Assembly: GCA_958009085.1 (NCBI GenBank)
Contig: OY253683.1
Span: 868,001-932,000 of the forward strand
Direction: 5' to 3'
DNA length: 64,000 bases
Source of the DNA: Protoeuglena noctilucae
Taxonomy: Eukaryota
In this document: positions 1-64,000 of the stretch, piece by piece
How positions within the stretch are numbered: the first letter of the stretch is position 1
Layout of the letters: every line of letters starts with the position of its first letter
Program-made: the position numbers and the translations under genes
The notes under the pieces: generated by a model
Seen by the model: only the letters and a program-made list of their open reading frames with translations
Told to the model about the DNA's origin: nothing
The model's database searches: none

Positions 1-3000
1 CCGGCCCAATCGTCACCCCATCACGCTTGCCCGCAGAGACCTGGGGATGGAGATGAACGGTGGAATGGCTGTCTGACTATATCAGATATGCTTAGAAATA
101 CATATGTAATGATATGCACCGTCCAGCCCACATCGCACACCCACTATAGTCTATACACCCACTTACCCCACTACACCCACCTACACACCCACTCCACACC
201 CACCACCCCCTTCATCACTACTCTCACATCCCCCATCACTACCCTCACCTTCCTCATCTCCTCCTTCCTCTGCTGCGCCCTCGTCCACCTCGCAAACGCC
301 TCCAATTCATCACACATCACACATCACACACATCCCATTCACTACTCTCTCTACTATTCTCACCTTCCTCATCTCCTCTTTCCTCTGCTGCGCCCTCGTC
401 CGCCTGGCAAACGCCTCCAGTTCGTCCGGCCGCACCATCAGCCCCGCTGCACTCCTCAGTATTTGTGCTTCCAGCTGCACCTCGGAAATGTGCTCTCGCA
501 AGGTCGTCAGCTCCCCCTGTGCCAACTCGATTTCTTGAAGGAACTCCTCGCGCAGTCGGTCAATCTGGGGGGGGGGTATGAGAAGGGGGGAGGGGGTGGG
601 GGTGGTGGGGTGAGTGGTAGCGCTGCAAGACATGCACACAATCCTATTGTCCACAAACATCAACCACTCTCGTTCCACTATCATTTCAAATCCCCCACCA
701 CCCATATCTCCTCACCTTCACGTCTTGAACGCCTCCCCTCCCACACACATACTGACCATGCCCAGTTTCACAACTACTTCTAATATTACCAGTATTGCGA
801 ATATTATTTGTCAATTTCCACTTCCAATCTCCTCACCTTGGCGTCCCCCTCCATCTTGAACGCCTCCCCGCACACCGCCCGCACCCCCATCTCCGCCACC
901 TGCCGCTCATACTTGTCCACCCGCACATTCCTCAACAACAAGAGCTGTTCGGCTAATTTACTCGCTTCCCCGGCCCCCAGCCCCAGCGCCTTGTCTCTGG
1001 CCGCAGCTTCCTCCCCCACCCGCACCGCCACCGCGTTAAACGCCCTTCTGGCGATCTCCTCTTGCATAGACACGCCCTTGTACTGCTGCAGCTCGATCTC
1101 CATGCGGCCGATCTGGGGGAGAGGGGGGGGCAAATGGGAGGGGTTGGTTTGTTAAGTGTTCGTGCTTCTTTAGTGGTTATCATTTTAATCACATGCCGCA
1201 TGCGACTCGATCTGGGGGGATAAAGGAGAAGGGGAACTGTTGTTTAGTGTTGATGATGATTCGAGCGACAAAGACGGCTGCAACTTTGGACCTATCCAGT
1301 GATGCATCTTATGTTGACATTATCATTAATCAAACATGTAGTACTACTTATCAACAACACCCACTCGCCTTCTCCTTGTGCTTTTCTAATTCTTGTATCA
1401 AATGCCGGTGGTCCGCCCGCGCCTGCTCCGTCAGCGCGCGCCTCTCCGCGTGCAGCTCCTGGATCTCCGAGGCACGGGCAGCCAGGTCCTTGTCGCGGGA
1501 CGCGAGCTCGTCTTGCAGGTCGCCGATGCGCCTGCGATAGGGAGATATGTGGAGGGATGGGGAGGGATGAGGGACGAGAATACCGCCAGTCGCATTAGAG
1601 CATGCAGTGGTGAGAGGGGGATGAGGGGCTGTTCCAGGCCACCAATGCCCGCCTTTCCTTTCCCACCCACCCATGCATCCAAACCTCACCCACTCCACCC
1701 TATGCACCCCGTCTCACCCCATCCCATCCCACTCACCCCACCTCACCCACCCCACCCCTCCCACCCCACCCATTCACCTCATCGCCAGCTTCAGTTTCTG
1801 CTCCTGCACGTCCTCCCCCCCCCCCAGCTTGGCCCGCAGCCTCTCCACTTCCGCTGCCATGCCCCGCCCCTGTGCCTCCGCGTGTGCGAGTGCGGCAAAG
1901 AACGGCACTCGGGTGTCTTTGGTGGGGGTCCAGCCAGCAGGGAGGGGCTCAGAGATGTCAGTGGCGGTGACGGTGCTGTGGGGGGTGGGGGAGGGGGGAG
2001 TGTGTGTTATATGGTGAGATGGTGCTTTGAGGTCAGGGAGAGAGGGGGGAGGGGGTCGGAGATGTCAGCGGCGGTGACGGTGCTGCGAGTAGCAGGGGGA
2101 GGGGGGTTGGTAAGGGAGGGGGGTGGATGAGAGAGGATGAGCGAGACGAGAGACGGTGGTGTAAGGAGACTGTATCAGCGAGGGTGCAGAGAGGGTGCTG
2201 CAGTGGGCAGGAACACAGAGGAGAGCACGGTTCAGGCAAATGAACCCTTTGATGCGGGCAGCTAAGAAGGATACCAGCTCTGTTACGACCCTCCCTTGTG
2301 CTCCGAACAACGCCACCCCGCCGAATGTCACCTGCCGACATATAAAGCGTTGTGCAGCTCGGCCATGATGCGCGACATGAGTCCCTGCAGCGCCCCGAAG
2401 GCCCCCGCGGACAGCAGCTCCCGCATCAAGCCCACGAAGCAAGCGAGGCGCTTGGCGGAGATCGACGCGGTGCCCGTCCCCGCGCCCGGCTCGCCCGCCG
2501 CGGCCAACGTCTCCTGAAGCATAATCTGCGGTGAGAGAGAAATATGCGGAGACTGTCGGGAATGCTGCAAACGCGCGGACGCGGCCGAGGGGGACGCGCG
2601 ACGCCGACAGGTGCGAGCGAAGAGGCCCGCGCCGACCGCGCTCGATGCGGCTCGCGGCGACAGATGGACCGTAGCTGCACGGCATTCGACAGATGGTAGA
2701 TACGGGAACGGACGGCCACTCCATCGCGGCGCGTGTTCGGGGGAGACCGCCAACGATGCGGCGACCTCCCGCGCGACGTGGTGCCGTGGAAGACAGGTGT
2801 TACATTGTCTTCGATCCAGAGTTCTGCCCATACCGCGATGCGCACCTCATATTGGACCGCGATGGAGCGCGCCGGCCCCTTGGCCTGCCGGACCGCGCCC
2901 GACATGCATGCCCCGGCCCCGCCGCGACGGCTGCCTCCCCGAGGGGCCCAGGGCGAACGCGGGCACGGTCGTCGCTATCCTCGGATTGCGACGCAATGGA

Positions 3001-3040
3001 ACGCGGCTGGAGTGCGGCAGAAGAAACGCTCTCAACACGC
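1..3040 (-). CDS. Multi-exon coiled-coil protein, function unknown (runs off the window start; 5' end approximate)
   Basis: Spliceable E/R/K/A-rich exons at about 364-564, 837-1112, 1369-1531, 1778-1975 and 2333-2514 (e.g. IDRLREEFLQEIELAQGELTTLREH, RRIGDLQDELASRDKDLAARASEIQ), bounded by GT/GC donors and AG acceptors. Confidence 0.65.
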
Positions 3041-3342
3041 ACGGACGATTGCTCGCTGGATAGAGAGGTGGCAGCGCGAAGGCTTCGTCACATGCATGCG
3101 CACAACAGAAGCTCCTTCATCTGGCTCGCTTCTCGCGGCGCTCGCTCCTTTCGCCAGCGAAGCCACAAGCTGTTCTTGCGCATCGCAAGACACAGCGCGT
3201 CTTACTGCCTGCTGCCGTGCATGGATGACCAGTCAGTCGTTCAAACAAGCCGTGAGGCGGGGCCTAGGAGGTCCTGCCCGGCGAGTTGACCCGGTCATGA
3301 GCGCAAAAGCGCATCGAGTGCTGGCGCATTAAGCGCGCAGCA

Positions 3343-5983
3343 TCAGTGGGGGCCGAAGCCGAGCAGGGCGATGCCCAGAATTCCGATCAAATAAGCAAAG
3401 AACATCTCAGCGCGCGCGCGGAAGGTGCGCGGGGGCCCGTAGTGGAGCTCCTCGCCGCAGCGCTCGCCGTCGTGGTCACAGTGCTCGCCCTCCAGCGCCG
3501 GGGAAGGGCGGCCGTGGTGGTGCGAACCGAACTGCAGAAAGGAACGACGGAATTGCAGCGATTGAGACGTCGCGCGGGCCCCGGCGCGGGCTCGTCGGCG
3601 CGATAACAAGCCGCTTTCAGCTTCATCGCCCATTTCCGCCCCAACCCGGGCCCCGCTGCGCTCTCACCTCGCGCGCAAGGATCTCAAACGCGCCTACGTA
3701 GATGAATGTGCCGCAGGAGAGGCCCTGCATGACGGCCGTGAGGGCCGCGGACTTGCCGGTGAGGGCCATGCCGATGAAAATGGCGACGGGGGAGGAGAGG
3801 ACGAACGGGAGCATCCACCAGGCCGTCTCGAAGCGAGAGGTGCCGTCCATGAGGAAGCGGGAGGCCTGCGGAGTCGAGCGGGATGGAAACGTGTCACGCA
3901 GAGGGCTGGGTCGGGCGTGCGAGGTGCAAGGTGCGAGAAGCAACGCTGTAAGCGGGCACGCCTATCCACCCGCGTCTCTCGCTCACCAGGGAGATGGAGG
4001 CGAAGGCCTTGTGCCCCGCGACGCCGACGAAAGTAGTCAAAGCGTCGGCGGTGGTGTTGGCAAACCCGATGGCGAGGCCGTCGCCGATGAGGGAGTGCAC
4101 GAGGATGGCGCAGAGGATGGCGATGCTGCCCGTCTTCATCGCGGCGCGCTCCATGAAGTCGTTCATGCGCGCGTGCTCTGTGTTGGGGAAAGGGAGATGT
4201 GTAAGATGTTGAGAGATGCCAGGAGGAGGATCGTGAGACGTGGCGTGATTGCGACTGTTACACACGCACACACGCCCCGGTGCGCGATAGGTTTGACAAG
4301 CGAGACGTATGCAGAGATTAACCGCCAGTTACAAAACCCTCCCTACAAGCACTGCCCCACCCCCTCACCCTTCTGCGCCTCGACGTCTGCCGACGCCGCG
4401 GGCCCCGGGAAGGTGGCGCGGATGGCCGTGACGTTGCAATTCACGTCCTGGTGCTGGAAAATGATGCCTGCAGAAGCGGGAGAGAGGCATTGATGAGCAT
4501 ATGATGCTGGTGACAGTACCGAGTGACGCTAGCAGTCCTTTGACATGTGCGACCATCTATGATGCAAAGATGACACATAAAGAGAGCAACACCGCGACTC
4601 ACGGTCGACGAAGAAGACGATAAGGAAGCCAACCGTGGCCATGACGGGCGCCAGAGGGTACTGGGCCTTGAGGGTGAGGGAGTCCTGGGCGTCGATGGCG
4701 TCCATGAGCACGTGGGTGAGGCCCACGGCCAGGAAGACACCGCCGCTGGGGGGGAGGGGGTGGGGGTGAGGGTGAGGGTGGCTGAGAGGGTGGCAGCGGG
4801 GGTGGCGATAAGGGTGGCAGTGGGGGCGGTGTGATGGGTGGCAGTGGGGGTGTTGACGGTGGCAGTGAGGGTGGCAGGGGCGGGAGTGGCAGTAAGGGAG
4901 GCAGCGGGGGTGGGGGTGAGGGTGTCAGTCAAGGTACGTCTGCATGTGCCAACCCACACCCCACCCACCTGAAAATGTTGAGGAGGGTGAGGGCGCGGTT
5001 AGCCCTTCGCCCGAGGAAGACCGTGCCGAAGACGGGGATGCAGACGCCGACGACGGCCTCCGCGAGCATCGCGAACGCCAGGCCGACCTTGAGGTTGCGA
5101 GAAGCCTCGCTCCCGTGCGACCGGAGGCGCCGGGCGGGCGCGGCGAGCTCGGCGAGGGCGGACGCGTCATCGGCACCGGCGTCCGCCGCCTGGCTAGACT
5201 GCTCCGTCAGGTGCGAGCAGTCGAGCGCTTGCGTCTGCGAGCGGGACAAGTGGAGCAAGACAGTGGACGGTGGTGTTGGCTTTGCGGCGCAGTCGCTCTC
5301 GTTGCTTCGTCAATCGCTCTCGTTGTTTTTGGCAGTCGGGGGTAGATGAGAGTCGCAAAGCATTGGCATCTGCATGCGTGGACCAATGGCATCAGCTAGG
5401 GCCTCACCTGTGGGTTTGGCAGTGGGAGGGCGTCGGTGGGCACGAGAGGGCCGTCCATGGCGAGAGCGGGGTCTGCGGGCGAGGGCGGGCGCTTTATATG
5501 AGCGAAAATAACCGAGAATCTGTGCGTAACGGGGCGCGGCGGGGCGGCGCGGGCGCACCTCCGCGGGTGGCGAGGGCGCTGCCGTGCGTCAAGGCCATCG
5601 GGGCCGCCATCGCGCTCGGCAGGAGCAGGAGGAACATGCCGAGCACGAGGACGCCCATGGAAGGGAGGACGAGTAGGGAGCGGACGGAGCGGGGCACGGC
5701 GCGCTTCTCCGTCGGGGCCGTGCACTGGCGGCAGCGGCCGCACATGCGCGACGAGCACGGGCGCGTGATGCTCTCGCGGGCGGCCCTGGGAGAACGGGGA
5801 ATGATACGAAGTTGACAGATGGGAGCGCGGCGCGTGCGCCGAGGGGCGCATCCGGGGGCCACGGATGGGAAAGCACAGTACGACGAGCCATGACTCACTT
5901 GAGCTGCGCCTGGACGCGGGCCATGGCATTCACGGGCATGCCCTCGCACGCGCAGTGCTGGTGGCGCGCGGCGGAGGAGCACA
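3343..5983 (-). CDS. ZIP (SLC39) family zinc/iron transporter, multi-exon (start approximate)
   Basis: Exon motifs LTLLNIF/GVFLAVGLTHVLMDA, YPLAPVMATVGF, ILVHSLIGDGLAIG, GHKAFASISL, QGLSCGTFIYVGAFEILARE. TGA at 3343-3345. Confidence 0.9.
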
Positions 5984-6754
5984 TCGCGGCTGCGGGGGAG
6001 GAGGGGGTGGGAGGCGGGCGTGGGTGGAGGAGGGAAAGCGTGGGGGGGTTCCAGGGGCTGCCGTCAGCCCTACGGACGCGAGCACGACCTTTTGCGTGTA
6101 AAAGCAATGCTGTGGACCAAACCGCGGGCGGCGTGGGGCCAGAGAGGGGTCAGAAAAGCTGCTCGGAGGTTTGTGCTCAGCGGTGGAGGCGGAGCCCCCC
6201 GCGGAGAGGCCCCGCAGAGCACCACCACATGGCTATTGGAAAAATAAAGCTCTGCGCCCGACATCAGGCGCGGAGGGCCTCGGCATTTGACGGTGGCGCG
6301 AGCCATCGTGGGAGGGCCGCTCCCGCAGCGCCTGGTCGCGGACGGCCCAATACAAAGGTCGCGATGTCATCTTTCTGTTCCGCATGATGCCGAGAAAGCG
6401 GCTCTATCACGATGCGTGGACGGGCCGAGCGGGAGGCCGGGGGCGGCAGCAAACGTTTCCGCAAAAGGGGCGCAAACCGGCCCGGCGTCGCTTGCTTTCA
6501 GACCAAGGACTGCCGGGCGGGAGCCGACGGCTCAGAGGGTGCGTGGGAAGCCGAGGAGGCGGGGAGGAGCGCGAAGGGCTGGTCAGCTCACCGAGTTGGC
6601 ACACGTCCTCCTCGCTGTTCGCGACTAGCAAGTAGAGGAAGCGTTTTCAACAGCGAGGGTGGAACAGCCAGGCTAAGTTTGGTCACCGCCCAAGCGATGC
6701 CCTACGTCAGATCGCGCAAGAGCCGAGCCGCTCGGAACACGTGCGTGCAGGCCA

Positions 6755-9440
6755 TCAGCCCAGCACCCCCGTGCGCGTCCCCGCGCCCACGCGACCCGTG
6801 TTCCGGAACTCCTGGACCCGCGCGATGAGGTCCTTGTTGATGCGCTTCTCGTCCTCCGTCATGAGCACCACCTGGCGCAGCTTCGCGTTGGCCTTCATCT
6901 GCTCGTTCAGCTCCCGGCGCAGATCCTGTGAGACACGCGCGGCGAGAGCGTCCCGAGCTGCACCCACGCTGCGCGCGCCGCAGCCCATTCATATAGTGTG
7001 CATAAGAACCACTGCTTGGCCTCTCCGATCCCCTTATCACCTGCTGCTTCCTCTTCTCTGCCTCCCTGACCCTCTCCCGCTCCTTTTTGGCTTCCTCCGC
7101 CTCCGCCTCGAGCCGTTTCCCGTACGCCCGCCCCTCGGCCTCCCTCGCCTCCTTCGCCGCCCGCTTCTCCTCCAACTGACGGTCCAGCTCCCGGCGGAGG
7201 TCCTCGCGGCCTTTCGCCTGAGAGGGCAGAGCAAGCGTTGTAAACGATAGAAACGATTGCGAGCCCAGCAATGTGATGCAGCCGACCGTGCCACCCAGAC
7301 ACGACACCTGTGCTCACCCGCACCAGCGCGAGCCCACGCCACCCATCTGCACCCATGCCACCCTCCTCAGCACCCACCCCAACCCCCACCCCTCACCCAC
7401 ACCCACGCCACCACCCCCCACCACTCCCCAACTACCATCCCCTCACCAACGCCTGCTTCCTCCTCTCGTCCTCCGCCCTGTCCTGCTCCTCCCTCTCCTT
7501 CAGATACCGCTCCTGCACTTCGGCGCTCAGCCACTCGCGCCCCGCCGGCAAGTCCCTGGCACGCGCCTCCACCCGCGCCTGCCACTCGCGTGCCTTGGCC
7601 AGCCTCTCCTCTCTCGCTTTCTGCTGCCGATCCATCAAAGCCTCTTGCTCCCGCATGTACGCGATCTCGTCCTCCACCTGCCGCCGGCGCTCGTCTGCGC
7701 GGAGTCGGAGCGTCACCGCGTTCTGCTCCGCCACCTCCGCCAGGCGCTCCCTGGGGAGAGGGAGAGGGGCGGGGAATGGGCGAAACGATGGGTGGGAGGA
7801 TGAGAGATCGTCAGTGGGTGGGTGACGGCAGAGCGAGGTAAGCAGTGGCATGCTGACCGCGCAGGTCTGCCCTCATCATGCACCTCTCCCTGCATCCATC
7901 TACCACCCACCCCACCCCCCCTTCACACACACCTGGCATCTTGCTTCCTCTGCATCTCCTTGGCCCTCTCGGCGCGGTACTCCTTAGCCATCGACGCCAG
8001 CAGCCCCTTCTCCTCCTCCAGCTGCATCCCGCGGATGGCCGCACGCAACGCACGCGTCTCCTCTACTTGTGCTTCCCGCTGGTGGCGGAGGAGCTCAGCG
8101 GCCTCGGCGCGCTCGCGCTTGCGGGCCTCTTGCTCCGACTCCCAGGCCCTGGGGGGAGGGGAGGGGGGTGGGGTGGGGTTGGGGTTGGTTGGTTGTTGCA
8201 AGCGGGGGCAGTCGCAGTTGCAAGCAGGGGCGAGGTCGGTGGTAGCCAAGGTGACATGAGGGCAGTGGCTGACGCTGGCAGGGGCAGTCGCAATCACTTG
8301 CATCCTCCATCTCTACCTCGAACACATGCACGCACATGCACACACACGCACACCCACACACACCCAATCACTTCACGTCCCTCATCTCCATCTCGAAGCA
8401 AGCACACACACACACCCCAACAAGTACACCCTGACTCTGTACTCACTTGACATCCTTCATCTCCATCTCGAAGTACTTCTTCGCCTCCTCCTCCTCGGCC
8501 GCCATCCTCGCCTCCCTCTCCGCCACCTGCCGCGCCAACGCGACCCGCGTGGCCTCCCTCTCCCGCAGCAGCCGCTCCTGGCGCTGCCGCTCTTCTTCCT
8601 CCGCCACGCGCTGGTTGTACGCGGCCAGGCGAGCCCACTCGTCCTTCTCCACCACCTGAATGGGGGATGGGTATGAGAGTGGGTGGGTGGGTGTGAGGCG
8701 AGAGTGGGGTCAGCTGTTGGTGCTAGAGGGGGAGGGACAGGGGCGACGGCAGTAACAGCCCACTCGTCCCTCTCCACCAGTAACAGGGTGCACGCATCCC
8801 ACCTCTCACCTGTTGGCGCTGGAGGGAGAGGGAGAGGGGCGGGGGCGTCTTGCCCGACAGCGCGGACCGTATGCGCTCCTCCAGGATGCTCAGGTGGCCC
8901 TCGTGGATGGGGCCCGACGTGCGCATCAGGTCGTGCACCTCGCGCGCGATGATCTCCTGCGCGCGCACGTCGTCCGCCTGGCCCTGCGGGGACGTCCAGG
9001 GTTGTCTAGAAGTGACGTCCAAGCAAGTCATCGGACCTAGCCATAAGTGCAGTGCAATCGGGGAGTCACAAGCGACTCGCCTGAAACTTCTCGCGCATCT
9101 TCTTGATCAGCGTCGCGATGAGGACGTTGAGGGGGTCGGCATTTGCACCCTGGGCAGAGGGTGAAGAGACTGTGCCTGCTTTATGCTTGCATTTGCTAAT
9201 TATCGGGTGGGCCCGGAAGCATGGCAAAAGCATGAATGCATGCGTCTTCGAGTGTCGCACATCGATGCGAGGCAGCTGGGAGCAACACTGCGGGGCTCAC
9301 CGAGGAAGGGGGCTTGCCGGAGCGGGACGGGCGGGCCGCAGCCGTGGGGGGCTTGGAGCCGCTCACTCCCAGGCCGGGCGCGGCCCCGGCGTCGGCAGTC
9401 ACCATATCTGCGCGTGTGCTGCGAGGAGGGCGCGGCACGG
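6755..9440 (-). CDS. Trichohyalin-plectin-homology-like coiled-coil protein, probably ciliary, multi-exon (5' end approximate)
   Basis: E/R/Q-rich exons (DEWARLAAYNQRVAEEEERQ, EDLRRELDRQLEEKR) and a C-terminal LMTEDEKRINKDLI. TGA at 6755-6757. Confidence 0.7.
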
Positions 9441-10454
9441 GGCTGTCCGCGGCCGGACGGGGGGCGGGCAGGCGTGCGCCTGTGCGTGCATCCCCGCGCG
9501 AGCTCCGTCTCGGGTCAACGGTCCACGGCAACGTATTGGACGTCAACACACAGCGGATGCATCAGCAGACGGTGTGCGTGGCCGCTTCTGCAAGCGCCGG
9601 TCGGGTCGTTGGCACGCCGCCCTGCATGTGCTCGCTGCGCGCGCTCACCCGTGCGTCGTGGGGGAAGAGGGGTGAGGCGTGTGGTATGAAAATTATACCG
9701 GGTAACGACACGGCCAGAAACCTGCGGAGAAGGGTCGCGGCGCGGCCAGGGTGGGCGCGCGATGCCGGGCATGCGTGCGCAGAAGACCCCGTCCATAGGA
9801 TGCGCGCGGAATGCGCCGACACGCACAGCAGTATATCACTTCACATCCCAATGTACCAGCCGCTGTGTACTAGGCACCTGGGCCTGCGGGCGAGGCAGTT
9901 CAGCAGCGCAGAGGGCTGGTCCCGCGCGCACAACACCGCGGCGCGCTCAGGTCGACAGCAGCGCGATGCCTTGTTACTGGATGTCTGCGAACCGTCGGCA
10001 AAGGGTCTCGAAGGGCCGACCATGGCGGTGAAACAGGTGACCTGCATGTTGCGCCACCAGAAACTGGAATGGGACAAGCACAGGAGAGTCTGGAGACACG
10101 AGCGCGTGTTTTGCATTCTCGGCAGCTGGCGACGGCGTGCTCTTTAGTCCCTCGCTAGCACATCCATCAGAATTGCTCGGCCCTGCATCATTCGCGACCC
10201 CAATCCCTCACCTGACCTCGCGTCTCTCTGCACAGAACCCTTGCAAGGGTATCTCTCGCACGGCTGGAGGATGTGGGGCGTGGGCAACCCGGAGCATCGC
10301 ACAGCGCCCGCCCCGGAGGTGGACGCCAAAGGGCGGACGGTGTGGAAGGCGAGCGACGCTGCGAGGACACGTGCCGCATAGCTGCATAAGTCCTGCGCCC
10401 GCCTGTGTCACTGCGCGCCCGCGCCGGGGACGAGATGCCGCCCCGCACGCGCAC

Positions 10455-13400
10455 ATGTCGCCTGCCGGGCGCGTAGATGCGCGCGCGCCCCGCCTCCGTC
10501 GCCCCGCGTCGCCCCCGTCGCTTTTTACGAATGTACGTTGTAAGCTTGCCTCCTCTGTAAACACCCTAGCGCACCTAGCGCGCTCCCTCCGCGCATTGTG
10601 TGCCTCCCCATCCATCCCGGCCCTGCGCGCGCTCCTCGCAGGTCGAGTTCCCCACGGAGCGCCACGACAGGAGCTTCCAATCGACGATGCAAGTGCTTAT
10701 GGGCCACGAGTCCCGCGCCAACCCCGCCCCGCTCCCCGTCCACGCCATCACCCGCGCCTTTGAGCGAGGGGGCGCGCCCAAGGCGAGCGGAGCGACTCAT
10801 CGACGATTTCCATCGCTTCATAATTACTCAGACATTAACATCCGCACATCAGCATCGAGTCCCGAGGCGCAGTCACTCTAAGTGCGGCCGACACACGATG
10901 CGCGCCCTTCGCCCACGCCACACCAAACCATGCTCATCTGCCCGCAGCTGGTGCGGCAGCTGGGCGACCCGGACCCCGAGATCCGTCGGCGCGCGAACGA
11001 GGCCGCGGCGGAGTTTCTGGAGACTCCCCTGGGCCGTGCCGGGTGCCTGGAGGCGGGGGTGGTGGAGGCGCTGGTGGGGCTGCTGGGGGAAGACGACGCC
11101 CGCGTGCGGTGAGAGCAGCAACAACGCAGTAGATGAGACGAGGGTGAAGTTGATAGAACCTTGCTGAGAGGAAAAGGGGTGAGGAGGTGCTCTGGGTGTG
11201 CAAGACGGGTGGGTGAGCTGGGCTGGTGCGGTGGTCAGTGACAGCGGTGCACCCGCCATGTGCCCAGCCATGCACCTCGCCCTTAGAGCACCCAAATGAT
11301 AGATAAATACCTCACCTCGTGATTTACAATGCTCTTTCCAGTTGCCAATCTACCCCCCCGTCGCTCTCTCCCCCGCAGTTCCCGTGCGTGCACCAACCTC
11401 GCATTGGTCGCCAAGACCCAGGCAGGGGCGGCGGCGTGCGCGGCGGGGTCCGGTCGCTTCTCAGCGGTGGCGGCGCTGGTCGGGCGCTTCGAGGATTCCG
11501 ACGAGGGAGTGCACCGCGCAGCCCTGCGGGCGCTGGGCGTCGCGTGTATCGCCCAGGAGTGCGCCGAGTGTGTCGTGTCCCTACGCACGGTGAGGGGGTT
11601 ACTTCGACTGAGTCGGTAAGCTCGCAATTCCGTATACTTAGTAGTAATCTGTCTTTGTCACTGGACTAACGACAGCGACGGCGGTCACGACACAGCTGCG
11701 TCCACTCCTTCACCACTCCCCCTTATGTCCTATGTTCGATCTTTCCATAAACACAAGTGTTCTTTCTCTTCCCTCGCTCCCATCGCCTCACCTGTTACCC
11801 CACTCCCCCAAACCCCCCACGCCAGGTCATCCCCACGCTGCTCCACTCCCTCTCCACCCCGGGCCCCGTCGACCTCCAGACCCTCCAATACAACGTCCTG
11901 CGCGCATGCTTAACTTCTCGTCACAACACCGACGCGCTGGCTCAGTGCCTGGACCGACCAGGGGCCGACGGTGTTGATGTTTGCACGTCCACGCTATCGC
12001 GACACTGCACGGGGCTCACGCCCCCCACGGCGGCGCTGGCGGAGGCGGCGGCGGGCACTCTCGCGGCGCTGTGCGCGCGACTGGACGCCAAGGGACGCGC
12101 GGTGGCGGCCAGTGCCGTGCCGCTGATAGTACGGTGCATGGGGGCTGCGGACCTCCCGCTGCGTTTGGCAGCCACGAGGGCCGCCTGCGCTGTGTTGGCG
12201 TGTACGGAGGGCAAGCAGGCGTTCGCGGAGTGCAACGGCACGCTGCCCCTCCAGAGCATGCTGTTCGTCCGGCATGACCCGCTGTTGCTCGTGGCGCTCA
12301 AGTGAGTGGATGAGGGGGTAGTGGGGGTGTGGGTGGAGGGGAGTGGGGAGTGGCTGGGGGAATTGGGAAGGGTTGGGAATCTGGATAGGTGTGCGAGGGG
12401 ATTGCTGTTGTGTATAGATATCGATTGGTTATCATCGCTACCACCACCACTCCCCACCACCCACCATTACTCCCCACCACCATAACTACCCATCACCACC
12501 CAACAGTCACCACCATTCGCCTCCCACCCCCCCAGCTGCGCGTGCCTGGCGTCCGAGGAGCCCTCGTGCCGCAAGGTGCTGCGTCGGTTCAAGATGCAAG
12601 TGCAGCAGATACGCGCGATGACCAAGGACGTGGATGTGGAGAGGGCGGCGGACGAGTGCTTGAGGTGAGAGGGGGGATAGGTAGCGGTGGTGGATCTATC
12701 TCATCTCTCTCATTCCTCTGTGCAGGCAGTTCGACTTCTCCACTCCACCCACTCACCCCATCCCATCTCACTTAACATGTCATCCCATCCCACGTATCAT
12801 ATCATATCATATCCCTTATCTCCCCACGCAGGCAATTCGACTTCTCCACGCGGCCCTTCGACCTCAAGGCCGGGTACCGCCCCGCCGTGGCAGAGCACGA
12901 TGTGGACCGGGTGCTGCAACGTGCTGAGGAGCCCGTGCTCCGGTGGTACAGGGATCACGTGGAGGCTGAGGACAAAGCACGAAAGGAGAGGGTGGAGAAA
13001 GAGAGGGCGGAGTTGGAGGCGGTGGTGGGGGAGAGGTTGAGGGAGAGGGGGGAGGCGAAGTTAAGGGCAAGGCTTGAGGGGGGGGGTGGGGGTGGTGATG
13101 AGGGTGTGGGGAGTGATGAGGGCATGAAGGGTGGGGAGGGTGTGGGGAGTGATGAGGGGAAGGGGGAGGGTGGCGATGCTGCGGGTGGGGATGGGGGTGA
13201 GGGTGGGGAGGGGGCGGGTGGGGATGGGGGTGTGGTAGATGCGAAGGGTGGGGAGGGGGGTGAGGGAGAGGGGGTGACGGGCGATGAGGGGGCGAAGGGT
13301 GGGGAGGGTGCTGCTATGGAGGGAGAGGGTGAGGTGAAGGGGAGCGAGGGGGTGGAGGGCGATGGGGGGAATGTGGAGGTGACGGGAGGGGATGCGGCTG

Positions 13401-13471
13401 GTAGTAATGAAGAGGGTGGGACGGGCAGCGCTGAGGCGGAGGCGGGGGCGGCGGGGGGGGCGAGCAAGTAG
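10455..13471 (+). CDS. Armadillo-repeat protein (radial spoke RSPH14/RSP8-like) with Gly/Glu-rich tail, multi-exon (start approximate)
   Basis: ARM-like exons LVRQLGDPDPEIRRRANEAA, GVVEALVGLLGEDDARVR, ALVGRFEDSDEGVHRAALRAL, AVAASAVPLIVRCM. Apparent TAG at 13469-13471. Confidence 0.7.
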
Positions 13472-13695
13472 GGAGCTGAAGGAGCGGGGTAGTTATGGTG
13501 GGTGTCATTTGCTGTTGCTTTTTAATAAAAAAACAGTGCGGTTTAATGTTAACATATTGGGTTTGAAACACTGCTTTCATCGCTTTGCGTCTTGTGACCG
13601 TCTCTGGCCCTTTCAAACAACAAGGCATGGCACACGCATTCACCCTTAACACCCCCTCACTTCGTTTTCTACATCTCCCCATCTCCCCCACCCCT

Positions 13696-16600
13696 TCACG
13701 CCTTGACATCCGCGAGCCTCCCCAGCACCGTCAGGCACAGCTGGAAGAACGGAGCGACCGTGCTCACATCCACACGCTCATCGGGAGAATGTGCTCCAGT
13801 GATGGTCGGCCCAAAGGACACCATGTCCATGCCCGGCGCGCGCTCCCCGATAATCCCGCACTCCAGCCCCGCGTGGATGGCGCCGACGACGGGATTTGAT
13901 CCGTTTGACATGTTGGCGTATTCCTTTTTCACCACTTGCACGACTTGCGAGGAGGGGTCGGGGGCCCATCCGGGATAGGATGCCTCGCGAGTGACGGTGG
14001 CGCCGTGGGACTCGGAGATGAACTGGATGTGGTCACTGGGAAGGAGGGAATAGGGGAAGGGAGGGGGTAACGAGGTAAGACGTCACCGCAGCAACTTGAG
14101 CGTGTGCGTCATGCATACGGTTCATGTTGTGATCGACTGTATCCGGATGCCCCACTCAGCCAGTCAACCACCCCCACATCCCACCACCCCCCTCACCGCA
14201 GCTCCTCCAGTGCGTGTGTCATGCTCGACCGAGTGCACGTCACGATTTCAAACGCCACCCCATCTCCACCCTCCACCCCGTTACCCCCATCGCCCCTCCG
14301 CACGCTCGCCACGTTGTTCGACGTCTCCACCAGTCCCGGCAGCGCGTGGGACATCTTGTGAACGCCGTGGGGCAGAGATCGCAGCAGCCGCAACAGGCGA
14401 GTGGCGGAGGAGGGGGTGAGGGCGGTGGTGGGTTCGGGTGCGGGTGCGGGTGTGTGTGCAGAGTCGCTGTGCTCGGTGAGTGATACCAGGAGGTGTTTCT
14501 CGAGGTATCCGTACTCCAGGGACATCTGGGGGGGGAGGGAGGGGGATGGGGATGAGAGTGGGGGGTGAGGGGGCGTGAGGGGTATGGAACATGAGCGGGG
14601 TGAGGGGGGGTGGGACATGATGGATGTGTGTGGCGTTGGTGGGGGGGGGGGAAGGAGCCTGTTCCGCAATCACCAGTAGTACCACCTCACTATCCACGAC
14701 AGTCACAGCCACCATACCCCCCCTCCCTCGCCTGTTCCGCGAATATCAGCACCACCTCAGTCACCATCTACTGCAGTCACCCCCACCATCGCCTGCCCCT
14801 CGCCTGTTCCGCGAATATCTGCGCCGCCGCCACCGCGCGCCCCTCGCTCCCCGCGGGCACCGCCACCGCCGCCCACCCCTCGCGCGAGATGGCGTTGCGC
14901 TTGTCGCCTGCACGCATGTCCAGCAGCCGTGCACCGGGGACAGCATGAGCACGCGAGCTGCACCCGCTGCCACCATCTGCGTCGCGTTGCCGCGGCCCTC
15001 GTGGATGTTGAGGCCCGAGTGGCCGCCCATGAGGCCTGGGGGGGGGGGGGGTTGGGGGTGTGGGTGTGGGTGTGGGTGCAGGTGAGGGTGGGGGTGTGGG
15101 TGGGGGTATGGGTATGGGTGTGAATGGGGGTGAGGGTGTGGGTGGGGGTATGGGTATGGGTATGGGTGTGAATGGGGGTGAGGGTGTGGGTGGGGGTATG
15201 GGTATGGGTGTGGGTGGGAGTGAGGGCGGTGCTGGTGAGTGGGAGTGGCAGGTGTTCCACAGGCACGCTCGCAGTTGCGATGCCAACCATGCGTGATTGT
15301 TTGTCATGACAACAGATGCTTAGCCACAATGTCGCCACCCCCATCCCCCCCTCATCCGTCACACTCAGCCACACCATCCCCTCCCCCATCACCACCCATC
15401 CCTCCCACCGCCCCCTCACCCGTCACGCTCAGCCGCATCGTCACCATCCCCTCCTTCATCCCCTCCGTCTCCACCAGCACACGTATCTTGGTGTCCCCAC
15501 CCCCCGCGCACCCCACAAACACGTGACCCCAGTCCTCGGAGTCGAGATTCAGCAACGTGCGGCCCGTCAGCATCGATCCGTCCAATTGGAATGCCCCGGT
15601 CATGCCCGTCTCCTCATCCACCGTGAACTGAGGGCGCGCGTTGATTGGGGGGGTGTGGTTGGTGATAGTACGGGGAGTGGCATGTGGGCATCGCATATGG
15701 AGTGGCGTGGATATCATGGTATGTGATGTTGAAGTGCACAGAGACGCCGAGTAACATCGATGCACGTTGAAGGCGCAGGTGGCGCGTGTTGTGCAAATAC
15801 AGCAAGCGCAGGTGGGGGTGCAAGGGGGCTGGTAAGATCTATGGCGGCACTCCAGAGGCGGCAGCTGGGCAGTGGTAGGCATGTGAAGCATTGCCATCCT
15901 CACCAGTCACTATAACACCGCGCTTAATCATTAACCCCTTTCCATTCATTCCCATCCCTCACCAGGCACTCCAGGGGCGGCAGCTTGGCCGATGCGGGCA
16001 TGTCCAGCAGAGCGAGTGCCGTGGCTGCACCCACACCATTGTCAGCACCCAGCGTCGTCCCCACCGCCGCAATCCAATCCCCGTCACGCTTGCACCGCAC
16101 GGGGTCCTTCAGGAAATCGTGCTCCACGTCCGCGTTCTGCGAATAGACCCACAGTGATGTAGGTATTGTGTTATGAGTCACTCCAGCTGGGCTGGGCTGG
16201 GCTGGGCTGGGGCGGTCACGTTCGGGAGCGCTCGAGGGCAAGCAAGCGGCCGCACACTGTGACGCGGCCAGGGGGCCCGTGACACCGCCGTAACGATGCA
16301 CAGTGTGCCTCTTGCAACTATTACTGTCTTTTAGAACACGTATCTCCTCGCCTTCTCGGTGACCATGTCGACGTGGTTCTGCACCGCCACCGGCACGGCC
16401 CCCTCGCCGCCCCCGGACCCGGGCCGGCGCACGACGAGGTTGCCCACGGCGTCGCGCTGCCACTTAAGCCCACGCTCCTCGGCGAACGCGACGATGTAGT
16501 CCATTACGCGCTGCTCCTTGCCAGACGGGCGCGGGATGTTGGTCAGCGCGAAGAAGTGGGGCCACACGGGCGTCTGCGCCTCCTCCGGACCTGCGAGGCC

Positions 16601-16715
16601 ACGCGGTGGGAAGAATAGTGATCGGAAAAAGCCGCGTGGGGGCGCACGAGGGGCGCGAGGGCCGCGATGGCTCACGGAGGAGGGCGAGCTTTTCCTCGAG
16701 CGTGGTGGCGACCAT
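13696..16715 (-). CDS. pepD: Aminoacyl-histidine dipeptidase (peptidase M20C), multi-exon
   Basis: IPRPSGKE, QNHVDMVTEK|NADVEHDF, GTTLGADNGVG, FTVDEETGMTGA, LLNLDSED, GGHSGLNIHEGRGNA, LVETSNNVA, IHAGLECG, SFGPTITGAHSPDE. Confidence 0.95.
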
Positions 16716-17155
16716 CGGAGCCGCCGCGACGGAAACCGCGATGTCGCGCGGGGAACAGGCGGTGGATAGCTGCGCGCTGCGGCCTCCTTGCGCGGATCGG
16801 GGGGTCCACGAGTGCACACGGCGCCACAGGGCCAGCCTCATGGACGCGGGGCCGCGGCGACGAGGGTGGCTGACACGCGACGACGAGGGGATGCAGCGCG
16901 TGTCCTGGACGGATATGCCGCCCGACGCGCCGGTGGGACGGGCATGAAGCGGCTCGCGGGCGCCGGTTTCAGGGCGCTCGATGCGCCAGAGGGTGCCGAA
17001 GTGCGTCGCCGGGCCGGGGCTTTTTGGGTCGGCGTCACCGGATTCGGTCTCAGAAATGTAGTGCTAATAGATGGGCGAAGTTTTGGGAGGGGCCGTATAC
17101 TGTACCTGGACGCACGTTTCCGCATAGATATACTGTGATTTCGACATTTCTCATC

Positions 17156-17275
17156 GTGAGCGGATCAAACCACCGAGAAAATACCTGGTCCCATAAAAAC
17201 CCAGAAGTCAAGCTCGGTTGGGCTGGATCAGTACGGAGGTGGGGGACCACTCTGGAACCTCCAGTGTCCGCTTGC
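17156..17275 (+). rRNA. 5S rRNA gene (120 nt)
   Basis: Helix I GTGAGCGGAT/GTCCGCTTGC, Box A-like AGTCAAGC, CAGTAC element, Box C-like GGTGGGGGACCAC, GGAA motif. The layout matches eukaryotic 5S. TATA-like GATATAC lies ~30 nt upstream. Confidence 0.92.
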
Positions 17276-17281
17276 CGACCC

Positions 17282-17285
17282 TTTT
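17282..17285 (+). terminator. Pol III oligo-T terminator of the 5S gene
   Basis: TTTT 6 nt after the 5S 3' end. It is also present in the inverted copy (AAAA at 24858-24861). Confidence 0.7.
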
Positions 17286-17451
17286 GTCTCCTAATCGAGT
17301 CGCGGCGGTGCATTTACCCTACCCGGTCGCGGCCTTTCCCCGACGCGGGCTCCTTTTTGCGCCAGACGTTTTACTTTTGCATGTCTTGCCGGAAAATCGG
17401 GCCGGGCCGAGCGCGGATGCAAAATTTATACCCCTAGCCCTCTGCAGCCAT

Positions 17452-19167
17452 GCCACACCCTTCTCACGGACCACGCCCCCCCACACACCTCACCTCACAC
17501 GCCCAACCAGACTCGCCCTTTTCGCAAACCCTCCTGCCCCACGCACTCCCCCCCTAGCTGCACAGGTAAGGCTCAGCACCCTCTCCTCACAGCTAATGCC
17601 CAGGTGAGCACTCGCACCCCTCAGCGCATCACTCCCCACGCACCAAGCACCACACACTGATCCAGCACAGCATCTGCACCTCCTGACCTCCCCCAATCAC
17701 GCACAGACCTCCTCGCATCCTCCCACGACCACCCTCTTTGCCAGCCGCAGGTCAGGACCCACACCGACACTCATCCTCCGTCACGCACACCGTCACCTCT
17801 CCCTGACCGCAGACCTGGACGGACGCGCACACGCACCCTTGCCTCACCCCTAGCCCTCTGCAGCCATGCCTCGCAGGCCCTTGGTGTCCCACAGCCGCCA
17901 GCGCTCACCCGTGGGGCGTCTGCTCCGTCGCCGTTGCGGCGCGCCCCGCACACCCACGGTACTGCGCGTGCCGCGTGGCCTCCCCGCCCGTGGTCCTTCA
18001 GGGGCTCTGGCGCTGGTCGGGTGGGTCCGCGTGGGGGTCGCCAACGCGTCGCCTGTGCTCCAGCCAACGTGAGAGACCAGCCCCGCGGGGGGGGCTGGCA
18101 AAGGGTGCGACGAGGGACAAACGTCGGGGCAGAGCTGGCAGCAACGGGTCGATGGGCTCAGACAGTGGCGAAAGACGTGGCGCCCGTGGGGTGGAACGCC
18201 GGGGATGTCGTGGGAACACCCGGCAGTGGCGCAGAACGGACCAGGCGCCACAGGATCAGAGAGCGGCGTGGCTGCGACGAGGCGGGGAGAGTGGGAGCGC
18301 AAGCGGGGCCGGAGGGCCTGTCTTTGGGAGTCTGCTGAGGAGGCCCTGCAGGAGAGCAACGGACGGCGAGGGGTGCTGGCGCCCGGCGGGGGCGACCCCT
18401 CGCACGACAAACAGCAGGGCAGCGGGCTTTTGAGGGCGGGCGCGATGGCAGCGCGGCAAGAGCGAGCGGCGGCGGCGAGAGTAACACAAGGGGCATCGAA
18501 TGGTGTGGGTGGGCATGGGCTGAGCGACACAGGGGTGTCGGGTGTTTGGGGGGGCGACGGGGGCGCGAGGCAGGCCACGGTTATCAGGGCGCGCGGGTGC
18601 GCGTGAGCGGGGGGCAGGCCTCGGTTATCAGGCGCGCGGGTGCGCGGAGCGGGAGGTGGGCCAAGGTCGTCAGCGTTAAAGGGCCAGGGTCGCCACAGCG
18701 TCGGTTGAAGGTCGTCAGCGCATTTGGCCAAGGTCGTCAGCGTGATAGGCCAAGGTCGTCAGCGTGATGGGCCAAGGTCGTCAGCGTGACAGGCCAAGGT
18801 CATCTGGGCGTGTGGGGGCGAGGAGTTGAGGGACGGGACAAGGCCGACGGGCGCGGGAGAGGACGGGCCACGGGCCAAGGTCGACGTGCGGGAGCGAGGA
18901 GCGGGGTCGCGTCGTGGGTCTCTGGGCACACGGCCGAGTGGGTCGTGCCGGCGCACGCACCCGGAGCGGGGCGGTCTGGGGCGGTCCACATGAGAGGCAG
19001 CCGGCCCTCAGGGGCGCAGCGTGGGCGAGCGGGGCGCCCAGGGGCAACGCTGCGCCCCCCAAGGAACGCCGTCTGCGTTCGGACCGCCCCCACCGCCCTC
19101 GCGTCCGGGCCAGCGTGGCCGGGTGGGCGAGCCAGCCGGGCCGCCTGAGGAGGATGGGAGGAGGGTA
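17452..19167 (+). repeat. Left arm of ~1.7-kb inverted repeat; probably a short 5'-truncated copy of the retroelement's 3' region
   Basis: Reverse complement of 19713-21421 with scattered substitutions and indels. Ends at the N gap. Confidence 0.9.
18659..18802. repeat. ~20-bp GGCCAAGGTCGTCAGCG subrepeats (mirror copy ~20078-20200)
   Basis: Several tandem imperfect copies are visible in both arms. Confidence 0.85.
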
Positions 19168-19367
19168 NNNNNNNNNNNNNNNNNNNNNNNNNNNNNNNNN
19201 NNNNNNNNNNNNNNNNNNNNNNNNNNNNNNNNNNNNNNNNNNNNNNNNNNNNNNNNNNNNNNNNNNNNNNNNNNNNNNNNNNNNNNNNNNNNNNNNNNNN
19301 NNNNNNNNNNNNNNNNNNNNNNNNNNNNNNNNNNNNNNNNNNNNNNNNNNNNNNNNNNNNNNNNNNN
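19168..19367. other. Assembly gap (N run)
   Basis: About 200 N bases. Confidence 1.
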
Positions 19368-22300
19368 TCAACAGTCGAGGGGTGCTATGACTCTCAGAGC
19401 CACGCCTTGCGGCAAAAGTGCCGTCCCCCGGGGCAGCTGACACCCCGGGGTTTCCATCGTTGCAGTGCATTTGGCACGTGGCCCGCCCCCGCTAGGTCTC
19501 CCCACCCAAAGGCAAAGGGGTCGCCCACCCCGGGTTCTTGCACCCCTAGCCCCCTCGCTGCGCCCTAAGGCTGAATCGCCGTCCCGGAGTGGGACGATGC
19601 AGCCGCGGGGGCCCTCCGTGGAGACCCCCGGGCGTCTATTACAAAAGGTGAGGCCGAGGCTAATGACGATCTGTGTAGCTTATGTGCGGCCAATCATGAC
19701 ATCCCCCGCTCCCTACCCTCCTCCCATCCTCCTCAGGCGGCCCGGCTGGCTCGCCCACCCGGCCACGCTGGCCCGGACGCGAGGGCGGTGGGGGCGGTCC
19801 GAACGCAGACGGCGTTCCTTGGGGGGCGCAGCGTTGCCCCTGGGCGCCCCGCTCGCCCACGCTGCGCCCCTGAGGGCCGGCTGCCTCTCATGTGGACCGC
19901 CCCAGACCGCCCCGCTCCGGGTGCGTGCGCCGGCACGACCCACTCGGCCGTGTGCCCAGAGACCCACGACGCGACCCCGCTCCTCGCTCCCGCACGTCGA
20001 CCTTGGCCCGTGGCCCGTCCTCTCCCACGCCCGTCGGCCTTGTCCCGTCCCTCATCTCCTCGCCCCCACACGCCCAGATGACCTTGGCCTGTCACGCTGA
20101 CGACCTTGGAGTATCGTTTTGACGACCTTGGCCAAATGCGCTGACGACCTTCAACCGACGCTGTGGCGACCCTGGCCCTTTAACGCTGACGACCTTGGCC
20201 CACCTCCCGCTCCGCGCACCCGCGCGCCTGATAACCGAGGCCTGCCCCCCGCTCACGCGCCCCTGCGCATCCAGAGGACCTCGGCCTGCCTCGCGCCCCC
20301 GTCGCCCCCCAAACACCCGACACCCCTGTGTCGCCCAGCCCATGCCCCCCCACACCACTCGTTGCCCCTTGTGTTACTCTCGCCGCCGCCGCTCGCTCTT
20401 GCCGCGCTGCCATCGCGCCCGCCCCCAAAAGCCCGCTGCCCTGCTGTGTGTCGTGCGAGGGGTCGCCCCCGCCAGCGCAACCATGCCGGGCGCCAGCACC
20501 CCACGCCGTCCGTTGCTCTCCTGCAGGGCCTCCTCAGCAGACTCCCAAAGACAGGCCCTCCGGCCCCGCTTGCGCTCCCACTCTCCCCGCCTCGTCGCAG
20601 CCACACCGCTCTCTGATCCTGTGGCGCCTGGTCCGTTCTGCGCCACTGCCGGGTGTTCCCACGACATCCCCGGCGTTCCACCCCACGGGCGCCACGTCTC
20701 TCGCCACTGTCTGAGCCCATCGACCCGTTGCTGCCAGCTCTGCCCCGACGTTTGTCCCCCGTCGCACCCTTTGCCAGCCCCCCCCAACCGGGCTGGTCTC
20801 TCACGTTGGCTGGAGCACAGGCGACGCGCTGGCGACCCCCACGCGGACCCACCCGACCAGCGCCAGAGCCCCTGAAGGGCCACGGGCGGGGAGGCCACGC
20901 GGCACGCGCAGCACCGTGGGTGTGCTGGGCGCGCCGCAACGGCGACGGAGCAGACGCCCCACGGGTGAGCGCTGGCGGCTGTGGGACACCAAGGGCCTGC
21001 GAGGCATGGCTGCAGAGGGCTAGGGGTGAGGCAAGGGTGCGTGTGCGCGTCCGTCCAGGTCTGCGGTCAGGGAGAGGTGCCGGTGTGCGTGACGGAGGAT
21101 GAGTGTTGGTGTGGGTCCTGACCTGCGGCTGGCAAAGAGGGTGGCCGTGGGAGGATGTGAGGAGGTCTGTGCGTGATTGGGGGAGGTCAGGAGGTGCAGA
21201 TGCTGTGCTGGATCAGTGTGTGGTGCTTGGTGCGTGGGGAGTGATGCGCTGAGGGAGGCGTGTGCTCACCTGGGCATTAGCTGTGAGGAGAGGGTGCTGA
21301 GCATTACCTGTGCAGCTAGGGGGGGAGTGCGTGGGGCAGGAGGGCTTGCGAAAAGGGCGAGTCTGGTTGGGCGTGTGAGGTGAGGTGTGTGGGGGGGCGT
21401 GTTCCGTAAGAAGGGTGTGGCGTGGGGCTGGCAGGAGGAGGGGTGGGAGATGATGCGTGCTGAGCAGGAAGGTGGTTTATGTGGGGGTCCATGTGGAAGA
21501 GGAGAGGGGGTTGAGAGGTGAATGTGTGTATGTCAGTGGTGATGCGCAGTGAGTGGGCAAGAGTGGTGCTGAGCGGCGAGATCGGGAGATGAGTGACGAG
21601 GGTGCGTGCAGAGAGTTAGAGGGCGTGTGTGGTCTGGTTGGAAGAGGCATCTACCTGTTAGCTGCGGGCATGGACGGGGAGGCGTGGCATGCGGGTGAGT
21701 GCTGCTGGGGCAGGGTGCGTGTGCAGTGAGATGTGGGGGGTGGAAAGTGTGCGTCATAGGAAGGCAGTGGGCTGGCTTAGGGACCTGGTGGGAGCAATGC
21801 GGTCGGGTGGATGTGGGAGTAATGCAGATTGGGGTGGGGTGGCATGGCCGGCTGCGGGGAAGGTGTAGAGCAGGCGTGTGAGTAAAGCTGTCGAGTGTGC
21901 GTCCGAGAATCTGCGAGGCATGCGAGAGATGGAGCGTGGGTGCGCAGAAGCCCTTGGTGTCCCGAGCGCCGGCACCCTCCCCGTGAGACGCCCGCCCTTG
22001 CCGCCACAGCGCGCCCCACGCCCCTGCGGCTGCGCGGGCATCGCGTGGACCCCCCCGCCCGCGGCCCCTCTCAGGCTCCGGCTCCGGCCAGGCAGCCCAG
22101 GGGGTCGCCGGTGGCGCCGCCGTGCGGTACTCCAGCCCATATCATCCTGGGTACAGGGGAGCTTGTTTTAGCCGGCAGACGGGCTCTTCCGTAGATGCTC
22201 AGTGTGGCCGTGGACGCCCCAGTTGGCCGGGGCGCCGATGCCGGAACGAGCAGCCCGAAGGCCACCCGTCCGGCGCCGGCGCCCCGGCCCGAATGTCGTG

Positions 22301-24722
22301 GGGTGATGGCGTGCTGCGAATGATGAGGCCCCCTCAGGGGAGTAGCGGCTCGACGGCTGCCCATGTGGGCGCAGTGTAGGTGAAGGTGGACCTCGCCGGG
22401 TCCCTTGGGTGTAAGAGGGCGTCGTCAGGGTGCGTGCAGCGCGCGAGGGCCCGCCCGCCCCGGTACGCCGCCAGAGCGACAAGCTCCTCGGCCATAATGC
22501 GCGTCATCTGCGCGAACAGCTGTGCCGGGGACGCATCCGCCCCCGCGTCCTTCGTCAGCTGCTGCCGCCTGCGCCAGATGACCTGCACGGTCGCCCCCGC
22601 CACGACCGCCCACGTGAGCGGCCCCAACCGCGCGCCCTCCGGCACGCGCAGCAGGAAGAGGGCCGACGGGCGGAGGGGCGCCCCCTGCGCCCCCCCCGCC
22701 CACGCCACGATGCCCCTCGCCACGCGCCACACCTCCCGCGCGCGCGAGCACTCCCAGAACGCGTGGGCCGCGCTGTCCTTTCCCATGCACGCCTCCCCCT
22801 CCTCCGTCAGCAGCGGGCACTCGTCCCGCTCCGCCCAGTACATCCTGTCCTGCGTAGCCCACCCGTCCGCCAGCGTCAGCCACAGCCGCTCGTGCAGGGC
22901 GTCCGACAGCGGCAGCCCGTTCAGCGCCACCAGCGTGCGCCTCAAGCCCTCTCCCGTGACGCCGTGCCCCTCCCCCAGCGCCGCCGCCCAGCCCTCCGCC
23001 TTGCGCTCCAGCCGCTGCCGGATCGCCGCCCTGTCACACGTCGTCCTCGCCGCCTCCCGCACCGTCTAGGAGGCTAGGTCCAGCGCCGCCCTGGAGGCGA
23101 CGCCGGGGTCCAGTGCCCAGCCCGGCGCGGTGGCCGTCATGGGCCGGTAGAAGTCGTTGGCCTCCCCGCCGCCCGGGGAGGCAAGTCGCAGGCGCTCCAT
23201 GAAACCCTCCGTGAGCGCCAGCCCGTCCCACGGGTCCCATTGCCCCTCCACGTCTGGCCGGGCATACTCGTTGCCCGGCCCAAGGAGGCCCAGGTCCCGC
23301 ATAAAAGCCCCAACCACCCAGCCGAGGCCCCTCCGATCCACCCCCGGCAGCCGATCATAGCCCAGCGCGAACGCCCAGGAGACCCACGTGTCCCATCGCC
23401 GCGCCGGGTCCCGAATGCAGAGATAATGCCCCACAGTTCCGAATCCCCGTAACGCCATCGCCCTCCCCACCGGGTGCAGGAGGAGGGGCCGGCCGCCCCC
23501 CGCCGGCCGCCCAGCACCCCCCTCGTCGATCCCATCATCCGTATTGTCGTCGCCCGACGCGCCGTCGTGCACCCACGCCCCACCAGCCCTCCCATGGACG
23601 CCCGTCGCGAAGCTGTGGAGCGATGAGGCCGAATCGTCTTGGTCCTGTCCCATGTCGTTGTGGAGGGGGCCAGCTGCCCCCTCCATCGCCGGCGCCCCCA
23701 GGCCTGCCACCCCCGCGCCCGGAGCCCCCCCGCCGGCGGCACAGAGGACCCCCGGGGTGAGAAGCGACGCGCAGAGTAGATCCCCCTTTGTAGTCCCAGT
23801 GACGGGGGTGAAGAAGTCCGTAGAAGAGGCGAAACGAGAGCCGTCCGTGCCCGCCAGGCCCCCGCCGCCCACGCGCGCCCCCCGCCAGCCATGCCCGTCC
23901 ATGGCCACGTTGGACAGGCGGTCCGCCAGGGCGTTCTGCTCCCGTGGCACGTGCTCCCAAGTGATGTCGAGGCCCGCCGCGAGCCTCTGCGCCTCGGTCC
24001 ACAGCGGCACCATCGCCGGGTGCCGCAGCACCGAGCAGTCCCGCGGGTCCATGGCGCGGATGACGAGGAGGGAGTCCCCCCGGACGCGGAGCTTGGTGGC
24101 GCCGAGCTCGACTGCCGCGCGCAGCCCTCCCAAAAGCGCGGCGAACTCGGCCTGGTTGTTGGAGGCCCCGCGCACGGCGGGGCCCGCGAGCTCCAGCGTC
24201 TCCACCCCCTCGCCTGCCCCGGCCGCCAGCACCGCCCCCGCGCCAGCCGTGGACGTGTCGGAGCCGTTGCCCCGCGAGCCCCCGTCGAAAATGAGCGTCA
24301 GCAGGCCCTCCGCCGCCAGGCCGGTCCAGCGCTGCCGGGCGACCTCGTCCGTCGTGGGTGCCAGAGGTGGCCGCGCGTGCACGGGCCCGAGGGTCGCGCG
24401 CAGGGTCCCGAGGCCCTTGATGGCGTCGCAGAAGCTCTCGAGCGCCGGCAGCTTGCCCCGCAGGCGGCGGGACTCGATCAACTGCGCCACGTAGCAACCG
24501 TCCGTCTCGGGCAGTGAGAAGGGCAGCAGGCCCAGCCGGCCTGCCCCGAGCCCCTCCAGGCACGCCGTGAGGATGCCAGCGAGACCGTCCAACTGGCCGT
24601 GAGCGCCCACGCGCTTCGTGATGAGGGCGCGCGCCAGGTGCCGGAGCCGCCGCGCCGCCGTGTGCGCGTCCAGCGGGAGGGCGCCCAGCCCCCCCTCCTC
24701 CGGCGGGGGGGCATCCGCGCGT
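19368..24722 (-). mobile_element. 5'-truncated L1/Tx1-like non-LTR retrotransposon (ORF2 C-terminal part 24722-22334 plus long putative 3' region); 3' limit uncertain
   Basis: Post-RT PPEEGGLG motif. RNase H (FDGGSRGN, SNNQAEFAAL, GDSLLVI, HVPREQNALADRLSN). zf-RVT CCHC (CPL...C...DSAAHAFWEC...VW). RT core and endonuclease are absent. One in-frame TAG at 23066-23068. Confidence 0.85.
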
Positions 24723-24867
24723 GCATCCGCGCTCGGCCCGGCCCGATTTTCCGGCAAGACATGCAAAAGTAAAACGTCTGGCGCAAAAAGGAGCCCGCGT
24801 CGGGGAAAGGTCGCGATCGGGTAGGGTAAATGCACCGCCGCGACTCGATCAGGAGACAAAAGGGTCG

Positions 24868-24941
24868 GCAAGCGGACACTGGAGGTTCCAGAGTGGTCCC
24901 CCACCTCCGTACTGATCCAGCCCAACCGAGCTTGACTTCTG
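24868..24941 (-). pseudogene. 3' part (nt ~47-120) of the split 5S rRNA gene
   Basis: Reverse complement matches 17202-17275. Confidence 0.9.
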
Positions 24942-24947
24942 CACTGG

Positions 24948-25290
24948 CAGTCGTAGCCCCCCGGCCGGTTCTCGCACCTCCCCGCCCCGCACAGCCCCGG
25001 CGTCTCGGCGCACTCGTCCACGTCCACGCACCGCGCCCGGCCCCCGAACGTCCCCTGCCGGAACCCCTCCGCGCACTCGCACCGGTACGACCCCTCCTCG
25101 TTCACGCACGCCCCGTGCGGCCCGCACTCGTGGCTGCCGCTTGCACACTCGTCCACGTCCACACAGGTCGTCCCGTCAAACGCGTATCCCGCGTTGCACT
25201 TGCAAGTGAAGCTCCACCACTTGTTGACGCATTGCCCATGGGGCCCGCACAGTCCCCGGTCCAGCGCGCACTCGTCGACGTCCCAGACCC
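24948..25290 (-). pseudogene. Tandem calcium-binding EGF domain fragment (3 units), cut by the 5S junction
   Basis: DVDEC...C...C.N..GSY.C.C repeats. The third unit ends at GGYDCQC, then 5S sequence follows. Confidence 0.85.
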
Positions 25291-25479
25291 AGTCATGCAC
25301 AGCGCGGTAGCCCAGCACGGAAGAGATTGCCCACAGCACTGCGGGACAAGGAAACCTTGCAACCGTCATGTTTTGGATTGCGGCTGGCAGTGTTTTCCAA
25401 GCCTGCGCGTGTGGACCTGACCACATCGTTTGTGCATGTGTAGCGGAACGACACCATGGAGGTCGTCACAGCTACTCAC

Positions 25480-27902
25480 CCGCCAGAGAGACGAGCGCAG
25501 AGACGATGAGCGCCACTCGCTGTCCTGCTGAGGGCCACCGCTGCATCGGCGCTTGTAGTCCCTCGTCGCCGATCCTGTTTCCCTGCAGCAAAGGACACCA
25601 GGCCCCGTGTCGCTCGAGACGAGCAGCAGCTGCCCCCTGGCTCCCGATGCTATGCATAGTGCAGCAATCAATCGCAGGGACGGCAGCTTGTTTGCCAGCG
25701 GCTGCACGGGTGCGCCGATCATTCCCACGGACCTGTCCACCTCTTCCCGCGGGCTCGTCCGCCCTCGCCACCACCACTTCGGCCGGCTGCACGTCGGCCC
25801 ACCGCACGCCGGCCTCCCGCACCGCCGGCAGCCGCGACACTTGGTCCCACACGCCCCTCCGCAGGTGCGCCGGCACCCGCTCCGACTGAAACGCCACCAC
25901 GCGCCGACGATGCTCCTCGCGCTCTTGCGCCCGAAACTCTTCCTCCCTCCCAAACAAGTTTGGCCTACGCGGGTTGCGCGCGCACCCGGCCACGTGCGCG
26001 TGCGCGTCCTCCCCGCAGTCCTCCAGGCACCACCCGCACAGGTGCACCCCGCACCCCCCATCCGCCGGCGCGCACCACAGCGCCATGCACCTCTGGAAGT
26101 CCCCCACTGTCGCCGGCCGCTCACACCTCGGGCACCGCATCACATTCAGCTCCTCCTCCACCAGCTTGCGGTACGCGTCTACGGCCTTTTCAGAGTCCTT
26201 CGTCTCCCCCTCTCTCGCCAGGCGCCTCAGCTCCTCCAGCTCCTTCGCCCTCTCCTCTCTCTCGACATCCGCAGCGTGCCGTCGGGCGGCAGCGAAAAAC
26301 ATCGCTATCGCCCCTTTCTCCGGCAGCTTCTCCACCACCACCGTGCACTCGAACACCCCGTCGCACGCCTGGCCCGTGCAGTCCCGGCACTTGAGGTCCC
26401 CCGCCGCATTGAAGGCTGCCCGATTCTCCGCCAGCGTCGCCACCTTGCCCGCGAGGCAGTCGCCGCACACGCAGTGCGCTGCCCCGGTGCACTTGGCTAT
26501 CTTGCTCACGTCCTCGTCACACATGCACACGCAGCACTCCACGCGCCTGCGCGGGGGCGACGCCGGGCTGTCGGAGGCAGGCGACGTGACACAGCAACCC
26601 TTTGCACCAGCCATCCCATCGCAGATCCTCAACGCCAGAGGGTGACTGCTCGCAGTCACAGCCAGGGACACTAGCAACACCTGCATTTTACCTGGAGGCG
26701 CTGAGGGTGTCGCGAGACGCTCGTGCCGCCCTCAGCATGTCGGCCGCACTCGTCCGATCCTGGGCCTCAAATCGAAGCGCCCCCTGCACCGCCGACCGCA
26801 GCGGCTCCGGCACCGACTCAGGCACTTCCGGTAATCGCTTACGCACTATCACATCGGTCAAGATCTGGTTCCTGTTCTTGATGCCATGAGGCGGCTGTCC
26901 CGACGCTACGTGGCACAGCGTCGCAGCTAGCGCGTACGCGTCCGACGCTGCCGTGTGCGGACCCAGCTCCGTGTCCCACTGTTCGGGGGGCATGTAGTGC
27001 TCCGTGCCCATCCCATCCACGACACGAGTGCCCCGGGACGAGACCTGCGGGGGGACCACGACGGGGTTCACGGCCCATGGCTCGCCATGCACACCGATGA
27101 CGAGATGGCCAGACACCGACGCAGACTGAACCGCTAGCCACTCGCTGAGCTCCCTTGCAGCCCAGCTACGCCGCCGCCTCACCGACACCTTCATCGCGCC
27201 CTCGGCGACGGTCGCCAGCCCAAAGTCCGCCAGCAGCAAGGTGCCGCGATCGTCAATCAGCACGTTCTGGGGCTTGATGTCCCGGTGCACGATGTTGCAG
27301 TGATGCAGGTCCCGCAGACCCTCCAGCAGCTGTATCGCCACCTCCACCACTTCGTTCGGTGGCAGGGCCCCCTCCTCCGCGATGCGCTGCGCCAATGACC
27401 CCCTCTCGTACAGCGGCATGACGATGTGGAGCTTTTTGCCTATGTTGGAAATGCCCAACAGCCTGCAGGAGGAACGCGCACCACCGATCACGACACCGCA
27501 TGCACAGAGCCCGGCGTCCCGGCCGACAGTCGCAGGCAGAAGAGACAGATCCACTCACGGGCACACGCGGTTGCTGTGCATCGCCGCCTCCGCCATTCGC
27601 TGCATCTCCTTCATGCCGCGGTCGAGCACGCCCTCCCAGGTCCCCTTGGGCACACCACTACTGTCCACGTTGAATCGCTTGACAGCCACATCGCACTCGC
27701 GCGACAGCCACCGGCCACGGAACACCTCGCCCTGACCGCCCTCGCCCAATGACTCCCCGATCTGCAAGTCCTCTCCCGGAATCACGGGGACCTTCAAGGC
27801 AGCGCCTTCCGGGGTCACCGCCGGTGTGTCCGCCATCCCTGCAGGCGCGAGGAGCATGCCCATCCCTGCGGGCGCGAGGAGCATGCCCGGTTCTGATACC
27901 AT
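25480..27902 (-). CDS. TKL-like kinase - RING - IBR-like zinc finger protein (copy B) followed by a degenerate LRR-like exon; possibly a pseudogene
   Basis: [40 protein letters not shown]...C...HCVCGDC...C..C. IBR-like CPRC...CMALWC...CGVHLCGWC...[18 protein letters not shown]. Confidence 0.8.
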
Positions 27903-28797
27903 TCAACGTTTTGTTAGGGACTGGAGGCGCTGCTACCGCAGCACATGGTCCCGGTGCGGAGGCTGCACATTCTTGCGGGCGCAGCGGGCGCAGCGGGCGC
28001 CGTTGGGTCGCACGCGAGCCACGCCCGCGCCTCGGAGCTGGGTTTTATGCATCTAGCGGTTTGGTGCCAGGCGCCTGCCTTAACGCAGACAGCCTCGCTG
28101 CTGCACCTCACCCAGGTGCGGACCCCTCCGGTTGGCCCTCGACGCTCGCTTGGCCTTCGCGCGGCCCGCCATCGCGCCCTCGTCTGCGGACACGCCCGCC
28201 GCGCCCCGTCACAATTGCCGAGGCACGTGGTCCCAACACCGCAGCCGTGGCGTCCGAGGCCTCGCGTCCGCCCCGTCCTGCCCAGCACCTGCGTGTCTCA
28301 CTCACACGTCCTGCACCCGGAACCCTCGGCCCCCGAACGATGCGGCGCGGACGCAGACGAGGCCTCAAGCTGCGTGACGTGAGAAGGCCGTTTGAGCTCA
28401 CTCCGCTCGCGCGCTCGCAACCGATGGCTCAGGCTCGCACCCGATGACTCGCGAGGTGTGCGCTGCGCCGGGCCCGAGCCTCGCGAACGGTCTCCTGGCC
28501 GCGCGGGGAAGGCCCCGTGTCGGTTGCGCGCCAGACCTGCGCAGGAGTGCCGCCGTCTGCGCCGATTCGCGCGCCGGCCCGGCCACACGTCAGCAAGTGT
28601 CTCCGATCGCGTCCCTGCACCCAACGATTCCCCCGGGATGCGCGGAGGCAGCCTCGACCGACCCGGCCGCGTTCATCCTTCACTTTCTATCGTCCGATCT
28701 ATCAACATAACATGGGCCCTGTCTACCGGATGTCGTTGCTGCATGCCCATCCAGTGCACTGTCAATGCGCTATCGCTGTGCGCTTTTCGCGACTCGT

Positions 28798-29551
28798 TCA
28801 CAAAGACGCCAGCACGGTGGCCCACAAGGGGTTCAAGATGGCGAGGATCTCGTGCATCTCTTCCACCGACGCGGTGTTGTCACCTGCGGCGAGAGGCAAG
28901 ACGGAAGGCTTGTGACAGCTGCTGGATCGAGGCCAACATGGCTTGCAGGAGTCCCCATCCCGGGGCTCACCGTCGTCGTCAATGATGTCCATGACCGCCT
29001 GCGCGAGGCAGTGGCCGTAAATCTTGTCGCCGCGCTGCACGGCGGTCTTGGGCGTGTAGGCCTCCACGAACCAAGCCCCATCCGTGACGCAGACCTCGTC
29101 CGATTCGGACAGGTCGTCCATCAAGGACTCCGTGGTGCTGCGGGCAGTCAGATAGGGCCACGGATCGGCGCGTGGGCGCGAGGGCCGTTCGCATGGACCG
29201 CACGATGCGATTGGGGGCCGCCTCGGTCTCACCACACCGTCAGCCTTGCCACAGCGTCGCGGAGACCGCGGATCGCGTTCTTGTCGAAGCATGTCTCTGC
29301 GAGCGGGTGGAGATGGCGTTCGCAAAAAGCGATTAAAACGGTTTACGGTTTGGGTCAAAACCACGCGCGGTTTCGCTGCCGACGAAAACACGCAGTTCCA
29401 CGCAGAATGCATGCTCACCCTCCACATCCCGATCCCAGGGCGACTGGTTGGCCAGCTTTACAGCCGAAACCAGCGCGGAGTTGATGGCCATCGCGGGAAC
29501 GGCCAGCGCCGCGCCCAAGAGCGCAGCCAGGGCGATTTTCCGCGACAACAT
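28798..29551 (-). CDS. Small secreted protein with an EF-hand-like loop (paralog A), spliced
   Basis: Signal peptide MLSRKIALAALLGAALAVPAMA. Spliced loop DDDG|DNTASVEE. TGA at 28798-28800. Confidence 0.7.
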
Positions 29552-29896
29552 GGCTGCCTGTGTGTGCTGTGCGGTGGTGGCAGTAGAGGGATGTGAGTTG
29601 GAGGGCGCTACGGCTCGCAGATCAGAGACATGCAGATCAGAAACATCAGAAACAGCAGAAACAGACGCGAGTTCCCGTGCGCGAAAGCGCCTAAGGACGG
29701 ATTCTATATCCCCTGTTGGCGTCCGGAGGGCTCGGGCGTCCTGCAGGGCGGCCTGGATGCGCATGCATGACGCGCTTCTCGTTGCTCAGAGCCTTTCGCG
29801 CGCAAAGTCCGGGCCGACCACCAGGTCCGGATCATTTCAACGCTAGCAGCCCTAGCTACACTGCTATCCGCGACGATCACTGGCCACGCGCGAGCA

Positions 29897-31380
29897 TCAG
29901 CACTGGGCATCCACGAGATCCGAGAGCTCGCGATCGTTCTCCTTGACGTAGTCGATGATGCTGCCTGCGGACATCGAACCAAAGAGACCGTCCGCGGTCG
30001 CGCCCGTCGCGTTCGGCGGACGCCGCAGCGCCGTCGCGAAACGACCGTTGAGGCGGCGCCACCCTCGCCGCGCTCACCGATCTGGTGCACGTCATCGGGG
30101 CAGAAGGAGTTCTTGCCCAGCGACTGAGTGAGCAGGATGTCGATGGCGCTGCGGGAGGGGCGAAGTGAGGGTCCTCGGGTCACGCTGGCGGACATGCGGC
30201 CGTGCGCCCCAAGCCAAGCCAGGCAAGCCATGCAGTACAGCTCGCGCTCGCACCAGGTGATCTCCTTGACCTCGCGGGGGCTCAAGTCGAAGAGGTCGGG
30301 GGCGAGCAGGACCAAGTCGGCGACCTCGCCAGTCGACACGCAGCCATCGCCTGCGGGGCGGGACGGGGGCGGCCGGTTGGTATGCTGCCACGAGAAGCGT
30401 GTCCGGGGCACGACCGCATCGCATCGTATCGCTCACCGTCCGTGTCCATGATGGGCATGAGCGCGGTCGTCACGCACTCGCCCACGGCCTCCCCCACCGT
30501 GCGGATCTGGTCCCCCTCGTCTGCACGCGCTTACGACGAGGGATCAAGCTGCGACCGCCACGCGCTCTGCACGGATCCCGAGCGCAGCAGTGGCAGCAAT
30601 TGCACTCACCCATCATCATGAAGTCGAACATCTTGCCCTCCATGTCGTTCATGCAGAGCTCATCCGAGTCGCTCAGGTAGTCCATGACGGCCTCCGTCGA
30701 GCTGCGTGGGCGACCGCGAGCCTCTCCTTCAGCGGATACGCGCGCGGCAGCTGCTGGCGTGACCCCACGCCGCGCGCGCGGGGGCGAGAGGCAGTTGCAT
30801 CTCTCACCAGGTGATGAAGTCGAGCGCGGCGTCGCGGATGACACGGATGCCGTCCTTCGGCAGACAAACATCTGCAGAGACCAGAGAGGGGGGCGGCGCG
30901 CGGTCAGTCCCACGGCCGGCACGCAGAACGCACAGTTGGAGAACGGGTCAACGGCCGTCCCAGCCGTCGGCGTGGGGGGCGGAAACAGGCAAATCATCGC
31001 ATCCCGGAACTTGTGTCCGTTTTCTTCGACGAATTCCGATCGATTGGGTGCGGGGGGCATCGGGATGCGCGGCAAGGCCACCCGAGGCCATCCATCGGTG
31101 CCCCCTGCCGCTCGGGGGGCATCGCGTGCGCCCTTGGCCCGTGGGGATCACAGAGCTCGAAATCTGCGCCTCAGGCGCAGGATCGCCCTACCCCGACGCG
31201 CGGTACGCCGCGCCGGGGCCGCGATCGGCTTTCCCTCGCAGGGGCGCGCGCGGCCTCACCCGAGGGGTCCAGGTCGCCGTTCATGACCTTGAGAACCGTG
31301 GCGACGTGGTCGCGGACGGCCAGCGCGGGGAGGGCCAGAGCGGACGCCGCGAGGGCGCCGATGACAGCCTTGCGCATCAT
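29897..31380 (-). CDS. Small secreted protein with an EF-hand-like loop (paralog B), spliced
   Basis: Signal peptide MMRKAVIGALAASALALPALA. STEAVMDYLSDSDELC aligns with TTESLMDDLSESDEVC of paralog A. Loop DTDG|DGCVSTGE. Confidence 0.7.
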
Positions 31381-32044
31381 GGTATCGTCGTGGAGGTGAG
31401 CGAAGCGAGGTGGCGAGCGAGATGTAGCCGGCTCATGGCGCGTAACCTGCGAGTCTGGATTTTCCAAAGCCCTCAGGGGTTTCCCCTGGGTTAACTGCCC
31501 CTGGGTTGACTGCCCATGCTCAGTGCCCCCCGGATTCGCGTGCGCGCAATCTAGGAGAGTAGGAGCATTGTGGAGCCCGTCCAGAGACGCGGTTGGAGAT
31601 CTGCATGCATCTCCGGCCATGTCTCGTGGCTGGACAGGTGCGGTTCGCGACGATTTTATCGTGCGTGGGGGACTTACGTGCGCCAGAATCCGCGCGCTTG
31701 CACGCCCGTGGCGCGCCTGAGAAACAGCGTCCGTCGTGGGCCATGCCCCGCGCGACTCTCCGCGGACCCGCGGTGCCCACCTGCGCTTGCTGTGCTCCGG
31801 TACTCATTTGGAACCTGTACACGGATGCGCACGGCTTCCCGCCGTCCCATGCGGGCCTCCCGCAGCCTCTCATCAGCCAGGCCCTGGAAGCTGACTCAGG
31901 GGGCCCTGCTGAGGAGCTGCTGAGGGGCCGCAGACGACGCTCGATCCTCCCCTCCCTCCCGACGCCATGCCTGCAGGGCGGGGGCTGGCGGAGGACGCGG
32001 AATGTGTGCCGCTCCCCTTCGTGTCGGCCTGCTGCCCCCCCCAA

Positions 32045-35000
32045 ATGGCCGCTCACGCGTCGTGGACGGTGGACCGCTTCATCCGACTCCAGAAAATTGG
32101 CGAGGGCTTTGCGAGTCACGTCTTCCTGTCCATCGATACGCTCGGCCGAATGCGAGTTGCGCTGAAGGTGTGCCGACCTCGCGTTGGGAGTGCGTCTGGA
32201 CCGCGCCGCCGCGGCTCTGTGACGCGTCACCTGACCGGTTATGCGCTTCTCTTCTTCAGATATATCAGAAAAAGAACCTGACCCCGGCGCTCCTGGCCGC
32301 GGTGCGCCACGAAGTATCGGTCCATGGCCGGTGCGTCCACCCGCACGTCCTGCCCCTCCTGGCCGCATTCGAGGACGGCGGCTATCTGTGCATCGTCACG
32401 TGGTGAGCACCGCGCCCAGGCGGAGGTCCCAGGGACTTCGCAGCCCCCGCACGACTGCACGTCATGTGCGCTGGCCTGCACGGCTTGCAAGCACCCGGTC
32501 CCACACTGGCTGCCAGCGAGTTTGATACCGCGTTTTCCCCCTCTCACCCAGCATTGCGGAGAACTCGGATCTCCACCGCCGCCTCCCCGACATCCGCCGC
32601 GACGAGCCGACCGTGGTCAAGCACATCTTGGGGCCCCTGCTCTCGGCCCTCGCGGCCCTCCACATCGCGGGGTACATCCATCGGGACATCAAGCCTGAAA
32701 ACATCATGCTGCAGGCGAGGGACGGCTGCACACGCCAGGGCCGCCTGCATACTCGCTCCCATGCCCGCACCTCACACGCCCTCGCCGCCCTTACACCCTC
32801 TTCCGCTCATTGCCTGCACCCCCACCCCTGCTCCCGCGCTCATTCCCGGATTTCCGGCACTCCCTACTCCCAACCCTACCCTCTGACCCACCCCCGCTCC
32901 CACACCCACGCCCGCCCTCTTGGCCACCCTCACTGCCGCCCTCGCACCCTCAGCCCCACCCTCACACCGCCTCCCCCGCCCCCCCCACTCCCCCCAGGGC
33001 TCCCACGCCCTCCTCGCGGACTTCGGCTTCGCCATCTGCCACCGCCGCCGCCGCGCCGTCACCCGCCTGGGCACGCTGCAGTTCATGGCGCCCGAGGTGG
33101 TGCTCAACGACCCCGACGACAAGGCCACGCATCGCGCCGCGGTGCCCCGGGACGTGCGCCTGCCATATTCTGACGCGGTGGACGTGTGGGCCTTGGGGGT
33201 GGTGGCGTACGAGTGCCTGACGGGCACGCTGCCCTTCCCGGGGACCACTGACGATGAAGTGGTGGAGGCCGTGCTGAGGAGGAGGCCGCAGTACCCGGGG
33301 ACGCTCAGGTGAGGGGGAGAGGGAGGGTGGCAGTGACGGTGGAAGCGGTGAGAGTGAGGGTGGCAGAGCGAATGTGGCGGGGTGGGGGAGAGTGAGGGAA
33401 GCGAGTGCCATGATTGAGGTGATGCGTCTTTCATGCTGCGATCGTCGTCATCGTGTCATCGCTTCTCGTGCTTTCCAGTCGCGATGCGGTGGAGTTCCTG
33501 GAGCTGTGCCTGGCCTACGACCCCGGCAAGCGAGGATCGGCCGTCGACCTCTACTACCACCCCTTCGTGAGTGTCACGTTGATCACGCTCACGTTCACGC
33601 GCACATTCAGCCACGCACATTCAGCCACGCACATCCAGCCACGCACACCTCGCTGCGCGGCACGTGTGCCTGCTGCGCTTCTCACGAGCACGTGTGCCAC
33701 CTGTACCGTCCATGACATGTCGTACTTGCACAGCTGCACTGCTCACTCATGGCTCCCACCCCACGCACCCAACCCCGCCCCTCCCATCTTTCAGGTCCGA
33801 AAGCACATGCCGCGCGACCACTGGCACAGGCTGGAGCCGTCCCATTGGGCTTCCCCCGAGGCAGCCGCCGCGGCCATGGCGGCATTCCCCGCCCTCGTCC
33901 CATCCATGTACCAGGTGAGCGCGCGACGTGCCATGCGGGTCGCAGAATGCGAGGATCGATCGTCGGAGCCAGCTCCGCCCACGACGAGCCGACTGCGGTC
34001 GACGGAAGCAAGCACCGCAAGCGGCGTGCGCCTCAGAGACGCCCACACCCCTCCCTCGCCCCCCCTTCCACACCCATCCCCCTCCACCCCTCCTCCCCCA
34101 CCCCGCTCTCTCCTCCCCTCTCCCCCAGGCACCCCCGCCAGGCACCGCCGACGACGGTGCCGGGCCCGACTCCCCCACCCCCTCCGCCATCCGCCGCGCG
34201 TGCGGCTCCTTCGCTCGCCCCAACCACGAGCCGGACGCCGTCTCTCTCGGAGACCAGCGCGGCCGCTTCCGCGCCCAGCACTCCCAGGTCCAGTCCAGCG
34301 CGCCGTGCCCCTCGCCCTCCGTCGCGGGGTCGGCCGCCAACTCGCTCCCCATGGGGAACGCCCCGATGCCCTGGGGCCCGCTCACGCGCGACTGGAGCGA
34401 CCCCGCCAACGCCCCGCTCGGCCACGGCCACGGCCACGGCCACGGCCGCGCCGCGCCCAGCCGCATGCGCGCCGGCGACCCCAACGTGGCCCTCCGCGCC
34501 CGCGCCGTCCAGGGCTCGTTCGCCCAGGCAGCCGTCGCCACGGTGCACAAGTCCGCGCTCAGCTCCCCCGCCCTCGCGTCCGCCCGTGTCCGCTCCCCCC
34601 CCCGGCCCCCCCAAGTGGCGCCCCAGGCGGGGTCATCCACCACCGGCCCCTCCCCCTCCGGCCGCAACTCGGTCACGCTGGGCATCGGGCTGTGGCACAG
34701 CCTCTACCGGGTGCGGCCCGCGCCGGCGGGCGTGCTGCACGGCACCGCGTCGGGGGAGGGGGGCGCCAGTGAACGGACCACGCAGCCGGGTGACGCGGTG
34801 TGCGGGCGGGGCGGGTCCGTGGGTCGGCCTCTGCGCCTCGCGGACGCCGGGCCGTCGACGGTGGAGGGCGGGGTGGTTGAAACGGTCGAGTCTGGGGAGG
34901 TTCTGAGGGCGAAGTCGTTCAAGGCGGCGAGGGCTGCGGGGGGGAGCAGGGGCGCAAGGGGGAAGGTGAGGGCGGGATGGGGTGGGTGGGGAGTGGTGGA

Positions 35001-35547
35001 GTGGGTGGGGGGAGTGGAGGTGAGGGCGGGATGGGGTGGGTGGGGAGTGGTGGAGTGGGTGGGGGGAGTGGAGGTGAGGGCGGGATGGGGTGGGTGGGGA
35101 GTGGTGGAGTGGAGGTGAGGGCGGGATGGGGTGGGTGGGGAGTGGTGGAGTGGGGGGGGGGAGTGGAGGTGAGGGCGGGATGGGGTGGGTGGGGAGTGGT
35201 GGAGTGGGTGGGGGGAGGTGGAGGGTGTAGCGGTGGGGTTCAGCGGAATGCAGGTGCGCGGAAGGGCCACGTGGGCTTCTGCGCGATTCGCTCACCTCAC
35301 CTCACCTCACCTCACCTCACCTCGCCTCACGTCACCTCACGTCACCTCACGTGACCTCACCTCGCCTCACGTGACCTCACGTGACCTCACCTCACCTCAC
35401 CTCGCCTCACCTCGCCTCACCTCGCCTCGCCTCACCTCACGTGACCTCACCTCACCTCACCTCACGTGACCTCACCTCACCTCACCTCACCTCGCCTCGC
35501 CTCCCTCGCAGGGTTTTTTCCAACGCGTGTTCGGTTGTCTGGGATGA
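32045..35547 (+). CDS. Aurora-like Ser/Thr protein kinase, multi-exon
   Basis: IGEGFASHVF, VALK, VRHEVSVH...HPHVL, HRDIKPEN, ADFGFA, GTLQFMAPE, DVWALGV. Last exon GFFQRVFGCLG-TGA. Confidence 0.85.
34962..35222. repeat. G-rich tandem repeat (~5 units, each with AGGTGAGGGCGGGATGGGG) in the last kinase intron
   Basis: Read directly. Confidence 0.9.
35291..35500. repeat. (CTCAC)n pentamer satellite in the same intron
   Basis: Read directly; includes CTCGC and GTGAC variants. Confidence 0.95.
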
Positions 35548-35728
35548 CTCACTTTTGGCCCCATCCACGAGGCCTCTCGACTATGCTTGTAGCCCCTCCA
35601 GCATGCATGCGCTGCGTTCGGCACGCCCACGCTCGCCCCCGACATTGGGCGACCACCCTGAGCTGGCGACTCTGAGACAAGATGCCGGCCATTTTGTTTT
35701 TTTTTTGCTTTTTTTGTTTTTTTTGTTT

Positions 35729-35918
35729 GCCTCTTATCCCTCACCTGGCATCTTATCCCTCACCTGGCATCTTATCCCTCACCTGGCCTCTTATCCCTGA
35801 CCTGGCCTCTTATCCCTGACCTGGCCTCTTATCCCTGACCTGGCCTCTTATCCCTCGCCTGGCCTCTTATCCCTCACCTGGCCTCTGATCCCTCCCCTGG
35901 CCTCTTATCCGTCACCTG
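35729..35918. repeat. 19-bp tandem repeat GCCTCTTATCCCTCACCTG (~10 units)
   Basis: Read directly. Confidence 0.9.
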
Positions 35919-37049
35919 CGGCGACGGCGCAGCACCGCGTCCTGCCGCTGCAGCCCCGCAGTCCGCATCGCGGCCTAGCCCCAGGAGCCAGTGAGACTGG
36001 CTCTCGCTCTTTCGCGCAAGGCACTTCCCCGCCGCACCTCACCTTAGGACGATGGTTTGATCTCTCGCCCGACGCGGGGCGCCCGTTCTTGACCTCGCTT
36101 CAGGAACCTGCGGCTATGTGCACCCGCCGGCCTCGTGCGATCGCCGCGACCGCTCCTTGTGTTCTGCGCCTTTCCCTGTATCACCCGGGGGGCCTGGAGA
36201 GTCACGCGGGCTGCGCCTGCCGTGGCGTCCCTCGCTGGCCATCGCAGCGTCCCACGTGGCGCGTGATAGAATCCAGCCTGCGCCCCTTTTCGCCACAGTA
36301 CAGACGACGGGTGTCTTGTCGTTTCTTTGGTAGCGCACGGGTCGACCTTTCCACGTGTGCCGCGCCAGTCTGCGCCAGTCTGGCGTCGCTGGGGCGGGGC
36401 ACTTGAGTGTCAGCGAGGGGGCGAGAGCTGCGTCAGTTATCCATTCGCCCAGTTGAAGAGCACAGTTGTACTCGCGGGCGGGGGCGCGCACCCGCGTAGA
36501 GGGTGTGGAGGATGAGCATGCTGACAGACAACGACAAAGCCCCCTGAAAGGGTTAGTGTTTGCTTGTGCATACACTTCGGGGTTCTTGCTTGTGGGAGCA
36601 CATTAAGCAGCAATCACCCGCCTCCAACTCAGCATCTCCTGAAGTCCCTCTCTCACTTCCTGCACCCTGCCTTGCCGTGTCGCTTTCACAAAGCATCGAT
36701 GTCGTCTGGCAGCGCAGAGCTGCAGAGGAGCGCAGTGACGGTGTGTCTCTGTGTCTAGCACAGCGTTGAGTGGAAATGCAGGGCGCATGCATGAACAGTC
36801 CGGCATGGTGAGGGGAGCGGGGTTGCAGGTATGACGGGAGTTGCGGGTTCAAAACCTGAAACTAGGAAAAGGGGTAACACACAGGATAGGGTTGGCTCCA
36901 GACTAGCTTGCACAGCTGCGCCCTCCACAGCAGCAATGCTCAGCATTGGTATGTCGCTCCTTTCCCGCACCCCGACACCTGGCAGCCGCTGTGCTGCAGA
37001 CGGGACTCGTCGCCAAGCCTCAACAGGCCATACCCGCCACACTTGCTGA

Positions 37050-38020
37050 CAACCACGCCCCGCACCTCCGCCTGACCACCATCTAGGCACCACACCCCGT
37101 GACCCTCCTTGGACCCCGTGATGCGCCCCCCCTGCACCACGATCTTGGACCCCTGGCCCATGCTCCACACGCCACAGCGCTTGCAGTCGGCGATCTGCAC
37201 GTCCCGCACCTCCGCCTGCCCGCCCTGATCGCACCACACCCCGTGACCCTCCTTGGACCCCGTGATGCGCCCCCCCTGCACCACGGCCTTGGACCCGGCA
37301 TCGAAACACGCCACGCCACAGTCCTTGCAGTCGGCGATCTGCACGTCCCGCACCTCCGCCTGACCACCCTTTTTGCATACAACCCCGTTGCCCTCCTCGG
37401 ACCCCGTGATGCGCCCCCCCTGCACCACGGCCTTGGACCCCTGGCCGTGGATAAACACGCCACAGCTCTTGCAGTCGGCGATCTCCACGCCCCGCACCTC
37501 CGCCTGACCACCCTCTTGGCACGACACCCCGTTGCCCTCCTTGGACCCCGTGATGCGCCCCCCCTGCACCACGGCCTTGGACCCGGCATCGAAACACGCC
37601 ACGCCACAGCCCTTGCAGTCGGCGATCTCCACGCCCCCCACCTCCGCCTGACCACCCTTTTGGCACAACACCCCGTTACCCTCCTTGGACCCCGTGATGC
37701 GTCCCCCCTGCACCACGGCCTTGGACCCGGCATCGAAACACGCCACGCCACAGCTCTTGCAGTCGGCGATCTCCACGTCCCGCACCTCCGCCTCACCACC
37801 CTCTGCGCACTGCACCCCGTGCTTGTCCTCGGACCCCGTGATGCGCCCCCCCTGCACCACGGGCTTGGACCCCTGGCCGTGGATAAACACGCCACAGCTC
37901 TTGCAGTCGGCGATCTCCACGCCCCGCACCTCCGCCTGACCACCCTCTTGGCACGACACCCCGTTACCCTCCTTGGACCCCGTGATGCGCCCCCCCTGCA
38001 CCACGACCTTGGACCCCTGG
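37050..38020 (-). repeat. Seven 144-bp coding repeats (48-aa beta-helix units)
   Basis: CGTGATGCG recurs at 37117, 37261, 37405, 37549, 37693, 37837 and 37981 (period 144). Confidence 0.95.
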
Positions 38021-38334
38021 TTGTAGCAGATCACGCCCGTCTTGGGAGCCCCCGACACCTGCGTGTCCGTCAGCACCACATGACCGCCCCCCTCGCACTG
38101 CACCCCCGTTCCCACCACCCTCACGCCCTCCACCCGCAGCGGCCCGCCCCCGGCGGCCCTCAGAGCGTACCCCTCCCCCAACGCGGCGCTGGATGCCCGC
38201 AGCGTCCCGTTCCGCACCGTCAAAGACTGTCCACTCCGCACTGTCACCTCTGACGACAGCCTCCACTCCCTTCCCTCCAGGTCGATGACACCCCCTGAAG
38301 GGACCACCCCCCGCTCGAGGAAAGCTTCTCTCTC

Positions 38335-38551
38335 CGCCACCCGCCTCTCCTCCGCCAACCGCCTCTCCTCCGCCACCCGCCTCTCCTCAGCCACCCGCCT
38401 CTCCTCAGCCACCCGCCTTTCCTCCGCCACCCGCCTCTCCTCAGCCACCCGCCTCTCCTCAGCCACCCGCCTCTCCTCCGCCAACCGCCTCTCCTCAGCC
38501 ACCCGCCTCTCCTCAGCCACCCGCCTCTCCTCAGCCACCCTCCTCTCCTCC
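38335..38551 (-). repeat. 18-bp coding tandem repeat, (EERRVA/EERRLA)x12
   Basis: Read from the ORF and the DNA. Confidence 0.95.
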
Positions 38552-41269
38552 ACCGCCCCGCCCCTCTCCTCCTGGCCCACCCCCACCCCACCGGGCGCAT
38601 CCCCCGCCCACTCCCCCAGCACCGGGTCCGCCCTCAGAGCCTCCCACACTGCCCGCCGCTCCCCCGCCGCCACCTCCCGCACCAGATACTCCGCCACGCG
38701 CTCCTGCGCCCACTGCTTCTTGCCCTGCTCGAACAGCGCCATCGACGCGAACACGTTCCCCGGCCGCAGGTTCCTCTCGCATCCCCGCACGTGGTCGTGC
38801 ACCTCAGCGTGCTCGAACACCCCGAAGCACCACCCGCAGATCTCCGCCCCGCACCCCTGCCGGTCGCTGCACTTGAGCGCCAGGCAGTCGTCCTCGCTCT
38901 CCCGCTCCACAAACGCCCGTCCGCACCGCCCGCACTTGGGCGTCACCGCCTCCGCCACCGCCAGCTTGTGCCGCGCCACGGCCTCCTCCCGGCTCCCCAC
39001 CCGCGCACGCGCCAACTCCCCCCGCAGCCGCTCCACCTCCGCCGCCAGCTCCTCCGCCTCTCGCGCCCGCGCCCCCGCCGCCACGTTCGACATGAACTGC
39101 CTGGCGTCCGCGTCCTTCAGCACCGCCACGATGCCTGCGCTCGCGAACGTCCCCCCGCACGCGTGCCCCAGCTCAGAGCACGGCACGTTCCCCAGGTGCC
39201 CCGTGAACCACCCCGCGGGGTCGTCCGCGTGCGCCGCCAGCATGCGTGCCAGGTCCTCGTCGCACAGGTAGTGCACGACGCCGCCCCCGCTGCACCCCAC
39301 CGCCCGCCTTCGGGGTACCAGCCCCATACATGTCACTCACTCCACCTCGCCCCGCGTCGGGTCTGCCGCTTCCAGCGCACGCCTGCGGCACAGGTCGGAA
39401 ACTCTTTCTAGCACACGATGTGACGAAGCGGCCACAGAAAGCCCGTAGCATGCCCCGCCCGCACTCGCCTGCACTCCCTCGCCGCCGCCAGCATGTCCGC
39501 CACGCTCGCACGCTGCGCCGGGTCCCTCTCCAGCGCCCGCAGCGCCGCCGACCGCAGCGGCTCCGGCACCGACTCGGGCATCTCCGGCTTGGCCCCATTC
39601 ACGCACACCGCGAACACCACCTGCGCCATGCCCTGCCCCGCGAATGGCTCCTGCCCCGTCGCGAGGTGCGACAGCGTGGCTGCCGCCGAGTACGCGTCCG
39701 ACAGCGGCGTGATCTCCTTGGCCGCGTCGTACTGCTCGGGACTCATGAACCCGAACGTGCCCCACGCTTCCTGCCGCATGGTCACCCTTGAGTGCCGCTG
39801 CAAGCGTCAGAGTCATGAGACGTGCCTTCACCGGCATGACGTAGCAGCGCGCTAACCCAAGCAGCGCGCCCCATGGCCAACGACGCGCGCCCTCACCGCC
39901 ATCGACGCCCGCTCCTGCGATATCTTGGCCAGGCCGAAGTCCCCCAGCAGCACCGTGCCGCGCCGGTCCAGCAGCAGGTTGTGCGGCTTCACGTCGCAGT
40001 GCACCAGCCCCGCGCCGTGCAGGCTCGCCAGCCCCTCCAGCATCTGCTCCGCCATGTCCACCAGCTCTCCCACCGGCAGCCCCGTCCCCAGCTCCCGCAC
40101 CCGCTGCGCCAGCGACCCGCGCTCCGCCAAGGGCATCACCAGGTGCAGCGCGCCGTCGATGGTCGACGTCCCCAGCACCCTGCGGACGCCGACGATCGCC
40201 CACATGCTCGCGACGAGCCCGCGACGAGCCCACGACGAGCCCGCGACGAGCCCGCGACGAGCCCGCGACTCGGGGCACTCCCCGCTCTGCGGCGTGCATG
40301 CACCGCCATTCACCGCCATCCCGCAAGCGACGCACCGGCACACGTGGGCGTTGTTCACCGTCGCCAGGGCCAGCCGCTGCACCTCCTTCGCCGCCCGCTC
40401 GTTCGCCCCCGCCGCCCCCGCCCCATCCGTCAGCCGCTTGACGGCCACGTCCTGCGACGTCCCCTGCCTCCGCCACGTGCCCCGGCGCACCTCGCCCTGG
40501 CTGCCCTCCCCGGCCCCCAGCACCTCTCCCAGCAGTATCTCACTCGCCGGAATATCCGGGATCCTCGCACCGAGGTTCATCGCGACGCCTCGCGCCGTTC
40601 GCGGCCAAGATGGCGGGGCACGCCGGCGTCGCGCTGCGGGGGCGCAGCACGGCGGAGTGCAAGCGAGCCGGCCGAAATCGGCCCCGCTTGCATGTTCACA
40701 GGCAACGCAGCCCCCCGGAGGTCTCTGAGCGCGCGTCTTATGCTTTCTGCCCATCGTGCTCTCCCGCAACGTCGCCCCCGCCACTTCCGGAGCCCGCTCG
40801 CTCGTTCCTGCCGATCCATGCCGTCAATACAGCTTATTGCGACTGATAAGCCTCCCCGATCATCCTCCGCAGCTCACCTTTCTCTCGAGGGCAGCACGGG
40901 CGGTGGCAAGACGCTTTGCGGTTGTTGGGCACCACTGCCGGCACTTTGGAGTAATACAGCCCCGCAGGTGACGCTCAGGGACTCAGTAATCCCCTGCGCC
41001 CGTGCCCCAGCACGCCAGACGCATGCCCGAGGTGCCAGACATGTCTGTGCACGTCACGTGCAGCACGTGCAGCCAGAGGCGACGTCGCCCGTCGCAGGCC
41101 CATCCTCCGCGACAGATCAACCTCTTTCCATCGCGTGCGCTGCTTCCTCGAGAAGGACACCACAGCAACCATGAGTCCGCGTGGCGCCCGCGCTGCCGGG
41201 CCGCAAGGTGGGACCACCGCGGTCAGGCTGCCTTGCCACGCCGATGCTGTCCTTGCTCCCCAGTCTCCT

Positions 41270-41694
41270 CAGGCGTGCCTCGACCTTGCCCTGTGCGCCA
41301 CGCGATCTCGGCGCGGCCCCGCTGCGTCGCGCGCGGTCCATGGCACCCCGCGCACCTCCGCGATCTCGGTGCCCTGGGCCCCCCGATGGCATCGCGTGTT
41401 TGCCACGGCCCATCGCTGGCGAGCGGAGGCCCCGTCGTTTGCATTCCACGCCCCGACGGTCCGCTTTCGTGGCAGCCACGGGGTGCCACCCTGACCGTCC
41501 CGGGACCCGCCCAACGGGCTGGCTGTTCGCGCCCGTCTGGAAGGCCCCTGGCCGGCCAGCTGCTGCTGCCGTGCCTGGCGTGGGTGTCGTTCGCCGGGGT
41601 CCTCAACGCCTGGATCTGGCGCCAGAACCCCAGCAACGGGGAGGGCAAGGAGCGCGGCGTGGTGGGCAGGGAGAAGAAGGGTGAGGGGTGCTGA
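41270..41694 (+). pseudogene. TspO/MBR-like remnant with internal deletion
   Basis: GWLFAPVWK is joined out of frame directly to AGQLLLPCLAWVSFAGVLNAWIW; the central helices are missing. Confidence 0.7.
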
Positions 41695-42365
41695 GCCATG
41701 ATGATGTGGGATGCGCTGCGTGGGTGCGGGATGTGACACTTGCGTCACACGCATGACCAAAATGGCACTCTACGCTGCTGGGACCGCTGTCGCGGCGCCC
41801 GAGGTCAGGAGCGGCGGCAGGGACACCGGCAAGGCGAAGCAGAAGGGTGGCGCGTCCTGCCGATGCACCGTCATGTGACACGACCGCCTGACCTCGTGAC
41901 CCGTGATCCGTGCATCGTGTCATGGGCGGTGTGATGCCGAGTGCAGCACAGCCGAGTGCGAGTGCGAGATCATCCATGCAATGCACCACCCATGTGCCAC
42001 CAGGCCTCGGCCCCTCACAGGCAACTGAAGCTCCGTATCACCGGAGGCCGATCAGCTGCGTTAAGAACGTCGCTTGCCGCGCGTTGTTGCATGCTGGTGT
42101 GGTGGCAGCTGTGGTTGTCGTGCGCATGAAGGTGGCTCTCTCGGGTCGATGCGCCTTGCACGCCACTGCTGGTGGGCATGGCTTAGCCCAAGCCGGCAGA
42201 GGCCAATGCTGATCGGTGTGCCTTCACTGGGAGAGGGCATGGCGAGCACCTGCTGTTGTCAAGTCGCGTTTGAAAGGAGGCTCGCAAGCGAGGCAAAACA
42301 TGAAACGCTGCCGAGCTGGTTGGGGGCACAGACGGCAAAGCCGGGGCGTGTGCTGTATACATAGA

Positions 42366-43651
42366 TCATGTGTACCAGAGGATGATCAGGAAGAGGATGA
42401 TGAGAAGCGAGAGTAGTACAATCAGTGTCAAACAATCAGTGTCAAACGCTTTAATCCGGCACCCCGACACCTGGCAGCCGCTGTGCTGCAGACTGGAACC
42501 AAGCGACCTATACAGGCCATGCCCGCCACACTTGCTGACAACGACGCCCCGCACCTCCGCCTGCCCGGCCCATGAGCACGCCACCCCAGCATCGCCTGAA
42601 CCTGTGATGCGCCCCCCCTGCACCATGGCCTTGGAGCCCCGGTCACCGCTTAACACGCCACAGCTCTTGCAGTCGGCGATCTCCACGCCCCCAACCTCCG
42701 CCTGACCACCCTTGACATACGTCACCCCATGGCTCTCGCCCGTGTTTGCTATGCGTCCCGGACGATCGTCGCGTGACTCCCCGTTCCTGTTGACCGCACA
42801 CCTGACTTGGGTGCGTCCGCCACGTGTGCGTCCGTCAGCACCACATGACCGCCCCCCTCGCACTGCACCCCCGTTCCCACCACCCTCACGCCCTCCACCC
42901 GCAGCGGCCCGCCCCCGGCGGCCCTCAGAGCGTACCCCTCCCCCAACGCGGCGCTGGATGCCCGCAGCGTCCCGTTCCGCACCGTCAAAGACTGTCCACT
43001 CCGCACTGTCACCTCCGCCGACAGCCTCCATTCCCTTCCCTCCAGGTCGATGACACCCCCTGAAGGGACCACCCCCCGCTCGAGGAAAGCTTTTCTCTTT
43101 GCCCTGCTCTGCAGCTTCTACTCCCCAACTCCCAATCTTGATAGGGAGTTTATTATCATTTTCCCTAATAATACTAATACTAATAGTAACTAATACTGAT
43201 AATACTCCCTAATAATACTCCCTATCGTACTCCCTATCATACTGGAAACAAAAATGACTACGATGGACGCATTCACCCACTCGTACCGCCACAGAAGGCT
43301 CCATATCCAAATGGAAACCATAGCGACTATGACGGACGTAATCACCCACTTGTACCGCAACAGTGGGTCCTGGCGTCCGCGTCCTTCAGCACCGCCACGA
43401 TGCCTGCGCTCGCGAACGTCCCCCCGCACGCGTGCCCCAGCTCAGAGCACGGCACGTTCCCCAGGTGCCCCGTGAACCACCCCGCGGGGTCGTCCGCGTG
43501 CGCCGCCAGCATGCGTGCCAGGTCCTCGTCGCACAGGTAGTGCACGACGCCGCCCCCGCTGCACCCCACCGCCCGCCTTCGGGGCACCAGCCCCATGCAT
43601 GTCACGCACTCCACCTCGCCCCGCGTCGGGTCCGCGGCTTCCAGCGCATGC
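42366..43651 (-). pseudogene. Rearranged paralog (copy C): RING fragment + AT-rich hydrophobic segment + short beta-helix
   Basis: 43370-43651 is nearly identical to 39100-39382, and 42834-43095 to 38069-38330. Frameshifts and TAG stops are present. Confidence 0.85.
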
Positions 43652-43656
43652 CTGCA

Positions 43657-43705
43657 CTGGGTTCTGATGGGACCAGGTATTTTCTCGGTGGTTTGATCCG
43701 CTCAC
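43657..43705 (-). pseudogene. 5' part (nt 1-49) of the split 5S rRNA gene
   Basis: Matches 17156-17204 and has the canonical CCCATCAGAAC loop. Confidence 0.9.
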
Positions 43706-44014
43706 GATGAGAGATGTCGAAATCACAGTATATGTATGCGGAAACGTGCGTCCAGGTACAGTATACGGCCCCTCCCAAAACTTCGCCCATCTATTAGCAC
43801 TACATTTCTGAGACCGAATCCGGTGACGCCGACCCAAAAAGCCCCGGCCCGGCGACGCACTCCGGCACCCTCTGGCGCATCGAGCGCCCTGAAACCGGCG
43901 CCCGCGAGCCGCTTCATGCCCGTCCCACCGGCGCGTCGGGCGGCATATCCGTCCAGGACACGCGCTGCATCCCTTCGTCGTCGCGTGTCAGCCACCCTCG
44001 TCGCCGCGGGCCCC
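43706..44014 (-). repeat. Upstream spacer of the right 5S unit; right boundary of the island
   Basis: Reverse complement of 16848-17155. Confidence 0.95.
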
Positions 44015-44063
44015 GTCACGCGACCCGACCCGTGCGCCTCCCGTGCGCGAGCCGCCGTGGTCC

Positions 44064-44712
44064 ATGTCGGGGCTGAGTCGGTCTCAAGAAGAGAGGCTCC
44101 GACGTTCTTCCGTTGCGCCGTTCCTCGAGCCGATCGAGCTGCTGCGCGTGCCGGTGCAGGTCGGCTGCGCTTTGCCCGCTGCTCCCGCCCCGCAGCGCCC
44201 GCCCCGGGCCTGGCCGGCCCCGCGATGTCGCGCTTGCCTGCCGTTTCCTCTCCCGCAGGTCGGTCCGGGACCCGGAGAGCTGCGCCTCGACTTCTCGAAC
44301 GAGCCGAGACGGGCGACGTTCCGAGCGCAGTGCCGGGTGGAGGTCCTCGCGCGCTGCGTGGACGGGGCGCGCGTCGGCTGCGCGATCCAGGTGCCGTTTA
44401 CCTCGCGCTGCGGCTTGCCACGGCGCCCCGCGTGCGCTGCAAGTGGCCCAAAGCCGCCCCTCTCACCCACCCACCCAGGCCACACGACGCTGCCGGGGCC
44501 CTCCCTGGCTCCGCTGGCTCCGCGCCGGCTTCCGCCCGGGCCCCTGGGACAAGCCCCCCGTCGCCTGCGAGGACGAGCTCTTCGCTCGGTGCGTCGGTGC
44601 GGCCCAGGAACCCTGCACCGCCCATGCCGTGGAGTTCTGCGACGCAGTCTCCCAGCCACCGCAGCCACCACAACAACAGCAGCAGCAGCAGCAGCAATCG
44701 GACGATAACTAG
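44064..44712 (+). CDS. Small Cys-rich hypothetical protein, ~3 exons, poly-Gln tail
   Basis: Spliced product ...CRVEVLARCVDGARVGCAIQ|ATRRCRGPPW...CEDELFARCVGAAQEPC. It resembles a green-plant uncharacterised family (recollection only). Confidence 0.6.
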
Positions 44713-44880
44713 CAGCTAGGAACAGGGGACTCGCCACTTCTTGCCACCTCACCGCGTGCGTGGGTGCCCTGCCACGACGAGCCATCGCTACTCTCCTGAC
44801 AGGCTCCCCACTACCCCTTGCTTCGCTTCACGATGCAACCGGATATCGACCATTCCCAGTCCCACTCCCAGCCCCGCGCC

Positions 44881-47554
44881 ATGGGACCCTTGCATGCGAC
44901 CCAGACGCGACCCACAGCCGAGGCGGTGGCATTGTCGGTGCCCCGCCCGGCCCCGTCCCAGCCCCGCCCGGTGTGGCTCGACTGCGACCCGGGCCACGAC
45001 GACGCTCTTGCGATCGTGCTCGCGGGACACCACCCGTCGCTGCGGCTGGTGGGGGTCAGCACGGTGGCGGGGAACCAGACGGTCGAGGTGAGGTGGGGGT
45101 GATGGGGGGAGGGGTAGTGGTATTGGCTAATGAAAGAGATGCCAGAGAGATGCTTGGTGATGTTACCAGACGGTGGAGGCAAGGTGGGGCAGTGCATGCG
45201 AGGGGCAGTGCAGACGCGAACAGCGCCACCCATCCATGTCACCTCTCCTATGTCTCCCACATGCAGAAGTGCACGGTTACTGCGCCATCAGCGCCACCCC
45301 TTTATCTCACAACCACATATCACACCTCTCCCATCTCCCCACACCTGCAGAAGTGCACCGCCAACGCGCTCGCCACGCTGCGCGCGTCGGGGCTATCGCA
45401 TGTCCCCGTGGTGCAGGGGTAGGCGCGGCCGCTGATGCAGGCCGACGCGTTGCTGTGTCCCGAGATCCACGGCAGTTCTGGCTTGGACGGTCCGGACCAC
45501 AGACCCGTGTTTGTGCGGCACCCGGGCGACAGGCTGGTCAGGTGGGAGGATGGCGGTAGGAAGGGGGCGGGGAGTGTCACCGTGTTCAGTATCGCCACCC
45601 ATTTCGTCCAATGCCACCCCCGTCTTATCGGCTGTCACCTTTATCGCATCCACTGTCGCCCCCCACCTCCTCTCATCTCACCCTTATCATCTCACCGTCT
45701 CTGCAGCACGAGGGGCGTGCTGGCCATGTTCCACGGCATATCCTGGGCATATCACAAACTCAACAAGGACCGAGCCAGGGTTGCGATGAGTGGCGAGGGC
45801 GGGGGGGCGAGTGGTGGGGGTGGTGGGGGTGCGAGTGGGAGTGGGGGTGGGAGTGCGAGTGGTCGGGTTGGGGGTGCGGGTGATAGGGATGCGAGTGGTG
45901 CCAGTGGGGGTGCAGCTGCGGGTGCGGGTGGTGCGAGTGCGGGCGATGGGTTAACCAGTGACCGCGCTGGCAGTGTCCCATCCATCCCCGATGCCCCTTG
46001 CCGCGTGGCGCTGGTGGCGACGGGTGCGCTGACGAACGTAGCGGTGCTGCTGATCATGTTCCCGGAGGTGGCGAGCATGGTGGACGTGTATTTCATGGGG
46101 GGTGAGTGGGGTTGGGGTTAGTGAAGTGGATAGGAGGCAGCATTCCACTTAACGAGCCACATCAGCCCCACCCCACGATCACCTCAGCAAGCACCACCGT
46201 CGTTCGCCCGCTCTCCACCCCTCCATCCACTCCCACGCCCCTCTCCCCCACAGCTCCCTTGGCCTTGGCAACAGAGGTCCCCCACCCACTCCCACTCCCA
46301 CACCCCCACTCCCACGCCCCTCTCCCCCACAGTTCTCTTGGCCTTGGCAACACAGCTCCTGTGGCCGAGTTCAACATCCAGAGTGACCCCGAGGCCGCGC
46401 GCGTGGTGATGCACAGCGGCGCGAGGGTGGCGATGGTGCCGCTGGACGTGACACACACCGCACTGGCGACTGACGGTGTACTGGCGAGGCTCACGGGTGC
46501 CAGAGAAGAGGCGAGGGGGGTGGGGGTGGGGGGATGGGGTATGAGATCCGGGATGTGGGATACGGGATGAGAGATGCGGGTAGGCGTTGCTTCCCAGGGC
46601 GGTGCGATAGCGAAAGAAAGGGCTGGAGTGGCGGCTTGCGCTGTTGTCTGCACTTCCACTGCCATGCTCACCCTTTCTGCCACCCCCACTGCCACCCTCA
46701 CACGCACCCCCACTGCCACCCCCCCTGCCACCCCTTCTGCAACCCCCGCTGCCACCCCCCCAGGACACCTCCCCCACCTTCCGCGCCAGCATTCGCTCAC
46801 TAGTGACTTTCTTCGCATCTACCTACAAGCGAGTGTTTGGATTCGACCACCCCCCCATCCACGATCCCTGCGCTGTGGCATTGGTGGCAAGACCCTACCT
46901 GTTTACTGGCAGGCGCATGTGGGTGGATGTGGAGGTGGCCTCAACACTGTCCAGGTGAGGGGGTGGGTGTGGGGGGGCGAGGGTGCAGAGCACGTTGTTA
47001 CCGTGTGAGGGCAGGAGAGCACGTTGTCATGTGCTAACACCACAATCCATACCGGGCGCCGAGTCTCTATCCATGCCATCACCATCACTTCTCTCAGTCC
47101 CCAGCAACACCGTCCAACACCGTCAACACTCCATATCATCATCACCACTACCCCCTTCTCTCTCCCTGTCAACACCATCGACAATCCATATCACCATCAC
47201 CAACACCCCTCTCTCTCCCTCTCCCATTGCAGGGGCCAGACGGTTTGCGACGCTTTGGGTGTGCTGGGCAGGCCAGGCAACGTGCTGGTGTGCGAGAGAA
47301 TGGACGTGGATGGTTTCTGGCAACAGATGGCGGGGGCGGTGGATAGGGCAGCGGCGGTGGCGGGGGTGGGAGATGGGGCGGTGGCGGGGGTGGGAGATGG
47401 GGATGGGGAGGTGGGGCCGGGGGTGGTGGCGGGGGCGGGGAAGAGGAAGAGGGAAGTGCGGGTTGAGAGGGTAGGGGATGGGGTGGGGGATGGTAAGGGA
47501 AGGGGGTGGGAGTGGTGTGGGTGGGTGCGGTCGTTGCCAACCGCCTACCGCTGA
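44881..47554 (+). CDS. Inosine-uridine preferring nucleoside hydrolase, multi-exon, with an in-frame TAG at 45420-45422
   Basis: [69 protein letters not shown]. Confidence 0.9.
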
Positions 47555-47888
47555 GGCTGCGAATGTGCTTAGGCTGCTGATGTGCTAAGGATGGTAACGT
47601 GCTGGAGATGTTAACGATCTTGAGCTGCTATGACTTGCTATGCGTGTCACTGTGAGATAAGACGGGAGTGATGACAAAGTCGGCACGGTCGCATTCGCTT
47701 CAACTCACACGCACGCCCACCCCTTTTGTCAATCGGCCAAGTCGACCCATACACGCAACGAGTCGTAACAAATTGTGTCTTTGACACTCGCCAATACGTG
47801 CTTTGACACCTTTCACACCTAGCTGCCCATGCCAAGCAAACACACGATTGCCACCCGCCCACCCACACTTGCCCCCCTATGCAATTCA

Positions 47889-50425
47889 CTACCCCCGCTT
47901 CCCCCTCCCCCCCCTCTCCCTCCTCCGCTTCCCCTCCTTCACCGCACCCCCCAGCCCACCCACGCTCTCACCCCCCACCACCTTCCCCAACGTCGCACCA
48001 AATGACTCATTACCATTCCCACTATCTCCATCATCTCTTGCATTCCCACCCCCTGCATTGTCACCCTCCCCCCTCCCTCGCCCCTCCATTGCCACCACTT
48101 TTGCCTTTGCCACCCCCTCACCACCTCCCGTCACACCTCTCCACACCACCGCCCCCTCCTCACCCCCACCACCCTCGCCCCCCATCTCCACATCCCCATC
48201 TTCACTACCATTTTCTTCCTCACTCATGGCCTCCGATGTAGTGTCACTCGACTCCCCATCCCCCTCCTGAGCATCACCGCCCACCGCCAAACCACCCGCC
48301 ACCCTCCCCACCCCGCCCACCACCCCATTTCCCTCCCCCACCCCCTTAGCCGCCATCCCCACCCCATCTAGTTCAGTCTTCCCCACATTGCTACCCCCCA
48401 CATGCCTCCGCACACGCGCTTGCACCCTCGCCACCTTGTGAGCCGCCACTGCCTTGGAAAGCAGACCTGCCATCTCCTCAGCTTTCGTGGATGCGACTCT
48501 GCGGGTGTGGATCATAGGGGGCATATTTGGAGTTGGAGATGGAAGCATAGCAAATTAGATCACATGCATCCATGTCACCTCACCACCGCACTCCGCACTC
48601 CAACGGACGCACCCCATGCCAGCACATCTAGCCATCTCACCCCAACAGATGTCATTACATCCCACCAATCTCACCTCAAACACCGCATGACCTCCGCCGT
48701 GGGCACCCCCACTGTTCTCACCCCAACAGATTCCACTATAAAGCATGCGATGAGTGCCATCCCATCTACCGCCCGCAATATCTCACCTCAGGCACCGCAT
48801 GACCTCCGCCGTGGGCACCCCGGCCCTCCCCCTCTTGTCCACTGCGCACACCTCCCTCTGCCCATTCACGACGGCTGTGATGTACCCCTCTGCCGCCGCC
48901 TCCTCTGCCAAAGTGGGGTCCACGGCCACGTGACGGCCGCGGTCGAAGAGGGCGACCGTGACGCTGATCTGGGAAGGGAAGGGAGATGGGTTGGTATATA
49001 TGAGTGATATGAGTGATACGTATGAGTGGTTTGGACAATGCTGGGGAGAATGGAAGAGGGCGATCGTGACGCTGATGTGGGAAGGGAAGGGAGATGGGTT
49101 GGTATATATGAGTGATATGAGTGATACGTATGAGTGGTTTGGACAATGCTGGGGAGAATGGAAGAGGGCAATCGTGACGCTGATGTGGGGGGAGAGGGAG
49201 AGGGTTGAGAGAGTGAGGGGAGGTGGGTGTTGGAGTGTCGGATGGTCAGCGACACTGCAACACTGCTTATCACACACTCACTGGCATGTGGTGGATGGTC
49301 AGCGGCACGGGCTCCCTCTCCTTCGGGTCCACCACCCGCACCTCCCTTCCCCCGTCACCCCCCACCTCCACCTCCGGGCGACTGCGGGGGAGAGGGGGCG
49401 TGCATTAGAGATGATAGCATGTAAGGGGAATGGAATGGGACACAGTCACATGCATGGCAGATGAGCTGAAACAAGACTGTATCCATTGAACATGGAAGCA
49501 TGCAATGCCACTCTCACCGGAACGCCAGCAGCCCCGCCAGGCACGACAGCATGCACGCGTCTGCCAGGTTGCCACCATTGTCCAAAGCATGGATGTCGAC
49601 ACGCAAGGACCACACGCGACGGCCGGCCACCACACTGGGGGAGAGAGGGTGGAGGAGAGGGGGCATGGATGGATCAGCAGCAATGGGGGTGTGACGCTCG
49701 TCATCCCTCTCCATATGAGGTGATGCCCCTCTCTCTCATCTATGCATTCTGCTTACACGCATCTCATCCCTCTGCATGAGCCGCTGGACCCTCACCACAG
49801 CGCCTCCAGGTCCAGCGCCCGCGACTCCTTGATGCCACGCTCTACCGCACGCGCCACACGCGTCGCTGCCTCCCCGGGGGCACCCGCATCGAACTCGTCC
49901 CCGGCCATGGGCCCAAACTCGACGTTGAACGACACCATCCCCTGCGCGCGGCAGCCGGGGGCGCGTGTTTCGCTCATGCAAATTCACGGGGCTCATGCGC
50001 GCTCCCCGGACACTCAATAGGCCATCAGAAACCTGCGGGAGGATGATATACACTATATGTTCCTGATGACCAGCGCCTTTGCGCCCCTCGTCACCTCGGA
50101 GGGCCGGTCGGAGAAGGGCTGCACGAGCTCCGCCGTGACGACCGTCACCACGCGCGTGGCGCCCAGCGTGACCTCCGCTGCGGTGCGCGGGGGCAACAAA
50201 CGATGTCTGTGACATCACCGGAGAGCCCTAGCGTGGAAGCGCGCCTGCGAAACGCGCGGGAGGGCCGGGAACAATGCGCAGGCGCTCACCCGAGGCATCG
50301 TCGAGGCCCAGGCGGATGTCCAGCGTGCGGAAGTCGAACGGCGACCTCCCGTCTGCCCGGATGCCCTGTCGCAGGGCCTCCACGACGAACTCGCGCTCGT
50401 TCGTGGACACGACCGGGCCGCCCAT
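47889..50425 (-). CDS. RRP45: Exosome complex RNase PH-like subunit RRP45/EXOSC9, multi-exon (3' end approximate)
   Basis: NEREFVVEAL..GIRADGR, PFSDRPSEG, ESRALDLEAL, VWSLRVDIHALDNGGNLADA, LAFRRPEV, EREPVPLTIHHMP, VDPTLAEE. Confidence 0.92.
48945..49185. repeat. 108-bp tandem repeat spanning an RRP45 acceptor site
   Basis: GAAGAGGGC recurs at 48945, 49053 and 49161. Confidence 0.95.
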
Positions 50426-50770
50426 CTCCGCACCCGCAGCAGCCGCGCGACTGGACGGTGCGCCGTCGATCCAGGAGACCTAAACAGACGCGATCTACGC
50501 GTGTGCATGAGCGAAGCAGGGCGAGGCGAACGCGAGAAGGCGGACGGCGACACTGACGCAGGCGACGGCCGTCTGTCGCGTGTCGGGCGGCGCTGACTCG
50601 CTTCCTCAGCGCCAGCCCTTCTCGCCGTTGCGTCATCTCATCACGTGTTTCCCTGCCACGCATCCCCGCCACGTATACCTCGCCGGTAGCGTCTCCCGTC
50701 GTCCCTTTTCTGCTGCTAACCGAAGCGTGCCGCGCCGCGCCACTCCGGCGCTCCCCGGGCGACCGCTGCC

Positions 50771-52158
50771 ATGTCGCAGTTTCGTAATTTTGCATACGCG
50801 CCTAGCTGCGCACGCGTCGCACCTCGCCACGCCCCCCGGCCGCTGCATCCCCGCGCGCCCTGCGCCCCTGCCCGTATGCTCGTCGCCGCCCGCGCGGCTG
50901 AGGACGGCGGCGAGTCGGACTCGCTGTTGGCTTCGCGCATCGCCACGCTCGAGTCCTGGCAGCTCCGGCGCCTCAAGCAGGCCCACTTCCTGGGCAAGCA
51001 CCAACGCTCCATCAAGCAGCTGGCCGGCGACCTCAACATGGACAGGTGTGAGGGTGCAGCGACGAAGGGGAACCCTTCTTGGTACCAATCGGGGTCTTTA
51101 AATCCCTTGTAGGTTTGATGAACACCCTCTCTGGCCTTTGCAAGCCAAGTACTTTGGCGCCTCACGCAGCCCGCTTCCATGACCGCTGTCGATGCGCGCC
51201 CTCGGCATTGACCCACATTTTGCCATCCACCCATCCACGTGTGACACCGACCGTGTGACTCCCCTCCATCGCGCAGGGAGGACGTGATTGACTTTCTGCG
51301 GCAGTACGCGCGCCTGCCTGCGTCTCAATTGGAGTCTGAGAGAGAGGCTCTGGCGGCGGAGGAGGCGGCAAGGGCTGAGAGGAGGGAGGCGGTGGCCAGG
51401 GGGGCAGAGGGGGCAAGGTGAGTGTAGTGGCATAGGGGGTGAGAGGGGCACAGAGGGGGGCAGGCAAGTGCTGGCATTCGCAAGCCGTGGGGGTGCATGA
51501 GATTCAGTGTGCGTGTGCACGTGATTGTGAACGCACACTGCTGCTCCACAATCGGTCTCCCACTTCCTATTCCACTTGCTTGCAGGGAGGGCGGCGCAGG
51601 TGGGGGCGGTGCGCCTGCCCGCGCCACGTTTGCAGAGCTGAAGGAGGCGGGGCTGGTGGGGCGGCGACGTGTGACGGGCATGGTGGAACGCACCCTGGAG
51701 TCCGTCTACGAGGTGACAGTCGGATTACTACGGGGGTACTGGTGTCACTCTTGCTTGGTATGCTGTCAGCCCTGTCAGGCGTGTCACTTGGCTGGGGCTT
51801 CCTCGGTGCTTATCCTTCTGTTTTGCACCCTTTGCACCCACCCAGTACATAGCCATCATTCCATGTATACATTTCATCGTCACCCTTACCTCTACAGCAC
51901 CCTCACCCCTTTCTTCCCCTTGCATCGCAGAAGACTCCCTGGCCCTCGGATGAGGTGCTGAGCGGCGTGTATGACGTGCACAAGGTCCCCAGGAGGGATT
52001 TGATCGAGTGGTTCAAAGAGAGGAGGCAGCGGGATGGGGTGCGGGGGGGGAGGGGGGAGGGGCGGCGGTGGGTGGGTGGACGGGGGACGGGGCGGTGGGC
52101 GAGGCCGTGGTGGCAGGGGGGGGATCAGCAGTGCACGTGGCCGCGGGCGGGGCCGTAG
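50771..52158 (+). CDS. OCP3-like homeodomain-like (plastid) protein, multi-exon (3' end approximate)
   Basis: LESWQLRRLKQA...SIKQLAGDLNMDREDVIDFLR and TLESVYE|KTPWPS...VPRRDLIEWFKERR resemble plant OCP3. Confidence 0.7.
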
Positions 52159-52693
52159 CGGACGCGGGTCGGGCCGGGAGGGGATGGGGAGGCGCGAGGA
52201 GGGCGGGCGGTGGTGGGGGCCTGAGGGGTGGATGGACGACAAGACGTGGCTCGAGGGGCGGGGCTGACGGGGCTGACAGCAGGGCGCCAGTCCCTGGAGC
52301 GGACCGCAAACATGATGGAGGGCTTGAGTGTCTTTTGCGATAGCAGTTGCAGAGTGTGAACGCGGAGTTCGCACTGCCCGCCCCTGCTGTGCTAACGGGC
52401 TTGCCACGATGGCGCGGTGGGTGCAGACGAGCGTGGCGGAGAAGGTGTGACTGACCGTGAAGGCATCGGAAGCATGTTGTTCAAGCAAAGCGATGCAGGC
52501 TGAAAGCGGGCTTTCGATGAGGCACAAGGCACCTAACAAACACAAACTGATTTCGACTTTTCGGTCCCGTGCCGAGCCTGGGGCGCCCGAGGGCAAACGC
52601 TCAACGCATTTCTGCACAACTAAACTAAATTACTGCCACGCATTGCAGCGTTGTACGTGATCATGCCGCGAGTGCCCCAAAATCACCATTGGC

Positions 52694-53870
52694 ATGTTCA
52701 GTCATGAAACTTGGTCGCAGGCCGTCGGCCTTCTCGCCTACGCGTACTTCCAGTATGCGTTCGGAGCCCTCATCATGTTCGTCGGCAGCCTGACGTGCCG
52801 CTTCCCCTCACTCGCGGCGCGTCTGCCGTCGTTCATGACGCTGCACCGCGCCTGCGCGGACCCCGTGCTTGGCGGGAAGGGTTTCTCGTTCGAGGACGCG
52901 CTGATTAACATCGGCTTGTTCGCAGTCTTCGCGATCCAGGCGAGGGCTGCGGGTGCGGGTGCGGCTGCGGGTGCAGCTCGTTGTTGCTGCAGGGAAACAT
53001 CTTTTCCCGCGGAATCCGCAGCTGCCTGCACCGCTGCGACGCGTCAGAACGATACTGTCTCCTGTACCGCGTCCGCAGCACAACGTGATGGCGCGCGAGA
53101 GCTTCAAGCGGTCCCTCAAGTCGGTGCTCCCCGCCAGCGTCGAGCGCTCGCTCTTCATCATCCTGGCTTGCATCACCATCCACGCCCTCCTGCACTTCTG
53201 GCGGCCCATGACCGGGATCGTCTGGGCCCTCCCCGCCGCGCTGCACGGCCCCGTGTGGGCCTTGCACGCCGTCGGCTGGGCCATCGGCCTCATCAGCACG
53301 TTCGCCATCGACCACTGGGAGCTCGCGGGCCTGTCCACCGCTTTCGGCAAGCGGCCCGAGTCCAAGCTCGTCGTCCGGGGCTTCTACGCCGTGGTGAGCG
53401 CTCGCTGTGGCCGTCAGAGACAGCCAAGCTTCTTACTTGCACGCGACAGTGGTTGCGCCATCTTGGCAACATACGGTGCGACCATGCGCAGTCACAGTTA
53501 CCCCAACCACACCAGTAGCACCTCTCTTGTCTTATTCTCGTCCCAGGTGCGCCACCCCCTGCACCTGGGCAACCTCGTTGCCTTCTGGGCGGCCCCCGTC
53601 ATGACCCACGGCCGGCTGCTCCTCAGCGCCATCGCCACCGCCTGGGTCGTCTACACCGTCTACCAGCTCGAGGAGCCGGAGCTCGTCGACTCTTTGGGGA
53701 ACGAGTACCGCAAGTACCAGCAGGCGAGTTGCTGAGGAAAGCAGTGCAATCGCTACGATCGAAGAGGTGGCTGCCAAGGTAGTGGACCTTTCCATTCTCT
53801 GCAGGAGGTCCCCGCGCTCTGCCCCTTCTGGCCCATGTCGGGCGCCAAGTCCGCCAAGAAGAGGTACTAA
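52694..53870 (+). CDS. MddA/Nurim-like membrane methyltransferase (ICMT/PEMT superfamily), 4 exons
   Basis: FAIQ|HNVMAR, VERSLFI, FWRPM, STFAIDHWELAGL, VRHPLHLG, FWAAPVMTHGRLL, LEEPELVDSLGNEYRKYQQ|EVP. Confidence 0.85.
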
Positions 53871-54478
53871 ACAGGGATCGACCACGTCAGACCGCCTCAG
53901 TCAGCCGAGTCTGTCTTGGTATCCAAAGCCTTTTTTGAACCAGACACCTGCAATACTTGCTTTACGGTCCAATAACGCGCCCTGACGCTACGCTGTGCAC
54001 TAAGCCGCGCCCCGTGAGGACTACGGCAATGGGATAACCTGCACCGGCCCTCGTTCACCGCAAAGCAGTCGCGATTCCGTTCCGTTTTGTGTTCGCGTAC
54101 AAATAGACCGTTTTTGCAAGCAATCGGCCCCGGGACGTGCCGCGGACCCCCGCCGGGGCCGGTATGGGCCTCCGTGTGGGCCCAGCCTACGTGCCTCCCT
54201 GCGCGCCGTCCTGTTGCCATGCCGGGGCGCGCGCTCCGACGGGGCGTGACTTCTCTCGAACACGAAGACGCGATGGGGCATGGGAGGCTGCCGAATGGAC
54301 GCGCGGCGCGGGCCAGCGCCCTCGCTGGGTTGCGCGCGTGGCCAAGCCCGCCGGGCGCGCGGCAGCGACCGCGCCGGAGGACGCCGCGCCGCGTAGAGCT
54401 GCAATTAGTCCGTCCGCGGTGAAGAGCATCGACGACAGCAGCGACGGACGCAAGGACGCGGGGCGCTCGCGGAGCCGG

Positions 54479-57400
54479 ATGCCGTGGTGCGTGGCTCGTG
54501 CGCCGCGCGCAGCGAACCGCGGCTGCCTCGCCGCGCCGCGCTGCCCGTCGTCGCCTTGTATCCATCTCGAGCGACGCTTCGCGAGCCCGTTTCCGAGATG
54601 CACGCCCCCGACGCCCCCGCAGGCGCTCCACAAGCAACCAGGGCCCCGCGCGCGCGGGCACCGGTCCCCGCACGCCCCGCCCGCCGTCTCGCGACGAATC
54701 TTTGACATCGTCCGCGTCGCCTCCGCCCGACCCGCCGCCCTTCCGGGCCCCGCGCCGCGAGCTGTCGGAGGACGCAGCGGCCGCGGCGCAAATGCTCGTG
54801 GATGTGCTGGGGATGTCCAAGACCGAAGCCGAGGCAAGTTGCTTACATGCGTTATCTATATTGCCAGTCACATAGTTCACTTCGTCGGTCCGAGTCGACC
54901 CTTTCCGCACCGCCATTGGTCCCAGGACGTGCTGCAGCGTTCGGACGACAACGTGCTGAGCCACGGTTGGGTGTATAACTCCGAGGAGGTGCTGGGTCCT
55001 TTGTTGCGGACCCTTTTCGACCTCGGACTGACGCCCGACGAGGTCCGCCGGATGATCCTGGCCCAGCCCACATTGATACGGTGAGTGAGGGATGAGACGC
55101 GCATGCATGTGGGTCAGTGGGTGGGTGGGTGTTAGGTGGGTAAGTGAGTGCGATGAGTGAGTTGTCATGGCGTCGACTGGTGAGCAATTGTGGGGCTGGC
55201 GTCGCATGTGCTGTAATGGTCACCCCCTCATCAACTCACCCCCACCCCCACCCCCACTACCACCACCCACACCGCCACCTCACTCACCCTCACCCTCACC
55301 CCTCACACCACCCTCACCCCCACCCCCACTCCCACCCCCATCCACCCCTCACCCTCACCCCCCCACCCCACCCCCCCAGCCGCAAGCCCGACCTTGTGCC
55401 CTCCAAGGTGGCGGTCCTTTCATCCCTGGGCGTCCCCTCGTCCCGCATGGGACGCGTATTGGTCAAATGCCCCCAGCTTTTGAATCTCTCCACCGACACC
55501 GTCACACAGGCGGCCGAGTGGATGCGGGTGCAGGCGGGCATGACCCCCTCGCAGGTGCAGCGGGTGGTGACGGCCATGCCACGCGCGCTCACCTACTCCA
55601 TCCCCGATAACCTCGAGGCCAAGAGGATGCTGCTCACGCAACTGGGTGAGGGAGATGGGTGGTTATATGGCTGTTTGGGGTTCTTTTTGTTGTTGGAATG
55701 GTTTGGTTGTGGTTGTCTGAGGCAGGGTTGCGTTGAGGGATGGCTGGTGGCGAATGGCAGCTGGGTGATGGGCACAGCTGCACCTACCCTTGCAGCCGTA
55801 CCCACACCCACACTCATCCCTCTCCCTCCCTTCCCCCCCAGGCTGGTCCAAAGACGACGTGACCCGCACCCTCGCCCGCTTCCCCCAAATCATGGGGCTG
55901 TCTCCATTGAACATCGTGGGGCAAGTGCTGCACCTGCAGCGATGGGGGCTGAGGCCAGACGAGGCTGCCACCATGCTTAAGGAGTACCCATGCCTGTTCG
56001 GGTACCGGTGAGGGCGGGGCGGATGTAATGGGGTTTACTGATAGTGCTATCTATCAAGGTTACTGATAGTGCTATCTATCAATACCCGTGCCTGTTTGGA
56101 CGACAAGGCTGTGGTAATGCGATCCATACACAGTCACGCAACATGCCAGTATTGCATACAATAATAATACAATAACTCTATAATACTTACTTCTCTCTCC
56201 CCCCACTCCCAGCCGCTGCGTGCTGGACGTGAAAGCGGTGGTGCTCCGCTCCATGCTGGGACTCCCCTTCACCTCCGCCCTCCGCTTCCCCACCTACTTC
56301 GGATACGCCACCGACAAGCGCGTGCTGCCGCGAGTCGCCTTTTCAAATCACATCGTGGGGAAGGGGCCGATTGACGTGGACCCTGCGTGGGAGGCGCTGG
56401 CGTGGCCGCCCCCGGCCACCGACGCTGCCGTTGCCAGGCTCACAGGTGAGAGGAAAGGGGGGCATGTAGATATAGAGGCTGCAATTGGTTTGGTTGTTCA
56501 GTCGTCAATTACGGCTGGTTTGTTGTTACTTGGATCTGCCGCCCCCGGCCACCGACGCTGCTGTGGCCAGGCTCACAGGCGAGGAGGGGAGGTGGATGGG
56601 GTTTGGTGAAGTATGTAGATGTAGATGTAGATGAAGAGGTTGCAATTGACTGTTCAGCTGTTGGGATTGGTTGTTCAGTCGTTTACAAGGGGTTGTTGTT
56701 ACTTGGTTTAGATTAAAAATGTGACCTGGCATTCCAAACACCCCCACATTGCACCCTTTTCACCCACACCCCCACCACTACCTCCGCAGACATGCCCACC
56801 CGCACCGCACACACACACACACACACACACCACCCCACACCTCTCACCCACCCCCAACCCACCCCCTCCCCGCAGACATGCTCACCCGCGCCACCACCGC
56901 CCCCGGCGCCTACCTCCCCACCCTCGCCCCATCCACGCCCCTCCGCCCCATCGCAAATGACGAGGATGATGATGACGATAACGACGATGCGTGGTCGTGT
57001 TTGCTAGACCCCTACCATCTCAGCCCCAGCCCCAGCCCCAGCCCCAGCCCCAGCCACGCCCGCCCGCCCTCCCCGCAACCGCAAACGATGCCGACACAGC
57101 TGCCACTGCCACTGCCACCCCACGCATTCACCCATAATCCATCACGCCCCCCGCCCCTATCCACCCCGCACACCCGCTCGCGCACCCCCACTTCCCGCGT
57201 TGTGATGGATGCGCCTATGGGGCGAGGGTGGGCGGCGCAGGGTGGATTGCAAAGCCGCGGGAGGGGTGCGGAGGGGGCGGGGGAGGGGTTGGGCGCGTAC
57301 GCGGGGTTGCCGGATGCATTGGTTGTGAGGGCGCAGGGGGTGCGGCGGCCGGGGGGGGTGGAGGAGGTGCCGTTTGGGGAGGTGAGGGGGTTGGGGAGGG

Positions 57401-57794
57401 GGGAAATGTGGGATAAGTGAAGATGTGTGCATTGGGGAAGTGGGTGTGTCACTCTCACCCTGCCGCTTACCAGCTCTGCCACCCACACCTGTTCCCCCTC
57501 TCACCCGGTCATCCACCCCCATCTCACCCTCTTCCCACTCACCTCCTCTCTCACCACCCCACTCACCCCCCCCCCCCCCTCACCCACCTCCCCCAGACCG
57601 GCCTCGACTTCGGATCTTTCGGCACATGGCTCACCCCCCCCGACGATGTCTTCCTGGAGAGACTTTCGAAAACGACCGTGCAGCCCGTGTCTCGGCAGGC
57701 ATTCTGGCAGTTTCGCGAGGCGTGGGTGGCGCGCAATGGGCCGGTGCTGCGGTGGTGGCAGAGGGAGTGGGACAGGGCGGACGCGGGGGAATGA
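54479..57794 (+). CDS. mTERF-repeat organellar protein, multi-exon (start approximate)
   Basis: LGLTPDEVRRMILAQPTL, RVLVKCPQLLNLS, MPRALTYSIPDNLEAK, RFPQIMGLS, FPTYFGYATDKRVLPR, DDVFLER. Confidence 0.85.
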
Positions 57795-58231
57795 GTATAT
57801 TGGGAGTGGAGTTACTTAGGGGGAGTGTTCGGGTGTTTGGATGGGGGGGTTGTTGGTGGGGGATGAGGGAGTGGGACAGGGCGGACGCGGGGGAGTGAGT
57901 GCTGAGGGGGAGTGGAGGTTCATTTGAAAAGGGGGTGTTGAGTGAGGGGAGAGTGAGGGGGGGGTTGTTTGTGAGGGGGTGGGATGAAGCGGATGTGGGG
58001 GAGTGAGGGCATGCTTGTTGCTCTTTGTTTGAAATTCGAGACACGTGCTCCGATACGTTTGAAATGCTGCAAAAGAGGCGTTGCCTTGGATCTTTGCATC
58101 GCACAGCCTGGGGAATCACCCACGCATCACGGTTGAGCGATGCGCCCATCGCCGCGCTCCCAACCACGTCCCCCGCATTCAATCACTCCCTCCCCAACTA
58201 ATCATAACTCTCTCTCTTCTCTTCATTCTCA

Positions 58232-61200
58232 TCACCCATTCCCCGCACCCGACCCCTCCTCCTGGATGGCTGGCAGGTCGGGGGGCTGACGCGAGGCGCG
58301 GAGACTGGCGGACGTCTCGAGCGTGGCTGCGAGGAGAGGGGGGAGAGAGAGACGAGTGGTGATAAGAGTAATGGAAATGAGGGTGATTGGGTGGCATGAC
58401 AGCACCATTACCCATGCCCCATGCTCACCCTCCAAAGCCCCCCTGCTGCTCAAGTCCACGCATGCATGCCCCAACAGTACATCGACACGTCATCATTGCC
58501 CACTATCAATATCAACATACCACTCACCCTCCGACTCTCCCCCGCTGCTGAGTTCCGAGTCCGCTGCCGAGGGACGCGTCTCCAGGAAGCTGGGCACGTG
58601 GCTGGGATAAGACGCGCCGGGGGACTGGGGGGGAGGATGGGACAGGGAAAGAGATGTTTAATATCAACCATACTGATGTTATTAATGTGATGCTGTATCA
58701 CTGTGTGACGGACTATGCACCCTCTCCCCCCCCCCCCAAGCCATGCGTCTCCTCACAGCCACTGTTTGTCACCCCCACTCTCACAACCTTCCCCGTGTCA
58801 ATCCCCACCGCCAGCTCCTCACCTTTTCACTCTCCGACTCCCCCCCACCCTCCGACACCCCCCTCCCCCGCCCGCTCCCGCGCTTCCCACCCCGCCCCTC
58901 CCCCTCGCCCCCGGACCCCCCATCCCCCCTTGCAGCGGCCTCCAATGCCCTCTCCGCCTTTTCCAATTCGCTATCCTCCGTACCAGCCCACGAGGTTTCA
59001 GTAACTAAACCCCTCGCACCGCCCCCGCGCCCCCCTTCGCCCCCCCGCCACCGCCCCTCGCTGTTGACTCCGTTGTTGTCCTTTGCGCCGTTGCCGGGGC
59101 GGTGCCTGGCGTTGAGGCCCAAAGAGTGGGGGCGCTGGAAGGCCTCGGGCGGCACTTGGCCCTTTAACTGGGGCGGGAGTAAGGGAGGTGGGTAGATTAG
59201 AATTAGTTAGTACTACTAGTTAGTGCTGTTGATGGAAGCTGTCTCAATGGAGAGGCACTGGCGGTGTTTACAATATCAATACAGTCAATCATGTCTCAGA
59301 TGCAAGGGCAGTCACCCATTTCACTCCCTCACTCATCCAACACACACCCCCATGAACCACTCTCACCTGCGCCATGACCCCCAGGTCCCCCATGCGCACG
59401 GCGATGTACTTGAGCATCTCCCAGATGTCCTCGTCTTTATTCCCCCAGTCGAGCACCTGCCCCCGCATCTTAGGCAGGCGCTGGAAGAGGTGCGTGATTG
59501 CATTACGCGCCTCGGCCAACACCTCACGACGGTCCTTGGTGGCCTGGGGGGGGGGGGGTGTGGATGGGTGGTGATGTTTGATAACGATGATACTTGATGG
59601 TGAGGGGTTAAATGGATGGTGATGTTAGTTTGATAACGATGATACTTGATGATGTAGGGATGGGGGAGGGAGAGCATGGGGTTGGTGGGTGTGGAAGAGT
59701 GGGATGGGCCGGTGGTTGCGGTGATGGGTGCAGTACCCAACTCACTCCCTCTCATTCCTTTACACCTCCCCGCGCATCCATTCATATCTCTGCTCCTCCG
59801 CACACACTCCCCCTAAACCACCCTTGCCTGTATGCGCGCCTCGACCGCCTGCGTGAGCGCCCCCTCCCTCCCCTCCAAGTCACTCTGCGTCTTCTGCCTC
59901 TCCCCCAACAGTTGCGTCTGCGTGACCAGTCTAGTCGTCGCTCTCTCCCCCTCGTCCTGGATGCTCCTACGCATCTGCTCCAGCCGGGCCATCGCGCGGT
60001 CCAGGCGGCGCTTCAGCTGTGAACGCGTGTCGACCAATGTCTGTGGGTGGCGAGAGGGGTGGTGGTGGTGGTGGGTGGGAGCGGGTGGCTGAGCTAACTG
60101 CGCGTGTCGACCAATGTCTGTGGATGGGGGGTAAGAGAGGGAGGGGTGGTGGTTGTGGTTGAGAGTGGCAGTGGGCTGCACTGATGCTGGGATCGCAACG
60201 CCGCTGGTCACCCATCGCCAGTCGCCAGTCACCACCCGTCGCATGGCAGCAGCGTCACAGTTGCACCCTCATGCTGGCGTGGCCACTCCCTCTTCGTCAA
60301 ACGCCGCTGTTCACCTCTAAGTCATACCACACTATCTTCACTCATCAAGTCACCTGGAACCTGCGTATCATATCCGTGGGGTCCTCGAATTCCGAGTACT
60401 TGGTCAGGCACGTGTCGACGAAGGACGAGTAGCCCTCGTGCTTGCGGATCTCCACCAGGAAACCCGCGCGGCGACGCATCAACATCTGCAGTTAATGTAA
60501 CGAATGCGAGAACGGGGTCAGAGCTGGGAAGCGATGACTAACGGTTGATGTGCATGTGTTGAGGTCTTGACTCATATAAACTACTCATATCATCAAATCA
60601 GTCATTGCTTATCATATCCATCATATTCACCCCGTTCCACTCGCCTCCAGCTCGTCGTGCAGCCCGCTGATCTGGTCGTCCAGCGCCACGTTCTCGGCCG
60701 CCAGCTCGGAGGCGCGCTTGAGCATCCCGGCGCGCTTGCTGTCGTTGTCGCGCACGAACTGCTCGAACTGCTGCATCAAGTTCTGAAGACGCTCCTCCTT
60801 CTCCTTCTGCGGACGGGGCCGGCGCAGCGAAGCGAATGAGCGCGAATAAATGAGCGATAGCCTCGACACTGTGTGCCCGCTCGAGCGCGCTCCCGCGGGA
60901 CCGAGAGCGCTCGCTGCTTGACCCTGTGTCTTTATATTGCTATGCTGTGCATCTACGACCCGCAACTCGCCTGCAATCGCTCCAGGCGCTCGCATTTGCG
61001 CATCCGCTTGACGAACTCCTTCCGCTTGTCGTCCAGCAAGCGCTCCAGATGCTCCAACTGCCGCTGCTTCTGCATCAACACCGTCGTCTGGCTGCTGAAG
61101 CCGCCCGCTGCGGGAGAGGGGACGGGGGGCGCTGGTGCGGCGCCGCATGTGGGGCAGGGAGGGACCGCCACGCGCGCCGCGCGCTGGGCCAGCCCATGCG

Positions 61201-61515
61201 TGCATCTGCACGATTTGTTGATAACAAATGACACCTTCCAACCAAACCCAAAGGTCACAGGTCCTTTGTGTGATGCGCACGCAAGCGCATACTCCCGTTG
61301 CATCCGCCGGGCCCCCGCCACACATCCCCTCGCTCACCGTACAAGTCGAACTCGTCCAGGAACTCGCGCCCGAAGTCCGTCAAGAAGATGCGGTCGGCCA
61401 GCGCGGCGAGGTTGATCTCGATCGGCTCGTTCGGGTCGTCCTGCAGCGCCTCCCCGAGGTCGCCCTTCCCCACCAGCGCCTCCTTGGGCGCGACGGGGGA
61501 TCCCTTTCCCTTCAT
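58232..61515 (-). CDS. CCDC42/CFAP73-like (DUF4200) ciliary coiled-coil protein, multi-exon
   Basis: QTTVLMQKQRQLEHLERLLDDKRKEFVKRM, QFEQFVRDNDSKR, EFEDPTDMIRRFQTL, LAEARNAITHLF. Confidence 0.75.
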
Positions 61516-62266
61516 CTCTGTCGCACAAACGCAGGCAAGCGCGGCGCGCCTCGTCGGACCTGCGGGGCCCAACGTCGACATTCACAACGGTTAGCAGCCG
61601 GGGTCGCGGCCGCCGAAATGCCAGCGACCGGACGCGCGTAGACATGCATGTGTGTGTAGCGACCGCGACCGTGCATGCGGCGGCGAGCGGCGGCTGACGA
61701 GCGCGGCTCCAGCACGGGCGCGGCATGTGCGCACCCGTGCAGCGCCGGGTCGGGCACGGCAGGCAGTGAAGTGCCCTCGGAGACCCAGTCACAGCAATAA
61801 CGAGCGACAGGGGCGAGCGTCAGGAGCCAAGAGGGGCAGCGAAGGCCACCGCGGGCCCCGAACGGTACACGGAACACAAAACCGGGCGTGTCCCGTTGCT
61901 TCGGTCATGCACGCAGGCCTCGCGCGCAGTCTCCACGAGGTGTAGCTTTCTGCTGACCGTGGCGCTGCAACTGCAGCTGCGGTGCTAGAACACCCTGAGA
62001 ACCCTACCCGCCAAAAGAGAAGCTTTGTTGGAAATGAAGGGATACGCGTGCTGTGTATCACTGACACATGGCTGCGGTAGCTAGGGCGGAGGTTGTCACT
62101 CGCGAGAAACGGCGTACATTGGCAACGTGGCGCACACAGGTTTAGCATCCAGCGCTAGCGGGCAGGCATAAAATCTTTCCCGTTGCTGAACAGTGCGTAA
62201 GAGTTCCATCGACGCCTTGTTTGGGCGGCCCAGGGTGGCCCCCGGCCTGGGCAGCTCGCCGCAGCG

Positions 62267-64000
62267 ATGGAAGGCCCGGCGGGCGGCTCCCCCGAGGGGC
62301 TGACGGTGGCGGTGGAGGGCTGCGGACACGGGGACCTTGATAACATCTATGCGACGATCAAGGACATCGAGGTGACCCTGCACGGCGCCGGGAGGACCGT
62401 GTGAAGAGGCACGGGTTCTGCGAGGCCGCTTCGAGCCGCACAGCCCTCTGATGTGCCTGCCGCTGCAGTCTGCGAGTTCTATTATGCCACCAGAATGCAT
62501 CGGGATGGTATTGCTGCCCTGAACCGCGCGCGAGGCCGAATACACTCTTCCACGCCTCGCTGCCCCTCTGCACTCGATCCCCGCCGCGTCTCCTGGCTCC
62601 GCAGTCCCGTCAGCGCATCAAGGTCGATCTTCTGATCATCTGCGGGGACTTTGAGGCGGTGCGCAACGAGCAGGACCTCGAAACCATGGCCGTTCCTCCC
62701 AAGTACCGCCACATGGGGGATTTCCCGAAGTACTACGCCGGGGAAGCGCAGGCGCCGGTACCCACGCTGTTCATCGGAGGGAATCACGAGGCCTCGGCGC
62801 ATCTCTGGTGAGCAAGCCCTCGCCGGCGCGCAGGACCACGCGCGTTTCACACGAACAAAGTGTTGTTGATTTGCATATCAACAAGCTGTTGATATGCAAA
62901 CTGTACATTATAACGTATCGCGCATGCTTCACATCGTGCGAGTCGATTATCGCTTGCAGGGAGCTCTACTACGGTGGCTTCGCTGCACCGGGGATGTATT
63001 ACCTGGGTCACGCAGGGGTGGTGCGCTTCGGGGGACTTCGCATCGCGGGGCTGAGCGGGATATTCAAATCCCACGACTATCGGAAGGGCCACTTTGAGAG
63101 GCCACCCTACACGGCGTCCACCATGCGCAGGCGAGGGAGGGAGGGTGGCAGTGGGGGTACGGGGGTATGGCGGAGAGAGGGGGGCGATTAATTGGTTGTG
63201 TGCACTATGCGCGCTGCAGTTATGCATATATATCGTGCTGTGTCTCTCCCGCAGTGCGTATCACGTCCGTGAGCTGGAGGTGTACCGGTTGATGCAGCTG
63301 AGGGAGCCCGTGGACGTGGGGCTGTCCCACGACTGGTGAGCGCGTCTTGTTAGTGTGTATGTGGTATATGCTAACATGTGTGCTAGCATGTATGCTAACT
63401 GATGGTGGTTTTGATGATCTGACCGGGTACCATTGGATGCACGAGATGACATAGCATACCCCACTGATACATTTGAACCGTTGCATACCCCGTCCCCCCA
63501 TCACCACCCATGCACTCAGGCCGTCGGGCATTGTTGAGTACGGCGACAAGCACGCGCTGCTGAGGGCCAAGCCGTACTTCCGGGACGAGGTGGAGGCGAG
63601 TGACGGGGGGTGAAATAGGATGGGAATGAGCAGGCGACATCACTCACTTCCACACTCAGTCCCTCCCTTACTCACTCGCATTCATTCCCACTCAACCCCA
63701 CCCCCCGCAGCGCAACGAATTGGGCAGCCCCCCCGCCATGTCCCTCCTCCGCGCCCTCCGCCCCCGCTTCTGGTTCAGCGCCCACATGCACTGCAAGTTC
63801 CCAGCAGTCGTGCACCACGATGACAGTCACAGTCACGATGTGGGCGCTAACAACCACGGCGACAATACCGATATCGACATCAACAATGACCATCCGCACT
63901 CGACGCGCTTCCTGTCTCTGGACAAGTGCCTGCCCAAGCGACACTTCCTGCAAGTGAGAGTGAATTGCTGGGTGTGGGTGTGCAGCCTATTGCACATGAG
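62267..64000 (+). CDS. DBR1: RNA lariat debranching enzyme (runs off the window end)
   Basis: [70 protein letters not shown]. Confidence 0.97.

Follow-up and report, generated by a model that had tools for sequence, protein, structure and literature searches.

The window is a 64,000-nucleotide stretch of the genome of the unicellular alga Protoeuglena noctilucae, whose plastid rbcL groups with green algae, at 93% to its nearest match and 90% to the nearest named one. It carries genes including those for a nucleoside hydrolase (PF01156) and an mTERF protein (PF02536), whose introns contain copies, or echoes, of the ends of their flanking exons. These exon-edge echoes are confirmed to be real. 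All 18 copy/original pairs listed by the first-pass annotation align as reported to within a few bases, at copy-to-original offsets of 72-149 nt, and each scores 18.9-71 bits, above the best of its 150 foreign-exon controls (12.6-18.7 bits); the weakest, 45262-45274, reaches 18.9 bits against 17.2 for the best control. Contigs of a public DNA run (X6), a separate read set perhaps from the same strain and of one study with a run flagged as possible source, cover the copies at 45166, 45262, 56083 and 60101 with neither a changed letter nor a gap. Because these contigs carry them unchanged, the four copies are not assembly errors, and an artefact is excluded for them. X6, the one DNA run compared, is identical to the assembly wherever it covers it; no second strain was found. 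Beyond 44-62 kb of the window, splice sites are predicted; RNA contigs lose rare splice forms, and those of run X11, mostly unspliced or repeat, contributed nothing further.

On the reverse strand, donor echoes occupy 245-423 (donor 363 of predicted intron 41-363; copy 245-308, offset 115, GTGAG intact at 248, 71 bits) and 706-875 (donor 836 of intron 565-836; its copy, 706-743, lacks 10 nt and has a decoy GTGAG at 715), and an acceptor echo lies at 1952-2088 (acceptor 1976, intron 1976-2331; copy 2059-2088 with an intact AG, offset 107). Two donor echoes share 8295-8473 (reverse strand, intron 8149-8446) at offsets of 75 and 150, their exon parts alike at 24/27 and 22/27 positions. At 8633-8830, also on the reverse strand, the copies are crossed: within intron 8656-8809 a copy of the downstream-exon start (8758-8779) lies 5' of a copy of the upstream-exon end (8711-8745). 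Both decoy sites are dead and the exon junction reads CAG|GTG; this intron is the sole candidate for gain by duplication, or else may hold a dead duplicated mini-exon. An acceptor echo on the forward strand spans 12722-12849 (acceptor 12831, intron 12665-12831; copy 12722-12743 with an intact AG, offset 106). The GC donor of intron 14526-14803 (reverse strand) is echoed twice within 14640-14819, by a near copy (14725-14747) identical over 23 nt at offset 72 and by a decayed far copy at offset 145, the intron parts being ~67-69% alike. An exon-end copy at 15846-15870, overlooked by the first-pass annotation, lies at offset 119 with a dead decoy donor (15846-15989, reverse strand, intron 15628-15962).

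Further along, in the forward-strand nucleoside hydrolase gene, intron 45088-45350 has decoys of both its ends (45075-45358): a donor decoy at 45179 (offset 91) and an acceptor decoy at 45266 (offset 84, intact AG). Both outer sites are used by RNA (joint in X8 and X10), and X6 contig 44705-45827 is unchanged. The acceptor echo at 46233-46353 (forward strand, intron 46102-46332) has a decoy AG at 46253, offset 79, with the pyrimidine tract still identical; the acceptor used in RNA (X8) is 46332. The reverse strand carries a donor echo at 48670-48821 (donor 48786, intron 48499-48786; decoy GTGAG 48674, offset 112) and, at 48945-49207, a fresh triple of 108-bp units, likewise missed at first reading, which expands the acceptor region of intron 48969-49281; its intron part is identical between units, AG has become AC in both decoys, and RNA (X8, X10) uses 48969. 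In the mTERF gene the forward-strand copy 56083-56099 (within 55985-56099, offset 98) is exon sequence alone and includes no splice site; RNA uses the normal sites of its intron, 56008-56212. Intron 56446-56875 (echoes within 56405-56889, forward strand) has a donor decoy at 56579 (offset 133, GT changed to GC) and an acceptor decoy at 56789 (offset 86, intact AG); a piece of an X8 contig begins at 56873, and the joint is outside the 15 of 38 displayed. The stop-codon echo at 57761-57898 (forward strand) repeats, at offset 104, a coding end with TGA at 57792-57794, and the match stops 2 nt past the stop. The acceptor echo at 60023-60123 (reverse strand) has a probable acceptor at 60041, judged from sequence (gene finder: 60017), and a decoy at 60118 with an intact AG, offset 77; X6 contig 59579-62000 is unchanged here.

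In a 1.05-Mb sample that includes the window, a direct copy of the intron's own exon edge occurs in 59 of 1154 confident introns, against 0 of 1154 when foreign exons are used. The description of echoes as pervasive has to be qualified: they occur in about 15 of the 103 predicted introns of the window, at 0.2-16 kb and 45-60 kb, and in 5% of introns over the whole sample. Inverted copies of the exon edge stay at control level (1-2 hits against 1-2 in controls), and chance matching by composition is excluded by the foreign-exon, inverted and far-offset controls. Among the 59 introns, 51 are hit at the donor side and 10 at the acceptor side, both boundaries being hit in some; offsets range over 46-218 nt overall and 46-191 nt for the nearest copy, at most 156 in 59 of 60. 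The source is the last 40 exon nt (43/1154) and seldom the next 40 (4/1099). Echo frequency climbs with intron length, from 0/304 in introns below 100 nt to 14/37 at 300 nt or more. Offsets show no in-frame preference (modulo-3 classes of 13, 17 and 15), and two stop-codon echoes end at the stop. Echo introns are CpG-poor and AT-richer, with many microsatellites, and show no excess of G runs 3' of the donor (2.0 vs 2.03 in introns of at least 170 nt). Hairpins between intron ends were rejected, as the 43 inverted self-hits at 20 bits comprised 41 short palindromes matching themselves and two arm pairs. An altered genetic code is likewise unsupported, TAG standing at 74 gene ends and 5 internal positions.

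These counts bear out a recurrent local direct duplication of ~45-220 nt in introns, and support the conclusion that duplications lengthen introns. Special targeting of the junctions is not supported: intron-only, donor and acceptor duplications are seen at ~0.4-0.6 : 1 : 0.25, against 0.6 : 1 : 0.75 expected from uniform breakpoints. Compared with general intronic duplication, donor echoes are no commoner than predicted and acceptor echoes are about threefold rarer.

As first proposed, the duplications do leave decoy splice sites, many of them intact. GT or GC is kept in 36 of 45 decoy donors, 31 score higher than the bottom 5% of real donors and 19 equal or exceed their own real donor. Decoy dinucleotides are not detectably purged (retained in 36/45 donors and 9/15 acceptors, without a significant difference at p 0.17), and positions +1/+2 of decoy donors are no better preserved than the exon part. 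Splicing at the decoy donor would shift the frame or introduce a stop in 42 of 45. Wherever an RNA joint is displayed for an echo intron, in four introns of which only one is a donor case, the outer, original site is used, and no joint at a decoy site was seen among the 15 of 38 joints displayed, in contigs that drop rare forms.

The exon and intron parts of the duplicated units have decayed differently. Identity to the original is ~91% within the exon-derived part, 84-89% over positions +1 to +4 and 73% at +5, falling beyond +7 to mostly 30-45%; the match of donor echoes stops 4-6 nt past the donor, and the intron part of the unit is near random, being at least 80% alike in only 2 of the 43 nearest units. 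Residual in-register homology of the intron part persists in 11 of 43 spacers (p<=0.05 each; combined 3e-7), showing that, in at least these 11, duplication took in the entire unit. Simulated neutral duplication, passed through the same detector, gave a spacer identity of 0.70-0.72 with 75-83% of spacers significant, against 0.59 and 26% observed; in simulation, therefore, neutral duplication alone fails to yield an intact exon patch beside a decayed intron part. Three fresh exchange products were found (C14 block 33818, C12 block 6112 and window 48969), with intron parts identical to the real flank at 29-30 of 30 positions, and in two of them the exon part of the new copy carries variants of an older decoy.

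The echoes are probably, at a moderate level of confidence, mirage-like relics of tandem duplication across a splice site, which the selected exon keeps refreshing through unequal exchange or conversion. General slippage or unequal exchange, known as a pattern whatever the enzymes, would generate direct tandem duplications of ~45-220 nt. Selection would then spare those that leave the mRNA unchanged, either wholly intronic or straddling one splice site where the outer site wins. An upstream donor should easily beat its downstream twin, whereas an upstream decoy acceptor would be riskier, and donor echoes may outnumber acceptor echoes by 4-5 to 1 for this reason. The observed counts also suggest that a decoy donor nearer than ~45 nt is not tolerated. 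As the two intron parts diverge, exon end and copy would remain as a short homologous pair with one partner under selection. Misalignment on this pair would produce expansions, as seen in three introns, while contractions or short conversions would rewrite the copy from the exon; likeness would therefore extend no further than the constraint on the original, which ends at +5/+6 of the donor or with the stop codon. On this view the echoes have no function of their own, although they lengthen introns and could swap the 5' part of an intron without moving it.

Exchange with the exon is favoured by the exclusive match to own, direct edges, by spacers less alike than neutral simulation keeps them, by the fresh products, two of which carry an older decoy's variants, by both stop-codon echoes finishing at the stop, and by the use of outer sites although most decoy donors look competent, as in human F7 intron 7. 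Against it, conversion is a step that we infer, and 32 of 43 spacers have no homology above shuffles. A single metagenome scan with a helicase exon gave, for the best 80 of 483 relatives, 72-84% amino-acid identity, too distant for use as orthologues. Intron-only repeats are patchy as well (median match half the offset), so patchiness can arise without a selected partner, and the nearer decoy is sometimes a poorer match than the farther one. Differences between exon and copy (52 synonymous, 39 non-synonymous; ratio 0.24) are more synonymous than the model predicts (at least 0.5). In a stronger form, which we put forward only tentatively, exon end and intronic copy would make up a repeat of two units that, across the genome, lastingly evolves in concert, with selection on the exon as its anchor. 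The pair would expand and collapse, swap 5' parts without moving introns, and return sequence to the exon so frequently that the copy acts as though coding-constrained, as the ratio of 0.24 might indicate.

Plain tandem duplication followed by very fast turnover of G-rich or AT-rich low-complexity intron DNA, which would make exchange unnecessary, is unlikely to be the explanation. A rate factor of 4-8 reproduces both the spacer identity and the share with homology, fitting the simulation equally well; the base composition and microsatellites of echo introns suit it too, and decoy-decoy pairs are also split, with identities of 0.81 in exon-type and 0.57 in intron-type sequence. In some decoy-decoy and intron-only units, however, the intron parts are still 80-90% alike, many spacers do not consist of simple repeats, and the members of a dispersed paralog pair have diverged by 9% in their non-coding and by ~9% in their coding DNA, though this DNA is GC-rich, unlike echo introns. 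Paralogs gave no clock for intron DNA, pairs being either near-identical or saturated.

Insertion of patches is rather improbable. Here, break repair just inside the intron would copy 15-60 nt from upstream and rejoin at GTGAG-like microhomology, or leave filler between target copies, so that the intron parts were never homologous. The 32 spacers no closer than shuffles, the sharp end of the match at GTGAG and the patch-like form of many intron-only repeats would follow. Polymerase-theta repair usually leaves inverted patches, yet these stay at control level; exon-interior patches are rare (4/1099, 3/939), 11 of 43 spacers retain in-register homology, regular multi-unit arrays are present, and elsewhere in the 1.05 Mb spacers match simple repeats alone.

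That the decoys are functional and selected, as extra U1 sites aiding splicing or protecting long introns, or as occasionally translated sequence, is very unlikely. Their frequent retention of GT/GC, their scores and the bias of differences to synonymous sites past the neutral expectation would fit, but no decoy joint appears among the joints displayed, offsets are random modulo 3, decoy use mostly breaks the frame, +1/+2 are kept no better than the exon part and only 5% of introns have decoys. The first-pass annotation's stronger reading, that duplications create introns and let splice sites slide, is hardly credible: although both routes are documented in Drosophila (PMC2891723), echo frequency rises with intron length and intron 8656-8809 has crossed geometry around its junction, that geometry occurs in this one listed echo intron only, 55 of 60 introns retain at least 83 nt after the echo offset is removed, RNA uses the outer sites, and 'slid' fossils number 1 in 991 donors (a coding repeat) and 0 in 985 acceptors. 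A transposon or Introner origin of the spacers is excluded by the spacer search and by a self-search of the 1.05 Mb, in which all 39 matches of at least 100 nt join places on the same block. Introner elements, known from a small marine green alga, have direct repeats at intron edges and form near-identical introns at many loci; the present sample, in contrast, holds no repeated element family, and its repeats are 11-58 nt of exon placed at least 46 nt inside the intron, not short target-site duplications.

Among known systems, the closest would be the 'mirage' minisatellites of amphioxus, described in PMC3087553 and PMC3902484 for Adh3, troponin C, globins BflGb6 and BflGb9, and PGBD5. These are tandem copies over an exon-intron boundary, 5' or 3', in units of 10-160 bp and often with AG/GT intact, which leave normal splicing undisturbed and for which unequal exchange and concerted evolution were proposed; the clusters are unstable and evolve in concert (PMC3087553). 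The alga's direct tandem copies also span boundaries on both sides, at comparable nearest offsets. Mirages are described as single-locus arrays with 81-100% identity between units, whereas the echoes are mostly of two units, counted over a genome sample, with a donor bias, a 46-nt floor and likeness confined to the exon part and splice motif; high identity over a whole multi-unit array occurs only in a few fresh arrays. In human F7 intron 7, the first unit of a 37-bp VNTR spans the exon-intron border; splicing takes the donor lying furthest upstream, and the pseudo-donors downstream of it stay silent although competent (PMC1557585). Most algal decoy donors (31 of 45) similarly score like real ones, with the upstream donor used in the one donor case, 45088-45350; the F7 repeat differs in being a single, homogeneous VNTR inside a long intron of a mammal, with a period below the alga's floor. 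The Rogers model, in which an intron arises when a proto-splice site (AG|GT) is duplicated in tandem (PMC2891723, PMC3087553), shares short exon-derived direct repeats within introns. It places the beginning of the downstream exon 5' in the intron and the end of the upstream exon 3', the reverse of the order in the alga, where intron 8656-8809 is the one exception among the echoes listed. By analogy, the echoes appear to be a variant of amphioxus mirages and the F7 repeat, not a new element or a new route to introns. The literature searched, which took in few subscription journals and none of the first reports on the Adh3 mirage, gave no genome-scale account of algal echoes or of split decay.

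The introns of a compact genome are here seen growing by small duplications, and the echoes supply naturally occurring twin splice sites in large number, in which the donor bias and the 46-nt floor mark what this spliceosome tolerates. If fast turnover were correct, 50 bases would be enough for a 4-8 fold change in mutation rate. If the copies are maintained by exchange with the exon, exon ends would co-evolve with their own non-coding copies, affecting rate estimates, gene prediction and read mapping. Should concerted evolution prove lasting, hundreds of natural twin donors, 46-220 nt apart, would also chart how a eukaryote with short introns chooses its donors.

The 18 pairs listed in the first-pass annotation as exon-edge echoes, direct copies of an exon edge within the neighbouring intron, were all found, and every pair outscores 150 foreign-exon controls. 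Three contigs of a DNA sequencing run (X6) span four echo copies with zero differences. The genome holding the window (C16:868001-932000) spans 26.3 Mb in 27 contigs, with GC about 65%; it occurs in marine runs and is placed among the green algae by its plastid rbcL. Among the window genes, one encodes a nucleoside hydrolase and another an mTERF protein; the names exosome subunit and DEAH helicase, given to other genes, are motif-based. Counted without annotation, close direct repeats whose offset (copy-to-original distance) is 45-220 nt and not a multiple of three reach a density of 4.9 per 100 kb here; for offsets of 600-775 the density is 0.1 per 100 kb. A rough control from other eukaryotes, 170 kb in 59 dereplicated loci (59 of 80 fetched) that all surround one gene and whose intron content is not established, held no such repeats.

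The sample consisted of 990 kb from 21 other contigs, plus the window, both of which were used in training a gene finder that recovered 9 of 11 RNA-confirmed introns. It predicted 1778 introns with a median length of 130 nt, including 374 (21%) with GC donors; GC-AG introns at window 52940-53078 and 53724-53804 agree with RNA joints. Introns with strong sites, lengths of 70-600 nt and flanking exons of at least 60 nt were retained (1154 of 1778), and the genome-sample echo counts depend on these predictions. At 20 bits, an intron's own flanking exon is copied in 59 of the 1154: the upstream exon in 51 and the downstream exon in 10, two introns holding copies of both. No copies appeared when exons of a foreign intron served as query. 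Within the sample, echoes are real and widespread, occurring in about 5% of introns.

These copies are skewed towards the donor side. With the upstream exon's final 40 nt as sole query, copies were found in 43/1154 introns (foreign 3/3462), eight of which stop short of the exon edge and were dropped from later donor counts; the segment 40-80 nt back from the edge gave 4/1099, and the downstream exon's initial 40 nt gave 11/1154 (foreign 4/3462). Echo copies occur in direct orientation only, at offsets of 46-218 nt that are random modulo 3. None of 60 junction echoes lies at an offset below 46 nt, whereas 19 of 33 intron-only repeats are that close; short junction units are expected to be rarer anyway, but a rough correction still predicts about six below this floor. 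The echo share climbs with intron length, from 0/304 below 100 nt to 14/37 at 300 nt or more, and regional clustering persists among introns of at least 170 nt (permutation p 0.0055). Three successive introns of one gene on contig C8 carry one echo apiece; no echoes were found in window 16-45 kb. The richest blocks, or sampled contig pieces (C3, C8, C14, C15 and the window), mostly hold assembly gaps together with long introns that are CpG-poor and strand-skewed, while the gap-bearing blocks of C1 and C9 have few echoes or none. Neighbouring introns correlate in length (rho 0.42).

The first-pass annotation set its own refuting condition, namely junction-spanning duplications no more frequent than general intronic duplication predicts, and at donors this is the outcome: donor echoes are no commoner than uniform breakpoints predict. 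Intron-internal repeats at 20 bits occur in 56 introns (two in the foreign control), and non-satellite intron-only repeats at offsets of at least 40 number 23, against one foreign, of which by our own reading about seven are parts of echo units. Uniform breakpoints give an expected intron-only : donor : acceptor ratio of 0.6 : 1 : 0.75; that observed is about 0.4-0.6 : 1 : 0.25, a comparison that is only approximate because detection differs between the repeat classes. Acceptor echoes are, to this approximation, depleted.

The exon and intron parts of the copies have decayed unequally. Anchored on the exon part alone, 45 copies are about 91% identical to their originals from -30 to -1; on the intron side, identity is 84-89% at +1 to +4 and drops to 73% at +5 and 60% at +6, with most later positions at 30-45%. 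A tandem unit must include the intron stretch reaching to the copy (the spacer). After gapped alignment, however, spacers are 59% identical to their partners (shuffles 55%), with significant homology in 11/43 and identity of at least 80% in 2/43, and the longest exon patches (41-49 nt, 93-98%) adjoin spacers at 52-60%. At two stop-codon echoes the match likewise stops at the stop codon. When neutral duplications were simulated and run through the detector used for the real data, with 60 scored for each setting, spacers kept identities of 0.70-0.72 and 75-83% of them were significant; the simulations match the data only if intron DNA changes 4-8 times faster. Intragenic coding repeats in C17 (block 9605-10535) and C21 (block 5672-6069) have the same exon/intron split, with exon flanks 96% alike and introns unrelated.

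Multi-copy introns show exchange in action. The newest copy in the C14 block at 33818 combines the exon part of an older decoy, as copied splice sites are termed here (22/22), with the intron flank of the real acceptor (29/30); window 48969 has the same composite make-up, and a fresh doubling in the C12 block at 6112 starts at the exon end. Misalignment of an exon edge with its old copy would yield such composites, and reverse exchange or short conversion could then refresh the exon copy, leaving diverged intron parts untouched. Conversion alone, however, predicts a ratio of at least 0.5 for exon-versus-copy differences. The 45 copies hold 52 synonymous and 39 non-synonymous ones (about 29 synonymous expected by hand count), and weighting by type puts the ratio at 0.24 (p 0.002 for a test against 0.5). 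The null for each type is approximate, since in this 88% GC3 genome recent exon changes are over-represented at A/T third positions. Conversion alone therefore does not account for the synonymous excess. Two further points count against the refreshing step: intron-only repeats are patchy as well, and pairs of decoys are split in this way too (0.81 against 0.57), which fast intron turnover explains equally well.

As first suggested, the copies do leave decoy splice sites: 31/45 decoy donors exceed the 5th percentile of real-donor scores, and 19/45 score at least as high as their real partner. Use of a decoy donor would cause a frameshift or stop in 42/45. The accompanying idea of splice-site sliding found no support. 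RNA joints are shown in 15 of 38 cases, four of them in echo introns (45088-45350, 46102-46332, 48969-49281 and 56008-56212), and all four use the outer, original sites, even beside an intact decoy AG (45266, 46253), although RNA contigs lose rare forms and low-level decoy use could thus escape detection. No fossil of a finished slide was found in the sample introns.

Several further features of the window and sample were recorded. The nucleoside hydrolase gene carries an in-frame TAG in its second exon (45420-45422, forward strand), with homology to solved hydrolases running on both sides, and RNA contigs from runs X8 and X10 keep this codon unchanged. TAG elsewhere serves as a stop, standing at 74 gene ends and at 5 internal places; coding-like contexts hold 4 TAG, 0 TAA and 0 TGA, and a search for the exact tRNA-Gln(CUA) loop motif found none; a nonsense allele and read-through are the candidate readings. 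Long G-rich low-complexity stretches within apparent coding frames of echo-rich genes (45778-45943, 13084-13308, 47329-47516) resemble intron 5' ends in composition, and 45918-46100 is covered as exon by RNA. A 144-bp coding tandem repeat (37053-38020, 6.7 copies) has a related copy about 5 kb off (42455-43098). A 1.7-kb inverted repeat (17448-19167 and 19714-21425, 95%) flanks the assembly gap 19168-19367, and further dispersed copies are 98% alike (16843-17204 and 43657-44017; 39100-39386 and 43369-43655). One tRNA occurs six times at C24:1038-14592, spaced about 2.4-3.1 kb, close to the contig start, and tRNA genes lie within about 1.5 kb of contig ends in C2, C7, C11, C17, C20 and C21.

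The closest known counterparts are the mirages of amphioxus, minisatellites across exon-intron borders, described in two reports as tandem border copies with intact splicing, variable length and concerted evolution (PMC3087553, PMC3902484). Echoes operate alike, but most fail whole-unit identity and are therefore classed as a variant of mirages rather than as members. In the 37-bp donor repeat of human F7 intron 7, the upstream donor prevails, according to PMC1557585. A perfect 54-bp array at window 34964-35224, beginning at a predicted donor and repeating AG|GTGAG five times, amounts to a fresh donor repeat of the F7 kind, in a long predicted intron or at a gene end; CTCAC and 19-bp arrays follow it (35291-35507, 35729-35918). 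Intron gain by duplication and intron sliding are both already documented (PMC2891723, PMC3488318, PMC2812944). For the claim that such duplications build introns here, no evidence of intron creation was found; the geometry fits only intron 8656-8809, as a candidate. Among the papers listed in literature searches, there was no genome-scale or algal description of such echoes. Their overall kind is already known; new and testable are the unequal decay of exon and intron parts, the bias towards donors and the lower limit of 46 nt on the offset.

Follow-up and report, generated by a model that had tools for sequence, protein, structure and literature searches.

Two partial copies of one retrotransposon adjoin the same base of the spacer downstream of two inverted 5S rRNA gene units in the window, the whole 64,000-nucleotide stretch of DNA analysed. 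The element is multi-copy and apparently young, and belongs to the L1 superfamily of non-LTR retrotransposons; the evidence supports the insert as a genuine multi-copy, 5'-truncated APE-type (L1/Tx1-like) LINE that encodes an RNase H of its own. The two related copies hint at a retrotransposon aimed at this spot, short of proof. We favor target-primed insertion on two separate occasions into one sequence-specific site, and give this reading a probability of roughly 0.45. The endonuclease of the element would nick a defined sequence within this 5S spacer, reverse transcription would be primed from that nick, and cDNA of variable length would be joined to the upstream target end, ...GCGCGGATGCA, plus a few extra bases. 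Insertion would have occurred twice, once per 5S unit. We infer the independence of the two events, the sequence specificity of the endonuclease, and 5S spacers in general as its target.

The left and right 5S units are close paralogues, 98% identical, in inverted arrangement, and consist of the following parts:

16843 to 17156, plus strand: block A, the 314 nt that precede the left 5S gene, common only to 44017-43705 (self-BLAST matches 16843-17204 to 44017-43657 at 97.8%)
17157 to 17275, plus strand: left 5S rRNA gene, whole (Rfam RF00001, 85.5 bits, model 1-120)
17276 to 17421, plus strand: spacer C downstream of 5S, 146 nt, ending in GAGCGCGGATGCA; its end is the candidate target
24722 to 24867, minus strand: copy of spacer C in the right unit, 146 nt, from self-comparison
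24868 to 24941, minus strand: 3' piece of the 5S gene (nt 46/47-120), adjoining an EGF-domain exon (Rfam 32.9 bits, cut-off 38)
43657 to 44017, minus strand: 5S nt 1-48 (43704-43657) and the second copy of block A (44017-43705), from self-BLAST and alignment

Self-comparison of the window found 220 nt, made up of 5S nt 46-120 and 146 nt of spacer, present twice in inverted orientation (17202-17421 and 24941-24722, 98.6-99% identity across the 220 nt). Homology is lost after GAGCGCGGATGCA in both copies, at 17421 on the left and at 24722 on the minus strand on the right, confirming the shared end point of the original prediction and placing it 146 nt downstream of where the Rfam 5S match stops. 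The prediction had also spoken of two 5S units on equal terms, which needs correction. The left unit alone holds a complete gene, the single one at Rfam gathering score, and the right unit is a 75-nt 3' piece that scores below the cut-off because just 5S nt 46-120 are present. This piece abuts EGF-domain coding DNA. Its absent nt 1-48, with the 314 nt of upstream DNA, sit 18.7 kb off, beyond a block of host-like genes (97.8% over 362). The flanks of the two units differ at 10 of 578 aligned bases. The left 5S gene at 17195 and 17197 is unlike the right-hand 5' fragment and unlike all contigs reported there, which read A>C and A>G in four of four runs. The 10-mer GCGCGGATGC occurs three times in the window, every time at these junctions.

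The missing half of the right 5S gene lies on the far side of one large feature:

24942 to 43656, minus strand: host-like genes (EGF_CA, protein kinase, beta-helix), 18.7 kb between 5S nt 48 and 49

The 5S locus looks break-prone, as one unit holds this 18.7-kb piece of a host gene cluster cleanly between nt 48 and 49. We considered the block as a transposon and rejected this, since it has no terminal inverted repeats and a Pfam scan of the 136 window ORFs of at least 165 aa (ORFs of 90-164 aa were listed and left out) gave no transposase or recombinase family. The 9-mer CCAGTGCAG, found at both ends of the block, had been considered proof of former joining; the argument is weakened because four of its bases derive from 5S at one end. 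At one block end GCAG forms the tail of an intron, and at the other it closes an exon.

The right retrotransposon copy runs from the spacer through the 3' part of an ORF2 into a long non-coding stretch, and the left copy holds non-coding sequence:

17448 to 19167, plus strand: left LINE copy, distal non-coding part (D), ended by the assembly gap
19368 to 19713, minus strand: continuation of the right copy past the shared arm, with the highest contig depth of the region (bin 19340-19673), contigs entering the gap, and loose ends at 19368
19714 to 21425, minus strand: right LINE copy, distal non-coding part (D), from self-comparison
21426 to 22333, minus strand: right LINE copy, non-coding stretch (Y) directly after the ORF stop, covered by high-depth contigs
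22334 to 24708, minus strand: right LINE copy, 3' two thirds of ORF2, from Pfam and tblastn of P0002
24286 to 24266, minus strand: RNase H motif DGGSRGN in the right-copy ORF2
24160 to 24146, minus strand: RNase H motif NNQAE in the right-copy ORF2
24082 to 24071, minus strand: RNase H motif RGDS in the right-copy ORF2
23932 to 23909, minus strand: RNase H motif ALADRLSN in the right-copy ORF2
22819 to 22748, minus strand: C-x9-C-x7-H-x4-C in the right-copy ORF2

The right copy reads as one frame from 24721 to 22334 (minus strand), in which Pfam places the predicted RNase H (RVT_3, 2.3e-12); the frame has one in-frame TAG at 23068-23066 and a stop codon at 22336-22334. The remnant ORF2 has 795 residues, with RNase H at about 146-271 and a CCHC motif at 635-658, some 360 residues downstream of the RNase H. 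Entry into an L1/Tx1-like ORF2 in mid-protein, another part of the prediction, is borne out: the ORF2 is cut at its 5' side between reverse transcriptase and RNase H, and P0002, a 965-aa family member, retains the lost domain. By tblastn, residues 576-728 of P0002 match 24706-24248 at 94.8%. Its RVT_1 domain (residues 217-452, 3.2e-24) lies upstream of the right copy's start point at residue ~576, and the reverse transcriptase is absent from both window copies. The left copy, which gave no Pfam family in ORFs of at least 165 aa, starts ~3.3 kb further on. The 5' truncation of the right copy is true, and the junction bases are identical in both copies.

Homology places the family near L1. The best solved relatives of P0002 are five human L1 ORF2p entries (E 1.7e-25 to 4.4e-25), compared with five weaker solved matches to R2 proteins (E 1e-9 to 4e-8). 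The best long relative (E 3.5e-58) carries a reverse transcriptase and two endonuclease/exonuclease/phosphatase families, PF03372 and PF14529 occurring in relatives of P0002 at 29% identity; its label, "Transposon TX1 uncharacterized protein", comes from an automatic pipeline. P0002 itself starts at about residue 315 of L1 ORF2p, and its N-terminus therefore lies outside the model; no endonuclease domain was found in this family itself. In a cluster look-up of seven family or related proteins, the one named, from Diplonema, shares both the RNase H and the reverse transcriptase. Among solved structures, the RNase H comes closest to Rv2228c, Halobacterium RNase HI, and Sulfolobus ST0753. In our preferred reading, the ORF2 order is reverse transcriptase, RNase H, long linker, and CCHC motif, followed by a non-coding tail of at least 3 kb.

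The left copy joins the same element ~3.3 kb further 3' than the right copy and in the same orientation, the element sense strand being the 5S sense strand in both. The inverted match of 17448-19167 to 21425-19714 (95.3% with gaps; 45 mismatches in 1697 aligned bases and four indels) upholds the predicted offset and orientation and therefore the earlier correspondence of 17452 with 21421. Each junction has its own extra bases, and the two arms meet at a gap:

17422 to 17447, plus strand: left junction bases, 26 nt, without other match in the window
24709 to 24721, minus strand: right junction bases, 13 nt at the right copy's 5' junction, repeating the target's last 10 bases
19168 to 19367, no strand: assembly gap of 200 N midway between the two repeat arms

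GGATGCA forms the last spacer bases before both LINE copies, and extra bases after such a point are usual at LINE 5' junctions. The left 26 bases show only a loose likeness to element sequence just 5' of the left entry point. Because the 200 N lie between the inverted arms, the 3' ends of both copies are unseen, and neither a tail nor a target-site duplication is visible. The left arm terminates at the gap, and the palindromic layout depends on the scaffold join; both spacer/LINE junctions are internal to contigs.

Contigs aligned to the window indicate how repetitive each part is, depth being taken as a rough sign of repetition and not as copy number. In runs X1 and X3, contigs on 19714-24683 are ~6-12x as deep as the contigs covering 16000-16667 and 25018-26000. 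The high-depth contig tracks the window to 24708 and then continues with 186-255 unlike bases in four of four runs; this exit point is where P0002 continues toward its reverse transcriptase. Among the listed pieces, contigs from three of four runs bridge the Y/D boundary at 21425/21426. The shared arm D is therefore part of this repeat family and not private spacer. Two contigs exit the element at 19450 into A-rich sequence unlike this spacer, a weak hint that some element copies have other flanks. A contig on 16852-17179, in block A, has ~2x the depth of its flanks. Other 5S units, seen as contig loose ends (17276 in X8; 24866 in X3), have a spacer that diverges right after the terminator. 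Given the ~2 copies of block A and these differing spacers, the exact target may be rare and the element copies more numerous. Contig cover is thin in places (almost none on 17336-17669 in X1 and little on 24709-24911 in X3), and we drew nothing from it.

Both visible 5' junctions, which stand in paralogous units, fall on the identical spacer base. A fixed target with variable 5' truncation had been proposed from this pattern. The same base and the different truncations hold; independence of the two events does not follow, as the units are 98% paralogues and the element arms are no more diverged than the flanks (45/1697 versus 10/578, Fisher p = 0.27). This raises the main rival possibility, somewhat unlikely in our view, that one 5'-truncated LINE of the right type inserted near 5S, that the whole unit then underwent inverted duplication, and that the left copy later suffered an internal deletion. 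The left copy would have lost the 13 extra bases and 3.3 kb by end joining, with its 26 bases as filler, and target specificity would be unneeded. An inverted repeat around the gap is expected from inverted duplication of an occupied locus, and counts against two insertions. So do the letters at 18838/20043 and 18871/20010, which are common to both arms and unlike every aligned contig, as joint duplication of the arms would have it. The presence of block A in ~2 copies only, by contig depth, and the resemblance of the left 26 bases to element sequence beside the break, like templated filler, also fit a single insertion. However, such a deletion must have set in precisely at the border between target and extra bases, sparing GGATGCA and removing all 13, which we judge hundreds-fold unlikely; the extra bases particular to each junction count for two insertions. 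The position of a LINE less than 150 nt from a 5S gene would also be a coincidence.

It is improbable that D is instead a sequence beside which the LINE always lands. The left unit would then be uninserted, the insert would span just 24721-21426, and 8-26 target bases would have been lost. A non-coding LINE tail of ~0.9 kb is more usual than one of at least 3 kb, the left junction is legible as a plausible empty site, and contigs bridging Y and D are also expected if every copy shares one target. However, the depth of D is high and its divergence low, like the coding part, while other 5S spacers differ past the terminator; its behaviour is therefore that of young mobile DNA rather than of old spacer, with D in the lead of the argument. 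The depth climbs toward 19368, which a family that loses 5' sequence would show at its 3' end. The first 26 bases of the arms differ, although a target beside the 3' junction should be unchanged, and 21426-21460 has no A-rich or repeat tail.

Another possibility is that two contigs ending in the same repeat were wrongly joined and the palindrome is unreal. The 200-N join falls exactly where both contigs end within the repeat, and no read or contig crosses 19168-19367 in the four runs. Such an error would alter the layout alone: both spacer/LINE junctions lie within contigs, and the neighbouring EGF/5S junction is crossed at single-copy depth by a contig on 24912-26000 in four of four runs from two studies. 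We consider it quite unlikely.

U6-L1 chimeras form by a reverse transcriptase jump from LINE RNA to the 3' end of a small RNA, and RNA polymerase III stops at runs of at least four T. A similar jump here, from varying points of LINE RNA to the 3' end of 5S read-through RNA and with no DNA target, would give the fixed small-RNA side and variable LINE side of such chimeras, but we find it very improbable, as four runs of at least four T in spacer C separate the 5S end from the junction, the left unit has in common with the other copy the 314 nt upstream of the 5S start that RNA from 5S +1 cannot include, and the right 5S break at nt 46-48 has its matching other half at 43657, which makes it a break in the DNA, not a truncated 5' end. 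We likewise rejected an origin of the right copy by reverse transcription of a read-through RNA cut at 5S nt 46: the remaining part of the gene, 18.7 kb distant, breaks off at that very position. Chimeras with a fixed small-RNA junction and a variable LINE point are mentioned in an excerpt of PMC4494074.

Searches elsewhere returned little. The 24-mer from the 5S 3' end had no match in metagenome, prokaryote-genome, or viral contigs, and the 23-mer from the spacer end had none in viral contigs. These searches of public DNA brought up no third copy and no uninserted unit. A locus search based on P0002 found no relatives in metagenome and viral contigs; its only prokaryote-genome match, a cyanobacterial reverse transcriptase (31% over 92 residues), was judged irrelevant. 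The ORF2 remnant had no match among longer proteins, and the translated 5S and spacer block (73 aa), a probe for mis-annotated junction ORFs, had none among 40-128-aa proteins.

We are aware of no second 5S-linked LINE directed at a spacer, and of none outside animals. R1 and R2 of 28S rDNA are site-specific LINEs with variable 5' junctions that carry small target duplications or additions. The present element would resemble them as a site-specific LINE in rRNA gene units with target-derived additions at variable 5' junctions, but they target 28S and not a 5S spacer, R2 uses a restriction-like endonuclease, and solved R2 proteins are far weaker matches than L1 ORF2p. To our knowledge, the target-specific families of the Tx1 group have no RNase H, and L1s of the Ta11/oomycete type are not target-specific. 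Mutsu, a zebrafish LINE specific to 5S rRNA genes, is described in PMC5340908 as standing in tandem with 5S units, with a defined target at the 5S locus, and in this tie to 5S it resembles the present element. Mutsu inserts within the gene itself, in its 5' half (PMC5340908), whereas the junction here is in the spacer. Host and element lineage differ, the element here has its own RNase H, and the specificity of Mutsu is based on many loci compared with two junctions here. Excerpts of PMC4494074 give U2, U5 and 5S genes, satellites, transposons, and microsatellites as targets of Tx1-group LINEs, and treat 5'-truncated copies as an accepted sign of independent insertion in that group. Tx1, Keno, Kibi, Koshi, and relatives are, as described there, APE-type L1-superfamily LINEs with fixed targets, as proposed here (PMC4494074), though the "TX1" tag is an automatic label on the best relative only. 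Plant Ta11 and oomycete L1 likewise combine an L1-like reverse transcriptase with RNase H, and ST0753, among the best solved matches here, is the reference for the Archaea-like RNase H type in PMC5348765. That paper describes this RNase H as the last domain with CCHC upstream, an order the present element reverses, its CCHC following the RNase H (PMC5348765).

Taken together, our results tentatively describe an L1-superfamily LINE that carries an RNase H of its own and may, through its endonuclease, recognise a site in the 5S downstream spacer, in a GC-rich marine eukaryote with a break-prone 5S locus. Target-specific LINEs are rare natural cases of RNA- or protein-guided "safe harbour" insertion and offer leads for site-directed gene delivery. 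If a single insertion was duplicated, this would be an ordinary LINE remnant within a rearranged, duplicated 5S region. If two target-primed insertions took place, a LINE family in a protist lineage, with its RNase H unusually placed, would be aimed at a spacer site beside 5S genes. Such a family would extend the targets and hosts known for these elements, and would add a new endonuclease/target pair.

A single 5S gene reaches the Rfam gathering score in the window, whose sequence is eukaryotic with a GC content of about 65%: the plus-strand gene at 17157-17275 (85.5 bits). A second match, at 24867-24981 on the minus strand, appears only in permissive mode, scoring 32.9 bits where 38 would be required. 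Repeat finding and self-BLAST of the window gave three pairs of blocks, which arrange into a left and a right unit as follows.

16843-17204 = 44017-43657, inverted, 97.8% identity: A, the 314 nt of DNA upstream of the 5S gene, with 5S nt 1-48
17202-17421 = 24941-24722, inverted, 98.6%: 5S nt 46-120 with C, the 146-nt downstream spacer
17448-19167 = 21425-19714, inverted, 95.3% with gaps: D, the distal non-coding part of the LINE, present in both copies
19168-19367: assembly gap of 200 N, at which the left D arm ends exactly
Left unit, plus strand: A, the whole 5S gene, C, 26 odd bases, then D to the gap
Right unit, minus strand from 44017: A, 5S nt 1-48, block X (43656-24942), 5S nt 46-120, C, 13 extra bases, Y (24708-21426, 3.3 kb, the coding part of the LINE and the stretch after its stop), then D to the gap

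The original prediction assumed two whole 5S units and a continuous centre. Only the left unit is whole, the right being split at nt 48/49 by block X, and the run of N interrupts the centre. At 15014-15265 lies a satellite rich in G and built of 6/12-base units (GGGTGT-like), seen as 14 overlapping 90-nt matches spaced mostly by 12 bases.

The claim that both units lose homology at a common point is borne out, each copy of C stopping at GAGCGCGGATGCA; the candidate target site at this end of C is GCGCGGATGCA. At the right junction, the final 10 bases of C recur within the 13 bases that directly follow it (24721-24709), and the three occurrences of the 10-mer GCGCGGATGC in the window all fall at these junctions. 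The 26 bases of the left junction (17422-17447) have no other match in the window at up to three mismatches, and show only a loose likeness to the element sequence just 5' of 21425.

Y holds a single minus-strand reading frame from 24721 to 22337 with one in-frame TAG at 23068-23066. It encodes an RNase H domain (RVT_3, 2.3e-12), whose four catalytic motifs can all be aligned with solved Rv2228c-, Halobacterium- and Sulfolobus-type RNases H, as well as a long low-complexity linker and a C-x9-C-x7-H-x4-C motif at 22819-22748. An exhaustive HMMER search returned 4643 proteins at E <=0.001, almost all through the RNase H domain, and six reach 1e-30. One of the six, P0001 (757 aa), is a public gene model of this locus (23069-25340, minus); it joins EGF repeats, a piece of 5S, the spacer and the LINE ORF into a single protein, an artefact of annotation where the frame stays open in GC-rich sequence. 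A further copy of the element is represented by P0002 (965 aa). In a tblastn comparison its residues 576-728 are 94.8% identical to 24706-24248, and its tail, which is frame-shifted, aligns with 24239-23538 at 96.2%. Its reverse transcriptase domain lies upstream of that match, at 217-452. The best solved relatives of P0002 are five human L1 ORF2p sequences (E ~1e-25 over residues 9-485), followed by five R2 proteins (1e-9 to 4e-8). The best of its 28 long relatives is a Chlorella protein (29% identity) with a reverse transcriptase and two endonuclease families, whose Tx1 name is an automatic annotation. Because of the RNase H, the match to P0002, and the reverse transcriptase and L1 ORF2p likeness of the latter, Y is identified as the 3'-terminal two thirds of an ORF2 from the L1 superfamily, truncated between reverse transcriptase and RNase H. 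This agrees with the original prediction, in which the right unit enters an L1-like ORF2 mid-protein. The in-frame TAG recurs in P0003, a fragment that is 97% identical and terminates at this codon; P0012 (49% identical) has Tyr in its place and the frame continues. The TAG seems to be common to copies of this LINE family.

The public runs that contain the region carry the label of a marine metagenome or of a coded organism. Assembled contigs of four runs, from two studies, bear on copy number and contiguity; the assembly may itself derive from some of these runs. Contig depth over the unique flanks (16000-16667 and 25018-26000) is 8-11 in run X1 and 12-17 in run X3. It is 55-117 and 84-193 on Y, and 43-128 and 20-245 on the right D arm, which we take as repetition rather than as a copy count. 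Each of the four runs has a high-depth contig that tracks the window to 24708 and then continues with 186-255 unlike bases, the first of which, translated by hand, give the P0002 residues preceding its match. Therefore, the right copy is truly 5'-truncated. Among the matches listed, contigs from three of the four runs bridge the Y/D boundary (21234-21728, 21271-21608 and 21287-21684), showing that Y and D are parts of a single repeat. At 19340-19673 the depth exceeds that elsewhere in the element several-fold (~490 in X1 versus 8-10 on the unique flanks), and contigs there continue into the gap. Such a rise fits the 3' end of a family whose copies are truncated from the 5' side; the segment is either a much-copied LINE 3' end or a separate abundant short repeat. 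Some contigs depart at 19450 into A-rich sequence. The non-coding tail of the element also carries four tandem 22-base units (GGCCAAGGTCGTCAGCGTGAT-like) at 18682-18804 and 20077-20177, the two D arms differing by one unit, and a self-complementary 48-base hairpin at 19011-19058.

Block X is 18.7 kb long (24942-43656) and interrupts the right 5S gene between nt 48 and 49, leaving halves at 24868-24941 and 43657-43704. The right unit was thus formerly intact, and its 5S gene was broken at the DNA level rather than by 5' truncation. The genes of the block are host-like, with EGF_CA, protein kinase and beta-helix domains, and a scan of 136 window ORFs of at least 165 aa found no transposon families. 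A contig from 24912 crosses from the 5S piece into the block at single-copy depth in all four runs, so this junction is real. The junctions read ...AACCCAG|TGCAGGCATGC... and ...GCCAGTGCAG|AAGTC..., and the 9-mer CCAGTGCAG is confined to the two. A paralogue of the first 287 bases of the block (97.9%) lies at 39386-39100, after an intron-like tail with GCAG at its end; the block therefore begins 5 bases before an exon, and it looks to terminate at an exon end. On the simplest account, the 5S gene broke at nt 48/49 and its repair took in part of a tandem gene cluster, with CCAG/CAG microhomology. At 37053-38020 and 42544-43098, the beta-helix ORF contains tandem 144-base repeats, 85-95% alike, and it has an 84% paralogue 4.3 kb away, indicating that the cluster was itself tandemly duplicated. 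The sole whole 5S gene carries A and A at 17195 and 17197, within CAUCAGAAC, which we take to be a conserved 5S stretch. Every contig reported there, from all four runs, has C and G, as does the 5' fragment at 43657-43704 in the matching positions, and the whole copy may be a variant or decaying gene.

We favor two separate insertions, at a probability of roughly 0.45. Reverse transcription primed from a fixed nick in the target would produce the same base, two truncation points and two different sets of extra bases. Such a pattern is also the accepted criterion for independent events (PMC4494074). A single insertion followed by duplication and deletion is a less probable, though serious, competitor. 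The two units are closely related paralogues, A and C together differing at 10 of 578 bases, and the D arms, with 45 mismatches in 1697 bases and four indels, do not differ significantly more than these flanks (Fisher p = 0.27); this equality is weak evidence because family members differ by 1-3% in any case. At two sites both D arms share letters against every contig, and the arms oppose each other across the scaffold gap, as inverted duplication of an occupied locus would leave them. However, the deletion would need to begin at the precise base where target gives way to extra bases. Less likely is the alternative raised in the original prediction, that D is target rather than part of the element: D acts like young repeated DNA, whereas the spacers of other 5S units have already diverged, differing right after the terminator in two loose contig ends (17276 in run X8 and 24866 in X3), and the arms are unlike over their first 26 bases. 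A template switch onto 5S read-through RNA is unlikely, as four T-runs precede the junction and the 314 nt upstream of the 5S gene are common to both units.

The observation is genuine, and the original prediction had the nature of the element right. As for site specificity, the same base and two truncation points stand, but the two junctions are possibly linked, leaving it a reasonable but unproven reading. According to a review, PMC10946416, non-specific transposon insertions are common in 5S spacers, and Mutsu is named as the LINE 'into 5S'. Mutsu inserts inside the 5S gene (PMC5340908), whereas the present element lies in the spacer. Plant and oomycete L1 elements with Archaea-like RNase H place the CCHC upstream and the RNase H last (PMC5348765); in the present element, by contrast, this order is reversed.

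Follow-up and report, generated by a model that had tools for sequence, protein, structure and literature searches.

How does an 18.7-kb block of genes come to lie inside a 5S rRNA gene? The question is raised by a locus of the alga Protoeuglena noctilucae, where, in the window considered here (the whole 64-kb stretch of DNA analysed), a 5S gene stands in two pieces on either side of such a block. Most likely the block was inserted during the repair of a DNA break, a known kind of event that calls for no new system.

An intact and a split 5S unit

The 5S unit, about 575 bp long, is present in two copies in the 64-kb window, mutually inverted. One is whole, while the other is broken between nucleotides 49 and 50 of the gene into 44017-43657 and 24941-24722. 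The elements are:

16843-17421, plus strand: intact paralogous 5S unit, the 'empty site', identified by Rfam and by its pairing with both split pieces
43706-44017, minus strand: upstream flank of the split 5S unit, 97.8-98% identical to 16843-17156
43657-43705, minus strand: nt 1-49 of the split 5S gene, 47/49 identical to the intact copy; 43657-43659 reads CAG, alternatively a target duplication
24868-24941, minus strand: nt 47-120 of the split 5S gene, 74/74 identical to the intact copy; nt 50-120 are 24938-24868, and 24939-24941 is the CAG in common
24722-24867, minus strand: downstream flank of the split 5S unit, 98.6-99% identical to 17276-17421

The intact unit consists of an upstream flank of about 313 nt, the 5S gene (17156/17157-17275) and a downstream flank of 146 nt. 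Its gene is the sole match to the Rfam model RF00001 within the window (17157-17275, plus strand, 85.5 bits, model positions 1-120), each split piece alone falling below the gathering score, which is 38 for 5S. A repeat finder pairs each piece with the intact unit, 43657-44013 with 16848-17204 over 357 nt (98% complementary) and 24722-24941 with 17202-17421 over 220 nt (99%), and blastn gives 97.8% identity between 16843-17204 and 44017-43657 and 98.6% between 17202-17421 and 24941-24722. The pieces are therefore two parts of one 5S gene, which differs from the intact one at two of the 49 nucleotides of its 5' piece (CAGAA vs AAAAA), and whose flanks match too. In a three-way alignment the minus-strand pieces abut on the intact copy, with CAG alone in common and no base missing. 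The initial annotation had described the halves as collinear on the minus strand with nothing lost, and it was right, coordinates included; its 5S numbering begins one base (G, 43705) ahead of the Rfam start. It was equally right in limiting the strict target duplication to CAG, as the intact copy reads CCCAG/AAGTC (a slash marks a joint, here and below).

A segment of host genes

What fills the gap looks like ordinary chromosomal DNA, gene-dense, intron-bearing and partly expressed, and apparently a single segment:

24942-43656, minus strand: inserted segment, unambiguously 18,715 bp long (18,718 bp if CAG is counted), with a repeat-to-repeat unit of 18,713 bp
24942-27902, minus strand: gene C, with a kinase (Pkinase 1.8e-30), a Cys-rich RBR-like exon and three cbEGF repeats (EGF_CA 4.5e-24, three stretches)
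28426-31355, minus strand: intron-rich genes that belong to no known family; RNA run X9 has at least eight CT..AC joints here, at depths of 285-1549
31560-33480, plus strand: protein kinase gene with introns (Pkinase 1.4e-13 and 4.3e-8), with at least two GT..AG joints in X9
36940-40823, minus strand: gene A, with a kinase (Pkinase 1.5e-20), an intron, an RBR-like region, an 18-bp repeat (ERRVAE) and 144-bp beta-helix repeats (Beta_helix 9.3e-55)
42455-43655, minus strand: gene fragment B, which begins at the 5S junction and is a degenerate duplicate of gene A, truncated at its 5' end and lacking the kinase

At least ten introns of the insert are spliced in RNA contigs, so that the segment is genomic DNA and not a cDNA. 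Within the segment, RNA contigs are deepest at 28426-31355, where Pfam has no match. Three of the genes are kinase/RBR-like paralogs of one local family, of which one is cut at an intron acceptor and another inside a cbEGF exon. With these spliced introns, and with three genes from one local family, the block does not look like the 'gene patchwork' that had been proposed. Gene A carries an in-frame TGA (39337-39339). Fragment B aligns with 36963-39386 of gene A in blastn blocks that are 80-98% identical, and no RNA cover was seen over it in X9 (depth 0 across 42239-43552).

Both ends of the insert can be placed within these genes, as had been read from the letters at the outset. The left end lies 5 nt upstream of an exon, at a splice acceptor: in both intact paralogs the intron before this exon ends in cGCAG/G (the intron of gene C reads ..CCAG/gtaaaa...cgcgcag/GCG), and B ceases to be homologous to A at GCAG, 4 nt ahead of the exon. 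The right end is that of gene C, which is cut after the fifth Cys of its last calcium-binding EGF repeat. The label 'RING exon', by contrast, finds no support in Pfam: at E <= 0.01 neither 25472-26731 nor 43342-43701 matched any family, and 36940-39336 matched none of the RING/IBR type. Only an Atlas feature search points that way, placing the gene A region beside IBR/RBR clusters (0.90-0.94), which is a lead.

Nine letters at both junctions

The two junctions have a 9-mer in common:

24939-24947, minus strand: CCAGTGCAG at the EGF/5S junction, where the EGF frame reads ..C-Q-C-R
43652-43660, minus strand: CCAGTGCAG at the 5S/exon junction, where CCAG is 5S nt 46-49 and TGCAG the acceptor-like end ahead of the exon

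As first reported, these are its places; they are also its only occurrences in the window, one per junction, both on the minus strand, 18,713 bp apart and in the same codon phase (Q-C-R) of the two open frames. A count of two is not in itself unusual (1.4 are expected, and 46 of 100 shuffles reach two). What is unusual is the placement in register at both junctions: among 2.0 million random pairs of positions from this window, at least nine identical letters in register occur at a rate of about 2.6e-5, and at least five at 1.7e-3. The pentamer TGCAG is frequent here (2.0e-3 per position) because it matches both the local acceptor consensus and Cys-Arg/Ser codons.

A closed donor, that is, a circle or a tandem copy in which the EGF end is contiguous with the start of the exon, explains all nine letters, which had been left without an explanation. 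A single further letter points the same way. At acceptor position -5 both intact paralogs have C (A: ccgcag/G; C: cgcgcag/G), whereas B has T, the letter present in the EGF end, as expected if the letters ahead of GCAG derive from the EGF side.

Possible repair copying from a closed template

That the insertion is real, and was made by break- or replication-repair and not by a mobile element, is in our judgement very probable. Repair through microhomology, already suggested from the letters alone, stays the best class of explanation, as the junctions show CCAG and CAG, the 5S gene has kept its full 120 nt and there is no terminal inverted repeat. Our preferred reading, held tentatively, goes further: the repair of a broken or stalled 5S gene may have copied a circularised (or tandem) form of the segment for a little over a full turn.

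The segment would first have existed as an 18,713-bp circle or, less likely, as a tandem duplicate, its closing joint made by fusion of the cbEGF exon (...GACTGCCAGTGCAG), through GCAG microhomology, to the end of the intron before the RBR-like exon (..GCAG/GCATGCG). The free 3' end of the broken 5S gene (...AACCCAG, nt 49) would then have annealed to the CCAG just ahead of this joint and primed a copy of one full turn plus TGCAG, the latter being the terminal redundancy. Finally, the new end would have re-annealed through CAG to 5S nt 47-49, synthesis resuming at nt 50. The predicted product, 5S(1-49)-TGCAG-exon...EGF-CCAGTGCAG-5S(50-120), would have lost no 5S base and would carry the 9-mer at both junctions. 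In a variant, a cut staggered by 5 nt might have opened the circle, whose filled-in ends would then have been ligated to those of a blunt break. The circle, its priming and the order of events are what we infer, from an anatomy, junction sequences and a gene content that are read directly and from one junction that is present in read contigs.

Copying a closed template beyond its unit length needs just two microhomologies, of 4 and 3 nt. Repair that runs beyond a full turn of a circle as large as 18.7 kb is, to our knowledge, seldom documented. Replicative insertion with microhomology (PMC5120786) and reintegration of circular DNA (PMC9527254) are described events. The likeness to FoSTeS/MMBIR insertions (PMC5120786) lies in a chromosomal segment that is no transposon, in short microhomology (here 4 nt at one junction and 3 nt at the other), in the absence of loss at the recipient and in the truncation of the genes at the ends; what differs is the terminal redundancy of 5 nt, which suggests a closed template, and the host, an alga and not a human. 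With eccDNA reintegration (PMC9527254, PMC9578701) the locus has in common a segment with microhomology-type ends moved to an unrelated place, apparently in single copy, as expected from a transient circle. The differences are that no circle was observed here and that an over-unit terminal redundancy is a deduction of the present analysis.

Linear donors

Stray DNA is commonly captured at breaks, and NHEJ or MMEJ might have joined a linear chromosomal fragment into a 5S gene with a double-strand break, the 9-mer being part microhomology (CAG) and part coincidence. The CAG is indeed present, TGCAG is frequent locally, and a templated filler of 12-13 nt at a nearby unit boundary (24709-24721) indicates that error-prone joining acted in the region. 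However, the same five letters would be needed at both ends of the fragment (1.7e-3), the four letters ahead of the right-hand copy would have to equal 5S nt 46-49 as well (jointly about 2.6e-5), and the T at -5 would be left unexplained. We consider this origin unlikely.

A multi-switch replicative rearrangement of the MMBIR/FoSTeS type on linear templates, perhaps in the same event as the inverted duplication of the 5S unit and the neighbouring 4-kb palindrome, would agree with the microhomology at both junctions, with the lack of any loss at the target and with a region whose structure is visibly disturbed: its 5S units are inverted, 17448-21425 is a palindrome whose arms are 95% identical, and 24709-24721 is the filler. 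Signatures of this type have been described for complex insertions (PMC5120786). Yet linear templates again leave the identity of the 9-mer without a reason. Moreover, the pair of 5S units (98-99%) is younger than both the palindrome (arms 95%) and the A/B paralogs (80-95%, leaving aside a conversion tract), so that these features are not all the outcome of one event. Such a rearrangement seems to us improbable.

Reads across the junction

Assemblers err at repeats, and 5S is multi-copy, its intact form having a joint depth of 953 against about 140 in X4; a misjoin at this gene must then be weighed. The EGF/5S junction is present and unbranched in contigs of X4, X1 and X6 (three runs from two studies, one of which is possibly the assembly's own source). 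The contig that carries it, 24912-26815, is 1904 nt long with no difference and starts at the first 31-mer distinct from the intact 5S gene. Its 5S side amounts to 30 letters (27 unambiguous), one below the 31-letter bridging rule and the maximum for a 31-mer contig entering a repeated gene. Its depth (141.8, 9.9 and 14.8 in X4, X1 and X6) is like that of the rest of the segment, which looks single-copy, and about two thirds of that of the upstream flank, common to both 5S copies. The intact 5S form, for its part, skips 18,718 bp in read contigs. Among the contigs listed, this read support is that of the EGF/5S side, the other junction being 43656/43657; the 31-mers of the right junction occur in all three runs, as deep as the unique DNA on its flank. 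Furthermore, a misjoin would not give a pair of junctions that complement each other and together rebuild an entire 5S gene, exact to the base, and we regard it as very improbable.

The same contigs bear on the fate of a putative circle. At 24939-24971 the contig is unbranched in three runs (the joints being listed in part), which means that neither a circle joint nor a second identical copy with another continuation was abundant in these runs; an intermediate, if there was one, must be gone. Scans of metagenome contigs with an exon-side 24-mer and a 5S 30-mer returned no match for either, and neither a donor locus nor a circle joint nor a deletion scar came to light in the sequences covered here.

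Mobile elements and the choice of site

Finally, a 5S-targeting element or recombinase (Dada-5S, the Mutsu LINE, a tyrosine-recombinase element) might have brought the genes as cargo. Elements specific for 5S do exist, such as Dada-5S (PMC8869645) and Mutsu in zebrafish 5S (PMC10946416), and Dada targets in tRNA genes cluster near the A box (PMC8869645). The locus resembles these cases in that a 5S gene is broken at a defined position, multicopy Pol III genes tolerating hits; the elements portrayed there differ in being repeated, with enzymes of their own and, for Dada, 6-7-bp target duplications, whereas the insert here consists of host genes and has none of these. A scan of 174 ORFs, of which 98 measure 130 aa or more (21.4-44.1 kb) and 76, of 75-129 aa, overlap the insert, gave no transposase, integrase or reverse transcriptase domain within the insert above the Pfam cut-off. 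An RNase H domain lies nearby:

23905-24292, minus strand: RNase H domain (RVT_3 2.3e-12, aa 402-520 of ORF 23066-25465, minus strand) in a multi-copy repeat

This repeat is just outside the split 5S unit, not in the insert, and its contig depth at 24588 is 721 vs about 140 in X4. The junction sequences, read directly, have no terminal inverted repeats, both termini fall in truncated host genes, and a simple CCAG crossover predicts ..GACTGCCAG/AAGTC where ..CCAGTGCAG/AAGTC is observed. Carriage by such an element is accordingly most improbable, and the initial view of an insertion without transposon termini holds.

A Dada-5S-type DNA transposon was rejected in particular, with at most 3 bp (CAG) duplicated against a 6-7-bp target duplication (PMC8869645), no transposase match to Pfam models in the 174 ORFs, a depth that looks single-copy and termini in host exons. 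So was a site-specific non-LTR retrotransposon (Mutsu/R2-like), as 24942-43656 has no reverse transcriptase or endonuclease domain and holds spliceosomal introns. Introns of the introner-like kind are reportedly gained by insertion with duplication of splice-site motifs (Huff et al. are said to have described this in 2016). Here, too, a ..CAG motif is duplicated at both ends of the insert, one copy acting as an acceptor; the difference is that there is no GT/GC...AG intron and that the topology is reversed, with genes inside and 5S halves outside. An introner-like intron was discarded, no offset of the 9-mer starting with GT or GC and also ending with AG.

It is conceivable, at the very margin of what we would entertain, that 5S 49/50 is a recurrent, Pol III-linked break and integration site that takes up large circular gene cassettes, the 9-mer being the footprint of a dedicated integration step. 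Position 49/50 would lie at the edge of the internal promoter, with Box A placed as in Xenopus. Among the contigs listed, no further 5S copy is interrupted at nt 47-50, and one event alone cannot establish the fragile or targeted site beside the TFIIIA-binding region that had been proposed at the outset. If this reading were true, the alga would have a route to relocate whole gene clusters.

What the event means

The event left one 5S pseudogene, one gene fragment deprived of its kinase and one EGF-truncated gene. An 18.7-kb block of working genes appears to have been moved without a transposon in a eukaryotic alga, and this relocation is visible because a complete, paralogous empty site, 98-99% identical, lies 7 kb from the split copy. 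Both junctions can be used as strain markers. The junction letters may narrow the mechanism down to the copying of a closed template slightly more than once around, a possibility that we hold with reserve, the circle itself being reconstructed. If the circle were confirmed, the locus would be a natural germline case of gene relocation mediated by circular DNA outside animals, yeast and plants.

Two copies of a 5S unit, one of them split

The window (GC 0.58-0.73 in 2-kb bins, intron-bearing eukaryotic DNA) holds one complete 5S gene according to Rfam, at 17157-17275 on the plus strand (85.5 bits for a gathering score of 38). It belongs to a unit that is also present, inverted and in two parts, further along:

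16843-17421, plus strand: intact 5S unit, discrete, about 575 bp, surrounding the Rfam 5S gene
44017-43657, minus strand: split unit, upstream flank and 5S nt 1-49, 97.8-98% identity to the intact unit
24941-24722, minus strand: split unit, 5S nt 47-120 and downstream flank, 98.6-99% identity to the intact unit

In a three-way alignment the split pieces meet end to end along the intact copy, having CAG alone in common and no base lost, and beyond the unit limits the surroundings of the two copies are unrelated. If Box A is placed as in Xenopus, the break would lie at its edge. On its 3' side (nt 50-120) the two genes are the same; on its 5' side (nt 1-49) they differ by two letters, CAGAA in the split copy versus AAAAA in the intact copy (17194-17198), a site where the Rfam consensus is nearer to the split copy than to the 'intact' one. 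A 472-nt contig from an RNA library (depth 7.6) agrees with the variant letters of the intact copy over flank, gene and flank.

Read-derived contigs from four runs were compared with 24500-44200. The intact 49/50 joint (24938 to 43657) has a depth of 953, 49.9 and 71.4 in the DNA runs X4, X1 and X6, respectively, which suggests that only about 5-7 copies of the 5S gene carry an uninterrupted nt 49/50. Loose contig ends at 24866/24867 and 43711, at the gene borders, reveal other 5S copies with different flanks, of at least two or three kinds; the 5S genes therefore seem few and dispersed rather than gathered in one tandem array. No other 5S break at nt 47-50 was found among the joints listed from these contigs, and the fragile or targeted site put forward in the initial annotation is a conjecture from a single event.

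Of the two junctions, the contigs listed contain the right one, between the EGF end of gene C and 5S nt 50-120, in a 1904-nt contig (24912-26815) that is present in X4, X1 and X6 with 0 differences from the window. X4 is labelled organism A, X1 and X6 are marine metagenomes from another study, and the assembly may derive from one of these two studies. The start of the contig is the first 31-mer by which the right junction can be told from intact 5S genes, and from there it continues unbranched into gene C; its 5S side amounts to just 30 letters, 27 of them unambiguous, which is one below the rule for bridging. Its depth (141.8, 9.93 and 14.8) is in the range of the rest of the segment (contigs at 75-161, 7-12 and 13-18), and is in X1 and X6 about two thirds that of the upstream flank (139, 15.8 and 21.3), most of whose 31-mers are common to both unit copies. 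An assembly artefact at the 5S gene is very improbable, as a misjoin would not yield two complementary junctions that restore the gene to the base.

Gene content of the insert

The filling, 24942-43656 on the minus strand, had been described in the initial annotation as a gene patchwork; by its gene content, it is ordinary chromosomal DNA, dense in genes, and no patchwork:

43655-42455, minus strand: fragment B, start of the filling, a degenerate duplicate covering the 3' two thirds of gene A
36940-40823, minus strand: gene A, with a kinase exon, an intron of about 84 nt, an RBR-like region rich in Cys, a repeat of 18 bp and beta-helix repeats of 144 bp
between B/A and C, plus strand: a kinase gene
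between B/A and C: at least two genes rich in introns, of no known family, at high depth in the RNA contigs
27902-24942, minus strand: gene C, end of the filling, with a kinase, an intron, an RBR-like exon and three calcium-binding EGF repeats
34900-36000, 36968-38187 and 38278-38619: dense tandem repeats

Pfam recognizes Pkinase (1.5e-20) and Beta_helix (9.3e-55) in gene A, Pkinase (1.8e-30) and three stretches of EGF_CA (4.5e-24) in gene C. The 'RING' identity proposed for the exon at the start of the filling was not confirmed by Pfam; a protein-cluster feature search (Atlas) places it close to IBR/RBR clusters (0.90-0.94), a lead and no more. The Atlas clusters closest to one of the proteins are for the most part from haptophytes, a weak hint at the organism. 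Paralogs that could reveal the native sequence ahead of the exon or past the EGF end were sought in two protein searches: the 'longer' one, over 8000 candidates, had no match at E <= 1e-5, and the 'near' one yielded 35 proteins, of which the best reached 50% identity, confined to the beta-helix part and silent on architecture. Splice joints of the RNA run X9 within the segment comprise, among those listed, eight CT..AC and two GT..AG, and no RNA cover was seen over 42239-43552, in fragment B, among the rows listed. Several tracts of tandem repeats lie between B/A and C. The dense repeats of the three intervals above have units of 10 bp (CTCAC type, about 19 copies), 19 bp (10 copies), 144 bp (beta-helix, 7-9 copies) and 18 bp (encoding ERRVAE, 14 copies). 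The contigs of the DNA runs break at these repeats, and the depth of X1 and X6 is almost nil over 35012-35668.

Blocks shared by A and B are 80-98% identical. In place of about 770 bp of coding sequence, B has an AT-rich block of about 270 bp with short internal repeats (43098-43369). Gene A, the more complete paralog, contains an in-frame TGA (39337-39339, minus strand) where the codon in B is TGC, for the first Cys of a CxxC motif, and so may be a pseudogene or be spliced differently.

The A-B homology ends at GCAG, four letters ahead of the exon; upstream of it are an intron and the kinase exon in A, the 5S gene in B. Gene C has an intron of the same kind as gene A before its RBR-like exon, ending in cgcgcag/GCG, and we can therefore understand the left end of the insert as a native splice acceptor, as had been held from the start. 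At the other end, the last EGF repeat of gene C is cut after its fifth Cys (...GGYDCQC), the preceding in-frame repeat having six.

The two junctions

On the minus strand, the left junction (5S nt 1-49 to the exon of fragment B) reads ...GAACCCAG/TGCAG/GCATGCGCTGG... and the right junction ...GGCTACGACTGCCAGTGCAG/AAGTCAAGC... The nine-letter word CCAGTGCAG, noted initially at both, does occur at exactly these two sites of the window, at a distance of 18,713 bp; the intact form lacks 18,718 bp. Two occurrences in 64 kb are unremarkable (1.4 expected). Unlike this count, the in-register placement of the word at two junctions is remarkable: for random pairs of positions in this window, an in-register identity of at least nine letters has a frequency of 2.6e-5, and of at least five letters 1.7e-3. 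Both open frames read the word in one codon phase (Q-C-R), and position -5 of the acceptor is T in B, as in the EGF end, versus C in both intact paralogs.

Not a mobile element

The insert is not a mobile element. Its ends, the right one reverse-complemented against the left, have just the palindromic TGCA in common, with no terminal inverted repeats, and no more than 3 bp of the 5S target are duplicated. Among 98 stop-to-stop frames of at least 130 aa over 21.4-44.1 kb, and 76 of 75-129 aa overlapping the insert, only two matches recall mobile elements. The first, RVT_3/RNase H (aa 391-520 of the minus-strand frame 23069-25465), is outside the insert, in a repeat with a contig depth of 721 versus about 140; the second, TNP-like_RNaseH_C, is sub-threshold (22.2 bits for a cut-off of 24, no passing stretch) and off-frame of the beta-helix repeats. 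The frame 23066-25465 (minus strand) runs for 799 codons through EGF repeats, the 5S 3' part with its flank, and the RNase H (RVT_3), which may be due to chance in such GC-rich DNA.

Dada-5S elements make target duplications of 6-7 bp and encode their own transposase, in contrast with this insert (PMC8869645); Mutsu is a LINE, again unlike it (PMC10946416). The authors of the latter, a review, state that they know of no reported transposable element insertion within a 5S gene, although their own table has Mutsu and Rex3 'into 5S'. A 9-bp target duplication is rejected: it would need five extra letters in the 5S target, besides the features of transposable elements, which are absent, and it cannot explain the nine-letter word, since the TGCAG present twice is sequence of the insert and not of the 5S gene. 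Also rejected is a crossover of the tyrosine-recombinase type at a CCAG core shared by both partners, which would leave ...GACTGCCAG/AAGTC at the right junction, without the TGCAG observed there, and an intron or introner is discarded for want of canonical boundaries.

A possible route of insertion

We consider it probable that the segment was inserted during the repair of a break or of replication. How this took place is a more tentative matter, and copying from a closed template, which we favour, stands a little short of an even chance. The template would be 18,713 bp in length, either circular or a tandem copy, in which the EGF exon was joined to the acceptor through the microhomology GCAG, so that the EGF end would be contiguous with the exon start (...GACTGCCAGTGCAG/GCATGCG...). 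The 3' end of the broken 5S gene (...CCCAG) would prime at CCAG, synthesis would run for one turn plus TGCAG, and the new end would go back to the 5S gene through CAG. With the EGF end and exon start contiguous in the template, the nine-letter agreement would follow naturally; copying of this kind also predicts T at -5 of the B acceptor and a common codon phase, and the finding of both hints at a closed template. The segment appears to be single-copy, and in the contigs its right end does not branch; a transient circle excised from the old locus would for that reason fit better than a tandem donor still in place. Neither donor, scar nor circle came to light in the contigs and joints listed, and scans of metagenome contigs gave 0 matches for the exon-side 24-mer of the left junction and 0 for a 30-mer of the 5S 3' part, hence our reserve about this particular route.

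Ligation of a linear fragment into the break would require that both its ends have TGCAG in common by chance, and that the four letters ahead of the right-hand TGCAG also equal 5S nt 46-49. Fragment B as a retrocopy of gene A is a weak alternative: the kinase exon of A ends in ..GAGTGCAG, and its spliced mRNA would read AGTGCAG/GCG, which resembles the B junction, yet the extra match is a single T plus two letters that the 5S gene supplies too.

Age, neighbouring rearrangements and significance

The halves of the split 5S gene are undecayed and the unit copies about 2% apart; the paralogs inside the segment (80-95% identity) are much older, except for a 216-nt identical tract. Taken together, these divergences indicate that an old chromosomal segment moved fairly recently. 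When A (39100-39386) is compared with B (43369-43655), all six differences lie in the 71 nt closest to the junction, and the 216 nt that follow show none. Break-induced mutagenesis, which would account for a cluster of changes close to the break, was set aside for a recent gene-conversion tract, the probable reading of the identical stretch, because the adjoining A/B blocks are only 80-95% identical.

Other rearrangements are visible nearby. A 4-kb palindrome (17448-21425) begins 26 nt past the intact 5S unit, with arms at 17448-19167 and 19714-21425 (95% identity) and a 546-bp spacer; no Pfam family was found in frames of at least 130 aa overlapping 21.4 kb onwards. At the outer end of the split downstream flank (24709-24732, minus strand), the last 12 letters or so (GCGCGGATGCAC) are tandemly repeated, the intact unit having a single copy; past this repeat comes an unrelated multi-copy repeat, with a loose end at 24708 in three runs. 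The tandem GCGCGGATGCAC looks like the templated filler of error-prone end joining.

Among the 8 of 1,387 literature matches listed for haptophyte 5S genes, none concerned a split nuclear 5S gene. We place the event with the microhomology-mediated replicative insertions (PMC5120786) and with the reintegration of circular DNA (PMC9527254). The insertion is a fresh example of a type of event already known, and one that is unusually legible because its empty site, the intact unit, lies next door in the window.

Follow-up and report, generated by a model that had tools for sequence, protein, structure and literature searches.

Two neighbouring genes of Protoeuglena noctilucae in which a protein kinase probably precedes an RBR-derived ubiquitin-ligase module without the middle zinc finger

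Introduction

What defines an RBR ubiquitin ligase is a set of three zinc domains. The RBR ligase parkin is autoinhibited and is activated through phosphorylation by the kinase PINK1, the two being separate proteins. Plant KEG contains a kinase, a ligase domain and repeats in one protein, where the RING precedes the kinase. FBXO11 is an F-box adaptor whose CASH/PbH1 beta-helix forms the substrate-binding part of the ligase.

Leishmania TKUL (HECT12) is reported to be a kinase-HECT protein whose ligase activity needs autophosphorylation. PUB33 is reported as a kinase/U-box protein. Human ZNFX1 is described as an antiviral SF1 helicase with a C-terminal Miz plus RZ-finger E3 module acting in an RBR-like two-step manner. 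A survey of the RBR family in plants and green algae presents no kinase-linked subfamily and its text contains the word "kinase" 0 times; no description of a kinase combined with an IBR-less RBR-like ligase was found in the literature searched.

The locus described here is located in a window of 64,000 nucleotides, the whole stretch of DNA that was analysed. Its genes A and B probably belong to a protist-wide family in which a Ser/Thr kinase lies directly upstream of a ligase module that stems from RBR ligases like RNF216 and parkin but has a helix in place of the IBR. Sequence profiles and a predicted structure both point to this reading.

Organization of the locus

Genes A (40580-36940) and B (27902-25480) are neighbours on the minus strand of this GC-rich marine protist, at the coordinates proposed in the first-pass annotation. 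The common exon layout that it described was also recovered from the DNA, both genes sharing three introns with the same positions and phases. The exons of gene A, inferred from splice sites read from the DNA, are 40580-40336, 40179-39897, 39797-39469 and 39382-36940. In gene B the kinase exons 1-3, placed by Pfam matches and splice sites, are 27902-27559, 27462-27183 and 27044-26692 (span 26692..27902, minus strand), and exon 4 occupies 25733..26546 as indicated by homology, profile, model and RNA contigs, with an alternative in-frame acceptor at 26567. The two genes are homologous across the whole ligase module and the upstream kinase: their exon-4 products share 31% identity over 256 residues (E 2e-18) and their kinase parts 42% over 263 residues. 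A split 5S rRNA gene copy, one half on each side, flanks the whole segment, including a third copy (C).

The kinase and its connection with the ligase exon

Matches to Pfam Pkinase span three exons in profile order in both genes, covering profile segments 2-58, then 62-167, plus the C-lobe in gene B (1.8e-30 and 0.0042), and 65-153, then 154-259 in gene A. The motifs VAVK, HRD, DFG and PPE were all found in gene B; those of gene A are VAVK, HCD (non-RD), DFG and SPE. Profile and motifs together predict a complete eukaryotic kinase domain in each. The nearest solved structures of the B kinase are MST3/STK24, MAP3K8, the Leishmania TKUL kinase domain and RIPK1 (E 1e-14 to 1e-12), the TKUL domain (9gmp) being within the 12 best solved matches with E 3e-14. 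Like the present family, TKUL is reported to have a protein kinase and a thioester-forming E3 in one polypeptide; it differs in that its ligase is a HECT and not RBR-like, and no homology was seen in the ligase part. The PINK1/parkin pair differs in keeping kinase and ligase separate, and the kinases closest to that of B are of the STE20, MAP3K and RIPK types.

The kinase exons and the ligase exon could also be separate genes or transcripts, merely adjoining. None of the listed RNA contigs joins the kinase exons to exon 4 in either gene, a single contig (39371-39574) is unspliced across intron 3 of gene A, whose exons have no RNA confirmation, and the ORF-based database entries contain the ligase part alone. 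These ligase-only entries are, however, a product of gene calling without splicing. The introns in question are only 86 nt (A) and 145 nt (B), on one strand and with matching phases in both paralogues, and the kinase lies directly N-terminal of the module, both in one ORF and always in this order, in 26 of 26 kinase-bearing relatives from other species. Separate transcripts are thus very improbable. In gene A this intron (39383..39468, minus strand) has a GC donor (AG|GC), assigned because the in-frame reading requires it; the corresponding donor of gene B is AG|GT.

The ligase module

The order of domains given in the first-pass annotation (kinase, RING, coiled coil, here a long helix, and second Cys/His finger) stands, but the second finger, which it took for IBR-like with the third (Rcat) finger absent, is itself Rcat-like with a Cys aligned to the catalytic one, and the missing part is the IBR. 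On the minus strand, exon 4 of gene B encodes a RING1 at about 26545-26330 in which all eight C3HC4 ligands are present. A helix of 58 residues (about 26317-26144) leads from it to the Rcat-like finger at about 26143-25976, and a helical domain at about 25975-25790 lies C-terminal of this finger.

A module profile was built from 46 sequences and run against solved (PDB) chains. It matched parkin with E 9.1e-6 (RING1 part i-E 3.6e-4, Rcat part i-E 0.11), the Rcat of CUL9 with 5.1e-4 and RING2 of HHARI with 6e-3; no RNF213 or ZNFX1 chain was among its PDB matches. Rcat/RING2 outscored the IBR of the same chain as a match for the second finger in all three multi-domain RBR chains with alignments listed. 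Within the 46 sequences the RING1 columns correspond to the eight C3HC4 positions, the Cys/His columns of the second finger are kept in 42-46, and the Cys aligned to the catalytic one (module position 153) is kept in 44. No conserved Cys or His was found in them between positions 56 and 138, where an IBR would require them, and its place is taken by the 58-residue Cys-free helix.

The AlphaFold model of the module (pLDDT 92.8) has a single helix at residues 77-134. The 17 best Foldseek chains for the whole module were all RBR ligases, and RNF216 was the best match (E 7.6e-4; Z 9.2 in VIA). The first finger superposed in VIA on RING1 of parkin, HOIL-1, HOIP and ARIH2 with Z 6-7.5 and rmsd 2.5-3.1 Å over about 90 residues. 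The eight ligands, the fold and the match to the parkin RING1 indicate an RBR-type RING1 in gene B with putative E2 binding, and the second finger is predicted to be an Rcat from its CUL9, HHARI and parkin matches together with the aligned Cys, all at the level of sequence. Folded alone, this finger found parkin IBR-RING2 as best Foldseek match with a non-significant E of 0.64, and RNF216 Rcat plus helix as best hit across VIA, a weak match (Z 3.3); RNF216 has a helix after the Rcat, as does the module. In comparison with RBR ligases, of which RNF216/TRIAD3 and parkin are closest, the RING1 is of the same fold type and the second finger can be aligned to Rcat, a Cys being retained at the catalytic position, whereas those ligases have an IBR and the module has a Cys-free helix between its fingers and a kinase fused upstream.

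An ordinary one-step RING ligase would leave all catalysis to RING1, the second finger being a structural or binding zinc finger like the B-box of RING/B-box/coiled-coil proteins. The absence of an IBR and of a significant structural match for the isolated finger would suit such an enzyme, as would the scan of the window proteins with the Pfam copy used, in which no RING or IBR match was obtained. Moreover, the Cys/His columns of the second finger exceed the need of two zinc sites, so the aligned Cys could be a zinc ligand. This explanation is nevertheless unlikely, since the profile matches are to Rcat domains, whose catalytic Cys is aligned in them, the top structural neighbours of the whole module are all RBR ligases and Pfam Rcat_RNF216 is recorded for one relative. 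That record (P0192) and the one of RING-HC_RBR_RNF216 (P0182) are the RNF216 models of Pfam 38.1 on record, each in only one of 39 long relatives; UBA_RNF216 was not seen among the recorded matches of these 39.

With an RBR-derived module as the preferred reading, A and B resemble KEG and PUB33 in joining a kinase, an E2-binding ligase domain and repeats in one protein; the latter differ in being one-step RING or U-box ligases without an Rcat-like finger. A large natural family with RING1 and Rcat and a helix in the place of the IBR would reveal what the RBR mechanism can do without.

Gene A and copy C

Gene A (36940..40580, minus strand) comprises the kinase, a degenerate RING1, the long helix, the Rcat-like finger, an ERRVAE spacer and a beta-helix, as identified by Pfam, splice sites in the DNA and homology to B. 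An in-frame TGA (39337..39339, minus strand) stands at the first zinc ligand of RING1, where copy C has TGC and B a Cys, and ligand 6 is Asp, so that the ligand pattern of an RBR RING1 is lost. The DNA-like run X4, which may be the source sample, shows no listed difference in the bin of this TGA. In the Rcat-like finger (38776..38940, minus strand) the Cys that aligns with the catalytic residue is present, and the conserved Cys of module position 177 is replaced by Phe. Gene A therefore appears to be decaying or recently inactivated.

An 18-bp tandem repeat encoding ERRVAE units (38327..38550, minus strand; 12.4 copies, 93% match) lies between the ligase module and the C-terminal end. The latter was rightly annotated as a right-handed beta-helix (36943..38333, minus strand; Pfam Beta_helix 9.3e-55, NosD 2.4e-15) and contains, according to TRF, a 144-bp (48-residue) tandem repeat in 6.7 copies with 86% match and a higher-order unit of 432 bp in 2.2 copies with 91% match. 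No solved structure is related to it in sequence at E <= 1e-3, and its long open frame may be a relic. Gene A resembles FBXO11 in joining a right-handed beta-helix, here with Beta_helix and NosD matches, to ubiquitin-ligase machinery; FBXO11 differs in being an F-box adaptor and not a catalytic RBR.

Copy C (42455..43655, minus strand) aligns to gene A at the DNA level and is a patchwork relic without a kinase and with broken frames, apparently a rearranged fragment. It consists of the last intron 3 bases and RING1 (43655-43369; 97.9% identity to A over 287 bp), an AT-rich filler of about 270 bp containing short repeats, as detected by a tandem repeat scan (43368-43099), and the start (43098-42544) and end (42712-42455) of a beta-helix, recognised by DNA identity to A (84.7% over 570 bp and 80.8% over 266 bp). 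The first-pass annotation was correct as to a third, broken copy; its beta-helix is not a different one, as was thought, but that of A shortened (Pfam Beta_helix 3.5e-5, 23.9 bits, under the cut-off of 25.9).

Gene B and its C-terminal end

Two RNA contigs match gene B without mismatch (25571-26290 and 25732-26335). The X2 RNA contig, of 1016 nt, departs from the genome at a GT donor (25733|25732) and its remaining 412 nt are placed within 25000-25633, as derived from the depth table; part of the C-terminal ORF is consequently a probable intron 4 (25583..25732, minus strand), with the donor at 25732 and an inferred candidate acceptor at 25583. This intron takes out most of the supposed LRR-like ORF. 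An LRR-like end of B had been proposed, but no Pfam family was found at E <= 0.1 on the 419-residue ORF, and after the RNA-supported splice only one NRIGDEG-type motif is left, short of a multi-unit LRR. It is followed in the remaining piece (25480..25582, minus strand) by a hydrophobic stretch and a G|GTGAGT donor, so that position 25480, formerly taken as the end of the gene, immediately precedes a consensus GTGAGT splice donor.

An exon with three calcium-binding EGF domains (24942..25338, minus strand; Pfam EGF_CA 4.5e-24) is either a phase-compatible continuation of B, in which case the junction would give rise to a transmembrane helix, or part of an independent gene for a secreted protein, with an ATG of its own near 25372. 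No beta-helix was identified in gene B by Pfam; its homology to the beta-helix-bearing relatives reaches no further than the new donor, past the initial residues of the beta-helix cap.

These 18 kb contain an intact gene, a gene interrupted by a stop codon and a fragment, a set in keeping with gene birth and death. With the TGA and two more conserved ligands lost in A, only B looks intact among the three copies. All three, B included, could instead be non-functional relics in a rearranged segment, in view of the defects of A (TGA, Asp at RING1 ligand 6, Phe at position 177), the patchwork of C, the two halves of the 5S rRNA gene copy at the flanks and the point past the cap start where B departs from its beta-helix relatives. 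Against this, B keeps every ligand, that is, all eight of RING1 and all conserved positions of the second finger, as well as the kinase motifs, and of the RNA contigs matching it without mismatch one is spliced at a canonical donor. A relic nature of the three copies is quite improbable.

Relatives and partner domains

The module has 1345 cluster representatives at E <= 1e-3, and its combination with a kinase in the absence of the middle zinc finger appears widespread in protists. Of 88 relatives scanned with Pfam, 26 contain a kinase. Other partners in these 88 were Beta_helix, ankyrin and WD40 (3 each), helicases (2), and MORN, LRR_6, ubiquitin and UBA (1 each), in agreement with the earlier proposal of a modular family, with a kinase and ubiquitin-ligase core to which repeat or sensor domains of various kinds are attached. 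In 8 of 39 long relatives the module is located at the C-terminal end of ZNFX1-type SF1 helicases, as in P0065 (1338-1553 of 1577 residues). Protist helicases of this type thus carry the RING1/Rcat-like module in the slot where human ZNFX1 is reported to have Miz/RZ, although the folds differ. Because the module escapes the Pfam copy used, many protist "kinases" and helicases may be unrecognised ubiquitin ligases.

By analogy with RBR ligases, RING1 would dock a ubiquitin-charged E2 and the ubiquitin would pass as a thioester to the Cys of the Rcat-like finger and then to the target. The variable C-terminal part may select this target, the beta-helix of gene A being held off by the ERRVAE helix, and the attached kinase could toggle the ligase on or off through phosphorylation. 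The fixed kinase-then-ligase order in the 26 kinase-bearing relatives suggests a direct tie of phosphorylation to thioester ligases, and the fusion offers a compact system to study kinase control of an E3.

These proteins may also be intracellular immune-like sensors under birth-and-death evolution, whose C-terminal repeats recognise a pathogen signal while kinase and ligase signal downstream, a possible but rather doubtful role. Partner domains typical of sensors (LRR_6, WD40, ankyrin, beta-helix) argue for it, together with the ZNFX1-type helicases ending in the module, the human ZNFX1 being reported as antiviral with another two-step E3 module there, the local set of an intact, a stop-bearing and a relic copy, and the recent expansion of the repeats of A seen in their unit matches. 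On the other hand, B may instead sit in a membrane with its EGF domains outside, and would then not be an intracellular sensor. No NACHT or NB-ARC NTPase, as expected of a STAND/NLR protein, was found in the window ORFs or the 88 relatives, and no death-fold domain was seen among the latter; the missing NTPase lowers the chance of an NLR, not that of a part in defence.

A broader proposal, speculative and still more doubtful, is that the kinase and an IBR-less RNF216-type two-step ligase form an ancient, phosphorylation-gated protist supradomain plugged onto interchangeable sensors (beta-helix, WD40, LRR, ankyrin, receptor ectodomains, ZNFX1-type helicases) as a general output module of danger and environment sensing. 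In such a supradomain the PINK1/parkin or TKUL logic, phosphorylation gating ubiquitylation through a thioester, would be hard-wired, and animals would occupy the same ZNFX1 slot with the Miz/RZ pair. Finally, relative P0024 has its ubiquitin domain ahead of the kinase, and parkin has a Ubl.

Architecture and state of the three copies

The window is predicted to encode a protein in which a kinase is joined to an RBR-like ligase lacking the IBR, a finding that is real and more specific than the first-pass annotation had stated. There are two paralogues on the minus strand: gene A (40580-36940; inferred exons 40580-40336, 40179-39897, 39797-39469 and 39382-36940) and gene B (27902 to at least 25480; inferred exons 27902-27559, 27462-27183, 27044-26692 and 26546-25733). 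Both begin with a protein kinase divided among three exons, and the Pfam Pkinase matches follow profile order (65-153 then 154-259 in A; 2-58, then 62-167 plus the C-lobe in B). As read from the DNA, the three introns occupy identical codon positions and phases: intron 1 follows a VC(R/P) motif (phase 2), intron 2 lies in the activation segment (phase 0) and intron 3 follows the kinase (phase 2). The common exon layout described earlier for the two genes is borne out. Their kinases are 42% identical over 263 residues, and their exon-4 products 31% identical over 256 residues (E 2e-18). Tblastn with the kinase and exon-4 parts identified only three copies in the window. An 11-bp tandem repeat of 5.5 copies (40209-40269) lies inside intron 1 of gene A.

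Of these copies, one is an intact gene, another is a damaged one and the third is a relic. Gene B retains every conserved ligand and the VAVK, HRD and DFG kinase motifs. Gene A presents a TGA at 39339-39337, at the first ligand of RING1 (TGC in copy C), Asp at RING1 ligand 6, Phe at position 177 in the second finger and HCD in place of HRD. Its GC donor at intron 3 was not counted as a defect because GC splice donors can work. Since the frame beyond the TGA is still open for 798 codons, this codon is either a recent stop, an allelic variant or an error. Selenocysteine at this codon is improbable: no SECIS was identified in the window by Rfam at gathering thresholds, and a zinc-ligand site is an unlikely place for it.

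Copy C (43655-42455, minus strand) starts at the last bases of intron 3, lacks the kinase and has broken frames. Its RING1 part (287 bp) is 97.9% identical to gene A. Helix, second finger and ERRVAE repeats are missing, their place being taken by AT-rich filler of about 270 bp, and only the first and last parts of the beta-helix of A are retained (84.7% and 80.8% identical). The third, broken copy reported earlier thus exists; its beta-helix is not a different one, being that of A in shortened form.

Identity of the exon-4 module

Exon 4 encodes a module comprising RING1, a long helix, a second Cys/His finger and a helical end. The kinase was recognized by Pfam and the middle module was invisible to the local Pfam, with no match between kinase and beta-helix. 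Word-based homology searches of the module of A against longer proteins gave no match. The search with the end of B exon 4, aimed at a spliced RNA-derived ORF in the 110-352 residue range, gave nothing at E <= 1e-20. A single-sequence search of solved chains returned HHARI RING2 alone, at E 2.9, so a profile was needed. A two-sequence HMMER profile of the module was run against 1.84 billion representatives and matched 1345 proteins at E <= 1e-3, of which 499 reached <= 1e-10 and 6 reached <= 1e-30, the approximately 240 residues being matched as a single unit.

In an alignment of 46 sequences, numbered along the module, the first finger has eight C3HC4 positions. After about 80 residues in which neither Cys nor His is conserved comes a second finger, formed by C138, C141, C153, C158, C165, C170, C173, C177, H182, H184 and C188, kept in 42-46 of the 46. 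Among solved chains the best profile match was parkin (E 9.1e-6), with the first finger on RING1 (i-E 3.6e-4) and the second on Rcat (i-E 0.11), followed by the Rcat of CUL9 (5.1e-4), another construct of parkin (7.2e-4) and HHARI RING2 (6e-3). Where multi-domain chains were printed, Rcat outscored IBR in all three (15.4 against 8.9 bits, 10.7 against 4.3, and 23.0 against -9.1), and C153 aligns with the RBR catalytic cysteine. The second finger had been annotated as IBR-like and Rcat as not seen; we read the two the other way round.

In the AlphaFold model of the B module (pLDDT 92.8, pTM 0.67), a RING-like domain is followed by one helix (residues 77-134), then by a small finger rich in beta structure, and the end is helical. 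In Foldseek its 17 best chains were all RBR ligases, with RNF216 at the top. In VIA, RNF216 reached Z 9.2 across 189 residues, the differing domain arrangement making the rmsd large, and RING1 of parkin, HOIL-1, HOIP, ARIH2 and RNF144 gave Z 6-7.5 at rmsd 2.5-3.1 A. Folded alone, the second finger and C-terminal helices kept a pLDDT of 92.1; the matches of this part were weak, parkin IBR-RING2 being the best in Foldseek at a non-significant E of 0.64, and RNF216 Rcat plus helix taking the top two of 48,161 chains in VIA-wide at Z 3.3 and 3.1. In precomputed Pfam 38.1 annotation of 39 long relatives (proteins matched by the module profile), RING1 of the closest one is RING-HC_RBR_RNF216 and the second finger of another is Rcat_RNF216, one protein each. 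From profiles and predicted folds, we read the module as a putative divergent RBR of the RNF216/parkin kind without IBR. A homodimer predicted through the long helix reached scores of 0.22 and 0.18 where the mark is 0.32, which speaks neither for nor against such a dimer.

Distribution and possible function of the family

A Pfam scan of 88 relatives at E <= 1e-5 found no family at all in 48, thus the module is invisible to that library. Kinase was identified in 26, Beta_helix, ankyrin and WD40 in three each (one WD40 protein also having a kinase), helicases in two, and MORN, ALK_LTK_GRD, UBA_7 and IBR in one each; Ubiquitin and LRR_6 were each found on one kinase-bearing relative. The kinase ends shortly upstream of the module in all 26. 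Of the 39 long relatives, 22 carry kinases, eight carry SF1 helicase domains of the ZNFX1/UPF1 type and two carry DEAD helicases. In some relatives a transmembrane segment precedes the kinase, or RNI-type LRRs lie at the N-terminus. A dinoflagellate, oomycetes, Chromera, an ichthyosporean and a pelagophyte are among the named sources. Two relatives have unusual arrangements: P0008 carries the helix and Rcat-like finger twice in tandem, and in P0012 an extra helix-plus-finger unit comes after a canonical RING-IBR-Rcat protein. From these arrangements, the second half of the module can move on its own.

The domain identities, the domain order and the conservation of the candidate catalytic cysteine are shown by the analysis. 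By the established RBR mechanism, E2~Ub would dock on RING1, and ubiquitin would pass by transthiolation to the Rcat-like cysteine and then to a target picked by the C-terminal domain. The kinase would gate the ligase, by analogy with TKUL and with PINK1/parkin, both of them supporting cases for such gating. In TKUL, HECT activity is reported to require autophosphorylation. Human ZNFX1 is reported to carry a two-step E3 pair of another kind, and the ZNFX1-like helicases of protists have the module in the position held by that pair; by this likeness a defence role for the module family is conceivable. RBR ligases are already known, and a survey of plant and green-algal RBRs describes four subfamilies with no mention of a kinase. 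In the literature outside subscription journals and supplements, no description of an IBR-less RBR or of a kinase-RBR fusion was found, nor, among the papers listed, the phrases 'lacks the IBR', 'IBR-less' or 'RING1-Rcat'.

C-terminal parts of genes A and B

Gene A ends, as annotated at first, in a beta-helix recognized by Pfam. An 18-bp unit encoding ERRVAE (12.4 copies) precedes it, and the beta-helix contains a 48-residue unit (6.7 copies, 86% match) and a 432-bp higher-order unit (91%); against solved sequences it gave nothing at E <= 1e-3. The LRR-like exon assigned to gene B received no profile support from Pfam. An RNA contig of run X2 tracks gene B over 26335-25732 and then departs from the genome at a CAG|GT donor, its other 412 nt lying, from the depth table, within 25000-25633; a contig of run X1 is unspliced across 25571-26290. 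The homology of B to beta-helix-bearing relatives stops at the 25732 donor, just past the first residues of the beta-helix cap, from which it appears that a beta-helix was lost from B and a new 3' end acquired.

Two options exist for this end. The transcript may use an acceptor at 25583/25582, with an exon to 25480 and a GTGAGT donor after it, and continue into an EGF exon at a strong acceptor of matching phase (25339/25338). The junction would create a 23-residue hydrophobic helix followed by three EGF_CA domains (Pfam 4.5e-24), and B would sit in the membrane, its kinase and ligase on the intracellular side. Alternatively, translation ends at 25472 and the EGF exon belongs to another gene product, a secreted protein that starts at an ATG near 25372. 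These EGF_CA domains lie in a single 799-codon open frame (23066-25465, minus strand). Beyond a 5S-derived stretch, this frame also includes an RNase H / RVT_3-like domain (2.3e-12); the EGF and RNase H parts probably have no connection, the frame simply staying open across both in GC-rich DNA.

Genomic setting and transcripts

An intact 5S rRNA gene (17157-17275, plus strand, 85.5 bits) lies within a 579-bp unit (16843-17421). A second copy of this unit is interrupted at 5S position 46-48. Its 5' part (44017-43657, minus strand, 97.8% identity over 362 bp) adjoins copy C, and its 3' part (24941-24722, minus strand, 98.6% over 220 bp, with a sub-threshold 5S match of 32.9 bits) adjoins the EGF exon. 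Both halves adjoin segment ends, and therefore an 18.7-kb segment with A, B and C lies between the halves of one 5S copy. The sequence at both 5S/segment junctions is CAGTGCAG, and the two segment ends, if joined end to end, would be in frame.

The window is eukaryotic DNA of about 65% G+C with short GT-AG introns, and its nearest clusters in the protein atlas are mostly haptophyte. Parts of the region are present in three marine metatranscriptome runs, and the source was accordingly taken to be a marine protist with GC-rich DNA. Low-depth RNA contigs lie on parts of A and B; none of the RNA contig joints listed is the kinase-ligase exon joint. The RNA contigs differ from gene A in clusters at 38975-39015 and 39954-40421. 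Contigs of X1 show 9 differences in a 41-nt stretch, those of X2 and X3 about 10 in every 200 nt, and the DNA-like run X4 is free of these clusters. The samples concerned probably contain transcripts of a close paralogue of gene A or of another strain's allele.

The minus strand at 28667-31260 holds at least one strongly expressed gene. Eight or more short GT-AG introns are present there, X2 contigs reach a depth of 1549, and a loose end resembling poly(A) lies at 28667; none of four ORFs scanned there had a Pfam family. An unrelated protein-kinase gene (31634-34125, plus strand), with six GT-AG introns backed by X2 RNA contigs, is situated between B and A. An assembly gap of 200 N is located at 19168-19367, and a CTCAC pentamer array of 43.6 copies (35291-35507) is accompanied by other G-rich minisatellites at 34.9-35.9 kb.
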